In this document: positions 1 through 64,000 of the stretch, piece by piece
Numbering within the stretch: position 1 is the first letter of the stretch
How the letters are laid out: each line of letters opens with the position of its first letter
DNA from: an uncultured delta proteobacterium
GTDB taxonomy: Bacteria > Desulfobacterota > Syntrophia > Syntrophales > Smithellaceae
Assembly: GCA_963753975.1 (NCBI GenBank)
Contig: CAVWEH010000005.1
Span: 544,001 to 608,000 of the forward strand
DNA length: 64,000 nucleotides
Direction of reading: 5' to 3'
The notes under the pieces: model-generated
What the model saw: the letters and a program-made list of their open reading frames with translations, nothing else
Told to the model about the DNA's origin: nothing
The model's database searches: none
Made by a program: the position numbers and the translations under genes

Positions 1-264
1 ACGGGCTTTAAAGCCGCGAGCCTTATTAAGCTCTACGAAGGGTACCTGCTTCCGGGATACTGCAACGAATATATGCATTTTTTTCTTGCCCAGGATCTTT
101 TTTACGAACCTCTTCCTCCCGACGAAGACGAATTTATCGAAATCGTTCCTACCAAATTTTCTCATGTTCAAGAATTGCTTAAAAATGGTGAAATAATTGA
201 CGCTAAAACGGCTTTAGGGATTATCTTAGCCGGTAACTTTCTTCAACAAGAACAAGTTGCTTGA
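1..264 (+). CDS. NUDIX hydrolase (ADP-ribose pyrophosphatase-like), 5' truncated by the window edge
   Basis: Frame open from base 1 (TGFKAASL...PGYCNEYMHFFLA...DEDEFIE...GEIIDAKT), typical of the C-terminal half of NudF-like proteins. Confidence 0.8.
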   Translation, partial: TGFKAASLIKLYEGYLLPGYCNEYMHFFLAQDLFYEPLPPDEDEFIEIVPTKFSHVQELLKNGEIIDAKTALGIILAGNFLQQEQVA

Positions 265-385
265 AAAGTAAAGCAGTCCTTTAAAATGTCTTTTTGACGG
301 CGCTCTTTTATCCTTTAAAGCTCCTTGCCAGAGGTGCAAAGTTTTGTTAGACTTTCTTACAAGCGAATAAAAGGGAGGCACCATC

Positions 386-1684
386 ATGATCTATAACGAA
401 GAGTTTGAAACCCTGCCCCGCGAAGCGCTAAAAGCTCTGCAATTAAAAAGGCTCCAGCAGGCTTTACAGCGAGTTTATCACACCGTGGGATTCTATAAAA
501 AATCCCTGGATGCCACCAAAATCAAACCTGACGATATCAAATCCATTGCCGACATGAAAAAGCTTCCCTTTATCACCAGACAGGATTTGCGTGATAATTA
601 CCCCTTCGGCTTATTTTCGGTGCCGATGAGCAGCATTGTCCGGCTGCACGCTTCTTCCGGCACCAGCGGCAAATCCACTGTCTTCGGCTATACCAAACGC
701 GACATCGAAACGTGGTCTGATCTCGTTGCGCGCTCACTTGTCGCCGCGGGATTAACGAAAAATGACATCATCCATAACGCCTTCGGATATGGATTATTTA
801 CCGGTGGTTTGGGGTTGCATTACGGCGCGGAAAAGATCGGCGCGAGTGTTATTCCCATGTCCGGAGGAAACGCAAAAAGGCAAATCATGATTTTGCAGGA
901 TTTCGGGCCGACTGTTATTTGCTGTACGCCTTCCTACGCATTGCATCTGGCCGAAGAGGGCAAAACCCTGGGCGTCGATATGAAATCGCTAAAATTGCGT
1001 GTGGGTATATTCGGAGCTGAACCGTGGAACAAAGCGATATGCGACGAAATTGAAAAGACTTTCGGGATAACAGCGCTGGATCTTTTTGGTCTATCGGAAG
1101 TTATCGGCCCGGGCATGGCGATGGAATGTCTGGAAGGCCGTAATGGAATGCATATTTTTGAAGACCATTTTATTGTCGAAACGATCAATCCCCAGACCGG
1201 CGAAGTTCTGCCTGAGGGATCTGAGGGAGAACTTGTTTTTACAACTCTGACGAAAGAAGCAAATCCGCTCATCCGCTACCGCTCCGGCGATGTATCACGC
1301 CTGATAACGGAGCCGTGCCGCTGCGGCCGCAGTCACATCAAAATGGAAAGAGTCCTAAAAAGAAGCGATGACATGCTGAATATCCGCGGTGTCAATATTT
1401 TCCCAACACAGGTCGAAGCTATTTTAGTCGATATCGAGGGATTGAAACCCAGTTACCAAATCATTGTTGATAAAGTCGGAGCGTTGGACTCTCTGGAGCT
1501 GCATGTTGAGGCCAGCGACAAGATATTCAGCAATTCCGGAAGTGTCAAAGAATTGCAGAAGATTGAACAAAGAATTGTCAAAGACATGAAGGATTATCTG
1601 GGCATTGCTCCGCGCGTAAAGCTCGTCGAGCCCAATACTCTGCAAAAGACAAGTCCGAAGGTTATTGATAAACGCCGCTTTTGA
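386..1684 (+). CDS. paaK: Phenylacetate-CoA ligase family protein
   Basis: [23 protein letters not shown] and RYRSGD motifs; SD GGAGG upstream. Confidence 0.9.
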
Positions 1685-1719
1685 TAGTGAAACTCGCTGA
1701 CTATAGGAAGCCTTAGTTG

Positions 1720-1847
1720 TAATGAGATCCAAGCTTCAGAAACAAAGTGAATAACCTAACGGTCATCTACGGCTGAAGTTTGTTGATCGAATTATCCAAT
1801 AGCCAGGGGTTATTGGAAACTATCCCACTTACGAAGCAAAGTGGGAT
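1720..1847 (+). repeat. Palindromic intergenic repeat, family A (TAATGARAYYCAARCTTC...GAAGTTTG) plus ATCCCAC..GTGGGAT hairpin
   Basis: Aligns by eye with reverse-strand copies at 31042-31094 and 52276-52360. Confidence 0.75.
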
Positions 1848-1877
1848 CATGATTATTGAAGGACGAAGGGGGGTTAT

Positions 1878-2309
1878 ATGAAAGTAGAACAAATATCTGT
1901 TTTTCTGGAAAATAAACCCGGTACGCTGGAAAAAGCGACGCGCGTGCTTAAAGACGCCGACATCAATATCCGCACCCTGTCTCTGGCCGAAACGGCGGAT
2001 TTCGGTATCTTGCGCTTGATTGTCAATAACGTGGAAAAAGCCAATAAGGTTCTTAAGGATAGCGGATTTCAGGTCAGCAAAACCCCTGTTGTCGCCGTGG
2101 AAGTTCCCGACAAACCGGGCGGCCTGCACAGTATTATGGAAGTTGTCTCCAAGGAAGGTATCAACGTCGAATACCTTTACGCCTTTGTCGAAAAAAGCGG
2201 GCAGAACGCCGTTATTATCTTCCGCTTTGACAATCCGGAAAAGGCGATTGAAGTACTGACAAAAAATTCGTTCAACGTCATTCCCGGGGCTAAATTATAT
2301 CAGTTCTAG
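1878..2309 (+). CDS. ACT-domain protein (two ACT repeats) commonly linked to paaK
   Basis: QISVFLENKPG...FGILRLIV...VPDKPGGL...INVEYLYAF. Confidence 0.9.
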   Translation: MKVEQISVFLENKPGTLEKATRVLKDADINIRTLSLAETADFGILRLIVNNVEKANKVLKDSGFQVSKTPVVAVEVPDKPGGLHSIMEVVSKEGINVEYLYAFVEKSGQNAVIIFRFDNPEKAIEVLTKNSFNVIPGAKLYQF

Positions 2310-2340
2310 TCACGCGATTATTGAAAAGCAATAAGACACT

Positions 2341-3114
2341 ATGGCTGAATCCTTAAAACAATCCATCAAGAAATTTTTGCGCCCGCAGGTTGACGCAGTC
2401 GGCTTTGCGGATGTCAAGCGCTTTGCCGATGCTCCCGAAGCTCATCACCCCGCACGCGTTTGCTCCGATGCCAAAACCGTGATCGTTATCGGCATAACCG
2501 TCCCGCAGGGAATGTTGCGCTCGCCCAATTATAATCTCTATGCCGTGCACAGAACCTATCACAGCGCTTACACGCGCCTCGATCACATATCACTCGCACT
2601 CAGCAGCTTCATAGAGGCCAAAAGCGGCCACCTGGCGCTTCCGATTCCCAGCTACGCTCCTGTTGTTGTTCATCAATTCGAGCCGTGGGGTATTATGTCG
2701 TTAAAGCATGCGGCCGTAAAAGCTGGTTTAGGACGATTCGGCCGCTCCGGACAAGTTTATCATCCCAAGTACGGCTCGCTATTGAGGCTTGCCGCTGTTG
2801 TCACGAGCGCCTCAATCTCTGCCGATGCGCTGGCGGCTGAAGATATACCCTGTCCGCCTAATTGCTCTGCGTGCATGAAAGTCTGCCCTTCCAAAGCTTT
2901 TGATGAAACCGGCAGATTCAACAAAATGACCTGCCTTGCCCACTCCGTAAAACACGCCATCTATCCCCTCGCGCTGAACACCGAAGCTGGCCTCAAAAAA
3001 ATCGAACGCGTCATCAACACCGCCGGACACAATTACTGGATTGATTGCGATGAATGCGTGAAGGTATGTCCGCTGAATAAGAAGAAGGAGAATATTAGGA
3101 AGTATTCGCATTAA
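2341..3114 (+). CDS. Epoxyqueuosine reductase (QueG)-like 4Fe-4S protein
   Basis: KHAAVKAGLG..G, HPKYGS, CxxCxxxCP and DCDECVKVCP. Confidence 0.7.
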   Translation: MAESLKQSIKKFLRPQVDAVGFADVKRFADAPEAHHPARVCSDAKTVIVIGITVPQGMLRSPNYNLYAVHRTYHSAYTRLDHISLALSSFIEAKSGHLALPIPSYAPVVVHQFEPWGIMSLKHAAVKAGLGRFGRSGQVYHPKYGSLLRLAAVVTSASISADALAAEDIPCPPNCSACMKVCPSKAFDETGRFNKMTCLAHSVKHAIYPLALNTEAGLKKIERVINTAGHNYWIDCDECVKVCPLNKKKENIRKYSH

Positions 3115-3176
3115 AAAAGTGAGTTCCAGCGTGAGGGTTTATGCCGTAAATTTGCGGTGTTTGCTATATTAACATA

Positions 3177-3199
3177 GATATGTATAAACAATGTTCGGC
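3177..3199 (+). other. attI-like cassette landing site (GATATGTATAAACAAT-G/TTCGGC)
   Basis: GTTCGGC (3193-3199) is the exact reverse complement of R'' GCCGAAC of the first cassette; upstream motif shared with 30593-30615 and 30894-30916. Confidence 0.65.
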
Positions 3200-3211
3200 A
3201 GGAGTTACGAG

Positions 3212-3658
3212 ATGACAAAACCAAAACAGATTCTACGATGGCTCGCAGTGATACCCGGCGCGGTGCTTGGCGTAGTCATCGTAATGTTTCCGGTGCACTG
3301 GCTTGCCATGTACATTCACCACTTTGGAGCTGGCGAACCAATAATCACCGACGAGCAAGGCAGGGGACTACTCCAGTCTATGCCACTTGAGTCCCTTGAA
3401 AGATTCGGCGACGCGTTGTTCGTAGCTGGCATACTCGTAGGTGTCGGCGCCTTCATAGCTCCACGGTTCCATTTCGCTACAGCCATAGTGCTCACAGTGC
3501 TGCTTATCGGCTCAATGTCGTGGGTATTCGTGCACGCCATTTCCATGGGCATGCAGATCGAGGACTCCCCTGTCCGTATGCTCATCACTGTCATGCTCTG
3601 GTTGGTGAGCACTTTTTTATGCACGCGGGCTCGACAAAGTAGCCGAACAATAGCCTGA
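3212..3658 (+). CDS. Cassette 1: hypothetical membrane protein (about 4 TM)
   Basis: ATG at 3212 with SD GGAG just after the R' core site; hydrophobic segments; stop lies inside the attC. Confidence 0.75.
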   Translation: MTKPKQILRWLAVIPGAVLGVVIVMFPVHWLAMYIHHFGAGEPIITDEQGRGLLQSMPLESLERFGDALFVAGILVGVGAFIAPRFHFATAIVLTVLLIGSMSWVFVHAISMGMQIEDSPVRMLITVMLWLVSTFLCTRARQSSRTIA

Positions 3659-3700
3659 ACGCGATGGTCTAAAGTCTGCGCGTTAGGCTCATCGTTAGAC
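3642..3700 (+). other. attC site (59 bp, canonical)
   Basis: R'' GCCGAAC, 5-bp spacer, L'' CCT(G)AACG with extrahelical base, L' CGTTAGG, 6-bp spacer, R' GTTAGAC. Confidence 0.9.
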
Positions 3701-3714
3701 CTGAAGAGGAATTG

Positions 3715-4236
3715 ATGAACGAAGCCAGTCTCTCAATGATGAGAAATCACGAAATCTTCAGCCTTTTTGCTGAAATCATCGAGGAACTCAGCCGCAGAGG
3801 GGTGACGCGAAGCAAGAACAATCCTGTTGGCGACTATGCCGAGCATCTTGTGTGTAAAGCCTTCGCGCTGACTCCGGCAGAGAAATCAACAAAGGGGTAC
3901 GACGCTACAGATAGCGCTGGAAAGAAATATGAAATCAAAGCCAGACGCAAGGGCACCCGAAGCAATCCCACCCGCTTCAGCGCGATTCGCGATCTTCAGC
4001 ACCGGCAGTTTGATTTTCTCGTAGCCGTTCTATTCTCTCAGGAATTCACCGTCATGCGCGCGGCACTCATCCCCTACGATCTCATTCTAAAGCTCACTTT
4101 TCGTCAAGAACATGTGAACGGCTGGATTCTGCCCGTTCGCGACAGCGTCTGGGCAGCTAATGGCGTGGTGGACGTCACCGCAAAACTAAAAAAAATACAA
4201 AAAAAAGATGAGCGTCCAACGATTACATCAAACTGA
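3715..4236 (+). CDS. Cassette 2: putative PD-(D/E)XK nuclease-fold protein
   Basis: NNPVGDYAE...KGYDA...YEIKAR fits an E...D...ExK restriction-endonuclease-like pattern. Confidence 0.6.
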   Translation: MNEASLSMMRNHEIFSLFAEIIEELSRRGVTRSKNNPVGDYAEHLVCKAFALTPAEKSTKGYDATDSAGKKYEIKARRKGTRSNPTRFSAIRDLQHRQFDFLVAVLFSQEFTVMRAALIPYDLILKLTFRQEHVNGWILPVRDSVWAANGVVDVTAKLKKIQKKDERPTITSN

Positions 4237-4302
4237 TGTGGAATAGCCGCGTCAGGTTAATGCACTGGTGATTTCCCGCGCAGATTATACGAATCGTTGG
4301 AC
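4214..4302 (+). other. attC site (89 bp)
   Basis: Perfect 11-bp terminal inverted repeat GTCCAACGATT...AATCGTTGGAC with degenerate L boxes. Confidence 0.8.
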
Positions 4303-4318
4303 CAAAGGAATTTAACGA

Positions 4319-4927
4319 ATGTCAATATCTTTGGATGAATTTGTAAGTGGGTACGGGGAATTCCAACGACGTGAACGACGAGACGCAATGTACAAAACTG
4401 CCATTTTTCTCGTAAATCACTTTTGGGGCAAGCCAGCAGACATGGCTGATGGTATGGGAGTCCTTCTCCTTACATGGAACCAAGCCTTCTATCGGTATGG
4501 CCCCTTTGATTTCGATAAACTTGAACAAGCTATTGAGTCCAACTTTACTGTAATTGATGGTTTTCATAACAGAAACATTTTGACACTCAGCGCTTCTGAC
4601 GAACTCGCTATCAAGGATTTGTTTGATGAGTTTCTTGACGCCTTGCAGATTGCTGACGGTAAGATGAGGGGCAAAAAAAGTCCTGTTGCTGTGGCAAAGG
4701 CATTGCACCTTCTAGGCCCGGCTTTCTTCACGTTGTGGGACGATAAGATAGCACGGGCATACGATTCTTATTACAAAACCCACCCTGCTGATAGCTACCT
4801 CTCCTTCTCCTACAAGATACAGAACCTAGCCCAACAGATTGGATCACAGGCTTCGATTGGTGGGAAGACTCTCTTGAAGCTCATAGATGAATACAATTAT
4901 GCCAAACACACAAAAGGCTGGATATGA
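4319..4927 (+). CDS. Cassette 3: hypothetical protein, possible helical DNA glycosylase-like fold
   Basis: 202-aa ORF with AKALHLLGPAFFTLWDDKI motif; function is inference. Confidence 0.6.
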   Translation: MSISLDEFVSGYGEFQRRERRDAMYKTAIFLVNHFWGKPADMADGMGVLLLTWNQAFYRYGPFDFDKLEQAIESNFTVIDGFHNRNILTLSASDELAIKDLFDEFLDALQIADGKMRGKKSPVAVAKALHLLGPAFFTLWDDKIARAYDSYYKTHPADSYLSFSYKIQNLAQQIGSQASIGGKTLLKLIDEYNYAKHTKGWI

Positions 4928-4930
4928 ATC

Positions 4931-4985
4931 GTCCACCGAGGCGTTCTATCGGATCGCTTACGCTTTGGTGAATTCGCCGATAGGA
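4931..4985 (+). other. Degenerate attC site
   Basis: GTCCACC-GAGGC-GTTCTATC...GGTGAAT-TCGCC-GATAGGA; core triplets altered (ACC, GAT). Confidence 0.6.
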
Positions 4986-4992
4986 ATACTTC

Positions 4993-5316
4993 TTACTTGT
5001 GCTTCCCTCTCGGTTTCCCACACTCTTTACATTTTCCATCCGGACCAATAATGCCGATACAGGCCTCGTCGCTGCACAACACTCGCTTTTCCCAATCTTC
5101 GTCGGATTCTGTTTCTATTGAAGGAAATGGCTCTTGCTTCTTTATCTTCGCCTTTTTGGCGCTCCTCGTGCTGACTCCCGACGGAAGTTTGCCTTCATAC
5201 GGTTTCCCGCATTCCTTGCATTTGCCGTCAGTGCCAATGGTGCCAATACAGCTTTCATCTCTGCATAGGATTCTTTTTTCCCAATCTTCATTTTCATCAA
5301 AAATTAGTTCCGTCAT
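4993..5316 (-). CDS. Small protein with two tandem Cys4 (putative Zn-binding) repeats
   Basis: DWEKRxLCxDExCIGxIGxDGKCKECGKP occurs twice; SD GGAG before ATG at 5316. Confidence 0.8.
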   Translation of the reverse strand: MTELIFDENEDWEKRILCRDESCIGTIGTDGKCKECGKPYEGKLPSGVSTRSAKKAKIKKQEPFPSIETESDEDWEKRVLCSDEACIGIIGPDGKCKECGKPRGKHK

Positions 5317-5389
5317 GTCCGTCTCCAAAGATTATTAATGACGCTACTTATAACAGCGTCACAATTTTTTCCAGATAGAAAACACTATA

Positions 5390-5416
5390 AGATTTCTCGC
5401 TGCGCTCGAAATGACA
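5390..5416. repeat. Short REP-like palindrome (AGATTTCTCGCTGCGCTCGAAATGACA)
   Basis: Imperfect hairpin; related degenerate copies at 41956-41986 and 48869-48897. Confidence 0.55.
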
Positions 5417-5437
5417 GAGAGGAGGGTTCTTAAATGT

Positions 5438-5645
5438 TATTGCCAAGACGCATGGAAGCTAACGCCTATTTGCGTCGCTTCCCGGTAAGGTAAAGTCTAC
5501 TTTTATTGCGTGTCCTTCGGTTACGCACCCGGTCAAAAGGATACCGAGGCGGCAAGGAGGAGGCTCCGCAGGCGTATTACTAATACGTTGAGGAAGCCGA
5601 CAACGCTGCCAACAAAGGTAGCCAAATGAAGGCGGTCTTGGCAGT
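5438..5645 (+). mobile_element. MITE-like element, family D, abutting the rtcB stop codon
   Basis: TIRs ATTGCCAAGAC (5439-5449) / GTCTTGGCAGT (5635-5645); body matches the inverted copy at 7084-7209 and carries an extra ~80 bp internal segment. Confidence 0.75.
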
Positions 5646-7099
5646 CAGCCTTTTATGCAGGCTATTGATTTTAAGCGTGCTACTTTCTTCGCCAGGCCCG
5701 CATCATGAACAACCTGCACGACATCCTGCAAATTCTTATAAGCTTCCGGGATTTCTTCTTCCAGGGTTCCCTTGCTGCCGGCCATGACCAAAACTCCCTG
5801 TTGGGCCAGTTCCTTCGCAATAGACCGGCCGCGACTGGCTTTGACCGCCTGATGCCGGCTCATCACCCGCCCCGCGCCATGGCAGGCGCTGCCGAATGTC
5901 TCTTCCATCGCTTTTTCCTGACCCACCAATACGTAAGATCCGTGTCCCATATCACCCGGAATAAGCACCGGCTGACCAACGCTTTTATAACGCTCAGCCA
6001 GAGCATCATGGCCGGCGGGAAACGCTCGCGTTGCGCCCTTGCGGTGGACACAAAGTTTTTTCATTTTTCCCTGAATTTTAAAATCCTCTATTTTAGCGAT
6101 GTTATGACAAACATCATAAACCAAATGCATTCCCAATTCCCGCGGGGCCATCCCGAGTGTTTTTTCGAATATCTCCCGCGTACGGTGCATCAGCAGCTGC
6201 CTGTTCGCCCAGGCGTAATTAGCCCCGCACGCCATCGCGGCAAGATAATTTTGTGCACGTGTTGTATTCAGATACGCGCAGGCGAGTTGCCTGTCGGGAA
6301 GCTCGATTTTTGTTTCCTGCATGTGTTTAACCATCAGCGCCAGATAATCATCGCAAATCTGATAACCCAGACCGCGCGAGCCGCTGTGAATCATGACAGC
6401 AATCTGCCCTTTACGCAAACCGAATGCCTGTGCCGCTTTTTCGTCAAATATTTCCTGAACAACTTCAATTTCCAGAAAATGATTGCCGGAACCTAATGTG
6501 CCTAATTGCTGCTTTCCTCTCTCCAGCGCGCGAGCGGACACATGATCCGAGTCAGCTCCGACCATTGCACCGCCATCTTCCGTTGCTTCCAAATCTTCCG
6601 CCAGGCCGAAACCGGTCTTAACGACCCACTTAGCGCCTTCCTCCAAAACCCTTTTTTCGTCTTTCCCCGATAGTTTGACCTGGCCTGTGGAGCCGACACC
6701 GGAGGGGATATGGTGAAATAATGCCGTCGTCAAGTCGCTGATTTTTTCTTTAATGTCGCCTAAAGATAAATTGGTCGCCACCAGACGGCAGCCGCAATTG
6801 ATATCGTAGCCCACTCCTCCCGGAGAAACAATGCCTTCCGTGAGATCAAAGGCTGCGACTCCGCCGATGGGGAAGCCATAACCCCAATGGACATCCGGCA
6901 TAGCCAGCGAATAATTAACAATGCCGGGCAAATGCGCGACATTGGCCACCTGTTTGACGCTTTCATCGTTCTTTAGGATCTGATATATTTTTTCATTGGC
7001 ATAAATAATCCCCGGCACTTTCATTTTTCCCGTTTGAGGCAAAAGCCAGCGATTATCATCTAGGCGTTCAAGCTTTATTTCAGGCCAAGGTGCATTCAT
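5645..7099 (-). CDS. rtcB: RNA-splicing ligase RtcB (archaeal/eukaryote-like long form)
   Basis: MPDVHWGYGFPIGGV, GYDINCG, GSGNHFLE, HSGSRG, HNIAK, HRKGATRA, HGAGR and EEIPEAYK motifs. Confidence 0.95.
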   Translation of the reverse strand: MNAPWPEIKLERLDDNRWLLPQTGKMKVPGIIYANEKIYQILKNDESVKQVANVAHLPGIVNYSLAMPDVHWGYGFPIGGVAAFDLTEGIVSPGGVGYDINCGCRLVATNLSLGDIKEKISDLTTALFHHIPSGVGSTGQVKLSGKDEKRVLEEGAKWVVKTGFGLAEDLEATEDGGAMVGADSDHVSARALERGKQQLGTLGSGNHFLEIEVVQEIFDEKAAQAFGLRKGQIAVMIHSGSRGLGYQICDDYLALMVKHMQETKIELPDRQLACAYLNTTRAQNYLAAMACGANYAWANRQLLMHRTREIFEKTLGMAPRELGMHLVYDVCHNIAKIEDFKIQGKMKKLCVHRKGATRAFPAGHDALAERYKSVGQPVLIPGDMGHGSYVLVGQEKAMEETFGSACHGAGRVMSRHQAVKASRGRSIAKELAQQGVLVMAGSKGTLEEEIPEAYKNLQDVVQVVHDAGLAKKVARLKSIACIKG

Positions 7100-7209
7100 T
7101 CGTCTACCTTTGTTGGCTGCGTCATCGCCTTCTTCAACGTATCAAAATATACGTCTTCGTCGTCTCTTCCTTGCCGTCGCGGTATACTGTTGACTGCATC
7201 TTGGCAATA
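7084..7209 (-). mobile_element. MITE-like element, family D, overlapping the rtcB start
   Basis: TIRs GCCAAGGTGCA (7084-7094) / TGCATCTTGGC (7195-7205); inverted relative to the copy at 5438-5645. Confidence 0.75.
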
Positions 7210-7228
7210 TTTTGATGGAATCCTGTTC

Positions 7229-7645
7229 TCAGACATCGAAAATCACCTTTGCCCTCCAGCCTTCAGCTGCCTTTCTAATGCTTAAATCATGATAGGTCAC
7301 GGCTTTTATTTCTTTCCTTAACTGATGCTTATGCGGATTATACGGCTCTCCCCGCAGCTGCGCAACTATTTGCGTGTCGGACAATTCTAAAAGTTTACAC
7401 TTCTTAACGAGCCATCTTTCCCCGTTAAATAAATAGAGGGCTTCCCGCAGAAAGTTAACCAGAAGGTCTTCTATGTCCGTACCTTTAGCCGCTATAACTT
7501 TTTCGTTAACATTATTCACGCCCGTAAGATCAACAATTAAATCGAAGAGCGCATCAACAGCATTTGCAAAAAGCTCTTTTTTTGCTTTGCCCCATACCTC
7601 GATACCGATGTCGGCAGTATGATTAAGAAGTTTATAGTGCTTCAT
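7229..7645 (-). CDS. Archease
   Basis: HTADIG at the N-terminus and EIKAVTYH...FDV at the C-terminus; adjacent to rtcB. Confidence 0.92.
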   Translation of the reverse strand: MKHYKLLNHTADIGIEVWGKAKKELFANAVDALFDLIVDLTGVNNVNEKVIAAKGTDIEDLLVNFLREALYLFNGERWLVKKCKLLELSDTQIVAQLRGEPYNPHKHQLRKEIKAVTYHDLSIRKAAEGWRAKVIFDV

Positions 7646-7694
7646 AAGCTAACTATAATTAAATCGAAGGCCAAAAACAAGCTTTGCCGACTTC

Positions 7695-7733
7695 AAAAAA
7701 AAGCCCCTTACCGTGGCAGTAAAGAGCTTTTTT
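7695..7733 (-). terminator. Probable intrinsic terminator after gyrA
   Basis: AAAAAAAAGC-CCCTTAC...GTAAAGA-GCTTTTTT imperfect hairpin with A/T tracts on both sides. Confidence 0.6.
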
Positions 7734-7767
7734 AAAAAACGTTTTTATTTACCGACTAATGCCGCTA

Positions 7768-10242
7768 TTATTCATCGTTTTCATCATCGCCAATTGACCC
7801 GTTAACTTCATCTTCCGCCGTCGTGCGGGCAACGCCGACAAGTTTTTCTTTCGCTTCCAGATCGATGAGCTTCACGCCCTGGGTTACCCGGTGATTGACC
7901 GGTATTTCTCCTACTTTCATCCGGATGACTTTACCGCCATCGCTGATAAGCATAATGTGTTCATCGCCTGCCACCTGCAAGACGCCGGAGACATTCCCGA
8001 CTTTGGGTACGATTTTCAAATTAATCGTTCCTTTTCCGCCGCGGCTTTGCAAACGGTATTCCTCAATCGGAGTACATTTTCCAAAGCCTTTTTCGGAAAC
8101 CGTCAGTACAAACGTATCTTTTGCCGGTATATCCACGCCGATGACGGCGTCATCTTTTTTACCCAGATTAATGCCGCGCACGCCTTTCGCCGTCCTCCCC
8201 ATATCACGCACATTATCTTCTTTAAAACGAATGGCCATGCCTCGCCGCGTTGCTAAAAATATATCCTGTTTTCCGGTGGTTAGTTTAACATCAACCAGTT
8301 CGTCACCTTTTTCGATCGAAATGGCAATAATGCCCCCGGAGCGCGGGTTGGAATAAGCGGCTAACTCCGTCTTTTTAATGGTTCCTTTTTTCGTCACCAT
8401 CACCACGTATTTATTGTCAGCAAATTCCCGCACGGGCAGTGTCGCGCTCACGCGTTCACCCGGCCCCAAGTTCACTAAATTGACGATGGCTTTACCTTTG
8501 GCGGCTCGTCCGGCTTGGGGTATTTGATACACTTTCAGCCAGTGTACCTTGCCGGTCGAGGTAAAAATAAGGAGATAGTGATGGGTTGAAGCGATAAAGA
8601 TTTTTTCCACAAAATCCTCTTCTTTCGTCCCCATGCCCATTTTGCCGCGTCCGCCGCGGTGCTGGCTTTTGTAAAGGCTTGCCGCATTCCGCTTGATATA
8701 ACCCGAATGCGTAATGGTCACGACCATATCTTCTTCGACAATCATATCTTCGATATCAATATCCTCGGTACCAGCAACGATTTCGGTACGTCGTTCATCA
8801 CCATAGCGTTCTTTTATTTCGTTTAGTTCGTCGATAATAACCTGCAGGACTTTTTGCTCATCAGCCAAAATTGCTTCGAGTTTGGCCATTAAAACCTTCA
8901 CCTCCGCGTATTCTTCGTCAATTTTCGCCCGCTCCAGTCCGGTCAGGCGCTGCAACCTCATTTCCAGGATTGCTTTAGCCTGGATTTCAGACAGCTTAAA
9001 TTTCTCGCATAATTTTACCGTTGCTTCCTGAGGATTTTTAGACGCTTTAATCAAGGTCACAATAGCGTCGATATTTTTCAGCGCGATGATCAAGCCTTCC
9101 AAAATATGCGCCCGTTCTTTGGCGCGGGCGAGATCGAACCTGGTGCGTCGCACGACAACTTCCCTGCGGAAGGCAATGAATTTTTCTATTATCTCCTTTA
9201 GATTTAATACCTGAGGACGGCCGTCCGTTATCGCCAGCATAATAATGCCAAATGAGCTTTCCATTTGCGTAAACTTGTAGAGCTGATTGAGAATAATCGC
9301 GGAATTCTCGTCGCGTTTTAGATCAATGACGATGCGGATGCCTTCGCGGTCCGATTCGTCGCGCAGATCGGCAATGCCGGCTATTTTTTTATCCCGCACC
9401 AACTCCGATATTTTTTCGATCAGCGTGGCCTTATTGACTTGATAAGGTATTTCCGTGATGACAATTGTTTCTTTGTCATTGCGGGCGTTTTTCTCAATGA
9501 TCGCCCGTGCCCGCGTTTTAATTATGCCGCGGCCGGTTTTATATGCCGAAAGGATCCCTTCACGGCCGTTAATAAAACCCGCTGTAGGAAAGTCCGGTCC
9601 GGGAATATGGCGCATTAATTTTTCCACGGTGATCTGCGGATTCTTGATACAGGCGATGGTACCGTTTATTATTTCCGTCAAATTATGGGGCGGAATATTT
9701 GTGGCCATGCCCACGGCAATGCCGGAAGAACCGTTCAACAACAGCAACGGTATCCGTGTAGCCAAAAGCGACGGTTCCTGTAGAGATTCGTCATAGTTGG
9801 GCACATAATCAACGGTTTCCTTCTCCAGATCAGCAAGAACTTCTTCAGCAATACGCGCCAGTCGTATTTCCGTGTAACGCATAGCGGCGGGAGGATCACC
9901 GTCAATGGATCCAAAGTTTCCCTGTCCGTCAATCAGCATGTAGCGCAAAGAAAAATCCTGCGCCATACGCACCAGCGTGTCATAAACCGCCACATCGCCG
10001 TGTGGATGATATTTGCCGATGATATCACCGACAATTCGGGCGGACTTTTTATAAGCCTTATTATACCGGTTGCCCATCTCATACATGGAAAACAAAACCC
10101 GCCTGTGAACCGGTTTGAGGCCGTCGCGGACATCGGGAATAGCCCTCCCGATAATTACGCTCATGGCGTAATCCATGTACGATTTTTTCATTTCATCTTC
10201 TATATTCACCAGAGTCGGCTTGTGGTGGATATCTTTTTCCAT
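7768..10242 (-). CDS. gyrA: DNA gyrase subunit A
   Basis: KYHPHGD, AAMRYTE and GyrA-box QHRGGRG. Confidence 0.97.
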   Translation of the reverse strand: MEKDIHHKPTLVNIEDEMKKSYMDYAMSVIIGRAIPDVRDGLKPVHRRVLFSMYEMGNRYNKAYKKSARIVGDIIGKYHPHGDVAVYDTLVRMAQDFSLRYMLIDGQGNFGSIDGDPPAAMRYTEIRLARIAEEVLADLEKETVDYVPNYDESLQEPSLLATRIPLLLLNGSSGIAVGMATNIPPHNLTEIINGTIACIKNPQITVEKLMRHIPGPDFPTAGFINGREGILSAYKTGRGIIKTRARAIIEKNARNDKETIVITEIPYQVNKATLIEKISELVRDKKIAGIADLRDESDREGIRIVIDLKRDENSAIILNQLYKFTQMESSFGIIMLAITDGRPQVLNLKEIIEKFIAFRREVVVRRTRFDLARAKERAHILEGLIIALKNIDAIVTLIKASKNPQEATVKLCEKFKLSEIQAKAILEMRLQRLTGLERAKIDEEYAEVKVLMAKLEAILADEQKVLQVIIDELNEIKERYGDERRTEIVAGTEDIDIEDMIVEEDMVVTITHSGYIKRNAASLYKSQHRGGRGKMGMGTKEEDFVEKIFIASTHHYLLIFTSTGKVHWLKVYQIPQAGRAAKGKAIVNLVNLGPGERVSATLPVREFADNKYVVMVTKKGTIKKTELAAYSNPRSGGIIAISIEKGDELVDVKLTTGKQDIFLATRRGMAIRFKEDNVRDMGRTAKGVRGINLGKKDDAVIGVDIPAKDTFVLTVSEKGFGKCTPIEEYRLQSRGGKGTINLKIVPKVGNVSGVLQVAGDEHIMLISDGGKVIRMKVGEIPVNHRVTQGVKLIDLEAKEKLVGVARTTAEDEVNGSIGDDENDE

Positions 10243-10311
10243 TTTACTTCATCCTCTCTAAACGTAAGCGGTTATTTAACGGCTTATTCATCGTGTATTT
10301 GATAGTCGGAT

Positions 10312-13855
<3,544 letters not shown>

Positions 13856-13869
13856 TCCTTCCCCCTTGT

Positions 13870-14012
13870 TTTATATTATTTAATATTATCTTTTCTTATA
13901 TATTAATAATTAGTATTAGTAATAAGACCTGTGTATATGTTAGTAAATGAAAATTTTATAATAAAGACAATAATATATAAAATAATCGCTTGTTTATAAA
14001 TTGCTCTTAGAA
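13870..14012 (-). other. oriC: oriC (dnaA-dnaN intergenic unwinding region)
   Basis: Minus strand reads ATATACACA (DnaA-box-like, 13930-13938), GGTC, then TTA/CTA trio repeats (13904-13925) and an AT-rich tract; a further box TTATAAACA at 13991-13999. Confidence 0.8.
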
Positions 14013-14015
14013 ACT

Positions 14016-15368
14016 TTATGTTTTGTGGATTAAAACATCTTCAATATCCCGAACTACATTTTTCAACTTAGAATCAACTTCAATTTTATTTAAAATTTTA
14101 TTTGTTGCATAAATTACAGTCGAATGATCTCTATTGCCGATTTTTTGACCGATATCCGGAAACGAAGCATTGGTTAATTTTCTGGATAAAAACATGGCAA
14201 TCTGTCGCGCAAAAACAAGATTTTTATTTTTATTATGGGCTTTTATATCGGATATTTTCACGTTTAATTTTCCGGCAACTACTTTAATTATCTCTTCAAT
14301 ACTTACTTCTTCGTTTCCCTTGCGCTGAACTACGTTTTTTAGCACTTCCTTTACTAAATCCAAGTCAATTTCTCTGCCTGTTAAAGAAGAATAAGCGCTT
14401 ATTCTAACCAGGAACCCTTCCAATTCGCGAATGTTGGATTCTACATGAGAGGCGATATATTGAGCGACCGTGTTCGGCAAAGTAATTTGACTCTCCTGCA
14501 TTTTTTTTTCGATGATGGCAATTTTTGTTTCTATTTCCGGAGGCTGAATATCAGCGATCAATCCCCACTCAAAACGAGAACGCAGTCGTCCTTCCAGGTT
14601 CGGTATATCTTTAGGAAATTTATCGCTGGTGACTACTATTTGTTTTCCCGAGTCATGCAGTGTATTGAAAGTATGAAAAAATTCTTCTTGGGTTCTTTCT
14701 TTTCCCGCTAAAAAATGGATGTCATCAATTAGTAGGCAACTGATATTACGGTATTTTTCCCTGAATTTGGGCATCCGGTCATAGCGAATGGAATTAATCA
14801 TTTCATTCATAAATTCCTCTGCTGATACATACATAACATTTAGTTCCGGGTGGGCGGTAGTCGTTAGAAGACCAGTCGCATTAAGTAAATGTGTCTTTCC
14901 TAAGCCTGATCCGCCGTAAATGAATAAAGGATTGTAATTTTTGGCCGGTTGTTTGGCTACGGCAATGGAAGCGGCGTGGGCAAACTGATTACAGGGGCCC
15001 ACTACAAATCTGTCAAAGGTATAGTTATTATTTAAAAAAGAATAATTTTTTCCTTTACTTGCCATTGAAGAGGAAGCGCTTTTCGTACGTATAGGAGACA
15101 TAGACACAGAATCCGGACTTTTTTCTTTACTCTTAGAGAGGATAAACTCAATATCAACATCAATACCTATAACATGTTGCAATGATTGTTTAATCGTAGA
15201 AAAATAATTATCCAAAAGCCAATCTTTAAAAAATTTATTGGGCACCATTAATTGTACGCACTCGTCTTCCATGGCAACTATTTTAATCGGTTTTATCCAC
15301 GTATCAAAATTTTGCTTGCTCAGCTTTTCCTGAATGATTTTAGCCGTTTTGTCCCAAACTGCTTCCAC
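14016..15368 (-). CDS. dnaA: Chromosomal replication initiator DnaA
   Basis: YNPLFIYGGSGLGKTHL, QEEFFHTFN and RDHSTV. Confidence 0.98.
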   Translation of the reverse strand: MEAVWDKTAKIIQEKLSKQNFDTWIKPIKIVAMEDECVQLMVPNKFFKDWLLDNYFSTIKQSLQHVIGIDVDIEFILSKSKEKSPDSVSMSPIRTKSASSSMASKGKNYSFLNNNYTFDRFVVGPCNQFAHAASIAVAKQPAKNYNPLFIYGGSGLGKTHLLNATGLLTTTAHPELNVMYVSAEEFMNEMINSIRYDRMPKFREKYRNISCLLIDDIHFLAGKERTQEEFFHTFNTLHDSGKQIVVTSDKFPKDIPNLEGRLRSRFEWGLIADIQPPEIETKIAIIEKKMQESQITLPNTVAQYIASHVESNIRELEGFLVRISAYSSLTGREIDLDLVKEVLKNVVQRKGNEEVSIEEIIKVVAGKLNVKISDIKAHNKNKNLVFARQIAMFLSRKLTNASFPDIGQKIGNRDHSTVIYATNKILNKIEVDSKLKNVVRDIEDVLIHKT

Positions 15369-15380
15369 TATAACAATCCT

Positions 15381-15412
15381 TTATAAACATATTTATCAAC
15401 AACTGTTGATAA
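15381..15412. promoter_or_regulatory. DnaA-box cluster upstream of dnaA
   Basis: TTATAAACA (15381-15389), TTATCAACA (15393-15401) and inverted TGTTGATAA (15404-15412). Confidence 0.7.
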
Positions 15413-15429
15413 GCATTGAAAATTTTACG

Positions 15430-16284
15430 TTATTTCAAATCATCGAGAATTAAACCCGAAAGACGGTTCAATTCATCCATAGAAGAATAGCGAATTTCAA
15501 TTGCACCTTTTTTTGCTATACCTTTGATTTGTACCTTTGCTATTAATTTTGCGGTCATTGCCTTTTCCAGGTCGGCCAAAAAGCGGTCTTTAGCAACTGG
15601 TTTCTTGCTTACCGACTGTTTTTTTATGTTTTGTATCAATCGTTCTGTTTCCCGAACATTTAATTCCTTCTTTAAGATTATCTGCAGCGCCGCAATTTGC
15701 TCTTCGGTTGAGTTACAAGCCAGCAAACAGCGGGCGTGACCTGCCGAAATCTTTTTTTCCACCAGAGCGGCTTTTATTTTAGCCGGCAATCTTAAAAGCC
15801 GGATGATATTGGTAATCGTCGAGCGATCCTTGCCCACACGAAATGAAATCTCCTCTTGAGAAAGATTGAATCTTTCGTTTAAAGTTATATAGGCCGCCGC
15901 TTCTTCCAGAGGATTTAATTCTTCCCTCTGGATATTTTCGATCAGCGACATCTCCGCTGCCTGCATATCCGTCGCTTCGCGAATAACAATAGGCACATCT
16001 TTCAGGCCAGCGGCCTGAGCCGCGCGCCAGCGGCGCTCGCCGGCGATGATTTCATATCCTTTGTCTAATTTGCGGACAATAATCGGCTGTATAATACCGC
16101 TGCTTTTGATGGAAGCAACGAGCTGCTTCTGATTATCATCCTTGAAATTTTTGCGGGGTTGATAACGGTTGGGCTGCAATTCCTCAATACCGCAGGTAAA
16201 AGCAGGAGTTTTTTTATCCAGGTCATTCAATAGATCCGGAAAAATGGCACCAAGCCCTTTACCCAGCGCGTTTTTTTGTGCCAT
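15430..16284 (-). CDS. parB: Chromosome partitioning protein ParB
   Basis: LGKGLGA, QPRK, AGERRWRAA and ENIQRE. Confidence 0.95.
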   Translation of the reverse strand: MAQKNALGKGLGAIFPDLLNDLDKKTPAFTCGIEELQPNRYQPRKNFKDDNQKQLVASIKSSGIIQPIIVRKLDKGYEIIAGERRWRAAQAAGLKDVPIVIREATDMQAAEMSLIENIQREELNPLEEAAAYITLNERFNLSQEEISFRVGKDRSTITNIIRLLRLPAKIKAALVEKKISAGHARCLLACNSTEEQIAALQIILKKELNVRETERLIQNIKKQSVSKKPVAKDRFLADLEKAMTAKLIAKVQIKGIAKKGAIEIRYSSMDELNRLSGLILDDLK

Positions 16285-17052
16285 TTACATTCCTCCCTGA
16301 ATTATTTCTTGAGCCAATTCCATATAGGCCACGGCTCCGCGCGATTTAATATCGTAAAGAATAATGGGTAACCCGTGACTCGGACTTTCTGAAAGCCGGA
16401 CATTCCTCGGAATGATTGTTTTAAAAACTTTGTCCCCAAAATGTTTTTTTACATCTTCGGTGACACGATGCGAAAGCAAATTTCGCGGGTCGAACATCGT
16501 CAGCAGAATTCCACCCAAGGCCAAATCCGGATTTAGCCGCGCCTTAACCAACTTAACCGTGTTTAGTAAATACCCCAGTCCTTCCATGGCGAAATATTCA
16601 CACTGTAAAGGAACAATCAAGAAATCGGCAGAGACAAGAGCATTGACCGTCATAAAACCCAGCGAAGGCGGACAGTCAATCAATATGAAATCGTACTGCC
16701 GTTCCATGGATTTTAGTAAATGGCGTAAACGTTTTTCCCGGTCTTCGAGATTAACAAACTCTACCTCCACACCGATTAAATCCTGGTTGGCGGGAATTAT
16801 ATCCAAGTGAGGTATTGCCGTTTGCAGAATAACTCTTTCCAATGGCGCATTGCCGATCATGGCATGATACAAATTGGCTTCTTGAAAAGAGCTACTTTCT
16901 ATGCCCATGCCGCTTGTCGAATTGCCCTGAGAATCGCCGTCAATCAATAAAGTTTTTTTTTCAGCAGCGGCCAGGGATGAAGACAAATTAATTGCGGTAG
17001 TTGTTTTGCCGACCCCCCCTTTTTGATTGGCTATACATATGATTTTATTCAT
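16285..17052 (-). CDS. parA: Chromosome partitioning ATPase ParA/Soj
   Basis: NQKGGVGKTTT, DCPPSLG and IPRNVRLSESPS. Confidence 0.95.
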   Translation of the reverse strand: MNKIICIANQKGGVGKTTTAINLSSSLAAAEKKTLLIDGDSQGNSTSGMGIESSSFQEANLYHAMIGNAPLERVILQTAIPHLDIIPANQDLIGVEVEFVNLEDREKRLRHLLKSMERQYDFILIDCPPSLGFMTVNALVSADFLIVPLQCEYFAMEGLGYLLNTVKLVKARLNPDLALGGILLTMFDPRNLLSHRVTEDVKKHFGDKVFKTIIPRNVRLSESPSHGLPIILYDIKSRGAVAYMELAQEIIQGGM

Positions 17053-17124
17053 TTTTATATTTGATGTCTTCCCGGAAATTCTTTGGAAAAAACTGCCGTA
17101 AGAACTAGCATAAAAAAGATGTTT

Positions 17125-17805
17125 TTAGAAGGCTTTTTTATCTTTTTTTATCTTTTTTCCGACGATAATTTTATGCTGACTATCCCGCAGGGGAGAAATT
17201 ATATCATACTGAAATAATTCGTCAAAATAAGATGCTGTGGCGCTTTTAACACAGGTTAAAAATTCATTGTCGATGTCGGGGCCTTTTAAAGCGATCAATA
17301 TACCTTGCGGCACAAGAAAAAAAGCGCCCAGCGTTAGAAATTCAGGAAGTTTAAAAACGGCACGGGAAATAACTATATCAAAAAAATCTTTCCATATATT
17401 ATTTTTTATTAAGTTTTCAGCGCGTTCATGAAGAACGACCGTTTCGGTGAGGTTTAAGAGACGGATAATATGTTTTAAAAAGGAACTTTTTTTGCGATTG
17501 CTTTCCACTAAATAAAGCTGCAAATTAGGCCTAGCAATCTTTAAAGGAATACTTGGAAATCCGGCGCCGCTTCCTATATCGATTATCCGGGCTCTGTGGT
17601 TATCAATAAATTGCAAAGCTGTAAGCGAATCCAGAAAGTGGCGGCTGACAATATCTTTAGAGGATTTCTCCGATATCAAATTCTTTTTGGCGTTCCACAG
17701 CAGCAATTCCCGCTGATAAATATTAAATTGCTCTAATTGAATATTACTCAAGGGAATTCTCATTTCCTGCGCGACCTGACCGAGTAAAATTATTTCCTTT
17801 TCCAT
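17125..17805 (-). CDS. rsmG: 16S rRNA m7G527 methyltransferase RsmG (GidB)
   Basis: HFLDSL, DIGSGAGFP and SRA motifs; start placed at ATG 17805. Confidence 0.92.
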   Translation of the reverse strand: MEKEIILLGQVAQEMRIPLSNIQLEQFNIYQRELLLWNAKKNLISEKSSKDIVSRHFLDSLTALQFIDNHRARIIDIGSGAGFPSIPLKIARPNLQLYLVESNRKKSSFLKHIIRLLNLTETVVLHERAENLIKNNIWKDFFDIVISRAVFKLPEFLTLGAFFLVPQGILIALKGPDIDNEFLTCVKSATASYFDELFQYDIISPLRDSQHKIIVGKKIKKDKKAF

Positions 17806-17951
17806 GGGCGGTAAATAACAAAAAGACCATATAACGGCAAACAATATTTGTTATTATTGATCCCGTAGCGGGAGCTCTCGGGATAGCGCAGTATGCCGGA
17901 ATATGATACAGATATTGTTACGGGAGGGAAGAAGTGAGGTCGCAGACGAAT

Positions 17952-18671
17952 ATGAAGAATATAAGCATCGTTTTGCAGAAGCCCAAATATGCGGGTAATG
18001 TCGGCTCTATTGCCCGCGTGGCTAAAAATATGGGTATTGGCAGCATCATCATTGTGGGCGCGACCGATATGGATAAAGACGAGATGCGGAAAAGATCAAC
18101 GCATTTGGCCGTTAATGTCCTGGATAAGATACAATATTTTCAGGATGTCGGCACGGCCCTGGAAAAATTCGGATACATTGTGGGGACAACGGCGCGCCAG
18201 GGTTCTGCCCGCGGACCATTTATTACACCGCGTGTTATTGCCGAAAAAATCGTGGACATCGCCCGCAAGAATAAGGTCGCTCTGCTTTTCGGCCCCGAAG
18301 ATACGGGCCTTTCCAATGATGAATTGCGCTATTGTCATGCTGTGGTAAGCATTCCGACAGCACGGGAACTCAAATCCATCAATCTTTCCCATGCGGTGAT
18401 GATTGTCTGCTACGAAATATTTACCGCTTCGCGGCCGATTATCGAAGAAGCAACGTCTAAATTAGCGCTGTCTTCAGAGCTCGAAGGGATGTACGGACAA
18501 ATAAAAACTCTGCTTGCCGAAATCGGGTTTTTAAATCCGGAAAATCCTGATTACTGGATGATGCATTTGCGCCGCTTTTTTACCCGGTCAGGTCTTTTAT
18601 CGCGGGAAGTAAAAATAATTCGGGGTATTTGCCGGCAGTTGAAATGGTATGCCCACTACAAAAAAACTTGA
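17952..18671 (+). CDS. trmJ: SPOUT tRNA methyltransferase, TrmJ/LasT family
   Basis: GNVGSIAR, LFGPEDTGL and SINLSHAV. Confidence 0.85.
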   Translation: MKNISIVLQKPKYAGNVGSIARVAKNMGIGSIIIVGATDMDKDEMRKRSTHLAVNVLDKIQYFQDVGTALEKFGYIVGTTARQGSARGPFITPRVIAEKIVDIARKNKVALLFGPEDTGLSNDELRYCHAVVSIPTARELKSINLSHAVMIVCYEIFTASRPIIEEATSKLALSSELEGMYGQIKTLLAEIGFLNPENPDYWMMHLRRFFTRSGLLSREVKIIRGICRQLKWYAHYKKT

Positions 18672-18766
18672 CTTTAGGGGATAGTTCTCATAGGGATTGC
18701 GCATATTAAATTGTGTAGCAATATTTTCCCGGCTTTAAATTGAATACTTTTGGAGGTTTGCAGAAC

Positions 18767-19924
18767 ATGAATAAAATATTTTCATTTACGGGCGCGAAAA
18801 AAATTGTTTTTGGCACAGGATCATTATCGACTCTGGCCTCTCACATTAAAGAACTAAACGCGAAAAAACCTTTCGTGGTAATCGATAAAAATCTTTCCCA
18901 GGCAGGTTTCCCGGACAAACTCGCCAATATTCTTAATCCTCAAGGCATCAAATTTACAGTCTATGATAAGACCGAGCCGGAGCCCAGAATTGAATTGGCG
19001 GATGAAGGCGCGGCCGCAGCAATCAAAAATCAAAGTGATATTATCATCGGCATTGGCGGCGGAAGCGCCATGGATGTCGCCAAGGCGATCGCGGTTTTGG
19101 CTACCAACAAAGGAAGCGCCGTTGATTATTTGGGATTGAACAAAGTTCCGCAGCCGGGTTTGCCGAAAATAATGATTCCTACTACCGCCGGAACCGGCAG
19201 TGAAGTCACCTTTACCGCTGTTTTTGTGCGGAAAAAGCTGCAGAAGAAGGAAGGGATGAACAGCCCTCATCTTTATCCGGAGCTAGCGCTTTTGGATCCG
19301 GAATTAACGCTCAGTTTGCCGCCTGCGCCTACGGCGCAAACGGGTCTCGATGCGTTATGCCACGCCATCGAATCTTATACGTCCGTAAATGCTTCGCCCA
19401 TGAGCGAGCTTATTTCTCTGCAGGCGATTATTCTCATTGCCGAAAATTTGCGTACCTGCGTACATGACGGGAAGAATTTAGCCGCACGCGAAAAGATGCT
19501 TCTGGGAAGTCTTTATGCGGGAATAGGTTTGGCCAATGCCGGTGTAACTGCGGTGCATTCGCTTTCGTATCCGCTAGGCGGTAAATACGGGGTCACGCAT
19601 GGACTCGCCAATACGATGATGCTGATTGCAGTCATGAGCTTTAATCTGCCCGCCGCGCTGGATAAATTTACCGATATCGCGGAAGCGATGGGAGAATGCG
19701 TTGACGGTCTTCCGGTCCGCGAGGCCGCGTATTTGGCCCTCGAAGCTGCCGAGGCGTTAATTGAGGATTGCGGCATTCACAGCACGCTTACCGAATTCGG
19801 CATCAAAGAAACGGATTTTCCGGCGCTAGCCGATGTCGCTATGTCTGTGGCGCGACCGCTGGAAAATAATCCGCGTAAAGTAACCAAAGACGACGCGATC
19901 GCAATGTATGCGCAGGCTTTTTAA
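18767..19924 (+). CDS. Iron-containing alcohol dehydrogenase, possible KdnB partner
   Basis: GGGSAMD, PTTAGTGSE, DALCHAIE and metal-binding His residues; adjacent to the kdnA-like gene. Confidence 0.85.
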   Translation: MNKIFSFTGAKKIVFGTGSLSTLASHIKELNAKKPFVVIDKNLSQAGFPDKLANILNPQGIKFTVYDKTEPEPRIELADEGAAAAIKNQSDIIIGIGGGSAMDVAKAIAVLATNKGSAVDYLGLNKVPQPGLPKIMIPTTAGTGSEVTFTAVFVRKKLQKKEGMNSPHLYPELALLDPELTLSLPPAPTAQTGLDALCHAIESYTSVNASPMSELISLQAIILIAENLRTCVHDGKNLAAREKMLLGSLYAGIGLANAGVTAVHSLSYPLGGKYGVTHGLANTMMLIAVMSFNLPAALDKFTDIAEAMGECVDGLPVREAAYLALEAAEALIEDCGIHSTLTEFGIKETDFPALADVAMSVARPLENNPRKVTKDDAIAMYAQAF

Positions 19925-19960
19925 GTTATAAGAATATATAATAGGGAGGCAAAAATAAAA

Positions 19961-21163
19961 ATGGCTGGTGCAGAATTAATCGGCAAAGAAGAAATCAAGG
20001 AAGTAATGGATGTGCTCCAAACCGGCATCCTAATGCGTTACGGATTCGATAAGGAAAGAAAAGGTATTTTTAAGGTTCGGGAGTTTGAGGAAGCGTTTGC
20101 CAAATATTGTCAAGCCCAATACGCTTTGGGCGTAACTTCCGGTTCATCAGCGTTGAAAATCGCCCTGACAGCGCTGGATGTGGGCCCCGGTGATGACGTC
20201 CTTGTGCCCGCCTTTACTTTTTTAGCCACCTATGAAGCGGTAATGGAAGTGGGCGCTATTCCCATAATGGTTGATATCGACGATACGCTTAACCTCGATC
20301 CGCAGGAAATCGAAAAGAAAAAGACCCCCTATACTAAGGCTGTAATTCCCGTGCATATGTGTGGTTCGGCGGCCAATATCGATAAAATCATGGAAGTAGC
20401 GCGCAAAAATAAGTTGCTGGTGTTGGAAGATAACGCTCAGGGTTGTGGGGCAGGCTTCAAAGGCAAAAAACTGGGATCTTTCGGCGATATGGGCTGCTTT
20501 AGCTTTGACTATGTAAAAACAGTGACCACCGGCGAAGGCGGCATGGTCATCACCAACAGCCTCGATTTGTATCACCGGGCGGAATGGTATCACGATCACG
20601 GCCACGATCATAATCCCAAAGTCAGCCGCGCGCTGGAAGGAAGAACCATTCTGGGTTTCAACTATCGGATGAACGAATTGCAGGGAGCATTAGGATTAGC
20701 ACAACTAAGAAAACTCGATTATATTGTGGGTGAGCAAAAAAAGAATAAAAAAATTATTAAAGACGCTTTGGCGCAGGTTCCGGGTGTGAAATTCAGAAAC
20801 CTTCCCGATCCGGAGGGAGATTCCGCCACGTTTTTAGCCTTTAATTTGCCGGATGAAAATCAGGCGCAAAAGTTTCAAAACCTGCTGGCCGCCGAAGGTG
20901 TAGATACAGTTTGCTACAAGAGAAATCTGTGGCATTACGTTCCCAATTGGGAACACTTCCTGGCGCGCTCGACTGCCAACTCTAAGAAATATCCGTTTAC
21001 CGATCTTACCTATAAAGGCAAAATAGGCTACTCGCGCGAGAGCATTCCACAAGCGGAAGACATTTTGGGCCGAACGCTCGTAATAGGCATATCCATCAAG
21101 ATGAGTCCGGAAAAACTTAATCAAATCAAGAAAGGGATTGAACAGGCAGTTAAGAATTTCTAA
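19961..21163 (+). CDS. kdnA: DegT-family PLP aminotransferase, KdnA-like (Kdo8N synthesis)
   Basis: VHMCGS, SFDYVKT, DHGHDH, GLAQLRKLD and PDPEGDSA segments match my recollection of Shewanella KdnA. Confidence 0.75.
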   Translation: MAGAELIGKEEIKEVMDVLQTGILMRYGFDKERKGIFKVREFEEAFAKYCQAQYALGVTSGSSALKIALTALDVGPGDDVLVPAFTFLATYEAVMEVGAIPIMVDIDDTLNLDPQEIEKKKTPYTKAVIPVHMCGSAANIDKIMEVARKNKLLVLEDNAQGCGAGFKGKKLGSFGDMGCFSFDYVKTVTTGEGGMVITNSLDLYHRAEWYHDHGHDHNPKVSRALEGRTILGFNYRMNELQGALGLAQLRKLDYIVGEQKKNKKIIKDALAQVPGVKFRNLPDPEGDSATFLAFNLPDENQAQKFQNLLAAEGVDTVCYKRNLWHYVPNWEHFLARSTANSKKYPFTDLTYKGKIGYSRESIPQAEDILGRTLVIGISIKMSPEKLNQIKKGIEQAVKNF

Positions 21164-21167
21164 TAGG

Positions 21168-21227
21168 ACTGAATTTAGGAACAAAAAAAGCTGCGATTAG
21201 TAATAGCGCGGCTTTTTTGTTGAGATT
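21168..21227 (+). terminator. Terminator hairpin that is also copy 1 of a ~60-bp direct repeat
   Basis: AAAAAAGCTGCG...CGCGGCTTTTTT; repeated at 28567-28629. Confidence 0.75.
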
Positions 21228-21354
21228 TATTGTATTCGAAAATCAACTTTTATCTTGTTTATTTCAATAGATTGCCGCTTTGTACGGCCAAAGTGCTTCA
21301 TTGACACACAGGGAATTTCTTCCTATACTTTCTTCGGATGATGAGGATATTGGA

Positions 21355-22815
21355 TTGAAACTTGCAGCCAAACTCGTGACAATAATTGTTTTAGGTATAA
21401 TCGTTATCTTGGCCATTGACGGTTATTTTACGGTACGACGCGACATAGATATCCTTCAGGCAAACATGAAGCGGGACGCCCAGTTAATGGGGCACGCTTT
21501 GAAGGATTTGGTAGCCGACGTGTGGCTGAAAAGCGGCCGACAGCGTGCCCTTCAGCTCATTGAACAGGCAAATAAGGAAGAGTATCTGGTAAATATACGC
21601 TGGGTTAGGCTGAACGCGCCGCCGAATGACCCTTACAGTCCGCGAGCGTCTCGAGAAAAACTTGTTGCTGTCGCACAAGGGAAAGAAGACTCCTTTAGAG
21701 AAAGAGACAATAAGGGGAATGTATATCTTTACACTTATGTTCCTCTGAAGATTAACCGGGATAAATCGGGAGCCCTGGAACTTTCCCAGTCTCTGTCCCG
21801 CCTGGATGAATATACTCACAATGCCATCGTCAGAATATTTGTACTGGCAGCTATTCTGTTATTTTTAAGCGTTATAGCTGTGTTGTCCCTTGGTTTCGGT
21901 ATGATTGGGCGGCCCCTTCATCGTCTGGTCGAGAAAATACGGCGCATAGGAGAAGGTGATCTATCGGAACCATTGCATCTTCGCGGAGGTGGTGAATTTT
22001 CCCAGTTGGCGATGGCGCTGAATACAATGTGCAAACAACTGGATGATGCCCGGGAAAAAGTTCGCAATGAGACTACTGCCCGGATTGCCGCTATAGAACA
22101 ATTGCGTCATGCCGACCGACTAAAAACAATCGGTGCACTGGCCTCCGGTTTAGCCCACGAACTTGGCACGCCCTTGAATGTCGTTTCCGGCAGGGCAGGC
22201 CTTATTGCTGCAAGAGGCCTGTCGGAAACGGAGGTCTTGGAAAGCGCAACTATCATCAGAACGCAGTCTGAACGCATGACGGCGATCATACGGCAACTTC
22301 TCAACTTTGCTCGCCGCCAATCACCTAAAAAAACTATAGTTGATCTGCGGCAGACAGTACACCAAACCATAAGCCTTATGACCCCGCTTGCCCAGAAACA
22401 AAAAGTGAAGTTGTGTTTTGCTGGTGAGGATGTCGCGGCCATGGCCAAGGTTGATGCCGGACAGATTCAGCAGGTTCTGACAAACCTTATCGTCAATGCC
22501 CTGCAGGCTACGCTTCAAGAGGGCAATGTCGAAGTGGGTATTCGTCCTGAATATGCCCAACCTCCGGAAGGAACCAAAGATGCTGTAAAAGAGTATCTCT
22601 GTGTCTATGTTCTGGACGGAGGTGAAGGAATCCCAGAAGATAATATACAACATCTCTTCGAACCTTTTTTTACGACCAAAAAAACCGCCAATGGCACCGG
22701 ACTCGGCCTTTCGATTGCTTACGGCATCATTCAAGAACATGGCGGCTGGATAGAAGTTAAGAGTAAACCGGGGCAAGGCAGTTGTTTCTCCGTCTATTTA
22801 CCGAGGGAGGTTTGA
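21355..22815 (+). CDS. HAMP-domain sensor histidine kinase
   Basis: AHELGTPL H-box, N box and EPFFTTK...GTGLGL; TTG start inferred. Confidence 0.92.
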   Translation: MKLAAKLVTIIVLGIIVILAIDGYFTVRRDIDILQANMKRDAQLMGHALKDLVADVWLKSGRQRALQLIEQANKEEYLVNIRWVRLNAPPNDPYSPRASREKLVAVAQGKEDSFRERDNKGNVYLYTYVPLKINRDKSGALELSQSLSRLDEYTHNAIVRIFVLAAILLFLSVIAVLSLGFGMIGRPLHRLVEKIRRIGEGDLSEPLHLRGGGEFSQLAMALNTMCKQLDDAREKVRNETTARIAAIEQLRHADRLKTIGALASGLAHELGTPLNVVSGRAGLIAARGLSETEVLESATIIRTQSERMTAIIRQLLNFARRQSPKKTIVDLRQTVHQTISLMTPLAQKQKVKLCFAGEDVAAMAKVDAGQIQQVLTNLIVNALQATLQEGNVEVGIRPEYAQPPEGTKDAVKEYLCVYVLDGGEGIPEDNIQHLFEPFFTTKKTANGTGLGLSIAYGIIQEHGGWIEVKSKPGQGSCFSVYLPREV

Positions 22816-22818
22816 AGC

Positions 22819-24189
22819 ATGAGTGGACACATTCTTGTTGTTGATGATGATCAAAGCATGTGTGAGCTGATCGAGGCGGATTTAAGGCACCGCGGTTTTC
22901 AGATATCCTGGTACACCTCCGCAGATAAGGCGTTCCGGGTATTGCAGGATAAGGAATTCGACGTAGTGTTGACCGATCTGCAGATGCCGGACATGGGCGG
23001 AATTGACCTTTGTGACCGTATAGTATCGAACAGGCCCGATATACCCGTCATCGTAATTACGGCATTCGGCAGCCTGGAAACAGCAATCGGAGCGATGCGC
23101 GCAGGAGCGTACGATTTTGTCACAAAGCCATTCGATATGAATATACTGGCTCTCACTCTGGAGCGTGCCCTAAAACACCATTCTCTGCAGGAGAAGGTTA
23201 AAATTCTGAGCGAAGTTGTAGAGCGCACTAAAAATTATGATGAACTGCTCGGGGCGAGCATGCCGATGCAAAATATCTATAATCAACTTTCACGAATAGC
23301 CGATTCCGAATCAACGGTTTTAATTACCGGCGAAAGCGGTACAGGCAAGGAACTTATTGCCAGGGTTTTACACCGGCAAAGCAAACGGAAATCCGGCCCC
23401 TTTGTTGCGATCAATTGTGCGGCATTAACCGAGACACTTTTAGAAAGTGAACTTTTTGGTCATACACGCGGCGCGTTCACCGATGCCCGATCGGCCCGCA
23501 AAGGTCTTTTTCTCCAGGCTGACGGAGGAACACTGCTTCTGGATGAAATCGGCGACTTTCCGTTAACCTTGCAACCCAAGCTTCTTCGCGCATTGGAAGA
23601 ACGTGCTCTTCGTCCGGTCGGGGGGGATATGGAAGTTCCTTTTGATGTAAGAGTAATCGCCACGACGAATCGTGATCTGGAATCAGCCGTAGAAAACAAA
23701 TTGTTTCGCGAAGACCTCTTCTTTCGTATCAACGTTATACAGGTTGAACTGCCTCCTCTTAGTGCGCGGGGAACGGATATTCTGCTCCTGGCGCAGCATT
23801 TCATAGAACAGTTTGCAATGCGGATCGGCAAACAGGTATCGGGTCTATCCAATGCCGTAGCCGAGAAGCTTCTTGATTATGCATGGCCGGGGAACGTACG
23901 AGAATTGAGAAATGCCATCGAACGCGCTGTGGCATTGACACAATATGAAAAACTCGTTGTCGAGGATCTACCGGAGAAAATTCGTTCGTATCGCGGTACG
24001 GATATGATTATCAGCAGTAACGCTGCCGAACTTGTTTCCATGGAAGAAGCAGAGCGGCGTTATATACTTCATGTTCTGAAGGCCGTTGGCGGTAACAAAA
24101 CTCACGCTGCGCGATTGCTGGGTTTCGATCGGAAAACTTTATATCGCAAATTGCAATGTTATGGAGCAATCGGCGACGATAAGGTATAA
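22819..24189 (+). CDS. Sigma54-dependent response regulator (NtrC/ZraR/AtoC family)
   Basis: REC domain, [22 protein letters not shown] and Fis-type HTH. Confidence 0.93.
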   Translation: MSGHILVVDDDQSMCELIEADLRHRGFQISWYTSADKAFRVLQDKEFDVVLTDLQMPDMGGIDLCDRIVSNRPDIPVIVITAFGSLETAIGAMRAGAYDFVTKPFDMNILALTLERALKHHSLQEKVKILSEVVERTKNYDELLGASMPMQNIYNQLSRIADSESTVLITGESGTGKELIARVLHRQSKRKSGPFVAINCAALTETLLESELFGHTRGAFTDARSARKGLFLQADGGTLLLDEIGDFPLTLQPKLLRALEERALRPVGGDMEVPFDVRVIATTNRDLESAVENKLFREDLFFRINVIQVELPPLSARGTDILLLAQHFIEQFAMRIGKQVSGLSNAVAEKLLDYAWPGNVRELRNAIERAVALTQYEKLVVEDLPEKIRSYRGTDMIISSNAAELVSMEEAERRYILHVLKAVGGNKTHAARLLGFDRKTLYRKLQCYGAIGDDKV

Positions 24190-24489
24190 TATTCACGAAT
24201 TCTTAAATAACCTTGTTAATGAGGAAACAGCAATTGCTCGCGGAAACAACAATCACCATATTATAGCAACGTAGCGGGGTTGCTTGCGGCAAACCTGCTT
24301 TATACCGCAGATGTAGTGGACGGCGGGAACCAAAGGGGCATTTGTCTACGGTGCGGCATTATGTCTCTTAAAAGCTGTCCTGCTGGAAGTGCTTATTCGG
24401 GGTTCAAGAAAGCTTTATTTCGTCTTTCCTGCTTTGTATGTATTCATTATCCTTGCAGATTTTAAAATTCAAATCATTTTGCCTTCCCG

Positions 24490-24506
24490 TTGGCATTCTC
24501 TTTGCT
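24490..24506 (+). promoter_or_regulatory. Sigma54 (-24/-12) promoter
   Basis: TTGGCATTCTCTTTGCT; tandem GGCATT(A)TGTCT candidate enhancer sites at about 24336-24367. Confidence 0.75.
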
Positions 24507-24614
24507 TCTTAATCTCTATAAATTAAGTAAGAAATAAAAAAGAGTCGGTTAAACAAATAATTAATTTTGTTCCGCGTGACAAAGCGGCAGAAATTAAAAT
24601 TAAGGAAAGAAAAT

Positions 24615-25067
24615 ATGGCAGAGATGAAAACCCGTAAGGGAACAAAAAATCAATTATTGAGTAAAGTTTCTTTAAAAAAGAAAATCCCACGGATTCTATT
24701 GGCGGAAGATAATCATGACATGCGCAAGCTCCTGGCGATGTCACTGCGCAAAAACGGCTATGAGGTTGCCGAATTTGCCGATGGTCCCAGTATGCTTGAC
24801 CACTATTTTTCCGTTTCTTCTATCCAAAAAGGGGCGGCTTTCGATTTAGTCATCTCCGATGTCAGAATGCCCGGCCTTACCGGTATAGAGATTGTTGAAG
24901 GCATGTATGATCACAAAGGATTTCCTCCGGTAGTTTTGATTACGGCATTTGGTGATGAAGACACACATGCACAAGCGCAGCGCCTTGGGGTTGTAGCTAT
25001 GTTTGATAAGCCTTTTGATATCGACGACCTGATTGCCAAGGTGCAAGAAATAGTGCCTTCTTACTAG
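24615..25067 (+). CDS. Single-domain response regulator
   Basis: ILLAEDN, SDVRMP, ITAFG and KPF. Confidence 0.88.
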   Translation: MAEMKTRKGTKNQLLSKVSLKKKIPRILLAEDNHDMRKLLAMSLRKNGYEVAEFADGPSMLDHYFSVSSIQKGAAFDLVISDVRMPGLTGIEIVEGMYDHKGFPPVVLITAFGDEDTHAQAQRLGVVAMFDKPFDIDDLIAKVQEIVPSY

Positions 25068-25160
25068 TTGTTCCTGTAAATAAGTTGCACGGCTGAATGC
25101 GCTTAGGGATTTTTTGTTTATCGTGCGGTAGAAGGGATAAAACTAAAAGGACAAAGTATA

Positions 25161-25964
25161 ATGAATAAGAAACATAATCTTGGAATTATAAATAAAATTA
25201 AAGTACCAATTCGACCGATAACGATAATCTATGTCTCTATCTTGGCGGCTCTCTATACACTAATTATTTGTACGCCATACCTGATATCCAATGCGACTTT
25301 GCTGAAAAGCCATATCTTCGTCGGGGAAGAATTTGTTGAAGGATTATTGATAAGCGTGCTTCTGGCCATTAGTCTTTTTGTTTTGTCCCGCTACAGAAAA
25401 ATACTTGATAGGTACCGCAGCCAGATTAAAGAATTGGCGATTAAAAAAACAGATGTAGAAAACAAATTGAACGATGCCTTCAAGTATATTGGCGCTGTGA
25501 ATGTCCAGGTTAAGGAAGTTCAATCCTGGTTTTCATCAATCGAAAAATACCCAAAGGATAAGAAAGACTTTAAAAATAGTTTAAATATCTTGGCGCAAAA
25601 GGTTTTATGTGTGGCAAACGCAGAATGGGTCATATTTAGAATCATTAATGTAGATAGTCTCAGAACGTTGCGGGAGTATAGCGGAACAAGGGGGGAAGTT
25701 GTTTTGCTGAAACATAATATTAGCAATAGCTCTATCGTTAATAATGAATCTATAGACAAATGCAGTATTGTAAGCTCTGAGCAGAAAAATTTAACTATTA
25801 AAGTGTTTTGTATCATCCCATCCGAAGCACTGACAGAAACGCAGAAAACTCTTATCAAGACTATCGTCGGCTCATTGGAAATGCTTTTCATTGTTTTTAC
25901 ATCACAATACTTCCGCAAGAGTTATTTCAAGCCAGAGGTTTTCAATCATGCCGGATCGATGTAA
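25161..25964 (+). CDS. Hypothetical membrane protein (2 TM plus coiled coil)
   Basis: 267-aa AT-rich ORF with SD AAGGA. Confidence 0.7.
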   Translation: MNKKHNLGIINKIKVPIRPITIIYVSILAALYTLIICTPYLISNATLLKSHIFVGEEFVEGLLISVLLAISLFVLSRYRKILDRYRSQIKELAIKKTDVENKLNDAFKYIGAVNVQVKEVQSWFSSIEKYPKDKKDFKNSLNILAQKVLCVANAEWVIFRIINVDSLRTLREYSGTRGEVVLLKHNISNSSIVNNESIDKCSIVSSEQKNLTIKVFCIIPSEALTETQKTLIKTIVGSLEMLFIVFTSQYFRKSYFKPEVFNHAGSM

Positions 25965-26033
25965 GTATTTTAGTTATTAAGATAGATGAAATTCATTAGT
26001 TGATGAAATTCAGTAGTTAAGGGAGATATTATC

Positions 26034-27467
26034 ATGGAAAGAAAAAATTTAAGAATTGTTTTAGCCACATTATTCGTATCAATTTTGGTTGTAGCTTCGA
26101 GTTTTATCATCGCCTCATATGGCAACGGTGTTGAAGACGCCGGCGCCATCGTTGGTTTCCCTCAGTCTTTTGCTCAACTTGCCAAACAAGTCACGCCTGC
26201 AGTCGTTAACATCAGTACAACAGCGACTGTCATGGTTCCTGGGAATCCTTTCAAGCAATTTTTTGGTCAACATAATGACCCATTTGAAGATTTCTACGGG
26301 CAATTTTTTGATAATGTTCCAGACAGCAAAATGAAGCAGCAAAGTCTTGGTTCGGGATTCATCGTTGATAAAGAGGGCAACATCATAACCAACAATCATG
26401 TCGTTTCCGGTGCTGATAAAATCGTCGTTAAACTTTCCAATGGTAAAGAATACACAGCAAAGGTAATTGGAAGAGATAGTAAAACGGATTTGGCGCTAAT
26501 CAAAATTTCACCATTTTTTAAAGATATGCCTGCCCTTCCCCTTGGTGATTCCGACAGCATGCGGGTGGGAGACTGGGTGCTGGCCGTAGGAAATCCTTTT
26601 GGTCTGGAGCATACGGTGACACAGGGCATTATCAGCGCATCCGGAAGGGTCATTGGTTCCGGTCCTTATGACAACTTTCTTCAAACCGATGCGCCTATCA
26701 ATCCGGGCAACAGCGGAGGGCCCTTGGTCAATTTGAAAGGAGAGGTGATAGGGATCAACACAGCTATTATTGCATCAGGACAAGGTATCGGATTTGCAAT
26801 TCCCAGCAACACAGCAAAGACAGTCATTGCCCAGCTCAGAGATAAAGGCAAAGTGGTCAGGGGATGGATAGGGGTGTCCATTCAGTCGGTAACCCCTTCT
26901 CTTGCGCCCGCTTTTGGACTCGAAAAACCGGTAGGAGCTCTTGTTGCCGAAGTCGTTCCCGGCGGACCTGCTGAAAAGGGCGGTGTTAAGCAGGGAGATG
27001 TTATAACCTTTTTTGACGGAAAAGACGTGAAATCTTCGTCGGATCTTCCCTGGCTTGTTGCTGAAACGCCTGTGGGCAAGACAGTTGAAGTGAAAGTGTT
27101 GCGTCAGGGCAAAGAGGTGGATCTCAAGGTGACAGTGGAAGAGATGACGGAACAGAGGGTTGCCTCGCAGATGGAGAAACCTCGCCATGATTATGGCCTT
27201 GCCGTTGATAATATAAAGCCTCAATGGAGAAAGAAATTTGCGATCACAGTGCCTTCAGGAGTTGTTGTAACAGATGTGGTATCGGGGAGTCCGGGGGATG
27301 ACGCAGGAATACAGACCGGAGATGTAATCCGGGAAGTGAATAAGAAACCTGTCAAAGATTTAAGTGATTACCGGAAAGAAATAGAAAAAGCGGGGCCTGA
27401 TAAGAGTGTTCTCTTCTTGCTTAATCGGGGCGATCAGGCCTTCTATGTTTCGATCAAGGTGTCGTAA
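26034..27467 (+). CDS. degP: DegP/DegQ (HtrA) periplasmic serine protease with two PDZ domains
   Basis: TNNHVV, DLALIK and INPGNSGGPL. Confidence 0.92.
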   Translation: MERKNLRIVLATLFVSILVVASSFIIASYGNGVEDAGAIVGFPQSFAQLAKQVTPAVVNISTTATVMVPGNPFKQFFGQHNDPFEDFYGQFFDNVPDSKMKQQSLGSGFIVDKEGNIITNNHVVSGADKIVVKLSNGKEYTAKVIGRDSKTDLALIKISPFFKDMPALPLGDSDSMRVGDWVLAVGNPFGLEHTVTQGIISASGRVIGSGPYDNFLQTDAPINPGNSGGPLVNLKGEVIGINTAIIASGQGIGFAIPSNTAKTVIAQLRDKGKVVRGWIGVSIQSVTPSLAPAFGLEKPVGALVAEVVPGGPAEKGGVKQGDVITFFDGKDVKSSSDLPWLVAETPVGKTVEVKVLRQGKEVDLKVTVEEMTEQRVASQMEKPRHDYGLAVDNIKPQWRKKFAITVPSGVVVTDVVSGSPGDDAGIQTGDVIREVNKKPVKDLSDYRKEIEKAGPDKSVLFLLNRGDQAFYVSIKVS

Positions 27468-27542
27468 ATCTTAACGGGTCTTGACAAGAGGAGACCCTTA
27501 ATAAATGCACACAATTTATAAATTTAAAGAAAGGAGAAAAGT

Positions 27543-28091
27543 GTGAAAAGAATAAATTTGTTTTTTGTAGTGATTATTGCTATGCTTAGCACAATTTTCA
27601 TTCTGCTTGCGGGGTGCGCGAAGAAGGAACTGGTAAGCGAAAGTTCAGAGCAGCCGCAAAATGAAATGAAACAAGAAGCGGCAAAACCCAATGTTCCGGT
27701 AACTGAAGAAAAAGCAGTACAACCGGCGAGCGAAAGCGGACAAAAAATTGCGGCAACCGCGGAATTAAAAGACATCCATTTTGATTTTGATAAGTATAAC
27801 CTGCGACCGGAAGATAGAGCAATTTTAAGCACCCATGCCGACTGGCTGCTGAAAAATGCCGACTATAAAGTAAAGATAGAAGGCAACTGTGATGAAAGAG
27901 GAACGGAAGAATATAATATGGCGCTGGGTCAGAGAAGAGCGGATGAGGCTAAAGAATATCTTCTTAATATGGGTATTGCCAAAAAAAGAATTTCCACCAT
28001 TAGTTACGGCAAGGACAGACCTTTAGATCCCGGCCATGATGAAGAAGCGTGGGCAAAAAACAGAAGGGATGATTTTGTACTGAGCAAGTAA
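27543..28091 (+). CDS. pal: Peptidoglycan-associated lipoprotein
   Basis: Lipobox LAGC; DERGTEEYNMALGQRRA, SYGK and AKNRR. Confidence 0.92.
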   Translation: MKRINLFFVVIIAMLSTIFILLAGCAKKELVSESSEQPQNEMKQEAAKPNVPVTEEKAVQPASESGQKIAATAELKDIHFDFDKYNLRPEDRAILSTHADWLLKNADYKVKIEGNCDERGTEEYNMALGQRRADEAKEYLLNMGIAKKRISTISYGKDRPLDPGHDEEAWAKNRRDDFVLSK

Positions 28092-28105
28092 AAGATTAAA
28101 TCGAG

Positions 28106-28148
28106 TGCGTCATCTGCAAATACCAAAAAAGCATTTGCAGATGACGCA
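28106..28148. terminator. Strong hairpin (16-bp perfect stem) downstream of pal
   Basis: TGCGTCATCTGCAAAT / ATTTGCAGATGACGCA; lacks a U-tract, so it may be an mRNA stabiliser. Confidence 0.55.
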
Positions 28149-28186
28149 TAAAGCAGAACCAAACTTTTTATTGGAAAATTCAATAA

Positions 28187-28552
28187 ATGAACTTCAATGA
28201 TGCATCATTATATGTGCTTTTAGGCTTACTCGCCGGATTTTTAAGTGGTCTGATCGGTATCGGCGGCGGAACGATCATCGTACCGGTTTTAGTTCTTTAT
28301 TTTGGTCTTTCACAGAAACTTGCCCAGGGAACCACTTTGGCCATGCTCATACCGCCTGTTGGTATTTTAGCGGCGTGGACATATTATAAGCAAGGCTATG
28401 TTGATTTTTCCATTGCCTTACTGATTTGCCTCGGTTTCATTTTTGGCGGTTTGATCGGAGCTAAACTAGCCACGGGCTTGTCCAACATAATGCTGGAAAA
28501 GATATTTGGCGTCGCCTTACTTATTATTGCGATAAAAATGATTTTTGCGTAG
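28187..28552 (+). CDS. TauE/SafE-family membrane protein (half-size)
   Basis: GLIGIGGG..VP and AQGTTL. Confidence 0.85.
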   Translation: MNFNDASLYVLLGLLAGFLSGLIGIGGGTIIVPVLVLYFGLSQKLAQGTTLAMLIPPVGILAAWTYYKQGYVDFSIALLICLGFIFGGLIGAKLATGLSNIMLEKIFGVALLIIAIKMIFA

Positions 28553-28566
28553 CCAAGCAACTGAAA

Positions 28567-28647
28567 ACTGTATTTAGGAACAGAAAAAAGCCGCGTTTAG
28601 TAATGTAAGCGCGGCTTTTATTTTGGATTGGAATAAGTGTAACGAAT
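28567..28647 (+). repeat. Direct repeat copy 2 (terminator) overlapping a second direct repeat
   Basis: Left part matches 21168-21227; right part GCTTTTATTTTGGATTG..GTGTAACGAAT matches 29917-29949. Confidence 0.8.
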
Positions 28648-28650
28648 GGG

Positions 28651-29847
28651 TTAGATTCTTGCATTGCTGTCACCCGGGGAAATAGCCCGATTGACTGCCG
28701 GAATGCGCCTAATAGCGGCTGTTATGCTCCAGCTTAACGCCAGCGTTCCAATAAATACAATGGTACCTTTCTCTATAGCGGTAAACGTTGTATTAAGAAG
28801 AGCATATTGCAGCCAAATTACGAATACATAATGAATAAGATATATCCCATATGCGTTATTGTGCAGGCTATCGAACACTCTTCTGCGTTTGTTTGCAAAA
28901 CGAAGAAATAGAGAGAGAAAGAAAAGTCCGCTGGCAGCACAGGATAGAATAAAGGCGAAGCCGTAGAGAACTTGCCATGTAGACGATGCAGGGAAGGCAT
29001 AAAATTTTCCGAAGGCAATAATATCGAACAAATAAAATATCAGTGCTGCGACAAACCAGACTGGCCAACGCTTCACCAGCAGGCCATCCCGGGCGAGTAA
29101 ACTTTGATTGATGCCGTAAGCACCAACAGCGAGACCAGCGATGAAGTAGATTGCATACAAGAGCACGCGGCTGGTTTGGACCTGAAAGGGACCAAAACTG
29201 GCCCAGTGATGGTAGCCGAAACTGAACAACATCGGGAAATAGGCGATAGCAGATACAGCCACCAGGACACAAAAAAACAACAGTGGACGCCGCAATGACC
29301 ACAAGAATCTCTTTCCAAGGGCATCGCCCCATCCGGAAATAAACTTTCGCAACAGCACTACAATAAAATTGAACAACAGTAACAAAGACAAAAACCAAAA
29401 AGGGCCACTTGGCCAATAATCAAGAGATATCCATTGCTCCCAGAAGGCGAGAAAACTCGGATCGGCGCCTGTTATCCGATAGGATGGATAGTAGGCAAGA
29501 GGTATCAGGAAAATTACAACTATGGCAAAGGGCAACCCCAGACGCAGACAGCGGTCACGCAGGAATTTGCGATTTCCTTTTCGGGTGAGGCTCGGCCAGA
29601 CAAACAAGCCTGATATGAAAAACAACAGAGCCATGAAAAATTGAGCATTGAATTCGGTGAAGAGATTGAACCCTAACCACCGCTGAGAGTCGATGATCGG
29701 CAAGGCGGCCCAGATATAAGGTTTAGCGGCGAAGGTAGCAGAAGGAGAAGGTATGGAAACCATATACGCCAAGGCTGAATGGTATGCCAGCACCAGTAAG
29801 ATAACGAAAGCCTGCAGATAACCGAGTGCCACATTGTGTTTCTTCAT
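28651..29847 (-). CDS. Acyltransferase-3 family membrane protein (OpgC/MdoC-like)
   Basis: FFMALLFFISG, RCLRLGLP, WFL and YGIYLIH motifs; multi-TM. Confidence 0.85.
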   Translation of the reverse strand: MKKHNVALGYLQAFVILLVLAYHSALAYMVSIPSPSATFAAKPYIWAALPIIDSQRWLGFNLFTEFNAQFFMALLFFISGLFVWPSLTRKGNRKFLRDRCLRLGLPFAIVVIFLIPLAYYPSYRITGADPSFLAFWEQWISLDYWPSGPFWFLSLLLLFNFIVVLLRKFISGWGDALGKRFLWSLRRPLLFFCVLVAVSAIAYFPMLFSFGYHHWASFGPFQVQTSRVLLYAIYFIAGLAVGAYGINQSLLARDGLLVKRWPVWFVAALIFYLFDIIAFGKFYAFPASSTWQVLYGFAFILSCAASGLFFLSLFLRFANKRRRVFDSLHNNAYGIYLIHYVFVIWLQYALLNTTFTAIEKGTIVFIGTLALSWSITAAIRRIPAVNRAISPGDSNARI

Positions 29848-29938
29848 TATTTTGAGCTCCCGTCAGCAGGATATTATGCTAAGTTAATTTAAAATCACAA
29901 ATCAACAAGGCCTACAGCTTTTATTTTGGATTGAAATA

Positions 29939-29994
29939 GTGTAACGAATAATCACCGATGATTGTAAGCCGTCCGGTGGATGTCTTGGTCAGGA
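29939..29994 (-). other. Degenerate attC site
   Basis: Minus strand TCCTGAC-CAAGAC-ATC(C)ACCG...CGGTGAT-TATTC-GTTACAC, 31 bp after the stop of ORF 30026-30553. Confidence 0.65.
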
Positions 29995-30025
29995 AACACC
30001 ATGGCATATTCATTTTTGCATCATT

Positions 30026-30553
30026 TTAGCTGTCAAGGAGCATATCTAGTCTTTTTTCACATTCGTCTAAAATTATCATGGTTTCGTTTGCGGAAGCCAG
30101 AAATTCTTCAAAAGTTATCACTCCCGAAGTCACTGCATTGGTAAAAATAGAAGCAGCTTGTCTTTGTTTTAATTTAACTTCTAAATATCTTTTATATGAT
30201 AGTATTGCTTCTGATAAACGTTTTGGGTTGCCAATAAATCGCTCCCGCAATCTTATGAATTTTTCATTGACTTTTTGCCCATGGGTTTTCGATGCTTTGG
30301 CTTCAGCAATGCGTTCTTTTAATTCACTTTCACTACTATGATCTCTAAAAAATCCATCTTCGGATTCCCATTTCTTTAGATTCTCAACTGCCAATTCAAT
30401 ATCTTTATCTAACATTACTTGTAGCTTATCGTATTTTGATTGAATATCACTAATCAACTTAGCAACAAAGAATGGACGATAAATATATAGGCCGATTTTT
30501 AGTAGAAAATATATAACGATTCCTGAAAGAACAATGATTAAAACGAGGTTCAA
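30026..30553 (-). CDS. Cassette-borne hypothetical protein (N-terminal TM plus coiled coil)
   Basis: Low-GC orphan ORF between a GTTAGAA core site and an attC. Confidence 0.7.
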   Translation of the reverse strand: MNLVLIIVLSGIVIYFLLKIGLYIYRPFFVAKLISDIQSKYDKLQVMLDKDIELAVENLKKWESEDGFFRDHSSESELKERIAEAKASKTHGQKVNEKFIRLRERFIGNPKRLSEAILSYKRYLEVKLKQRQAASIFTNAVTSGVITFEEFLASANETMIILDECEKRLDMLLDS

Positions 30554-30592
30554 ATTGTCCCCCTAATCATATTTGGTAATAAGAAATCTACT

Positions 30593-30615
30593 TTCTAACA
30601 ACGTTTATATGTATC
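30593..30615 (-). other. attI-like site, copy 2 (GATACATATAAACGTT-G/TTAGAA)
   Basis: 15 of 19 bases identical to 3177-3195; precedes a cassette gene. Confidence 0.6.
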
Positions 30616-30657
30616 TTATATCACGGGCATGAAACTTGTCATCAGCAACATACTGGA

Positions 30658-30849
30658 CTAGATGGACATTTTCTTTGGATAGCGCCCGTTATCATCGAGT
30701 TCAGATACATCTATTTCTTTAGCCGTATCCATAAGCGGGGTGCAGCCAAATCTTTTGATGGTTTCAAGAGTTGCCATACGCTTAGAACGAATTATTTGAT
30801 CGGTGACTATATGATAGCCTGTGAAATAATACACAATTATTTTTGACAT
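30658..30849 (-). CDS. Small hypothetical protein
   Basis: 63-aa ORF between two copies of the attI-like repeat. Confidence 0.55.
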   Translation of the reverse strand: MSKIIVYYFTGYHIVTDQIIRSKRMATLETIKRFGCTPLMDTAKEIDVSELDDNGRYPKKMSI

Positions 30850-30893
30850 AATCAAATTTCTTTATTTACTACCCTTTGTTGCAAACTGGCGTA

Positions 30894-30916
30894 TTCTAAC
30901 AATGTTCATCTGTATC
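30894..30916 (-). other. attI-like site, copy 3 (GATACAGATGAACATT-G/TTAGAA)
   Basis: 20 of 23 bases identical to 30593-30615. Confidence 0.6.
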
Positions 30917-31094
30917 ACGGGTATGAACCCTGATTCAGCAGCACGCTGCAGGGTATCATACTCGTGCTTATGCGGGATCAATTCCACTTGCGCTTCAAAC
31001 TTCGCTTTGTTCGTTTTACCACGGCGCTATGCGCCTAGTATAATTCGTCCAGCAAACTTCAGTGCACTTTGTTTCTGAAGTTTGGGTCTCATTA
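30914..31094. repeat. Composite palindromic repeat (families B+A)
   Basis: ATCACGGGTATRAACC...GATTCMGCRGCA..TRCRGGGTAT...TGCTTATG...CAAACTTC..GAAGTTTG..TCATTA, co-linear with 52194-52328. Confidence 0.75.
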
Positions 31095-31131
31095 TCAGCA
31101 AGTGTCATTAATTCGACTTACAAATTCCACT

Positions 31132-31473
31132 TTAGCTGGTGGCTGCCTCACCAACCAGCAAACTTGCCACGCCGCCACCGAAGATTTCAAATAAATGAAG
31201 GCACGTCTTGCTCCAGGCATCGAGAGCAGGGATGGTTGCAGACGAAATGGCAGACCAGATGCCCAGGCCGCCGATTAGAGCTAGTATCACCACCGCCACT
31301 GCCAGCCGGCCCCATGAAAACTTGGTCTTTGATGTTTGTTTTTCTACCTGCGCGGCCATTGCCGACGCCTGCTGATCTAAATTCTTTACTTTGTTCGGTT
31401 GGGTCTTGAGAGCTGTTTTTAGAGCGGACTTAAACGCCGGGGTACCGACTGTGGTCTTAAAAAATACTCCCAT
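31132..31473 (-). CDS. Hypothetical membrane protein
   Basis: Strong SD GGGAGG; two hydrophobic segments. Confidence 0.65.
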   Translation of the reverse strand: MGVFFKTTVGTPAFKSALKTALKTQPNKVKNLDQQASAMAAQVEKQTSKTKFSWGRLAVAVVILALIGGLGIWSAISSATIPALDAWSKTCLHLFEIFGGGVASLLVGEAATS

Positions 31474-31513
31474 AACTTACCTCCCTTTTTGCACGAGTTA
31501 TTTTATCTAATTA

Positions 31514-31663
31514 TCACGTTACTGAAAGTATAGGTAACGGTTCTATTTTATGTTCGCTGGCTTGATGAGTATTTTCTTTAACGAGAGATTTAATTTCAGC
31601 AAAGACAAAAACCGCTGAAATTATAAGGATCAAACAAACAGAATAAGCTAAATATTTTTTCAT
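31514..31663 (-). CDS. 49-aa ORF with signal-peptide-like N-terminus (possibly a gene remnant)
   Basis: MKKYLAYSVCLILIISAVFVFAE...; below the ORF track cutoff; SD GAGG. Confidence 0.35.
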   Translation of the reverse strand: MKKYLAYSVCLILIISAVFVFAEIKSLVKENTHQASEHKIEPLPILSVT

Positions 31664-31910
31664 AATCAGCCTCTGTAGTTTTTGTAAATATAAAAGAAAA
31701 CGTATCCAGTGTCAAGGGAATGAAAAAGATAATTTCTATAGTTAAATTAAATGTTTTGCGGCTGTGTTTTCTGCACATACATCCACTTGACACACAAAAC
31801 CCTTGTTCATATACTCTTTATGCATGGACACATGAACAACAGGCTCTCAAAAATGAGCAATGAACTTAGTTATCTTTAATATTATAAGAATTAATAATAA
31901 GGATTGGTGA

Positions 31911-33242
31911 TTGATGGGAAAAGTGCTCTTGCTTTTGTTTCTAATCTTGTTTGCCGGCAGGTTTACCTGGCGTTATGTTTTACAGCACATCAATATCCGG
32001 TATTTGAAACACCGGGGTAAAGAAATCCCGCAAGTTTTTCAAGGAATTATTGATCAAAACACGCTTTCCAAAATAGTGGACTATACTGTCGAAAATTCCC
32101 GGTTGGCAGCGAAAGAAAATATGGTTGATGATATCGTTGAATTAACGATATTATTTCTTTTTTTACCTGCTTTTGTTGGTGCGCTTACGGGATTGAAAAT
32201 TAATTTTATCGTGCAGGCTCTTATATTTTTCGGAGTTCTTGCGGCAATCGGCGGTATTATCGGAATACCCTTTGATCTCTACGACAATTTCGTTCTAGAA
32301 AAAAAATACGGATTTTCGACAATCACCTGGCGTATCTGGATTACCGATTTAATAAAATCTTTGATTATTTCTGCAATTTTAATGACCATTATGGTCAGCG
32401 CATTGATGTCGTTTATCCACTACTTACCCACAAGCTGGTGGTTTTGGGCCTGGATATTTTTTACCTTATTGGAAATTGTCCTGCTCTGGCTTTATCCTGT
32501 ATTGATAGCGCCGCTTTTTAATAAGTATGAGCCGATAAAAGACGTACTGCTCCAAGAAAAGATCAACACTTTAATGGAAAAAGTGGGTCTCAAAACTAAA
32601 GGGATTTTTCAGGTGGACGAAGGCAAACGTTCCAAACATACGAACGCTTATTTCACGGGTATCGGCAAAACCAAACGCATTGTTTTATATGACACGCTTT
32701 TGGCTTCACACTCCACTGATGAAATATTAGCCGTTCTGGCGCATGAAATCGGTCACTGGAAAAAGAAGCATGTTTTAAAACAATTAATGTTTATGATTCC
32801 CGCCTCTCTTGTATTACTTTATGCTGTTTATCTGATTCTGGGTTGGCAGCCGCTATATACGGCTTTTAGTCTGCCAGTTACTGTATATGCCGGATTATTT
32901 TTAGTTTCGCTTTATTTGAGCTCTGCCGGATTTTTTTTGAGCCCTATCGGCGCGGCTGTCATGCGCCGTTATGAGCGCGAAGCCGATCGCATAGCCTGCG
33001 ACTTGACGGGAACCTCCGCGCCCATGATCGACGCTCTCACGCGTTTGGCTAAAGACAACCTGGCTAATCTGCATCCCCATCCTTTATACGTCTGGTTTTA
33101 TTATTCGCATCCTCCTCTGGTCGAACGCATTGAATGTTTGCAGACAATGGACTATGAAAAGGTCAATCCCGCGACTTGGAATCCTCCGACTTCCGCCGGA
33201 GGAGAAAAGCATCGTGACCCGCGGGAGGGCGCGTTGTTTTAG
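31911..33242 (+). CDS. M48 (Ste24-like) membrane metallopeptidase
   Basis: NAYFTG, HEIGH, EREAD and YSHPP; the last ~27 aa are read from a repeat. Confidence 0.92.
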   Translation: MMGKVLLLLFLILFAGRFTWRYVLQHINIRYLKHRGKEIPQVFQGIIDQNTLSKIVDYTVENSRLAAKENMVDDIVELTILFLFLPAFVGALTGLKINFIVQALIFFGVLAAIGGIIGIPFDLYDNFVLEKKYGFSTITWRIWITDLIKSLIISAILMTIMVSALMSFIHYLPTSWWFWAWIFFTLLEIVLLWLYPVLIAPLFNKYEPIKDVLLQEKINTLMEKVGLKTKGIFQVDEGKRSKHTNAYFTGIGKTKRIVLYDTLLASHSTDEILAVLAHEIGHWKKKHVLKQLMFMIPASLVLLYAVYLILGWQPLYTAFSLPVTVYAGLFLVSLYLSSAGFFLSPIGAAVMRRYEREADRIACDLTGTSAPMIDALTRLAKDNLANLHPHPLYVWFYYSHPPLVERIECLQTMDYEKVNPATWNPPTSAGGEKHRDPREGALF

Positions 33243-33275
33243 GGAGCCTCCGGCTCCTGCCGCAGGGAGCTCCAC
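33166..33275 (-). repeat. Palindromic repeat, family C, inserted at the 3' end of the M48 gene
   Basis: Reverse complement GTGGAGCTCCC..GGAGCCGGAGGCTC..AACGCG..TCCCGCG matches 52395-52450. Confidence 0.7.
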
Positions 33276-33293
33276 TAAGCTGGAGATTTAAAT

Positions 33294-33782
33294 ATGCCCA
33301 TCTATGAGTTTTATTGTGCTCGCTGTAATACAATTTATAGTTTCTTTTCCCCAGCGGTGAATACCGGCAAAATTCCCATATGCCCAAAATGCAAGAACGT
33401 TCGGCTGACCCGCCAGATGTCCGTGTTTGCAAAAATCTCCGGCGGCGAAAAAGCGGAAGATAATCATCCTTTTCTCGGCAGGAATGAGAAGAAAATAGAA
33501 AAGGAACTGGTTAAATTCGCCAACCTTGCCGAAAAAGTCAAAGATGATGATTCTCGCGCGGCAGCGCAATTGATGCGCAAATTTGCCGAGACGACCGGCA
33601 TGAAGCTAGGGGATAATTTTCAGGAAGCGCTTGAAAGAATCGAACAAGGTGAATATCCCGAAAAAGTCGAAGACGAGCTGGGGGATATACTTATGGAAGA
33701 GGGATCTTTGACCGAAAAGCAGGCGGCAAAAACGGCCACAAAAAGTAAACCAGAAATAGATGAAACTTTGTATGAGCTTTAG
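33294..33782 (+). CDS. FmdB-family zinc-ribbon protein
   Basis: MPIYEFYCxxC...CPKC. Confidence 0.85.
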   Translation: MPIYEFYCARCNTIYSFFSPAVNTGKIPICPKCKNVRLTRQMSVFAKISGGEKAEDNHPFLGRNEKKIEKELVKFANLAEKVKDDDSRAAAQLMRKFAETTGMKLGDNFQEALERIEQGEYPEKVEDELGDILMEEGSLTEKQAAKTATKSKPEIDETLYEL

Positions 33783-33837
33783 TTTTATACCTTAAAATAT
33801 CCTAATCGAAACTCTTCGTGAAGTGATGGAGCATATT

Positions 33838-34080
33838 ATGAAAGTTTTTGATGAAGGAATAATTAAAGGAGTATCTCTCACAAATCGCTTTGTGCGTTCG
33901 GCAACATGGGAAGAATTGGCGATAGACAAGAGTTTTTGTTCGCCGGAACTTATCACCTGCTGGAAGTCAGGAGATAAAAGAGCGTCAAGCTGTATATCGG
34001 ACAATCTTTGTTACCGGCCGATTAGAGAAGGCAAGCGTGTTTATTGTTTGACCAAGAAAAGAGAAACAGTGAAAAAATAA
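33838..34080 (+). pseudogene. NADH:flavin oxidoreductase (OYE) remnant with a large internal deletion
   Basis: N-terminal NRFVRSATWE joined almost directly to a C-terminal-type WKSGD...CISDNLC...YC segment. Confidence 0.7.
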
Positions 34081-34243
34081 TGCATCATGAAAACGTATTT
34101 TTTACGAAGACCAATGAATGACCGTGGCGTATGCAGAGCTCAACGATTCAAGACGACCTTTTTATCTCTACGAATTTTAAATTATTTGTGGCATTCTTTG
34201 GAGAATATGATATGAATAACAGTATTTATTTCAAGGAATTATT

Positions 34244-34717
34244 ATGGCTGACAGGTCAAAACTAGGGATGGAATTTCCCGCCTACACACTGACGGTGGAA
34301 AAAAGTAAAATTGCCGAGTTTGCCGTTGCCGTAGGTCTTAAAGATGACAAAGCGCAAATCAATCCCATTTACTACGATGAAGAAGCCGCAAAAAAAGCAG
34401 GCTACCAAGGAATACCGGTGCCGCCGACTTTTATGACCAGCTTCTTTTTTTGGACTGGTGAAGGTTTGATGGGCATAGTTAAAGCCCTGGGCATTGATTT
34501 AGGTAAGCTTTTGCACAGTGAAGAAGAGTACGAATATCTCGGTAATATTTATGAGGGCGATGTCATTACCCGCAAAATGAAAGTGGTGGATATGTTCGAA
34601 AGGGGAAAAAGAGACAGGCTGGGCAGGTTTGTGGATGTTACCGTACTGGAAACGGTAATTACAAATCAGCGGGGCGAATTGGTGGCTAAGGTCCGTTCAA
34701 CAATGATGGAAAGATAG
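34244..34717 (+). CDS. MaoC-like dehydratase, N-terminal-type subunit (HadA-like)
   Basis: KIAEFA, NPIYYD, PPTF and LLHSEEEY. Confidence 0.85.
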   Translation: MADRSKLGMEFPAYTLTVEKSKIAEFAVAVGLKDDKAQINPIYYDEEAAKKAGYQGIPVPPTFMTSFFFWTGEGLMGIVKALGIDLGKLLHSEEEYEYLGNIYEGDVITRKMKVVDMFERGKRDRLGRFVDVTVLETVITNQRGELVAKVRSTMMER

Positions 34718-34727
34718 GAAAACAACT

Positions 34728-35177
34728 ATGGCCGCTACATACGACGATGTCAAAGTTGGCGATACCATTCCCGCTTACACTTCCGTTCCCATTACCAGGA
34801 CACATTTGATTCGTTATGCAGGAGCTTCCGGTGATTTTAATCCGCTGCATCACGATGAATCCTTTATCAAAATGATCGGACTGGATAATGTTATCGCCCA
34901 TGGTATGCTGATTATGGGTATTGCCGGTGAAGCCATCACTTCCTGGATTGATCAAAGAAATTTGCGTTCATTCAATGCCCGTTTCCTGAGCATGACGGAA
35001 CCGGCCGATTTGAATGATATGGAACATACGACAGATAGAGCGACAATCACGGTCAGCGGCAAGATAGTCAAAAAATATGAAGAAAACGGCGAAAAAAGAA
35101 TTAAGTGCAATATTGTTGCCAAAGATGCATTGGGCAGCAGAAAGCTAGCCGGATTTTTTATTGCGGCCCTGCCTTAA
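34728..35177 (+). CDS. MaoC-like (R)-hydratase catalytic subunit (HadB-like)
   Basis: YAGASGDFNPLHHD and IAHGM. Confidence 0.88.
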   Translation: MAATYDDVKVGDTIPAYTSVPITRTHLIRYAGASGDFNPLHHDESFIKMIGLDNVIAHGMLIMGIAGEAITSWIDQRNLRSFNARFLSMTEPADLNDMEHTTDRATITVSGKIVKKYEENGEKRIKCNIVAKDALGSRKLAGFFIAALP

Positions 35178-35315
35178 TAATCCTCCCGCTATTTATATAG
35201 CCGTTCCTATTATGCCCTAAAAGGGCATTCTTGATATTTATTCCCGGTATTAGATTTTCATTGACGAATTCCCTGCATTAAAGCTAAAACCTAAATAATC
35301 TTATAAGGTAATTTT

Positions 35316-36689
35316 ATGAAAGCCCGTATTTTAGTAATTGATGATGACGCCGTCGCCTGTGAGTTTCTGCAGGAAGCTCTTTCGCTTGATGGTTATGAAG
35401 TAAAAGCCTATACATCCGCCCAGGAAGCCTTGAAGCAGGATCTTTCCCGGTATGATCTGCTTATGTCTGATATTCGCATGCCCGAAATGGACGGTTTGCA
35501 GTTCTTGAGTCAAGTGCACAAAAAATGGCCGAATTTGCCGGTTATTCTTATGACGGCCTATGGATCTCTGGAAACCACAATGGAAGCAATAAGTCTGGGT
35601 GCCTGGGATTATATCAGCAAACCATTTTCTCCGGATGATTGCCGGGCTATTGTGAAAAAGGTTCTGGAAGTAAGGGAATTGCGGGAACGGCGCTTGAAAT
35701 TGGATTTGCCGGAAGCAAGCGAGGAACCGAAATTAATCGGTTCGTCCGCGGCAATGGTGGAATTTTATAAACAGATTGCCCGTGTCGCGGATGCACCGGC
35801 CAGTGTTTTAATTGAAGGTGAAAGCGGAACGGGCAAAGAATTAACCGCCCGGTCTTTGCATAATATGTCATCGCGCCGCGATAAACAGTTTGTTGTCGTC
35901 CATTGCGGAGCTATTCCCGATAATTTACTGGAATCAGAGCTTTTCGGCTATGAAAAAGGATCGTTTACCGGAGCTGATCATCAGCATGTAGGATTATTGG
36001 AATCGGCGCAGGGCGGAACAATTTTTCTCGATGAAATCACGGAAATGTCCACAGCTCTGCAAGGAAAGTTTTTGCGGTTTCATGCAGGACGGCGAAGTCA
36101 GAAGAATCGGCGGTCACGAGGTGCGCCATGCTGCTGTTCGCGTAGTGGCGGCAGCTAATAAAAATATTGACGAAGAAGTACGCCTCGGCCATTTTCGCCT
36201 GGATTTGTTATGTACCGGTTTATTGTGCGTTTGCGTATTCCGCCTTTGCGGGAGCATACGGAAGATATTCCTTTGCTTATTGAATCAATGTTGAAGAAAT
36301 TCGGTTATCCCTAATGTGCGTATTTCTGTGGAGGCTATGGAATTACTTGATGGCGTATAACTGGCCGGGCAATGTGCGGGAAATGGAAAATGTTTTGCAG
36401 CAAACACTTCTTCTTTCACCTTTTGTGGTGATCTTACCGGAAAATTTGCCGGAGCGTTTTCCACAACAAAAAGAAAATAAAGAGGAAGTTGATTCTGCTC
36501 GATATTTCACCGCTGGAAACTGCGGAAAGGGATAAAATTCTGCAAACACTGAAATCGACTTCCTGGAATCAATCCAAAACAGCGCAACTTCTGGGTATTG
36601 ACCGCAAAACATTGCGTCTGAAAATTCGCCGTTATGGCTTATTAGACGAAAAAATTTCTCCCGGTAGAAAGTCTTCTGCCAAACATTAA
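35316..36689 (+). CDS. Sigma54-dependent response regulator, broken by several frameshifts (error or pseudogene)
   Basis: [11 protein letters not shown] and GSFTGA in the first [11 protein letters not shown] and HTH in downstream frames. Confidence 0.8.
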
Positions 36690-36742
36690 AATCCGCGGAA
36701 ATCCGATTGTACTCCGGACGATAGACTATCCCTTTACGCTTT

Positions 36743-38293
36743 TTACATATTAAGATCTTTATCTTTGTATATGGGCAGGTAAAGAATAATTGCCGTTCCC
36801 CGATTCAACGCACTTCTCATTTCCATTTTGCCGCCGTGGGCTTTAATAATATCGTTCACGATCGCCAGGCCCAGACCACGCAAACTGCCGTCCTGTCTTG
36901 TGCTAAAGAATGGTTCGCGAGCCTTTTCCATCGTTTCCTGCGGCATTCCGGTGCCCGTATCATTTATTGTCATGGCCACAAAACCATTTTGAGAATCATT
37001 TTGGGCGGATATAGTTATTTTTCCTCCTTGAGGCATTGCTTCCAGGGCATTTTGAATGATATTCATCAGAGCGGTTTGAATACGGTAACGGTCTACATAC
37101 ACGGGTTGGACTACATTATCTACATGCACGCTTATTTCCGCATTATTTTTTTTCACGAGGGGTTCGACGAGGGGAACTGTATCACTTAGAATTTGCTGAA
37201 CGGTAAGCACTTCAAAATGAGGGTCGGGAAGACGTGTGGCCTTGCGGATATTTTGAATAACGTCATCGAGTCTCTGAGTTTGCTGAACGATCAGTTTTAA
37301 TTTATGGGCGATGTCCGCCGGGCAGCCTTCTTTTTCCAGCAGAAGCTTTGCCAACCCTCCGATGGAATGTATCGGTGTTCCTAAATCGTGAGCAAGATTT
37401 GCGGTTAAATGGCCTAAAGCGGTTAATTGCTGTAAGACATCCACTTGTTTTTGTAATTGAACCACTTTACCCGTTTCTTCACGAACCCGATCTTCCAGGT
37501 GCCTCGTTAAATCGAGATTTCTGGCCATCACTTGCTGAATTTCATTAGCCATGGTGTTGAAGTGTTCGGCCAGTTGCCCCCATTCATCCCGGCGCATCAT
37601 GGGAATGCGCTTTACATATTGTCCTTTTTGGAAATCATCGATTGTCTGAATAATTAACGACATTGGTCTGTCGATAATCCAGCCGTAACTTAATCCCAGT
37701 ACCAACAGGATGAACAGTAGTAATCCGGCTGTACTAACAAGCAGCAATTGTTGGGCGCGGTTCATAATTTCGACATTAGCTCGCGAAAAGCCGATGATAC
37801 CGACAACAATGTGCGAATCTTTTGTATCGCCTAAAACAGGATACAACAAACCGATGGTCGGACCACTTTCTGTAGAGATCTTGACATAACGCACCTTGCC
37901 TTTTGCGCTGGTGGCAGCAACAATATTATCCGGCCATTCATATTGAAGCCGGCTGGCGCCGGCCACGTAATCAACATTGCCGTGACTGGTGTCAAAGATA
38001 TCGATTCTTGCGAGGCGCACATCGGATTGAATGAAGTCTTTAAGAGCTGAATCAAGGGCCAACAGGCCCCGTTTTGTCGGGAAAAATTGATAAAAGGTGC
38101 TGATTGTGTCGGCTACGCCTTCCAGCCTTTTTGCCTGTTCGTCGACCAATATTCTATCCAGAGCGGTAAGCTGAATAAAGCCCCAAATGGCCATAGTTAA
38201 AGCAAGGCCGACAACCGTCAGGATGATCAATCTTAAGCGTACGGTAAGATTTTTATTATAAGCAATTATCCGATCGCATGTCTTTTTAAACAT
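36743..38293 (-). CDS. HAMP-domain sensor histidine kinase
   Basis: AHDLGTP, NALEAM and EPFFST..GLGL. Confidence 0.9.
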   Translation of the reverse strand: MFKKTCDRIIAYNKNLTVRLRLIILTVVGLALTMAIWGFIQLTALDRILVDEQAKRLEGVADTISTFYQFFPTKRGLLALDSALKDFIQSDVRLARIDIFDTSHGNVDYVAGASRLQYEWPDNIVAATSAKGKVRYVKISTESGPTIGLLYPVLGDTKDSHIVVGIIGFSRANVEIMNRAQQLLLVSTAGLLLFILLVLGLSYGWIIDRPMSLIIQTIDDFQKGQYVKRIPMMRRDEWGQLAEHFNTMANEIQQVMARNLDLTRHLEDRVREETGKVVQLQKQVDVLQQLTALGHLTANLAHDLGTPIHSIGGLAKLLLEKEGCPADIAHKLKLIVQQTQRLDDVIQNIRKATRLPDPHFEVLTVQQILSDTVPLVEPLVKKNNAEISVHVDNVVQPVYVDRYRIQTALMNIIQNALEAMPQGGKITISAQNDSQNGFVAMTINDTGTGMPQETMEKAREPFFSTRQDGSLRGLGLAIVNDIIKAHGGKMEMRSALNRGTAIILYLPIYKDKDLNM

Positions 38294-38343
38294 ATTGTGT
38301 GATATATATCAGAAAGATAAAAAATTAACTAGCGTTAGGCAAA

Positions 38344-38377
38344 AAAGAAGGGACAGGTTTTTACCTGTCCCTTCTTT
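38344..38377 (-). terminator. Intrinsic terminator
   Basis: AAAGAAGGGACAGG-TTTTTA-CCTGTCCCTTCTTT with U-tract on the minus strand. Confidence 0.85.
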
Positions 38378-38402
38378 CGGGTAAATAAAGTTCTTAATAA
38401 AC

Positions 38403-38647
38403 TTATTTTACAGCTGGAGCGCCTGGAGTACCTGCAGGAAGGTTTTCTTCTTTCTCTACCTTACCGGCTTTCTTCTCGGCCTTCATTTCCTTCTTTTCTT
38501 TCTTCATTTTCTTCATTTTCTTCATGCTTTCATTCTCTCCTTTTTCGCGGGTGCGGCTGTTCCAGCGGCCATCGGTTTTTCAGCTGCCATAGCTGTGGTG
38601 CAAAATGCGAAAACCAATGCAACAACAAACAATACTAAACGTTTCAT
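38403..38647 (-). CDS. Small secreted Lys/Ala-rich protein with one frameshift
   Basis: SD GGAGG; MKRLVLFVVALVFAFCTTAMAA..., continuing in another frame as MKKMKKMKKEKKE...PAVK*; span is 245 bp, one short of a whole codon count. Confidence 0.7.
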
Positions 38648-38730
38648 CTTAAATCCTCCTTCTTAAATTATGTTTTATTTAATACCACCCTTAAAAATTA
38701 AGGGACCTCAAATTAATCCGGATAAATACC

Positions 38731-39123
38731 TCAATACCCCGATTTGTTCGCCGACGTGGATTTCTCCCCGACCGGTTTAACTTCTTTTTTCTTCGAGTTG
38801 ACTTTTGCCACTCTGGCAGCGACTAATTTACCGCCTTGATTAATATAGGCTATTTTTACAGTATCGTTTACAGTAATATTTTCAGTTGGGTTCTCCAAGG
38901 CAAATTGCATTACTTCTGCATTGCCTCGTACTGTGCGTTCAATCTTAATAGAATCGTCGGAAATTTCGATAACTTTTCCCGTGGCGTTCATTTTGGCTGC
39001 TTTTACGGTATTTGTTCTTACCGCATCGGCCTTTATAGTTTCGGAAATTGTCTTATCGGCGGCAATAGCAAAAGCCGACAAAAGAAAGAACCCGCCAGCT
39101 ACATACCATAAGGCTTTTTTCAT
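38731..39123 (-). CDS. Secreted protein, possible OB-fold
   Basis: SD GGAGG, signal peptide and GKVIEISDDSIKI...V.DTVKIAY pattern. Confidence 0.7.
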   Translation of the reverse strand: MKKALWYVAGGFFLLSAFAIAADKTISETIKADAVRTNTVKAAKMNATGKVIEISDDSIKIERTVRGNAEVMQFALENPTENITVNDTVKIAYINQGGKLVAARVAKVNSKKKEVKPVGEKSTSANKSGY

Positions 39124-39160
39124 AATGAACAACCTCCGCAATATTTCACAATGGCTTAAC

Positions 39161-39177
39161 AGCAACTAACATGCCAA
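39161..39177 (-). promoter_or_regulatory. Sigma54 (-24/-12) promoter
   Basis: Minus strand TTGGCATGTTAGTTGCT. Confidence 0.8.
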
Positions 39178-39270
39178 GAAAGGGCTATAAGCTAATAATG
39201 TCTATATAGTTGAAATAATGGATAATATTTTCCTGGTGAAGAGTATGGTTGGAGTTGTGCAGTTAAGAAG

Positions 39271-39308
39271 TGAGGAATAACTCCCCAATAGTGGAGAATA
39301 ATTCTTCA
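39271..39308. promoter_or_regulatory. Tandem palindromic enhancer (UAS) sites
   Basis: TGAGGAATAACTCCCCA and TGGAGAATAATTCTTCA about 100 bp upstream of the sigma54 promoter. Confidence 0.6.
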
Positions 39309-39373
39309 AAATTATTAAAAATTATCCGAGTCGTTCTTGATTATAGGCATAATGTTTGAAAACCGTCTAGCCG

Positions 39374-40429
39374 TTAAGGAAGGCGCCGGTAAATCCAGCA
39401 ATGAAGATAAAAGAAAATAGCTTTTGCTCCGCCGATACTCAGCAGTTTCCGTGAAATCTTACGAACTTCTCTTTGCTGTGAGACTTTGTTATCGGAAAGA
39501 TAAATACTCAACAGACCTCGGTTAATCAAGCGGTGAAATTCAGGGTAAGGTAAACTGGCAATACTCTGCTGTGCTTGCCGGTAGAAATAAATTAGCCTTT
39601 TAGCCAGAAGTTCGCTATCCGGATAATAAAAACAAAAATTCAAATCATGACCTCGGCGATCTTCTTCCTGATCAATCAAATAATCCAAAAGAATATGCAG
39701 TCCCTGAACCCAGGGGAAGTAAGCTTGTTTGATTTTAGAAATAAGCTTAGAGGATGTATCGGGATTAAACAAAAGGGAAACAATGCCGAAAATTCCTAAG
39801 GTAGAACCGGCGCAAGCTGCGAATTCGTACCAGGTCATTTCGGGTAGCCGGCTTTTGTTTTGATCAAACCATGCCTGAAGCCTGGGCAGGCGCTCCTCGC
39901 TTTTTACATGCTTGTAGACTTGCAAATCACAATAGAAGCCGGCCAGTTCGAGTACGGTTGAGGCGGCAATTCTATAATTAGGTAAGTTTCGCAATATATC
40001 CCTACAGGTCTGCACCAACGCCGCCAGGTAGCCGCCGTCATCACGCTCCTGTCGGAACCGGTAATAAGATGATGACTTGGCATCCGGAGTCAGGGCTTGC
40101 AGCATAGCTTCATGCAAAGCGCGAAAATCGTCGGGATCGAGCGAGGTGCTTCGGTCACAAAGATTATCCAGATAATCGCTGATCGTTTGGTACGCAACAA
40201 TAAATTTAATGGCTTCTTTGTATCGGGCGCCCGCCAAAAGTCCGTAAATCGAACCTCCTTCACAGTGAAAGGTTTTAGTGGAAATACTTAGTTGCGCCTG
40301 ACGGCGTAATTCCGGATCCGGAATCCTTTGGGCAATATTTTTCCAGCCCTGTAGACACTGATGAGTGATGGGTCGAACCTGAAAAAATATTCGGGTTGTA
40401 AGAGTTATTAAATTCGTCGGTACTTGCAA
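39374..40429 (-). CDS. ytpB: Tetraprenyl-beta-curcumene synthase-like protein (YtpB/DUF2600)
   Basis: KTFHCEGG, YQTISDYLDNLCD, YCDLQVYKH, GSTLG and LHILLDYLIDQEED; TTG start after SD AAGGAG. Confidence 0.85.
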   Translation of the reverse strand: MQVPTNLITLTTRIFFQVRPITHQCLQGWKNIAQRIPDPELRRQAQLSISTKTFHCEGGSIYGLLAGARYKEAIKFIVAYQTISDYLDNLCDRSTSLDPDDFRALHEAMLQALTPDAKSSSYYRFRQERDDGGYLAALVQTCRDILRNLPNYRIAASTVLELAGFYCDLQVYKHVKSEERLPRLQAWFDQNKSRLPEMTWYEFAACAGSTLGIFGIVSLLFNPDTSSKLISKIKQAYFPWVQGLHILLDYLIDQEEDRRGHDLNFCFYYPDSELLAKRLIYFYRQAQQSIASLPYPEFHRLINRGLLSIYLSDNKVSQQREVRKISRKLLSIGGAKAIFFYLHCWIYRRLP

Positions 40430-40564
40430 AGTTAATCGCTCCTTTTTTTGCCTTCGAAAACACTCAAGCTTTAGCATAAGCTCGCTGATATAACAAGATA
40501 AGGCCGGTTCATTTCTATGATTGACCGGCTCAACTCTTTCGTGCTACGCAAATTTTAAAGGCGA

Positions 40565-41926
40565 GTGAGCAATTTGATGAGAACCGATGAGAAAATAGAT
40601 GCTGATATTATAATTATCGGCGGCGGCGCGGCAGGTCTCATGGCCGCAGGCCGCGCCGGCAAGTTGGGAGCAAAAGTTTTAGTTCTGGAAAAAACCGATG
40701 GCATTGGCAAAAAAATTCTAGTTAGCGGTAAAACTCGCTGCAATTTAACAAATTCCGCCGAGTTAAAAGATTTCATTGCTATGTATGGAATTAACGGCCG
40801 TTTTCTTTACAGTGCCTTTAATCGGTTTTTCCGACCTGAGTTGCTGGACTTTTTTGAGTGCCAAGGGCTCCCGACAAAAGTGGAACGAGGCGGAAGAATC
40901 TTTCCTGTCTCCGATGATGCCCATGATGTGGTGAGAGTATTTAAAAAATATCTGGCTGCAGGCAAAGTCCAGATCAAATTAAATATGCAGGTAACCGCGA
41001 TCGATTTTCAGGATAACGGCACTTACCTTGTCCAAACTCGAAACGGAGCTTACCGCTCTTCTGCGGTTATCATGGCTTCAGGCGGCGCCTCCTGGCCGGA
41101 AACCGGCTCTACCGGTGATGGCTATAAAATGAGCAGAAAATTGGGGCACAACATTGTGAAACTCAAACCGGCACTGGTGCCGCTCGTCGTTCAGGAGCAG
41201 AAACTGACCGAATCGATGCAGGGTGTCAGCCTACGTAATGTCCGCGCCACCGCCTTTCAGGGGGAAGCCTCTTCCATCGATGCTGCGCTTACTCCTCACT
41301 GCAACTATGGTCGGGGGGAAAAAAAATTACCTCGTCCGCCGGTTATCGAAAGTCGCTTTGGGGAGATGCTCTTTACGCATTTTGGTCTAGGCGGCCCAAT
41401 TATATTGCTGATGAGCCTCGCCGTTGTAGAAGCCCTGGAAAATGGTCCTGTATCCGTATTGATAGATTTAAAACCGTCGTTGACCGCGGAACAATTACGT
41501 AAGCGCCTACAGCGTGATCTGGACAAATCCGGTAAAAGAAAAATTACCGGCATCGTTAAAGAATATCTGCCCGCGAAGATGATCGATCCCTTTGTAGAGC
41601 TAGCTGGCATTGGTACAGAAAAGCGGGCGCATCAGATTTCCGCCCTGGAAAGAGAAAAAGTTATTGAACTGCTCAAAGCCCTGCGCTTCAACGTCAAAGC
41701 GCCTCTGCCGCTCACAAAAGCCATAGTGACGGCAGGGGGAGTATCACTTGATGAAATCGATCCGCGGACAATGGCTTCCAGAAAAGTTCCGGGGCTGTAT
41801 TTTTGCGGCGAAGTAATGGATATTGATGCCGATACCGGAGGCTATAATTTGCAGGCGGCTTTTTCGACAGGGCATATAGCGGGCGAAAGCGCAGCAAAAT
41901 ATATAAAGTCGCTGTTGGACAAATAA
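40565..41926 (+). CDS. HI0933/YhiN-family flavoprotein
   Basis: GGGAAG, GKKILVSG..RCN, TGSTGDGY and DADTGGYNLQ. Confidence 0.9.
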   Translation: MSNLMRTDEKIDADIIIIGGGAAGLMAAGRAGKLGAKVLVLEKTDGIGKKILVSGKTRCNLTNSAELKDFIAMYGINGRFLYSAFNRFFRPELLDFFECQGLPTKVERGGRIFPVSDDAHDVVRVFKKYLAAGKVQIKLNMQVTAIDFQDNGTYLVQTRNGAYRSSAVIMASGGASWPETGSTGDGYKMSRKLGHNIVKLKPALVPLVVQEQKLTESMQGVSLRNVRATAFQGEASSIDAALTPHCNYGRGEKKLPRPPVIESRFGEMLFTHFGLGGPIILLMSLAVVEALENGPVSVLIDLKPSLTAEQLRKRLQRDLDKSGKRKITGIVKEYLPAKMIDPFVELAGIGTEKRAHQISALEREKVIELLKALRFNVKAPLPLTKAIVTAGGVSLDEIDPRTMASRKVPGLYFCGEVMDIDADTGGYNLQAAFSTGHIAGESAAKYIKSLLDK

Positions 41927-42010
41927 AACAAGTATCTTGCTGTGAAAAAATAGCCGTCATTGCCGCAAGCAAAGCAGCGTGGGAATATAAATTAAAAGAA
42001 GGAGACAGAT

Positions 42011-42665
42011 ATGGATTTTTTTAAAGTTTTAGAAGGTAGGGTAAGTATGCGGGTTTTTTTGGTTAAGCCGGTGGATAAAGGTTTATTGGAAAAAATTTTG
42101 CAAGCGGCATCGCATGGCCCTTCCTGCATGAATACTCAGCCGTGGCAGGTATTTATTGTCATGGGGAAAAAGAAAGATGAACTCTCCGCGGATTTATTGA
42201 AGATAGCCCAAGAGAATCAGCGGCGGCGGCCTGATTTCCCTTTTCCCACTGCTTGGCCGCAGGCCCCGGAAAAAAGATCAACAACTCATCGCTTGCGGCG
42301 TTTTGCGGCATTGGGAATAGACTCTGATGATCAGGTAAAAATCAGGGCCGGTTATTTACGTAATTTCCAGTTTTTTGGCGCGCCCTGTGTCGCCTTCATT
42401 GGTTCGGATAAATCTTCTACTTCCTGGTCGATGTTTGATTTGGGGGCTTTTTGTGCACGGCTTTCTACTGGCGTTGTATGCCGAAGGGTTAGGCGGTAGC
42501 CCGCAGGCAATGCTCTCAGCTTATCCCGATATCGTCCGTAAACACCTGGGCATTTCCGATAATACAAAAATTGCTATCGGCATTTCTCTGGGTTACCCCG
42601 ATAATAATGCTGCGGTCAATAAATACGGACCGCAGAGAATTGATATTAAAGAATTTGTGCACTAG
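42011..42665 (+). CDS. Nitroreductase family protein with one frameshift near 42450
   Basis: RVSMRVF, PSCMNTQPW and FFGAP; C-terminal ISLGYP lies in the shifted frame. Confidence 0.8.
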
Positions 42666-42699
42666 TATAATTGATCCCGCTTTTGACAAAAACCCTTTG

Positions 42700-43401
42700 C
42701 TAATGGCTAAGGCTAGCATATGTTTTTAAAATAATGCGGGCGTCGGCCACGACGCACCGATCAGCGGAGCACAGCAAGGGGTTGATGTCGATGGATTCAA
42801 TGTCGTTTTTCAGGGTCATGACCAAGCTGGAAAAATTGACGAGGATATCGGCTAGTTTTTCTGTGTCTACCGGTTCGGCGCCTCGGTATCCGTCCAAAAG
42901 TTTGTATCCTTTCAGAGATCGAATCATGGTCAAACCATCTTGTCGGGAAAGAGGAGCCATTTTCAGGATGACATCACGATAGATTTCTACGCTGGTTCCA
43001 CCTATGCCCATGAGGACCATCGGGCCAAATTGAAAATCAATTTTTGCCCCTATGATAAGCTCAATGCCGGATATCATCCCCTCAACAAGAACACCAACAA
43101 ATCCATTCAACGAACTCAAGCGCTGGAAGGCCTTTGCCATACCTTTATCATCGGCTATTCCTACAATGACACCTCCCGCATCCGACTTGTGCAGGATGAG
43201 GGGAGAAACTATTTTGGCCACCACAGGATAGCCTATTTTGTTAGCAAATTGGAGGGCGTCATCCAGAGTTTTTGCTACCGTAAACCTGGGAACGGCAAAC
43301 CCCAAAAGAGAGAAAATCAGCTTAGCATCGGATTCGAGAATCCATCCGTACTTGCGGGATGCTTCCATGATCCGGATTATTTGGGGATTAAAATTGGTCA
43401 T
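42700..43401 (-). CDS. ADP-forming acetate/acyl-CoA ligase beta subunit (ATP-grasp)
   Basis: GYPVVAK, HKSDAGGV, FGPMV and DINPL. Confidence 0.88.
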   Translation of the reverse strand: MTNFNPQIIRIMEASRKYGWILESDAKLIFSLLGFAVPRFTVAKTLDDALQFANKIGYPVVAKIVSPLILHKSDAGGVIVGIADDKGMAKAFQRLSSLNGFVGVLVEGMISGIELIIGAKIDFQFGPMVLMGIGGTSVEIYRDVILKMAPLSRQDGLTMIRSLKGYKLLDGYRGAEPVDTEKLADILVNFSSLVMTLKNDIESIDINPLLCSADRCVVADARIILKTYASLSH

Positions 43402-44765
43402 GGCTTATTCCTCCTTAAGGCCTCAATCATCAACACTGCACCCTCAATAGAAGGTGAAACAGCAACGCCGTTTAATTCGAATCCCTCGATCAGCATTTCA
43501 TATTTCTCTACGTTGGGCACATAGGCAATCAGCGGTTTTCCATATTCTCGGGCGATTAGGCTCAGTTTGGCGCCAAGGTCAGAGGTGATTCCGGGGATAT
43601 AGGGAAGCAGCAATACGATAATACTGTCCATATCATCCATAGCCAAGAGCGTTCGGGTGGTCATAACGAAATCATCATCCACGCCGCTTCCCGTCAGGTC
43701 GATGGGATTACTGAGCGCGGCAATTGCGCGCGCACTAGGATTTAAACCTTTACGGATTTCCTCCTGCTTGTCTTTAGGTAAAACTGGTACGGTAATTCCA
43801 TACGAGGCGCAGGCGTCAACGACCATCGCGCCGTGACCCCCGCTTACCGTAATAATCCCCACACTTCCTTCTATATGTTTGGTCGGGTATTCACTCAGAG
43901 ATTCACAGAAAGAAACGAGTTCCCTTTCACTCGTGGCTTCGATGATCCCGTGCTGGGAAAGGGCGGCCGAAAAGCTGTCATAATCTCCCGCGAGAGATGC
44001 CGTATGACTGGCGACAGCCCGGCTCCCGACTTGGCTTTTGCCCGACTTGATTGCGACAATGGGCTTGCCGCACTTTTCGGCTTTAAGAACAAAATTCCTG
44101 CCTTCGTTTTCTCCGAACCCTTCAATGTAGAAAGCAATCACGTTCGTGGACGGGTCAGCCCTGAAGTAATCGAGAAGCTCAATTTCGCCGATGAACGCCT
44201 TATTTCCGATGCTGACTGCTTTTGCAAATCCGACGCCGTCAGTCGTAAATTTTATCATTTGATCCACGAGAATGCCGCCGCTTTGGCTAACAAACGAAAT
44301 ATTCCCCTTGAGGGGTTTTACCATGCGTTCTGCGGGGAGGAAGAACGTGTCCATGTGGTCGGGAACGCAGATTCCCAGACAATTGGGACCGATGAAAGGG
44401 AATGATGCTTCCCGGGCTATAGCAACGATTCTTTCTTGCAGATCCCCTCTGCCTGTTTCCTTGAAGCCCCCGGAGATGATTACGGCGGAACGGACATTTG
44501 CCTTGATGCATTCGGATAACACATCGGGTACGATGTCGGCCCTGACGGCGATAATTGCCAGGTCAATTTTCTCGGGAATATCCGCCAGACTATGGTATAT
44601 TTTCTGTCCGCCGATTATTTCCCGGCCGGGATTAATTCCGTATACCTTCACCGGATAACGATGTTGATTCTTGCTGAATATTTGGTTGGCAGGATGTTGG
44701 TAATTGCTTGCCGAGACGCCGAACACCGCCATCGTCTTTGGTTCAAAAAGCGGCTTGAGATCCAT
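43398..44765 (-). CDS. ADP-forming acetate/acyl-CoA ligase alpha subunit
   Basis: GPNCLG, SQSGG, SHTASLAG and NPIDLTG. Confidence 0.9.
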   Translation of the reverse strand: MDLKPLFEPKTMAVFGVSASNYQHPANQIFSKNQHRYPVKVYGINPGREIIGGQKIYHSLADIPEKIDLAIIAVRADIVPDVLSECIKANVRSAVIISGGFKETGRGDLQERIVAIAREASFPFIGPNCLGICVPDHMDTFFLPAERMVKPLKGNISFVSQSGGILVDQMIKFTTDGVGFAKAVSIGNKAFIGEIELLDYFRADPSTNVIAFYIEGFGENEGRNFVLKAEKCGKPIVAIKSGKSQVGSRAVASHTASLAGDYDSFSAALSQHGIIEATSERELVSFCESLSEYPTKHIEGSVGIITVSGGHGAMVVDACASYGITVPVLPKDKQEEIRKGLNPSARAIAALSNPIDLTGSGVDDDFVMTTRTLLAMDDMDSIIVLLLPYIPGITSDLGAKLSLIAREYGKPLIAYVPNVEKYEMLIEGFELNGVAVSPSIEGAVLMIEALRRNKP

Positions 44766-44899
44766 CGGTTTCTCCTTTCAGTTGTCTGTTTGTCTGTAAA
44801 TCACGCATCGTGTCTGCCGCCTCAATCGCCGAAGCAAGAATATTTTGTTGAACATTTAGTACCCCGGGGCATCATAATTTCGGAGCTATCAAGGAGAAG

Positions 44900-45079
44900 A
44901 GACACGCCAGAATCAATAGATTTACTGCCGGTATTTTGAATTTGATGTTCTTCATTAATATGCATGCAGAAATTATTCGCGCCGTCTTTTTCGCCGATTA
45001 CCACGCGGCCGGCAACGCCCTTAGCCTGGTCATTATTAAAGTGGGTCGGTGTGACTCGTGTGTAATTTATTCTCTTCAT
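44900..45079 (-). pseudogene. Cupin-domain gene remnant with an internal deletion
   Basis: RVVIGEKDGANNFCM joined to EEHQIQNTG; the central metal-binding motif is missing. Confidence 0.6.
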
Positions 45080-45157
45080 GCTATTCTCCTTACTTTAATA
45101 AGGTGATCATTTTTATAATTAAGCCACAAATGTAGCCGCCCGAATATGACTCGGCAT

Positions 45158-46516
45158 TTATCCAATTAGCGGCACAAATATTTCACTGAGCGTCGGATGG
45201 GGAATAATCCACGGTTGCAATTGTTTTTTAGTAAGGGAATTAGCTACAGCAAGACTTAGAGGCGCGATGAGTTCCGCGGCTTCTTCGCCGACAATGGTTG
45301 CACCAATAATTTTATCTTCGTGGAAGATGGCCTTGACAAATCCCTGCCCCATCAGTTCGGTGCGGGCGATGATGTTGACGCTGTAATTAGATTTGACGAT
45401 CTCCACGACTAATCCTTCGTTTGCCGCCTGTTTTTGATTATAACCAACGCGGGCGATTTGCGGATGACTATAAACAACAGATGGAATACAATTTTCATTG
45501 TAAACAATTGTGTTTGATTCACAAATATGTCCAGCTGCAACTTTACCCTGCTCGGTCGCCCGATGTGCCAGCATCAAGCCGCCGGTGACATCGCCTACCG
45601 CGTAAATACCTGCTACATTCGTCATCATATTTTGATCAACCTTTATACCCGCTTTGGCATATTCAATTCCCAACTTATCCAATTGCGCCGTATCCAGCAG
45701 CGGCTTTCTGCCGGTGCAAAGCAAAACGTAATCGGTGGCCATCTCAAATTCTTTGCCAATTTTTTGAGCCCGCATGACAACTCCATTGCCCGTATCATTT
45801 AGCTTTTCGAGTTTCGTTGATGTGTGGATATCGACACCTAAACGGATCAGTTCCTGCCGAAGCAAATCGACCGCTTCCTGGTCTTCAAAGGGTAGGATTC
45901 TGTCTAATAGTTCAAGTAAGATTACTTTTACACCCAATTCGGCGAAAAAAGTGGCAAATTCTACACCGATTACGCTACCGCCGACAATGATTATGCTGGT
46001 GGGAAGAATATTCAGATTAAGCAGACCATCCGATGTTAAAATGCGTTCGGACAAATTTATTTCCGGCAGCATTTGCGGTTCAGAACCCCAGGCAATAACG
46101 ATGTTTTTTGCCGTAATGATTTTAGAGTTGTCTTGTTGATCCCGGTATTGCACTTCCTGAGGGGAGACGATTTCGCCCGTGCCTTGTTTGGTTTCCACTG
46201 GGGCATCGACGAGCACTTTATGGGCGCCAAGCGCCGCTATCTTGACAATTTGCTGTTGATGTCTTTTGATGGCGGCAAAATCGATTGATGCATCAACGAT
46301 ATTAATTCCAATGCGTTTTAGTTTTTTTAAATCGGCGTAAAACTTACTGCAGACAAGAAGGGCCTTGGTGGGAATGCAGCCGCGATTGGTACAGGTGCCG
46401 CCCCAACCGTTCTTTTCGATAATGAGAACTCGTTTTTTGCTTGCTGCGGCAAGTTCAGCCGCGGCTAGCCCCCCCGGTCCTCCGCCAATGACAATTAAAT
46501 CATATTGTTCAGCCAT
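45158..46516 (-). CDS. lpdA: Dihydrolipoamide dehydrogenase (GCS L-protein)
   Basis: GGTCTNRGCIP and HPTLSE. Confidence 0.92.
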   Translation of the reverse strand: MAEQYDLIVIGGGPGGLAAAELAAASKKRVLIIEKNGWGGTCTNRGCIPTKALLVCSKFYADLKKLKRIGINIVDASIDFAAIKRHQQQIVKIAALGAHKVLVDAPVETKQGTGEIVSPQEVQYRDQQDNSKIITAKNIVIAWGSEPQMLPEINLSERILTSDGLLNLNILPTSIIIVGGSVIGVEFATFFAELGVKVILLELLDRILPFEDQEAVDLLRQELIRLGVDIHTSTKLEKLNDTGNGVVMRAQKIGKEFEMATDYVLLCTGRKPLLDTAQLDKLGIEYAKAGIKVDQNMMTNVAGIYAVGDVTGGLMLAHRATEQGKVAAGHICESNTIVYNENCIPSVVYSHPQIARVGYNQKQAANEGLVVEIVKSNYSVNIIARTELMGQGFVKAIFHEDKIIGATIVGEEAAELIAPLSLAVANSLTKKQLQPWIIPHPTLSEIFVPLIG

Positions 46517-46525
46517 ATTTACTCC

Positions 46526-47395
46526 CTACGAGCATGCTTGCGCGGCATGATAAGAACTACGAACTAATGGTCCTGCTTCCACATACCGAAAGCCTTTTTT
46601 ATAAGCTATTTCTTTTAATTCGGCAAACTCCTCCGGGTGGTAATATTTAACAACCGGCCAATGCCTTAACGTCGGCTGCTGATACTGTCCGATAGTCAAA
46701 CGTGCGCAGGATACAGAAACCAAATCATCAATCAGTTGTAAAATCTCTTCGCGTTTTTCACCAAAACCAATCATAAAACCGCTTTTGGAAATTGCTGTTG
46801 ATGACTTCGCTATTTGTGAGAGCAATTCCAGCGAAAGATTGTAACTGCCCTGCGGCCTCAGTTGTGAAAATAAAGGTTTGACAACTTCCATGTTGTGGTT
46901 GATGACGTCGGGCTTAGCGGCAATGACTTTTTCCAGCGCCGAGGATTGACCCTGAAAATCGGGAATCAACACTTCAATCTTGCAATGGGGAAGCGCTTTA
47001 CGCAAGATACCTATGCAATCGGCAAAGATTTGAGCACCGCCATCGGGCAAATCGTCGCGAGTTACCGAAGTTACGACAATGTATTTTAAAGCCATTTTCT
47101 GCACAGCGGTAAACAAGTGCTCTGTTTCACTTTCATCAATAGGTTGCGGGCTACCGTGCAGAACGTTACAATAAAGGCAATACCGCGTGCAAATATTGCC
47201 CATAATTAAAAATGTAGCCGTGCCATTTTGGAAGCATTCCGCCATGTTGGGGCAGGACGCCTCCTGGCAAACGGTGTGTAATTGAAGCTCGGAGAGAGTT
47301 GATTTAACGCTACGGCATTCATCAGTGAAAGGGGGGCGCACTTTGAGCCAGGCAGGTTTGCGCAGGATTTGTTCTCTTGGTTGCAATTCGTTCAT
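46526..47395 (-). CDS. lipA: Lipoyl synthase
   Basis: CQEASCPNMAEC, CTRYCLYC and VRSSYHA; start placed at ATG 47395. Confidence 0.93.
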   Translation of the reverse strand: MNELQPREQILRKPAWLKVRPPFTDECRSVKSTLSELQLHTVCQEASCPNMAECFQNGTATFLIMGNICTRYCLYCNVLHGSPQPIDESETEHLFTAVQKMALKYIVVTSVTRDDLPDGGAQIFADCIGILRKALPHCKIEVLIPDFQGQSSALEKVIAAKPDVINHNMEVVKPLFSQLRPQGSYNLSLELLSQIAKSSTAISKSGFMIGFGEKREEILQLIDDLVSVSCARLTIGQYQQPTLRHWPVVKYYHPEEFAELKEIAYKKGFRYVEAGPLVRSSYHAAQACS

Positions 47396-47402
47396 AAAAA
47401 AA

Positions 47403-48848
47403 TCAACCGGGTTTTTTCCAACAAACATCGGGTTTACGCGCGGCAAGCACTTCATCGAGCCTGCTCACCGGTGTCGTCAGCGGCGCATTTTTTACACAAT
47501 CAGGATTTTCCTCGGCTTCTGCCGCGATGGCAATCATAGCGTCGCAGAAGGCATCGAGAGTTTCTTTACTTTCCGTTTCTGTAGGTTCAATCATAATCGC
47601 TTCCGGAACAATTAAAGGAAAATAAATAGTCGGAGGATGATAGCCGTAGTCAATCAGCCTTTTGGCAATATCCGTAGTATGCACTCCGCTTTCGGCAACC
47701 TGTCTTTTGCCGGAAAAAACGCACTCATGCATACAGACACGATCATAAGGCAAATCAAAATAGGGCTTTAACTTTTCTTTGATGTAGTTGGCGTTGAGCA
47801 CGGCCATTTCTGTGGCGCGCATTAAACCTCGAGTGCCCAAGGAGCGAATATAAGCATAGGCTTTCACAATCACATTGAAATTACCGTAAAAAGAGCGCAG
47901 GCGGCCGATGGTATCCGGGAATTTATCCGACCAGTTGTATTCCTCTTTATTCTTTACAATGCGCGGTATGGGCAGATAGTCAGCAAGCTTGGCGATTACG
48001 CCCACAGGGCCGCTGCCGGGGCCTCCTCCTCCGTGCGGTGTGGAAAAAGTTTTGTGCAAATTAAGTTGAATAACATCGAAGCCTAAATCGCCCGGCCTGG
48101 TTTTGCCTAAAAAAGCGTTGGCATTGGCGCCGTCGCCATAGAGTAAACCGCCTTTGTTATGGACGATTTGCGCGACCTTTTCGATATTGCGTTCAAATAG
48201 TCCCAACGTGTTGGGATTGGTTAACATCAAAGCGGCAACATCTTCCGTCATTAAAGACTGCAAATGTTCGATATCTACTCCACCTTCGCTGTTGGAATGC
48301 AGCGTTACCGTATTGAAGCCGCAGAGTGCGCTGGAGGCCGGATTGGTGCCATGGGCTGTATCCGGTATCAGGATAAGAGGGCGTTTTTCATTTTTCTTTT
48401 CAAAATATTTTTTAATCATCATGATGCCGGTGAGTTCCCCATGTGCGCCCGCTGCCGGCTGCAAGGTAAACTCCGCCATGCCGAAAAGGCTGCATAAATA
48501 TTTTTGCATTTCATAGATTAATTGCAGGTTACCCTGGGCAAATTCGCTGGCAGCATAAGGATGAATGCCGGTGAAGCCGGGCAGCCTGGCAACATCCTCG
48601 TTAATCTTGGGATTATATTTCATAGTGCAAGAACCCAGAGGATAGAAGCCCAGATCAACGCCGAAATTCCGTCGCGATAAATTCGTGTAATGTCGGACTA
48701 AATCAACTTCAGCCACTTCCGGTAAATCGAGATCGCTACGCAGATATTTACTGCCTATTGCATCTTCAATGTTGAGAACAGGCACATCGCTTGTGGAGAT
48801 GTCTACGGCACTGCGCCCCTTTTTACTCGTCTCAAAAATCAAGTCCAT
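47403..48848 (-). CDS. gcvPB: Glycine dehydrogenase subunit 2
   Basis: LGSCTMKYN and [15 protein letters not shown]. Confidence 0.95.
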
Positions 48849-48915
48849 CTATTTTCCCCTTCAAACCCGAGATTGCCTCGCCTCGCTCGCAAAGATAAAT
48901 AAGGATCGAGTCCTC

Positions 48916-50241
48916 TTATTTTACGATATCTATCACCCGATCAATTTGTTCTTTCGATATCATTTCCGTTGCGCAAAAGAGCAGAGCATTTTCGAGTTCG
49001 GGATAATCTTTTTGCAATTCATAGCCGCCGATGATCCCCTCATTTTTTAGCTTTTTATTGATAAGTCGGGAATGGGGACAGCGTAAAACAAATTCATTAT
49101 AAACCGGGGCGCTGAATACTTCCTTCCATCCTTTAAGCTTCAAGAGTTTTTCCTTTAGGTATTGCGCTTTATAAATATTGAGCGCCGCAAGCTTGCTGAG
49201 ATTTTTTCCCAGAGCGGCAAGATATACGCCTGCCGCCAGCGCGCAGAGAGCTTCGTTGGAGCAAATATTGGAAGTTGCTTTTTCCCGACGGATGTGTTGT
49301 TCGCGGGTTTGCAGAGTCAAGACAAAACCGCGCTTACCGTTCTTATCCACAGTTGCGCCGACAAGACGTCCGGGTATCCGGCGCATAAAATTCTCCCGTG
49401 CGGCAAAAATTCCCAGATAAGGGCCGCCGTAATTAAGCGGATTGCCGAAACTCTGTCCTTCCCCCACGACAAAGTCAGCACCTGATGCGCCTGCGGGCTG
49501 CAGAATTCCCAGTGATGTGCCATCGGTAAAACCGGCGACAAGCAGTGCGCCTTTTTTATGAGCGGCATTAACGATAGGAGCAATATCCTCGATAACACCG
49601 AAAAAATTCGGACTTTGTACTAAAACTGCAGCCACATCATCATTAATTTTGTTTTGCAAAGAGTCCAAATCAATTTGACCGGATGAAGCATACGGTATTT
49701 CGTCGATGGTATAGCCGTTAGCCCAGGAATATGTCCGCACAACCTGGCGGTATTCGGGATGCACAGAGCAGGCAACAATAATTTTGGTTCTGTTGGATAT
49801 TTTTGCTGAGAGAACGGCCGCTTCGGCCATGGCCGTAGCGCCGTCATACATGGAAGCATTGGCAATTTCGGTCCCGGTTAAACGGGCAATCATAGTTTGA
49901 TATTCGTAAATCGCCTGCAGCATACCCTGGCTGATCTCCGCCTGATAAGGAGTATAAGCAGTGTAGAATTCAGCGCGGGAAATTACATGGCCGACAACAG
50001 CGGGAATAAAATGATGATAAGCGCCGGCGCCGGTTAATGTGAATTGCGGGAGTTGGTTCTTGCGGGCAAGATCGTTCATAGCGGCAACAGTCTCTTGTTC
50101 GGATAACGCGGCAGAAATATCCGGCATTTGCTTTAATCTGAATTTTGGCGGAATATCGGCAAATAAATCGTCAAGACTGGTTACTCCGATAACCGCTTGC
50201 ATTTGCGTTATATCCTGAGTGGTGTGGGGACAGTAGTCCAT
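48916..50241 (-). CDS. gcvPA: Glycine dehydrogenase subunit 1
   Basis: YTPYQAEISQG and REQHIRREKATSNIC. Confidence 0.95.
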   Translation of the reverse strand: MDYCPHTTQDITQMQAVIGVTSLDDLFADIPPKFRLKQMPDISAALSEQETVAAMNDLARKNQLPQFTLTGAGAYHHFIPAVVGHVISRAEFYTAYTPYQAEISQGMLQAIYEYQTMIARLTGTEIANASMYDGATAMAEAAVLSAKISNRTKIIVACSVHPEYRQVVRTYSWANGYTIDEIPYASSGQIDLDSLQNKINDDVAAVLVQSPNFFGVIEDIAPIVNAAHKKGALLVAGFTDGTSLGILQPAGASGADFVVGEGQSFGNPLNYGGPYLGIFAARENFMRRIPGRLVGATVDKNGKRGFVLTLQTREQHIRREKATSNICSNEALCALAAGVYLAALGKNLSKLAALNIYKAQYLKEKLLKLKGWKEVFSAPVYNEFVLRCPHSRLINKKLKNEGIIGGYELQKDYPELENALLFCATEMISKEQIDRVIDIVK

Positions 50242-50243
50242 GA

Positions 50244-50642
50244 TTAGTGGTTTTCCTCTTGGACCAGTTTTTCATAATCGACGGCGTTAAGCAGAGATTT
50301 GAGTTCGCCTGCATCGGCTAGGCGCATCTTTACAATCCAGCCTTCGCCGAATGCATCTTCATTGACGAGTGACGGATTTTCTTCCAGTTTATTATTTACA
50401 GTAATAACTTCTCCAGCCACTGGTGCGTAAACATCGGATACGGATTTCACGGATTCCACAACCGCCACGGCCTCACCTTTGGTTACTTTCTTTCCGAGAG
50501 GCGGTAGTTCGACGAACACTATATCGGTGAGCATCTCCTGCGCGTAATCGGTTATGCCGACGATAACAGTGCCGTCACCATTGTCTTTTACCCATTCATG
50601 ATCTTTCGAATAGCTTCTGTCGGCTGGATTTTGTTTGGACAT
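50244..50642 (-). CDS. gcvH: Glycine cleavage H protein
   Basis: HEWV and ESVKSVSD (lipoyl-Lys). Confidence 0.95.
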   Translation of the reverse strand: MSKQNPADRSYSKDHEWVKDNGDGTVIVGITDYAQEMLTDIVFVELPPLGKKVTKGEAVAVVESVKSVSDVYAPVAGEVITVNNKLEENPSLVNEDAFGEGWIVKMRLADAGELKSLLNAVDYEKLVQEENH

Positions 50643-50660
50643 GGTTTTTTCTCCTTAATT

Positions 50661-51752
50661 TTATTTAAGCCTTTTATAAAAAGGAATGTTAACTATTTTA
50701 GCGCAACTCATTGAATCGCGGATCTCGATAGAAATTTCGGTTTCCGGCGCGCTGAAAGCAATATCGATGAACGCCAAACCGATTGCTTTTCCTAATGTGG
50801 GCGAAAACGTTCCGGAAGTCACAACGCCGATTTCCTTATTTCTACCGAATACTTTGTAACCGTGGCGGGCTATTCCGCGGCCGGTCATTTCCAGGCCTAC
50901 GAGCTCTTTCTTAATGCCGGTACTTTTTTGTGCCTTGAGCGCTGCCGCGCCGATAAAATCTTTATTCCAATAAATAAGCCAGCTGTACGGTACTTGCAAC
51001 GGAGTAACCGTCTCGGACATATCCTGGCCATTGAGCATCATGCCCGCTTCCAGGCGTAGAGTATCGCGCGCTCCTAATCCAGCCGGCTTCATTCCCCATC
51101 TCTCGCCTCCCGCCATGAATTTATCCCAGATATCGCCTATTTTTTCGGCGACAGCATAAATTTCGAATCCGTCTTCGCCGCTATAACCGCTGCGGGAAAT
51201 AATGGAGGGTATTCCCGCTACATGGGATTCGATAAAATGATAGAAACGCAAATTCTGCAAATTATCGGAGGTCAGTGTCTGCAAAATTTCCTCAGCAAGC
51301 GGACCCTGCAAATCCAGCTTGCCTGTCGTATTGCTGATGTCTTTCAAATTGCAATCAAATCCCTTGTCCCGTTGAATAGATTTTATCCATTGCCAGTCAC
51401 GATCTTTGGTCGTGGCATTGGTCACCAGCATGTAAGAATCTTTTGCCTTTTTATAAACGGTCAGGTCGTCGATAATACCGCCTTCATAATTGAGCATAGC
51501 AGAGAGTTTAATTTGTCCTATTTTCTGATCAGTTAGATTTCTCGTCAATACCAATTGCAAAAGATCAAGAGCCTGCGGACCTTGGACTTCGATCTCACCC
51601 ATATGGCAAATATCAAAAAGGCCTGCGGCACTTCTCGTTCCTCTGTGTTCTTCGATAACACTGGTGTATTGCACGGGCATGGCCCAGCCGCCAAAATCGA
51701 TTATTTTGGCATTCAGGTGAACGTGCTTTTCGTACAAAGGTGTTTTTTTCAA
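50661..51752 (-). CDS. gcvT: Glycine cleavage T protein
   Basis: FGGWAMP, SGYSGEDGFE and GARDTLRLEA. Confidence 0.95.
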   Translation of the reverse strand: MKKTPLYEKHVHLNAKIIDFGGWAMPVQYTSVIEEHRGTRSAAGLFDICHMGEIEVQGPQALDLLQLVLTRNLTDQKIGQIKLSAMLNYEGGIIDDLTVYKKAKDSYMLVTNATTKDRDWQWIKSIQRDKGFDCNLKDISNTTGKLDLQGPLAEEILQTLTSDNLQNLRFYHFIESHVAGIPSIISRSGYSGEDGFEIYAVAEKIGDIWDKFMAGGERWGMKPAGLGARDTLRLEAGMMLNGQDMSETVTPLQVPYSWLIYWNKDFIGAAALKAQKSTGIKKELVGLEMTGRGIARHGYKVFGRNKEIGVVTSGTFSPTLGKAIGLAFIDIAFSAPETEISIEIRDSMSCAKIVNIPFYKRLK

Positions 51753-51754
51753 TT

Positions 51755-52087
51755 TTATTTAACCAAGTACTTGAAAATTAGGGATAGAATAATCAGAATC
51801 AAGCAAACCGCCAAAAAAAAGGAACTCTTGCGGAAAGCTTTACTGCCTAGCACAATCTGCCGGCAATTTCGGCAAATAGTAAATTTGGATGGAATTTCTC
51901 CCTGGCAAAAAGGGCAACGCAGAGTTCTTGGCTCCACCCGCGCTTCGCGCTGGCTAAGATTTCTCTTTAGCTCATTATTAATATCATAGTGCCAGGTGCA
52001 ATCGAGCGTTGGGCACTTGTCACGAACCTGCATATTGTCCGTCCAAACAAAAGATTTATTGCACTGCGGGCACTGGATTTTTAACAT
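51755..52087 (-). CDS. Double zinc-ribbon protein with C-terminal TM
   Basis: CPQC, CPTLDC, CPFC and CRNC. Confidence 0.7.
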   Translation of the reverse strand: MLKIQCPQCNKSFVWTDNMQVRDKCPTLDCTWHYDINNELKRNLSQREARVEPRTLRCPFCQGEIPSKFTICRNCRQIVLGSKAFRKSSFFLAVCLILIILSLIFKYLVK

Positions 52088-52193
52088 GGGATAGCTTCTC
52101 CGGGGAATATTAAATTACGGGAAATAGCTTCATTGCGTAAGTTTTAGTTAATGCCAGAGAACTACTACAACTCGGGAGAGATTTCAAGATTTA

Positions 52194-52457
52194 ATCACGG
52201 GTATAAACCTCAAAGCAAGTTTTGGAAACCGATTCCGCGGCAAATTACGGGGTATTACATCCCTGCTTATGGGAAAATTTGGCTAACAAACTTCTATGCG
52301 CTTCGCTTTTGAAGTTTGAGTTTCATTACCCTATAGTCCCACTTAGCTTCGCACGTGGGATAATTCAACTGACAGATATTACTGCACTGCGTTTGTGAAG
52401 TCCCCCCTGGAAGGAGCCGAAGGCTCTTTTCACAAACGCGACATCCCGCGACGGGAT
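52194..52457. repeat. Mosaic of palindromic repeat families B, A and C
   Basis: Modules match 30914-31094, 1720-1847 and 33220-33275. Confidence 0.75.
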
Positions 52458-52510
52458 AATATCTGAGTTTCATTAGAATTGGACTTTCACAATCAAAAAA
52501 TATCGGTTAA

Positions 52511-53071
52511 TTAACCTTGAAAAAGCCTTTCAAAGAAGTCTTGTCTGTCTTTGGGATAATAGAGATTCCCTCCGTAATCGACGATTAGCTTGCCGTCCAG
52601 ATGATCAAGTTCGTGTTGGATGACGCGGGCAACGTAATCCAGATATCTTTTACTTATTTTTTCTCCCTTGGCGTTTAAGGCGCGCACTTTAATTTCGGGA
52701 AAACGGCCGACCTCCACCTGAATTTCCGGGCAGGATAAACAACCTTCTGCCATGGTTACTTTTTCGCCGCGCGCCTGAGTAATTCGCGGATTAATCAAAA
52801 CTTCAAAATCAGCGGGACTTTTTATTTCCCCCCCTTCGCTGAAGCCTTTATTACGGAAAATGAAAATTCTTTTGTTAATGCCGATTTGAGGAGCAGCAAG
52901 CCCGGAAGCATCATCTCTGCCTAAAAAGGAATCAATTAGAGTTTGGATTATTTCACGCGATTCCTTATCCAGCGGCACAGGCACTTCCACGGATTTTTTT
53001 CTTAAGATGGCGGTGTCCTTCTTGTTGACTCCTTCATTACTCCATAATGTTAAAACCTTATCTTTAGACAT
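52511..53071 (-). CDS. def: Peptide deformylase
   Basis: GLAAPQIG, EGCLS and QHELDH. Confidence 0.93.
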   Translation of the reverse strand: MSKDKVLTLWSNEGVNKKDTAILRKKSVEVPVPLDKESREIIQTLIDSFLGRDDASGLAAPQIGINKRIFIFRNKGFSEGGEIKSPADFEVLINPRITQARGEKVTMAEGCLSCPEIQVEVGRFPEIKVRALNAKGEKISKRYLDYVARVIQHELDHLDGKLIVDYGGNLYYPKDRQDFFERLFQG

Positions 53072-53208
53072 GCAGCTTCACCAGAGATTGTTTTTTTGCG
53101 GCATATATCACCTATTCTTTTTTATTTCAAGTAATCGCGGCTTGCAAAATATCAATATCTATTGTTAAAGAGTAGTTAAATGATTGTATAAATTTATCCC
53201 ATCCGGAG

Positions 53209-54474
53209 TTGATTTTGATAAATCAAATCGTTGCTAAAATAGCGAAAAGGGAATTTGCCCGCGCGTTGAAATTTGAAGCGGGAAGCTTGCCGGCATTGCC
53301 CCGCTGCGCCGACGAAAAACCGCGCCTTCTTTATCTGCATATTCCTTTTTGCGAAGAACTTTGCCCTTATTGTTCTTTTCATAGGATAGCTTTCGCCGAA
53401 AAGCTGGCCCGAAAATATTTTCAAGCCCTGCGCCGCGAAATTAATATCTATCGGAAAAAGGGATACAAATTCAGCGGAATTTATGTCGGCGGCGGAACCC
53501 CGACGGTGCTTATTGATGAACTTGCGGAAACATTAAGTTTGGCCAAGCAGTACTTTCCCATCAGGGAAATATCGGTAGAAACAAATCCGAATCACTTAAC
53601 TTCAAGGAATATCGAAATTTTACAGAAAAGTGGCGTCCAAAGATTGTCTGTGGGCGTGCAGACTTTCAATGATGATTTACTTAAAAAAATCGGGCGCTAT
53701 GAAAGATATGGAGCCGGCGAGGCTATTGCGGAAAAGCTCAAAGACACGCAAGGATCATTTGATACTTTAAATGCCGACATGATTTTTAATGTCCCCGGAC
53801 AGACTGCTGAAATGCTCGATGCCGATCTGTCAATTTTGCTTAATTTAAATATAGAGCAGGTCACGTTCTACCCTTTGATGGTCTCGACGATAACGCAAAA
53901 GTTAATGGAGAAGGCTATCGGGAAAGTCGATTTTGGAGGAGAGCAGAAATTATATAAACTGATAGTCAGACGTATGGAGAAAAGGTACGACTTTTCTTCG
54001 GCCTGGTGTTTTTCCCGGAAAAAGAAAAATAATTCTCTGATTGATGAATATGTTGTCGATTACGATGAATACGCGGGTCTGGGGAGCGGCGCGATAGGCT
54101 ATCTGCAAGGCGTTTGTTATTCCAACACGTTTGATATTGAAGAATATATTGCCGGCCTCGATTGCGGTAATTTGCCGCTTCTGGCTTCCCGCGGCTTTGA
54201 TCTTCATGACCAAATGAGCTATGATTTTTTAATGAAATTATTCAGCACGAAATTGAATATAACGGCGTTGGAGGAAAAATATGACGGGAAGTTTCTAAAA
54301 ACCTTATGGAAGGAAATAGCTTTATTTGAAATAGTCAGGGCTTTGCGCTATTTCCCGCCCCATTTGCGTCTAACGCCGAAAGGCCGCTACCTCTGGGTAA
54401 TAATGATGAGAGAGTTTTATATTGCCGTGAACAACTTCCGTGCTTATTGCCGTAAGCAAGCGGGCATCGTATAA
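53209..54474 (+). CDS. menK: HemN-like class C radical SAM enzyme, MenK/MqnK-type menaquinone methyltransferase
   Basis: YLHIPFCxxxCPYCSF, QVTFYPLM and C-terminal LTPKGRYLWVIMMREF..VNNFR. Confidence 0.7.
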   Translation: MILINQIVAKIAKREFARALKFEAGSLPALPRCADEKPRLLYLHIPFCEELCPYCSFHRIAFAEKLARKYFQALRREINIYRKKGYKFSGIYVGGGTPTVLIDELAETLSLAKQYFPIREISVETNPNHLTSRNIEILQKSGVQRLSVGVQTFNDDLLKKIGRYERYGAGEAIAEKLKDTQGSFDTLNADMIFNVPGQTAEMLDADLSILLNLNIEQVTFYPLMVSTITQKLMEKAIGKVDFGGEQKLYKLIVRRMEKRYDFSSAWCFSRKKKNNSLIDEYVVDYDEYAGLGSGAIGYLQGVCYSNTFDIEEYIAGLDCGNLPLLASRGFDLHDQMSYDFLMKLFSTKLNITALEEKYDGKFLKTLWKEIALFEIVRALRYFPPHLRLTPKGRYLWVIMMREFYIAVNNFRAYCRKQAGIV

Positions 54475-54495
54475 CTTTCGTCAAGATGGGTTTTT

Positions 54496-55911
54496 ATGGA
54501 TAAACGAAGAAAAGCAATGTTGCAGAAATTGCCGAAAATTGACGAAGTTATTTTACTTCTGGAAAAGCAGAATATCTATGTTCTGGCGCCGCGCAATATT
54601 GTCAAAGAAACCTGCCGGACGGTTGTGCAAAATTTGAGGGATAAGATTGTTGAGGCGGGGAAAAAAGGACTTGTGGAGGTTTCTTATGATGCGGCAAGCG
54701 TCGCTCGCGAAGTGGAAAAATTGATCAGAGGATTGCATCGCTATAATTTGCGCAGGCTTGTCAATGCCACCGGAGTCGTCCTGCATACCAATCTTGGCCG
54801 CGCTCCTCTTTGCCCGGAAGCACTGCAAAGAATTATGGAGGTGGGTAAAGGCTATTCCAATTTGGAATTTGATCTGATCAAAGGTGAACGCGGGAGGCGC
54901 TACGAGCATGTAAGCCGATTGATCTGCGTCTTGACCGGCGCCGAGGATGCCCTGATTGTCAACAACAACGCCGCGGCCGTTTTGCTTGTCCTCAACACTC
55001 TGTCGGAGGGAAAAGAAACCATAGTTTCCCGCGGCGAACTAATAGAGATCGGCGGCGAATTCCGTATTCCGGAAATTATGCGCAAGAGCGCCGCTCGTTT
55101 GCGGGAAGTGGGCACGACCAACCGCACGCGTCTCAGCGATTATGAAAAGGCGATTCATGCCGAAACCGGCCTGATACTGAAAGTGCACACGAGCAATTTC
55201 CGCATTGTCGGTTTTACCGAAGAAGCGGATATGGAATCTCTGGTGGCTTTAGGGCGAAAACGCCGCATTCCGGTTATGAATGATTTGGGCAGCGGTTGCG
55301 TCATCGACCTGGATAATTACGGTTTAGAGCATGAGCCCACGATTCGCGAAGTTTTAGTTTGCGGAGTTGATGTGGTTACCGCGAGCGGCGATAAACTTCT
55401 CGGCGGTCCGCAAGCAGGCATCATTTTAGGAAGGAAAGAAATTCTGGAAAAGATCAAAAAAAATCCGCTCGGCCGCGCGCTGAGAATCGATAAACTAACA
55501 TTAGCCGCGCTCGAAGCAACGCTGATACATTACCTAAATCCGGCAGCCGCAGTAAAAAAACTAAGGTCCCTACAGGCGTTAACAGAGCCGGTTGAAGCCG
55601 TTAAGAAACGCGCCCGCAAACTGCTCAGTAAATTGCAGAAGCTGGATTTCAATTCTCTGGAATTTTTCCTGAAAGATGATTTTGCCGCCGCAGGCGGAGG
55701 GTCATTGCCCACGCAGAAGATTCCTACTGTTTTAGTCGGAATCAAAAACAAAAAAATGTCCGCGAGCCGCATGGAAGAAAAATTACGACAACTTGAAGTG
55801 CCCATCATTGTCCGTGTGGACAAGAATGAAATTTTCATTGATTTGCGCACTGTGGCCGAAAATGAATTTGTCTTTATCATCGAAGGTTTGCGTCAAATGA
55901 TATCAACGTAA
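54496..55911 (+). CDS. selA: L-seryl-tRNA(Sec) selenium transferase
   Basis: NATGVVLHTNLGRA, SRGELIEIGG and SGDKLLGGPQ. Confidence 0.95.
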   Translation: MDKRRKAMLQKLPKIDEVILLLEKQNIYVLAPRNIVKETCRTVVQNLRDKIVEAGKKGLVEVSYDAASVAREVEKLIRGLHRYNLRRLVNATGVVLHTNLGRAPLCPEALQRIMEVGKGYSNLEFDLIKGERGRRYEHVSRLICVLTGAEDALIVNNNAAAVLLVLNTLSEGKETIVSRGELIEIGGEFRIPEIMRKSAARLREVGTTNRTRLSDYEKAIHAETGLILKVHTSNFRIVGFTEEADMESLVALGRKRRIPVMNDLGSGCVIDLDNYGLEHEPTIREVLVCGVDVVTASGDKLLGGPQAGIILGRKEILEKIKKNPLGRALRIDKLTLAALEATLIHYLNPAAAVKKLRSLQALTEPVEAVKKRARKLLSKLQKLDFNSLEFFLKDDFAAAGGGSLPTQKIPTVLVGIKNKKMSASRMEEKLRQLEVPIIVRVDKNEIFIDLRTVAENEFVFIIEGLRQMIST

Positions 55912-55933
55912 CTCATGATTTTGCGGAGTCCAA

Positions 55934-56927
55934 TTGTCAATTTCACCGACACAATCGAAAGAAATCCGCTTTACAGTAGGCGGCGATCAGGGCGGCCAGA
56001 GGCTGGATGTTTTTCTGGCTCAGAATAATTCGGCGCTCTCCCGTTCGCAGGTCAAGCATGCCGTAGAAGAAGGCGATGTCCTGGTCAACGGTATATTACC
56101 GAAACCAAGCCAGCTTCTGAAAGAAGGGGATATAATAGTTCTGGCAATAAAGCAGGCAAAAGAGGCTGTGGCCTCCGCCCAAAATATTCCACTCGATATT
56201 GTCTATGAAGACGAGGCCGTAATCGTGGTGAATAAACCTGCGGGGATGGTGGTACATCCCGCACCGGGAAATCCGGAAAATACACTGGTCAACGCGCTTC
56301 TTTTTCATTGTCACGATCTTTCGGGAATAGGCGGCGTTATCCGTCCGGGCATAGTTCATCGTTTGGATAAAGGAACTTCCGGTTTGATTGTGGCGGCAAA
56401 AACGGATGATGCGCACCGTCATCTTTCCGCCCAGTTCGAGAACCATGAAGTACACAAAACTTACCGGGTGCTCGTCTGGGGGGATGTGAAAGGCAATCAG
56501 GGAGAAATTTTACTGCCTGTAGGCAGGCACTCCACCGATCGCAAAAAAATGTCCACGAAAAGTAAGCGGGGGAAATCCGCTCTTACTTTGTGGAAGGTGC
56601 GCGAACGTTATGGTACCGCGACGCTACTGGATGTAGAAATTAAAACCGGCCGCACGCATCAGATCCGCGTCCACCTCTCTGCATCGCGGCTATCCGGTCA
56701 TTGGGGATACAGTTTACGGCAGCGCGACAAATAAAATACGCGTCATCAGCGATCCAAAGTTAAAAGCGAGTTTAAAGGAGTTAAACCGGCAGGCGCTTCA
56801 CGCGGCAGAGCTTTCTTTTATTCATCCCATAAAGCGCGAGCGCGTCGTGTTTACCGCAGAAATGCCCGAAGATATGGCACATTTATGCGAGCTTTTCCAT
56901 ACACAAGCAAGCCCGATGAAAAGATAA
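55934..56927 (+). CDS. rluD: RluA/RluD pseudouridine synthase with a frameshift near 56687
   Basis: S4 domain, HRLDKGTSG and TGRTHQIRVH; GYPVIGD...QALHA continues in the shifted frame to a stop at 56927. Confidence 0.88.
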
Positions 56928-56940
56928 GAAAGCGGATAAA

Positions 56941-57798
56941 ATGTTTTCGATCTCCCAAAAAGATTCTATTTCTTATTTACAGGCGCCAATTTTCAGCGAG
57001 TGCGATTTTCTAATGCACGCTTTTTGCGCGCGGCAAGGCGGAGTCTCCCAGGCTGAATATGCCAGCCTCAATGTAAGCTTTAATGAAGGCGATGAAGAAG
57101 TGAGCGTCTTGCAGAATTGGGATCGTCTGTCGAAGGCTTTTGCCATTCCTTTGGAACAATTTTTAGTCGTCAATCAGGTTCATGGCGATGAAATATTCAT
57201 TATCAAGCCGCACGGCAGCTATTTTTCCTCACGCAGCGAACTTAACTATGACGCCATCGTGACCAACCGCACAAATCTCGCGATTTGTATCAAAACAGCG
57301 GATTGCGTACCGGTTTTTTTTGTCGACCGCGGTAAAAAAAGTAATTGCAGTGGCTCATGCCGGTTGGCGCGGCACTGCGCTGAAAATCAGCGCCAAAGTC
57401 ATCGGAATTGATGCAAAATCAGTACGGTTCTTCTGCGCAAAATATTTTGAGCGGCAATCGGCCCATCGATTAGCAAATGCTGTTATCAAGTGGATGCGAC
57501 TGTTGCCGATGCTTTTCGCCGGCAGAAAAATAGGGAAATCATTTTTATTTCCTGTGCTGTGACGAATAAGTGGATGCTGGATTTGCCCGAGGCGAACCGC
57601 CGGCAAATCCTGGATTGCGGTGTTCCCGAAAAGAATGTCGAAGTGTCCGGATATTGTACAATGTGTAATCAGGACATTTTCTTCTCGCATCGCGGCTCCG
57701 GCGGAATTACCGGCAGGCAAATTAATTTTATGATGATTAAAGAGGATGCTCCCTGCCGTGTTCTTACTCTCAATGAAAAAACTTATTCGATTCAATAA
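56941..57798 (+). CDS. pgeF: PgeF/YfiH family protein, frameshifted
   Basis: QVHG, TADCVPV, HAGWRG and FFSHR spread over three frames. Confidence 0.85.
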
Positions 57799-57886
57799 AA
57801 TCAACGGCAAATTTCTTTATTGACAGTAATTCCTTTAAGTATTAGTTAAGTCTAACAATTTTTAAGTCGGCAAAGGAGCAGCGCGC

Positions 57887-58864
57887 ATGATTATTGTCAC
57901 AGGCGGCGCCGGGTTTATCGGCAGCGCTTTTATCTGGCGTCTCAATCAGGAAGGCATTGATGATATTATCATTGTTGATCGATTGGGTAGCGACGACAAA
58001 TGGAAGAACTTGGTCAACCGGCGTTTTTCCGATTACATTCATAAAGATGAGTTCCTACATATGGTCTTAGCCGATAAAGTGCCTTTTGAAACCAGCGCCA
58101 TTGTTCATATGGGTGCCTGTTCATCCACGACGGAACGCGACGCAGACTATCTTTGGGAAAATAATTATCTCTACAGCAGAAAGCTTGCCGAATGGGCGAT
58201 AAAACACCGGATTCGCTTTGTCTATGCGAGCTCGGCCGCCACCTACGGCGATGGTGCACTGGGCTTTGACGATGACCACGGTAAGATCGGTAAGCTCAAG
58301 CCGATTAATATGTACGGCTATTCCAAGCAGTTATTTGATTTGTGGGTTTTAAAAAATAAGCTGGAAAATAAAATTGCGGGCATCAAATTTTTCAATGTTT
58401 TCGGTCCCAATGAATACCACAAAGAAGATATGACGAGCGTAATCTTTAAAGCGTTTCATCAGATTAAGGAAACCGGGAAAGTGCAGCTTTTCAAATCCTA
58501 TAAGAAAGAATATCCCGACGGCGGCCAGATGCGCGATTTTGTTTATGTGAAAAATTGTATCGATGTTATGTGGTGGCTTTTTAATAATAAGAATATCAAC
58601 GGCATTTTTAACCTGGGGACAGGCAAAGCCCGAACCTGGAATGATTTGATTGCTGCCGTATTTTCCGCAATGGGGCGCAAACCCAATATCCAATACATCG
58701 AAATGCCCGAATCCTTACGCGATCAATACCAGTATTTCACCGAGGCGCAAATGCAAAAGCTGAAAGCTGCCGGATGTTCCGTAGAGTTTTCGACGCTGGA
58801 AGATTCCCTGCGGGATTATGTAGTTAATTATTTGCAGCAGGCCGATCCATACTTAGGAAAATGA
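57887..58864 (+). CDS. hldD: ADP-L-glycero-D-manno-heptose 6-epimerase
   Basis: TGGAGFIGS, YASSAATYG, YGYSK and YQYFTEA. Confidence 0.95.
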   Translation: MIIVTGGAGFIGSAFIWRLNQEGIDDIIIVDRLGSDDKWKNLVNRRFSDYIHKDEFLHMVLADKVPFETSAIVHMGACSSTTERDADYLWENNYLYSRKLAEWAIKHRIRFVYASSAATYGDGALGFDDDHGKIGKLKPINMYGYSKQLFDLWVLKNKLENKIAGIKFFNVFGPNEYHKEDMTSVIFKAFHQIKETGKVQLFKSYKKEYPDGGQMRDFVYVKNCIDVMWWLFNNKNINGIFNLGTGKARTWNDLIAAVFSAMGRKPNIQYIEMPESLRDQYQYFTEAQMQKLKAAGCSVEFSTLEDSLRDYVVNYLQQADPYLGK

Positions 58865-58918
58865 ATACCTATAAAGCATAAACAAATAGTATGCATTTTA
58901 TTCAATCATATTGTTCAA

Positions 58919-59044
58919 AACGACTTCGTAAAAAGCTTCAGAGACAAGGCGCACAAAGCCTGAGGAATGAGGCCTACTTTGGCGTAGGCCGCAAAGACGA
59001 AGGATGCAATGCAACGCAGTATATGGACTTTTTACGGAGACGTT
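58919..59044. mobile_element. MITE-like element, family E
   Basis: TIRs AACGACTTCGTAAAAAG / CTTTTTACGGAGACGTT flanked by CAA on both sides; body matches 62881-63003. Confidence 0.8.
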
Positions 59045-59048
59045 CAAT

Positions 59049-59795
59049 ATGAAAAGAGATATTGTTTGTATTATCCCCGCCCGTTATGAATCCAGCCGCT
59101 TTCCGGGAAAGCCTCTGGCCGATCTATGCGGCAAACCGATGATTCAGCATGTCTATGAACGCGTGTCCCAGGCCAAAGCTGTTCCTTATGTAGCAGTTGC
59201 CACCGATGACGACAGAATATTTAGAGCTGTGAAAAAATTCGGCGGGAATGCCATAATGACGTCTGTCGAGCATCGCTCCGGTACGGATAGAATTGCCGAG
59301 GCCGTAAAATCATTAAAGCTTTCCTCTGACGCAATCGTTGTCAACATTCAGGGTGATCAGCCGATCTTTGAGCCGGTGCAGGTAGATGAAGTTATCCGGC
59401 CTCTTGTAGATGATTTCACAATCGTCATGTCCACATTAATTTACAAAATTATTCTCGCAGAAGAAATTACCCACCACCATGCCGTAAAGGTTACTTTCGA
59501 CAGCCAATTTTTTGCCCTTTATTTTTCAAGGGCAACCATTCCCTATGTGCGCGCGAGCACGATGAAAGCCGACTATTATAAACATCACGGTATTTACGCC
59601 TACCGCCGCGATTTTCTCGATACCTTCACCAAACTTCCCGAAGGAAAACTGGAAAAGCTCGAAGCTCTCGAGATGCTTCGGACCCTGGAATACGGCTACA
59701 AGATTAAAGTAGTCGTAACTTCTTACGATTCTGTCGAAGTGGACAACCAGCAGGAACTGGAAAAAGTACGGCAGATTCTTGTCGCAAAAAAATAA
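59049..59795 (+). CDS. kdsB: CMP-Kdo synthetase
   Basis: IPARYESSRFPGKPL, SGTDR, NIQGD and LEKLEALE. Confidence 0.93.
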   Translation: MKRDIVCIIPARYESSRFPGKPLADLCGKPMIQHVYERVSQAKAVPYVAVATDDDRIFRAVKKFGGNAIMTSVEHRSGTDRIAEAVKSLKLSSDAIVVNIQGDQPIFEPVQVDEVIRPLVDDFTIVMSTLIYKIILAEEITHHHAVKVTFDSQFFALYFSRATIPYVRASTMKADYYKHHGIYAYRRDFLDTFTKLPEGKLEKLEALEMLRTLEYGYKIKVVVTSYDSVEVDNQQELEKVRQILVAKK

Positions 59796-59834
59796 GGTTG
59801 ATACAGTATATCTTGAAGCAGTGCCGGAGATGCG

Positions 59835-60725
59835 ATGAAACCGCGTAAAAGAATTATTTTGCTGATTTTAATCATGGTAGTAATAGTTCTGGGAGTCGAA
59901 CTAATCGCATTTAGAATGCTTTATCAGACGGCATTTAAAGAACAAGCAGAAGATCTCCAGGACATTGTCGTGAGTCAGGCCCGCTTGATTGAAGCGATGG
60001 CGCGATTCAATGCCTTGCATAGCAAGACATATACTTCGGGGGTCAACGAAGCGACGTTAACCCAAGTCACTGATGCGCATAAACATTATAAGGGTTTTGG
60101 CCAAACCGGTGAATTCACTCCGGCCAAGAGACAAGGAGATAATGTTGTTTTTATTTTGAATCAGCGTCATAGCAATTTCCAGACTCCGCAACCCATTCCT
60201 TTCAAATCCAAATTGGCGGAACCGATGCAACTGGCGCTATCCGGACAATCAGGAACGATGATTGGATTGGATTATAGGGGAGTAAAAGTCTTAGCCGCTT
60301 ACGAGCCGGTGACGCTGTTGAACTGGGGCATAGTCGCCAAAGTCGATATGGCCGAAGTTCGGGCGCCTTTTATCAAAGCCGGCTTAATTTGCGTCTTATT
60401 CGGCATTATTGCCACTATTATCGGCACGCTAATATTTATTAGGATTACAGAGCCTCTGATTGTAAAATTGCATGATACTATTGCCGAACTTCAAAATGTC
60501 CTGGCCGATGTCAACCAGTTAAGCGGATTATTGCCGATATGCTCTTACTGCAAAAAAATTCGCGATGATAAAGGCTATTGGAATCAAATCGAAGCTTATC
60601 TCCAAAAACATACCGAAGCGGAATTCACCCACGGCATTTGTCCGGATTGCGAGAAAAAAATATATGCTGATTTGGATAAACGAAAACGGGAAATGCAAGA
60701 AGACGCAAGTGCATGCAAAATTTAA
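59835..60725 (+). CDS. Membrane protein with a Cache-like periplasmic domain and C-terminal CxxC..CxxC domain
   Basis: DYRGVKVLAAY..WGIVAKVD and LSGLLPICSYCKKIRDDKGYW...HGICPDC. Confidence 0.75.
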   Translation: MKPRKRIILLILIMVVIVLGVELIAFRMLYQTAFKEQAEDLQDIVVSQARLIEAMARFNALHSKTYTSGVNEATLTQVTDAHKHYKGFGQTGEFTPAKRQGDNVVFILNQRHSNFQTPQPIPFKSKLAEPMQLALSGQSGTMIGLDYRGVKVLAAYEPVTLLNWGIVAKVDMAEVRAPFIKAGLICVLFGIIATIIGTLIFIRITEPLIVKLHDTIAELQNVLADVNQLSGLLPICSYCKKIRDDKGYWNQIEAYLQKHTEAEFTHGICPDCEKKIYADLDKRKREMQEDASACKI

Positions 60726-60891
60726 ATACTATAAATGGTGTGTAAAATAGCTTCTACATTCAGTATTCTAACGGCTACGGAGAGAGCCTGCTGGATTACA
60801 ATACGAGTATAAATAGGATTAGCGCGGTGATGATGCTCGTGGATTGGAACTGACGCATTTATATAATTTCGCTTTTATGAGGAGGGATATT

Positions 60892-61443
60892 ATGTCCGAC
60901 ATATCTTCCAAAAATCTGCTTTTAGAAGAGTACAAAAGTGCATTTGAACATATACGTTACGTGGAAACAAAACGAGATCGATATGTTCCGGGTATTATTA
61001 CAGCATCAGGTGCTGTTTTTGCTCTGGTTGCCAACATTTTTAGCAAAAAAGGCTTCATGCTTCGAGAAGCAAGTATTCCCCTTGTTGTGGTTAGTTTTTT
61101 TCTGTGTTCGTCTCTTGGACTTTTGTCCTTAATTCTACTTAAGGCTTACGACAGTTTTTCGTCGGTAATGAAACATTACGAAGGAGTAATGAGGGTCGCG
61201 CGAACTATTATCTATGGACGTGAGGGAAAACGAATGGTTAAAATTAACGGCGAAGAAAAAACACTAATGGGCTGGGTTGATACTAGAAAAAATGCGTCGA
61301 TCCGTAGACGCCGTACAAAAATAAGCGATCTTTCCATATGTATTTTACACAGGTTATCTATCTTCTGGTTCGCAACCGCCTTATTATCTTTCTCTTTTTT
61401 GCTTTGGCGTTGTTATGTTGTTTTTGTTGATGCTTGCCGATAA
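60892..61443 (+). CDS. Hypothetical 3-TM membrane protein
   Basis: SD GGAGG; EEYK..helix followed by two TMs, a helix and a TM. Confidence 0.7.
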   Translation: MSDISSKNLLLEEYKSAFEHIRYVETKRDRYVPGIITASGAVFALVANIFSKKGFMLREASIPLVVVSFFLCSSLGLLSLILLKAYDSFSSVMKHYEGVMRVARTIIYGREGKRMVKINGEEKTLMGWVDTRKNASIRRRRTKISDLSICILHRLSIFWFATALLSFSFLLWRCYVVFVDACR

Positions 61444-61538
61444 GGAATATAGATGGTTTATGATCAAGTGTTGAATTGTAATAGCCTTAGGAAAAATGAA
61501 GTTCGTATATTAATTGTTCCCGATGCAGCGAGGGTGCC

Positions 61539-62141
61539 ATGATTGATTGGAGCAAGTTCATGGAAGTTATCTTCAAAGTGGGTGGATTAGCTGGGTTGGT
61601 ATCACTGTTTTGGCTGTTGATAAAGGATCTCATTAGCTTCTGCAAAAAACCGAAACTAGAACTCACGTTCGAAAAGACCAGAGACTTAAGGACATTCCAA
61701 TTTCGGGATACAGGTTGGGTAAGGAAGTTTGCTAACTTACACGTCCGGAATAAGCGTAATCAAACTGCAAAAAGGTGTGTCGCAAATCTAAAGATAATAA
61801 AAAGACCCCCTCAGGCTGTGAATCTTGAAGATCAATATGCGCTGCATTGGGCAGGTGTCGATTACACCGCTCTTACGACGGGGGCACAGCCCATTGATCT
61901 AGGATCAGAATTGATTCGGCTGGATGTCCTATTCACGCAACAAGGCCAAAACGCGAACGGCTGTTGGATAGCGGTGCCTTTTACTCTGTCTGGAAGTTTG
62001 ACCAACAATCAAGCATATTTGCCACCTGGTGAGTATGAAGTACAAATCAAGATCACGTGCGAGAATGGCAAGGGGGACAAAGCGAAATTCAAAATTGTCT
62101 CGCCTACTGTGTGGGATGGTCTTGACATGCAGATTCTGTGA
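61539..62141 (+). CDS. Probable cassette gene: N-terminal TM plus beta-rich domain
   Basis: Orphan ORF followed by a degenerate attC. Confidence 0.7.
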   Translation: MIDWSKFMEVIFKVGGLAGLVSLFWLLIKDLISFCKKPKLELTFEKTRDLRTFQFRDTGWVRKFANLHVRNKRNQTAKRCVANLKIIKRPPQAVNLEDQYALHWAGVDYTALTTGAQPIDLGSELIRLDVLFTQQGQNANGCWIAVPFTLSGSLTNNQAYLPPGEYEVQIKITCENGKGDKAKFKIVSPTVWDGLDMQIL

Positions 62142-62176
62142 GGGCGAAATATCCATAGACGCTGTGGAGAATACTC

Positions 62177-62239
62177 ACATAACTATTCGTTCCAGCCAAT
62201 CGCCGATGGAGCGGGCTCCGGCTGACGCCCATATTAGGG
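62177..62239 (+). other. Degenerate attC site
   Basis: ACATAAC-TATTC-GTT(C)CAGCC...GGCTGAC-GCCCAT-ATTAGGG (R' GTT changed to ATT). Confidence 0.65.
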
Positions 62240-62255
62240 CACAAGGATAGAGGAA

Positions 62256-62855
62256 ATGGGCAACGCAAATCTTTCAGCGATTCTGACAATAGTTGCACTG
62301 GTACTCAGCTTCATTGTCCTATGTGTGGTCGCATGCCAGACCTATCTAAATCGAAAGTCACTGACTCTGGCGAAGCAAAGCATCGATGCGGATAGAAAGA
62401 TTCGGCAGATAGAGTTGCTCCCCAAGGCCCATTTTATTTTTGAAGTACAATATCATGTGAAAAAATGGTTAGAGGACATTGAAAACACAACGAAGGCCCT
62501 TCAAGACGCCTTCGATACTAAAGATCTCGCCCTTTTGAGAAAGATCTCAGAAAAGGCTCTGAAAAGTCCCAAAGGTCTGGTCGACAAGTTTTCGTACGAA
62601 AAAGGACCACGATGGCTGTCGGAAATCTGGCTCGCTTCTGCACAATATTATTATGATTTCAATAGTCCGCTGAGGGATCTATGGAATGAAAAAAGACAAG
62701 AGCCTTTTTGGGATTTGGCTCCAGACCTAATAGATAGGGGCAAGGAACATTCCCGTCACATTTCGAATCTCTTGGGCTATATTAACCAGACGGTGCCTGA
62801 GTCTTATGCAGCAGCCCCAGCGAGTATCAGTGATAGCAAGTTTTTGTCGGATTAA
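62256..62855 (+). CDS. Probable cassette gene: N-terminal TM plus helical domain
   Basis: Starts 16 bp after the attC R' with SD GAGG. Confidence 0.7.
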   Translation: MGNANLSAILTIVALVLSFIVLCVVACQTYLNRKSLTLAKQSIDADRKIRQIELLPKAHFIFEVQYHVKKWLEDIENTTKALQDAFDTKDLALLRKISEKALKSPKGLVDKFSYEKGPRWLSEIWLASAQYYYDFNSPLRDLWNEKRQEPFWDLAPDLIDRGKEHSRHISNLLGYINQTVPESYAAAPASISDSKFLSD

Positions 62856-62880
62856 TTAATGAGTGTATTGGTTAACAAAT

Positions 62881-63003
62881 GGGCTCTTCAAAAATGCTCA
62901 GATGCAAGGCGCGCAAGGCTTGAGGAATGAGACGTATTTTTCCGTACGCCGCAACGACGAGAGATGCAGCGCAACGCCGCAGGTGGGCATTTTGCGATAG
63001 CCC
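62881..63003. mobile_element. MITE-like element, family E
   Basis: TIRs GGGCT..AAAATGC / GCATTTT..AGCCC flanked by AAT on both sides; body matches 58919-59044. Confidence 0.8.
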
Positions 63004-63005
63004 AA

Positions 63006-64000
63006 TCAGTCTTTAAAAATCGCCCCGGTCGACGCCGACGTCACCAGTCTTCGCATAGCGCGCCAGATAGCCGCTCGTGATTGCCGGTTTTCTTAATTTC
63101 AGATGTTTTTTGCGCTTCTCCAGATCTTTGTCGCTCACTTTCAGTGTCAATGTTTTTTCCGGCATATTGATGGCAATGATGTCGCCTTCTTTCACCAGCG
63201 CAATCGGGCCGCCTTCGGCCGCTTCGGGCGATATATGGCCGATAGCCGCGCCTTGTGTGCCGCCGCTGAAACGTGCCGTCGGTCAAGAAGCGCAACCGTT
63301 TTATCCAGACCCATGCCGACAATGGCCGATGTGGGCGAGAGCATTTCCCTCATTCCCGGCCCGCCTTTAGGACCTTCATAGCGGATCACAACGATATCGC
63401 CGGATTTAATTTTTCCCTTGAGAATTGCTTTTATCGCGTCGTCTTCGCAATCAAATACGCGGGCTTTTCCTTCGTTCACCTGCATACCGGGAGAAACGGC
63501 GGATTGCTTCACAACAGCTCCGTCCGGCGCCAGATTGCCCCGCAAAACGGCGATGCCGCCCTGCGACGAATAAGGATTATTCAACGGCCGGATAACATCC
63601 TCGTCCAAAACGTGCGCGTTCTTTAAATTGGTCTCCACGTTTTTACCGGTAACGGTATGAGCTTTCATATCCAAGACGCCCAGCGTACTGATGACTTTCA
63701 TGAGCGCTTGAATACCGCCGGCAGTATCAAAATCTTGAATATGGTGATGGCCGGCGGGGCTTAATTTACAAAGGTTGGGTGTTTTCTCGCTGATTTTATT
63801 GAAGAGATCTAAATCAATTTTAATGCCTGCTTCATGAGCGATCGCCGGAATATGCAAAACGGTATTGGTGGAACAACCCAGCGCCATATCCACGGCAATG
63901 GCGTTCTTAAAAGCGGCCAATGTCGCGATATCGCGCGGCTTCACATTCTTTTTGAATAATTCCATAATTTTCATTCCCGCGTGTTTGGCGAGCCTCCGGC
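63006..64000 (-). CDS. ilvD: Dihydroxy-acid dehydratase, 3' part, with frameshifts
   Basis: [20 protein letters not shown] and [15 protein letters not shown]-terminus VTSASTGA lies in a shifted frame. Confidence 0.92.

What the first reader, a model, noticed from the sequence alone, without database searches (positions are those of the whole stretch)
3133..30930. Dispersed, integrase-free cassette landing sites: a conserved attI-like motif tied to a palindromic repeat
Seen: three sites share GATAYRKATRAACRWT-G/TT. They are 3177-3199 (+), 30593-30615 (-) and 30894-30916 (-); site 1 vs 2 is 15/19 identical and site 2 vs 3 is 20/23. Each lies directly before an orphan gene, and for two of them the gene ends in an attC. 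Each is preceded by a GTTYATR(C)CCGTRA motif (about 3136-3149, 30620-30635, 30914-30929), which is also the end of a dispersed palindromic repeat whose copy at 52194 has no cassette. Known: integrons normally have one attI next to intI, and stray cassettes at secondary sites share little more than GWT. Inference: this genome has a multi-copy attI-like site, possibly spread with the repeat, that is loaded in trans by a remote IntI, in effect a distributed integron.
Basis: partly seen in the sequence, partly recalled or inferred. Interest (0 to 1): 0.85.

Follow-up and report, generated by a model that had tools for sequence, protein, structure and literature searches.

The report
Scattered integrase-free integron landing sites
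These are real copies of the docking site that integrons use to capture genes, scattered at many places in this bacterium and its relatives without the enzyme gene beside them, and they kept swapping genes after that gene was lost, which suggests one integron working from a distance over many sites.

Summary
The motif is a genuine attI. In the 10 family genomes with the matching integron integrase and readable downstream DNA, it lies 157-171 nt past intI (reverse-oriented integron); 0 of 18 other IntI loci have it there. Site 1 is 53/63 identical to such a native attI. This genome has about 11 copies and no intact intI. The unit occurs in 59 of 116 family genomes; 47 of 60 fetched copies lack intI. 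Of 50 solo copies, 28 precede an attC; 18 of those 28 show an exact cassette junction (shuffle mean 1.3). Two sister genomes share one intI-less junction yet carry different cassettes, so IntI acted in trans. The palindromic repeat is not the carrier: it inserts into attI, and 44 of 47 repeat ends lack a site. Site 2's attC is only a vestige. A second integron class's attI is scattered likewise. No assay was run. The scan had noted the repeat before, not the attI copies. Verdict: new variant of integron/CALIN.

The parts
3133..3199 (+). Site 1: solo attI (left arm plus core); crossover after G3193. The upstream hairpin and spacer of the native unit are deleted.
   Evidence: 53/63 identical to native attI of G009; BLAST 87-88% over 61-65 nt to intI-linked copies; alignment
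3194..3694 (+). Cassette 1: ORF 3212-3658 (no Pfam or NCBIfam hit) plus attC 3642-3700
   Evidence: R'' 7/7 complementary to the junction
3695..4296 (+). Cassette 2: ORF 3712-4236 (DUF6998) plus long attC 4214-4302
   Evidence: Pfam PF22522; fold z -3.6; CM weak, 11 bits
4297..4990 (+). Cassette 3: ORF 4319-4927 plus decayed attC from 4931
   Evidence: R'' 6/7 by eye; does not fold better than shuffles
2341..3114 (+). Left flank: 4Fe-4S gene, conserved next to the site in relatives
4993..7099 (-). Right flank: small Cys-rich gene and rtcB
30894..30916 (-). Site 3: attI core, crossover after G30900; 5 bp shorter than the G011 orthologue; left arm lost
30914..31131 (-). Nested hairpin repeat (short-end variant) inserted into the attI of site 3
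   Evidence: G011 keeps the attI left arm upstream of the same repeat
30658..30849 (-). Truncated 63-aa ORF, remains of the first cassette at site 3
   Evidence: longer homologues in G003 and G010; no attC seen
30593..30634 (-). Site 2: attI core (crossover after G30599) preceded by about 14 nt of a repeat right end; second attI in the same array
   Evidence: G011 also has two attI at this locus
29939..30598 (-). Cassette at site 2: ORF 30026-30553 plus vestigial attC 29939-29994
   Evidence: same right junction in G002 and G011
52186..52380 (-). Repeat copy with no attI (control)
61490..61518 (+). Solo attI-like site of a second integron class (type D), followed by cassette-like ORFs 61539-62141 and 62256-62855 and a weak attC 62177-62239
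   Evidence: this attC is weak (12 bits, fold z 0.07) and R'' does not match

Best explanation
The sites are intI-less copies of the cassette platform of a reverse-oriented Smithellaceae integron. The native unit is about 190 bp: last codons of intI, a hairpin, an AT-rich spacer and attI. Shown: homology to native attI, many loci per genome, exact cassette junctions, and different cassettes at shared intI-less loci. Inferred: platforms were seeded repeatedly, partly as whole integrons that then lost intI and partly as units already lacking it. They persist because they stay IntI substrates and probably express the first cassette. An IntI encoded elsewhere (the lexA-linked copy where it survives, or a visiting one) inserts and excises cassettes at G|TT by ordinary attC x attI recombination. 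In this genome no intact IntI remains, so the arrays are dormant. The hairpin repeat is a later insertion into attI and at most a passenger.
For: Core 157-171 nt past 10 of 10 cognate intI, 0 of 18 other IntI loci. At most one cognate intI locus per genome, in 15 of 116 genomes, next to lexA in 10 of 12 loci, against the unit in 59 of 116 genomes. 47 of 60 fetched copies have no intI sequence upstream. 28 of 50 solos have a same-strand attC within 2 kb, none on the other strand; R'' exact in 18 of 28, shuffle mean 1.3, max 8 of 10,000. Site-1 locus in 11 genomes: no IntI, one shared cargo gene pair only. G011 and G013 share the intI-less left junction (283/301) and the right junction but no cassette; G008 and G009 likewise at another locus. 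One intI-less junction occurs at two loci of G061 (96.3% over 268 bp); solos match native units at 95-96.5% over 168-172 bp with unrelated DNA upstream. Solos are not one clade (p-AU 1.9e-33).
Against: No recombination assay. No intact IntI in G000, nor in G011 or G013, whose lexA loci hold no integron, so the enzyme that acted is not identified. 22 of 50 solos show no attC. Several solos keep intI fragments, and whole integrons sit at two non-lexA loci, as a decay model predicts. The 60 copies were picked by score, not at random. The attC model was trained on 15 attCs from some of the same loci. A sigma-70 scan found no forward promoter in the native spacer. The sharp left edges could reflect selection on a conserved block or gene conversion.
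Confidence: 0.7

Rival explanations
1. Integron graveyard: each site is a whole integron that landed, filled its array with its own intI, then lost intI and froze; nothing happens in trans.
For: intI crumbs at C4:123072 and the lexA locus C4:155k. IntI tails or 5'+3' fusions in relatives. One type D solo keeps the start of intI. Multiple origins on the tree. intI loss is a recognised CALIN origin (PMC4889954, passages).
Against: Sisters with one shared deletion junction differ in all cassettes at exact G|TT junctions. The site-3 repeat insertion is shared by four genomes with different cargo. The same intI-less junction is at different loci. No genome of 116 shows two cognate intI loci.
Confidence: 0.2
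2. One reading: the palindromic repeat carries or creates the attI-like site and spreads it.
For: Four G000 sites touch a repeat end. One short-end repeat variant occurs twice in G000, both times with a core, at two loci. Repeat-plus-core recurs in other genomes.
Against: The attI left arm lies upstream of the repeat in 3 of 6 cases scanned and in two more read by eye, so the repeat went into attI. 44 of 47 right ends have no core. Site 1 has no repeat. The 60 full units were found with a repeat-free model.
Confidence: 0.05
3. The motif is a promoter or protein-binding site, or chance similarity around GWT secondary (attG) insertions.
For: AT-rich and located before genes. Some exact 19-mer matches in other taxa (for example Bacteroidota) lack the rest of the unit. 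attG needs only GWT (bioRxiv 2022.09.11.507474, passages).
Against: Fixed position behind one IntI clade, 65-190 bp of homology ending exactly at G|TT, and R'' complementarity.
Confidence: 0.03

Closest known systems
CALIN and SALIN (PMC4889954; bioRxiv 2022.09.11.507474; passages read)
   Same: Cassettes with attC and no nearby intI; small arrays; use by a distant IntI is suggested in these papers.
   Different: They are defined without an attI, and attI is said to be unknown for most integrons. Here each array starts with a full or near-full copy of the native attI, not a GWT attG site.
Xanthomonas integron at ilvD plus CALINs at seven other loci (bioRxiv 2025.06.18.660453; passages read)
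   Same: One intI locus per genus, often inactivated, with extra arrays at conserved distant loci.
   Different: The passages seen describe no attI at those CALINs and stress frozen arrays. Here orthologous intI-less loci carry different cassettes.
Reverse-oriented integrons of Treponema (PMC3607928) and archaeal integrons with attI downstream of intI (PMC9668308); passages read
   Same: intI is transcribed toward attI and the cassettes.
   Different: The Treponema paper states one attI per integron and calls the intI-less remnant static.
Delta-attI-type cassettes of class 1 and 2 integrons (PMC12901181; passages read)
   Same: attI copies inside arrays that IntI can recombine, like sites 3 and 2 in tandem; similar core geometry (AAC, 3 nt, GTT).
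   Different: Those are short attI pieces replacing an attC within one mobile integron, not chromosome-wide platforms.
IMU and other MITE-flanked defective class 1 integrons (PMC3184786; passages read)
   Same: A defective integron moved as cargo by small repeats.
   Different: IMUs flank the integron; the hairpin repeat here sits inside attI. A separate repeat (box X) may flank some modules, untested.

Membership tests
attI site | Homologous to the site next to a bona fide intI | tested here: met
   TIGR02249 463.6 bits, cut-off 265; core behind 10 of 10 cognate intI; site 1 53/63
attI site | Crossover at G|TT with variable cassette sequence after it | tested here: met
attI site | First cassette's attC R'' complements the bases after the crossover | tested here: met
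   18 of 28 exact. G000, 11 sites: 5 at 7/7, 3 at 6/7, 1 at 5/7 (site 2), 2 with none (site 3, C2:28263)
attI site | Recombined by IntI | not testable with these tools
   needs an assay
complete integron | intI adjacent to attI | tested here: not met
   no IntI in the site-1 region; none over cut-off in the genome
complete integron | Pc promoter | tested here: inconclusive
   no forward sigma-70 match in the native spacer; that spacer is deleted at site 1
CALIN | Two or more attC, no nearby intI | tested here: met
   site 1 array, attC at 3642 and 4214; not met for sites 2/3, which have one vestige
attG insertion | Target shares only GWT, no attI | tested here: not met
   long homology to native attI
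MITE-mobilised integron (IMU type) | Repeat copies flank the integron | tested here: not met
   hairpin repeat is inside attI
MITE-mobilised integron (IMU type) | Flanking by another repeat (box X) and a mobilising enzyme | tested here: inconclusive
   box X upstream of many solos and, weakly scoring, downstream of a few arrays; no enzyme identified

The most novel reading that the evidence does not exclude
Smithellaceae run a distributed integron: intI-less attI platforms of two integron classes move between loci as non-autonomous modules (possibly exchanged at the box X repeat or at the hairpin), are kept under selection, and are loaded in trans by one SOS-linked or visiting IntI. Many CALINs and SALINs elsewhere would then be live landing pads with unrecognised attI sites.
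Probability: 0.4. Interest if true: 0.85.

Novelty: new variant of a known kind. Interest (0 to 1): 0.7.

Why it matters
Where CALINs come from and whether they stay active is an open question, partly because attI cannot usually be recognised. Here the native attI is known, is present in dozens of intI-less copies, and shows turnover after intI loss, so trans loading can be tested with defined sites and a defined enzyme. It also breaks the one-attI-per-integron picture for two integron classes in one family. Five searches listed no paper on dispersed solo attI sites or on integrons in this family; the library lacks most subscription papers and no supplements were read.

Tried and rejected
Rfam: no match in the window. 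A first heuristic attC scan was noisy and was replaced by a covariance model; the genome search with it scored 150 of 426 candidates. No Y1 transposase (PF01797) in G000. A fixed left boundary at one GAT for all solos: not held, boundaries fall at that GAT, at the hairpin, or within box X. An empty-site junction for the G009/G012 solo could not be fixed, the relatives being too diverged. G013 lacks the whole sites-2/3 block, but whether that is the ancestral empty state or a deletion is unclear. Promoter scan uninformative. Sequencing runs: no RNA holder listed; three low-share contig sets gave no cover of site 1 and no joint there. Two weak PWM hits (C5:54971, C5:381459) were left out of the 11 sites because no unit or attC was seen. 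One viral contig holds a unit without intI; a single case, not used as evidence. Earlier-findings searches by words and sequence returned nothing.

Full report
Observation. The window is G000:C5:544001-608000. Site 1 heads a three-cassette array. Its first attC is strong and its R'' complements the junction exactly; the second folds well (z -3.6); the third is decayed. Site 2's gene ends in a vestige only, and site 3's ORF is truncated.

What the motif is. G000 has no IntI over the curated cut-off, only a C-terminal crumb directly before one copy of the motif and a smaller crumb behind lexA. Relatives have intact genes. Among the 30 best loci, 12 belong to one IntI clade (69-100% identity to the query). 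The 10 with downstream DNA all carry the core 157-171 nt past intI on the same strand; the other 2 end at a contig edge. None of the 18 more distant IntI loci has it downstream. So the motif is the attI of a reverse-oriented integron, an arrangement known from Treponema and Archaea (passages). Ten of the 12 loci are next to lexA. Record titles and tree labels place the family in Smithellaceae.

Copy number. I count 11 credible copies in G000, three in the window, after dropping two weak hits. Nine G000 loci have model-supported attC sites (150 of 426 candidates scored). Six start with this motif, two with the second attI type described below (one of them degenerate), and one with neither. The roughly 190-bp unit is found in 59 of 116 family genomes, a lower bound because six candidates were scored per genome. 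The cognate intI appears in 15 of 116, at one locus each. Of 60 distinct full units that I fetched, chosen by score, 47 have no intI sequence upstream, 42 of them with at least 1 kb of flank.

Cassette signature. Of 50 solo sites with at least 1.4 kb downstream, 28 have a same-strand attC within 2 kb and 22 have none; no hit lies on the opposite strand. In 18 of 28 the four variable bases of R'' complement the junction exactly, against a shuffle mean of 1.3 and a maximum of 8 in 10,000. For intI-linked sites the figures are 5 of 5 and 4 of 5. The model was trained on 15 attCs from some of these loci, chosen by stem pairing and folding, not by R'' match.

Activity after intI loss. The site-1 locus was read in 11 genomes. 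None has IntI there, and only one cargo gene is shared, by two genomes. The attI is clear in G000, G009, G011, G013 and G014, eroded in G002, G006 and G007, and not evident in G003, G008 and G012. G011 and G013 share the intI-less left junction (283 of 301 columns) and the right junction, yet carry one and two cassettes with none in common. G008 and G009 show the same pattern at another locus, both with exact R''. At site 3 the same repeat insertion is shared by G000, G002, G010 and G011 with different cargo. Exact gains or losses at G|TT after a shared loss of intI are best explained by IntI in trans; this is inference. Against a simple picture, G011 and G013 have no IntI now and no integron at lexA, so the enzyme was a since-lost or visiting one.

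How the sites spread. Both routes leave traces. Decay of whole integrons: intI tails, fusions and crumbs and intact integrons at two non-lexA loci. Movement without intI: one intI-less junction at two loci of G061, 96.3% over 268 bp, with related copies in three more genomes; and solos 95-96.5% identical to native units over 168-172 bp from the hairpin, behind unrelated DNA. Solos do not form one clade. Loot et al. report that attI donors hardly recombine with genomic sites while attC donors do (passages), so if IntI moved these units it more likely did so on circles that also carry an attC; I did not test that. A separate dispersed repeat, box X (21 G000 hits at E 0.01 or better; reversed-genome control 2 hits, at E 3.3 and 4.1), precedes many solos and follows intI in 3 of 32 other IntI loci. 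It is a candidate carrier or exchange site only.

The palindromic repeat. It is an abundant nested hairpin family, 139 merged BLAST loci in G000, already noted by the scan. Three of 47 right ends abut a core; site 2's variant end makes a fourth outside that filter. Where both sides survive, the repeat sits at one TA inside attI with the left arm upstream (3 of 6 scanned cases; two more by eye). One repeat variant is found twice in G000, both times inside an attI, which suggests the composite was copied once. It is a hot-spot insertion and passenger, not the carrier.

Independent replicate. A second motif with 11 copies in G000, one at window 61490, matches the site upstream of a different, classically oriented IntI clade in seven loci. 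One G000 copy has an exact cassette junction; most show no clear attC.

Known and new. Site 1 meets the CALIN definition and is not a complete integron. Trans use of CALINs is suggested in print (passages) and attI pieces inside arrays are known (passages). Dozens of dispersed near-complete attI platforms with turnover after intI loss were not listed in five searches; I saw listings and passages only, no supplements. Verdict: new variant of a known kind, interest 0.7; the fully live distributed integron has probability about 0.4.

Noticed in passing
window 61490-61518 (+); G000 C2:4241, 42483, 264959, 320214, 526478, 606716; C4:72797, 265601; C5:668245; C1:85053: Second multi-copy solo attI family (type D) matching the site upstream of a long N-terminally extended IntI clade that G000 lacks.
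   Followed up: partly
G000 C1:30234, C2:436873, 586260, 714508, 715153 and others: Box X: a dispersed 70-110 bp repeat, 44 hits at E 5 or better, often tandem and between accessory genes; no enzyme known.
   Followed up: partly
window 29917-29946 and 28611-28644 (-): A direct repeat of about 30 bp flanks the acyltransferase gene 28651-29847; relatives have one copy and no such gene at this locus.
   Followed up: partly
G000 C1:80200-85100 (-): Largest array in the genome, six attC hits, bracketed by box X copies.
   Followed up: partly
G000 C4:154318-157300 (+): lexA followed by an intI crumb, an attI and three attC: the decayed native integron locus.
   Followed up: yes
L280:5788-5850, L110:5257-5319, L315 near 1203: A very short, apparently ORF-less cassette recurs in first position after attI in several relatives.
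   Followed up: no
L150, L192, L212, L247 (Aminicenantes); L157, L176, L268 (Myxococcota); L189, L207, L263 (Syntrophales): The same core recurs outside the family, some in two or three copies per genome and some with attC downstream.
   Followed up: no
L379 (viral contig): A unit without intI within 1.5 kb on an IMG/VR contig.
   Followed up: partly
window 5532-5633 and 7092-7194: Inverted repeat arms flank rtcB.
   Followed up: no
G000 C4:307540-307920: Five tandem 94-bp copies of a hairpin-repeat module.
   Followed up: no
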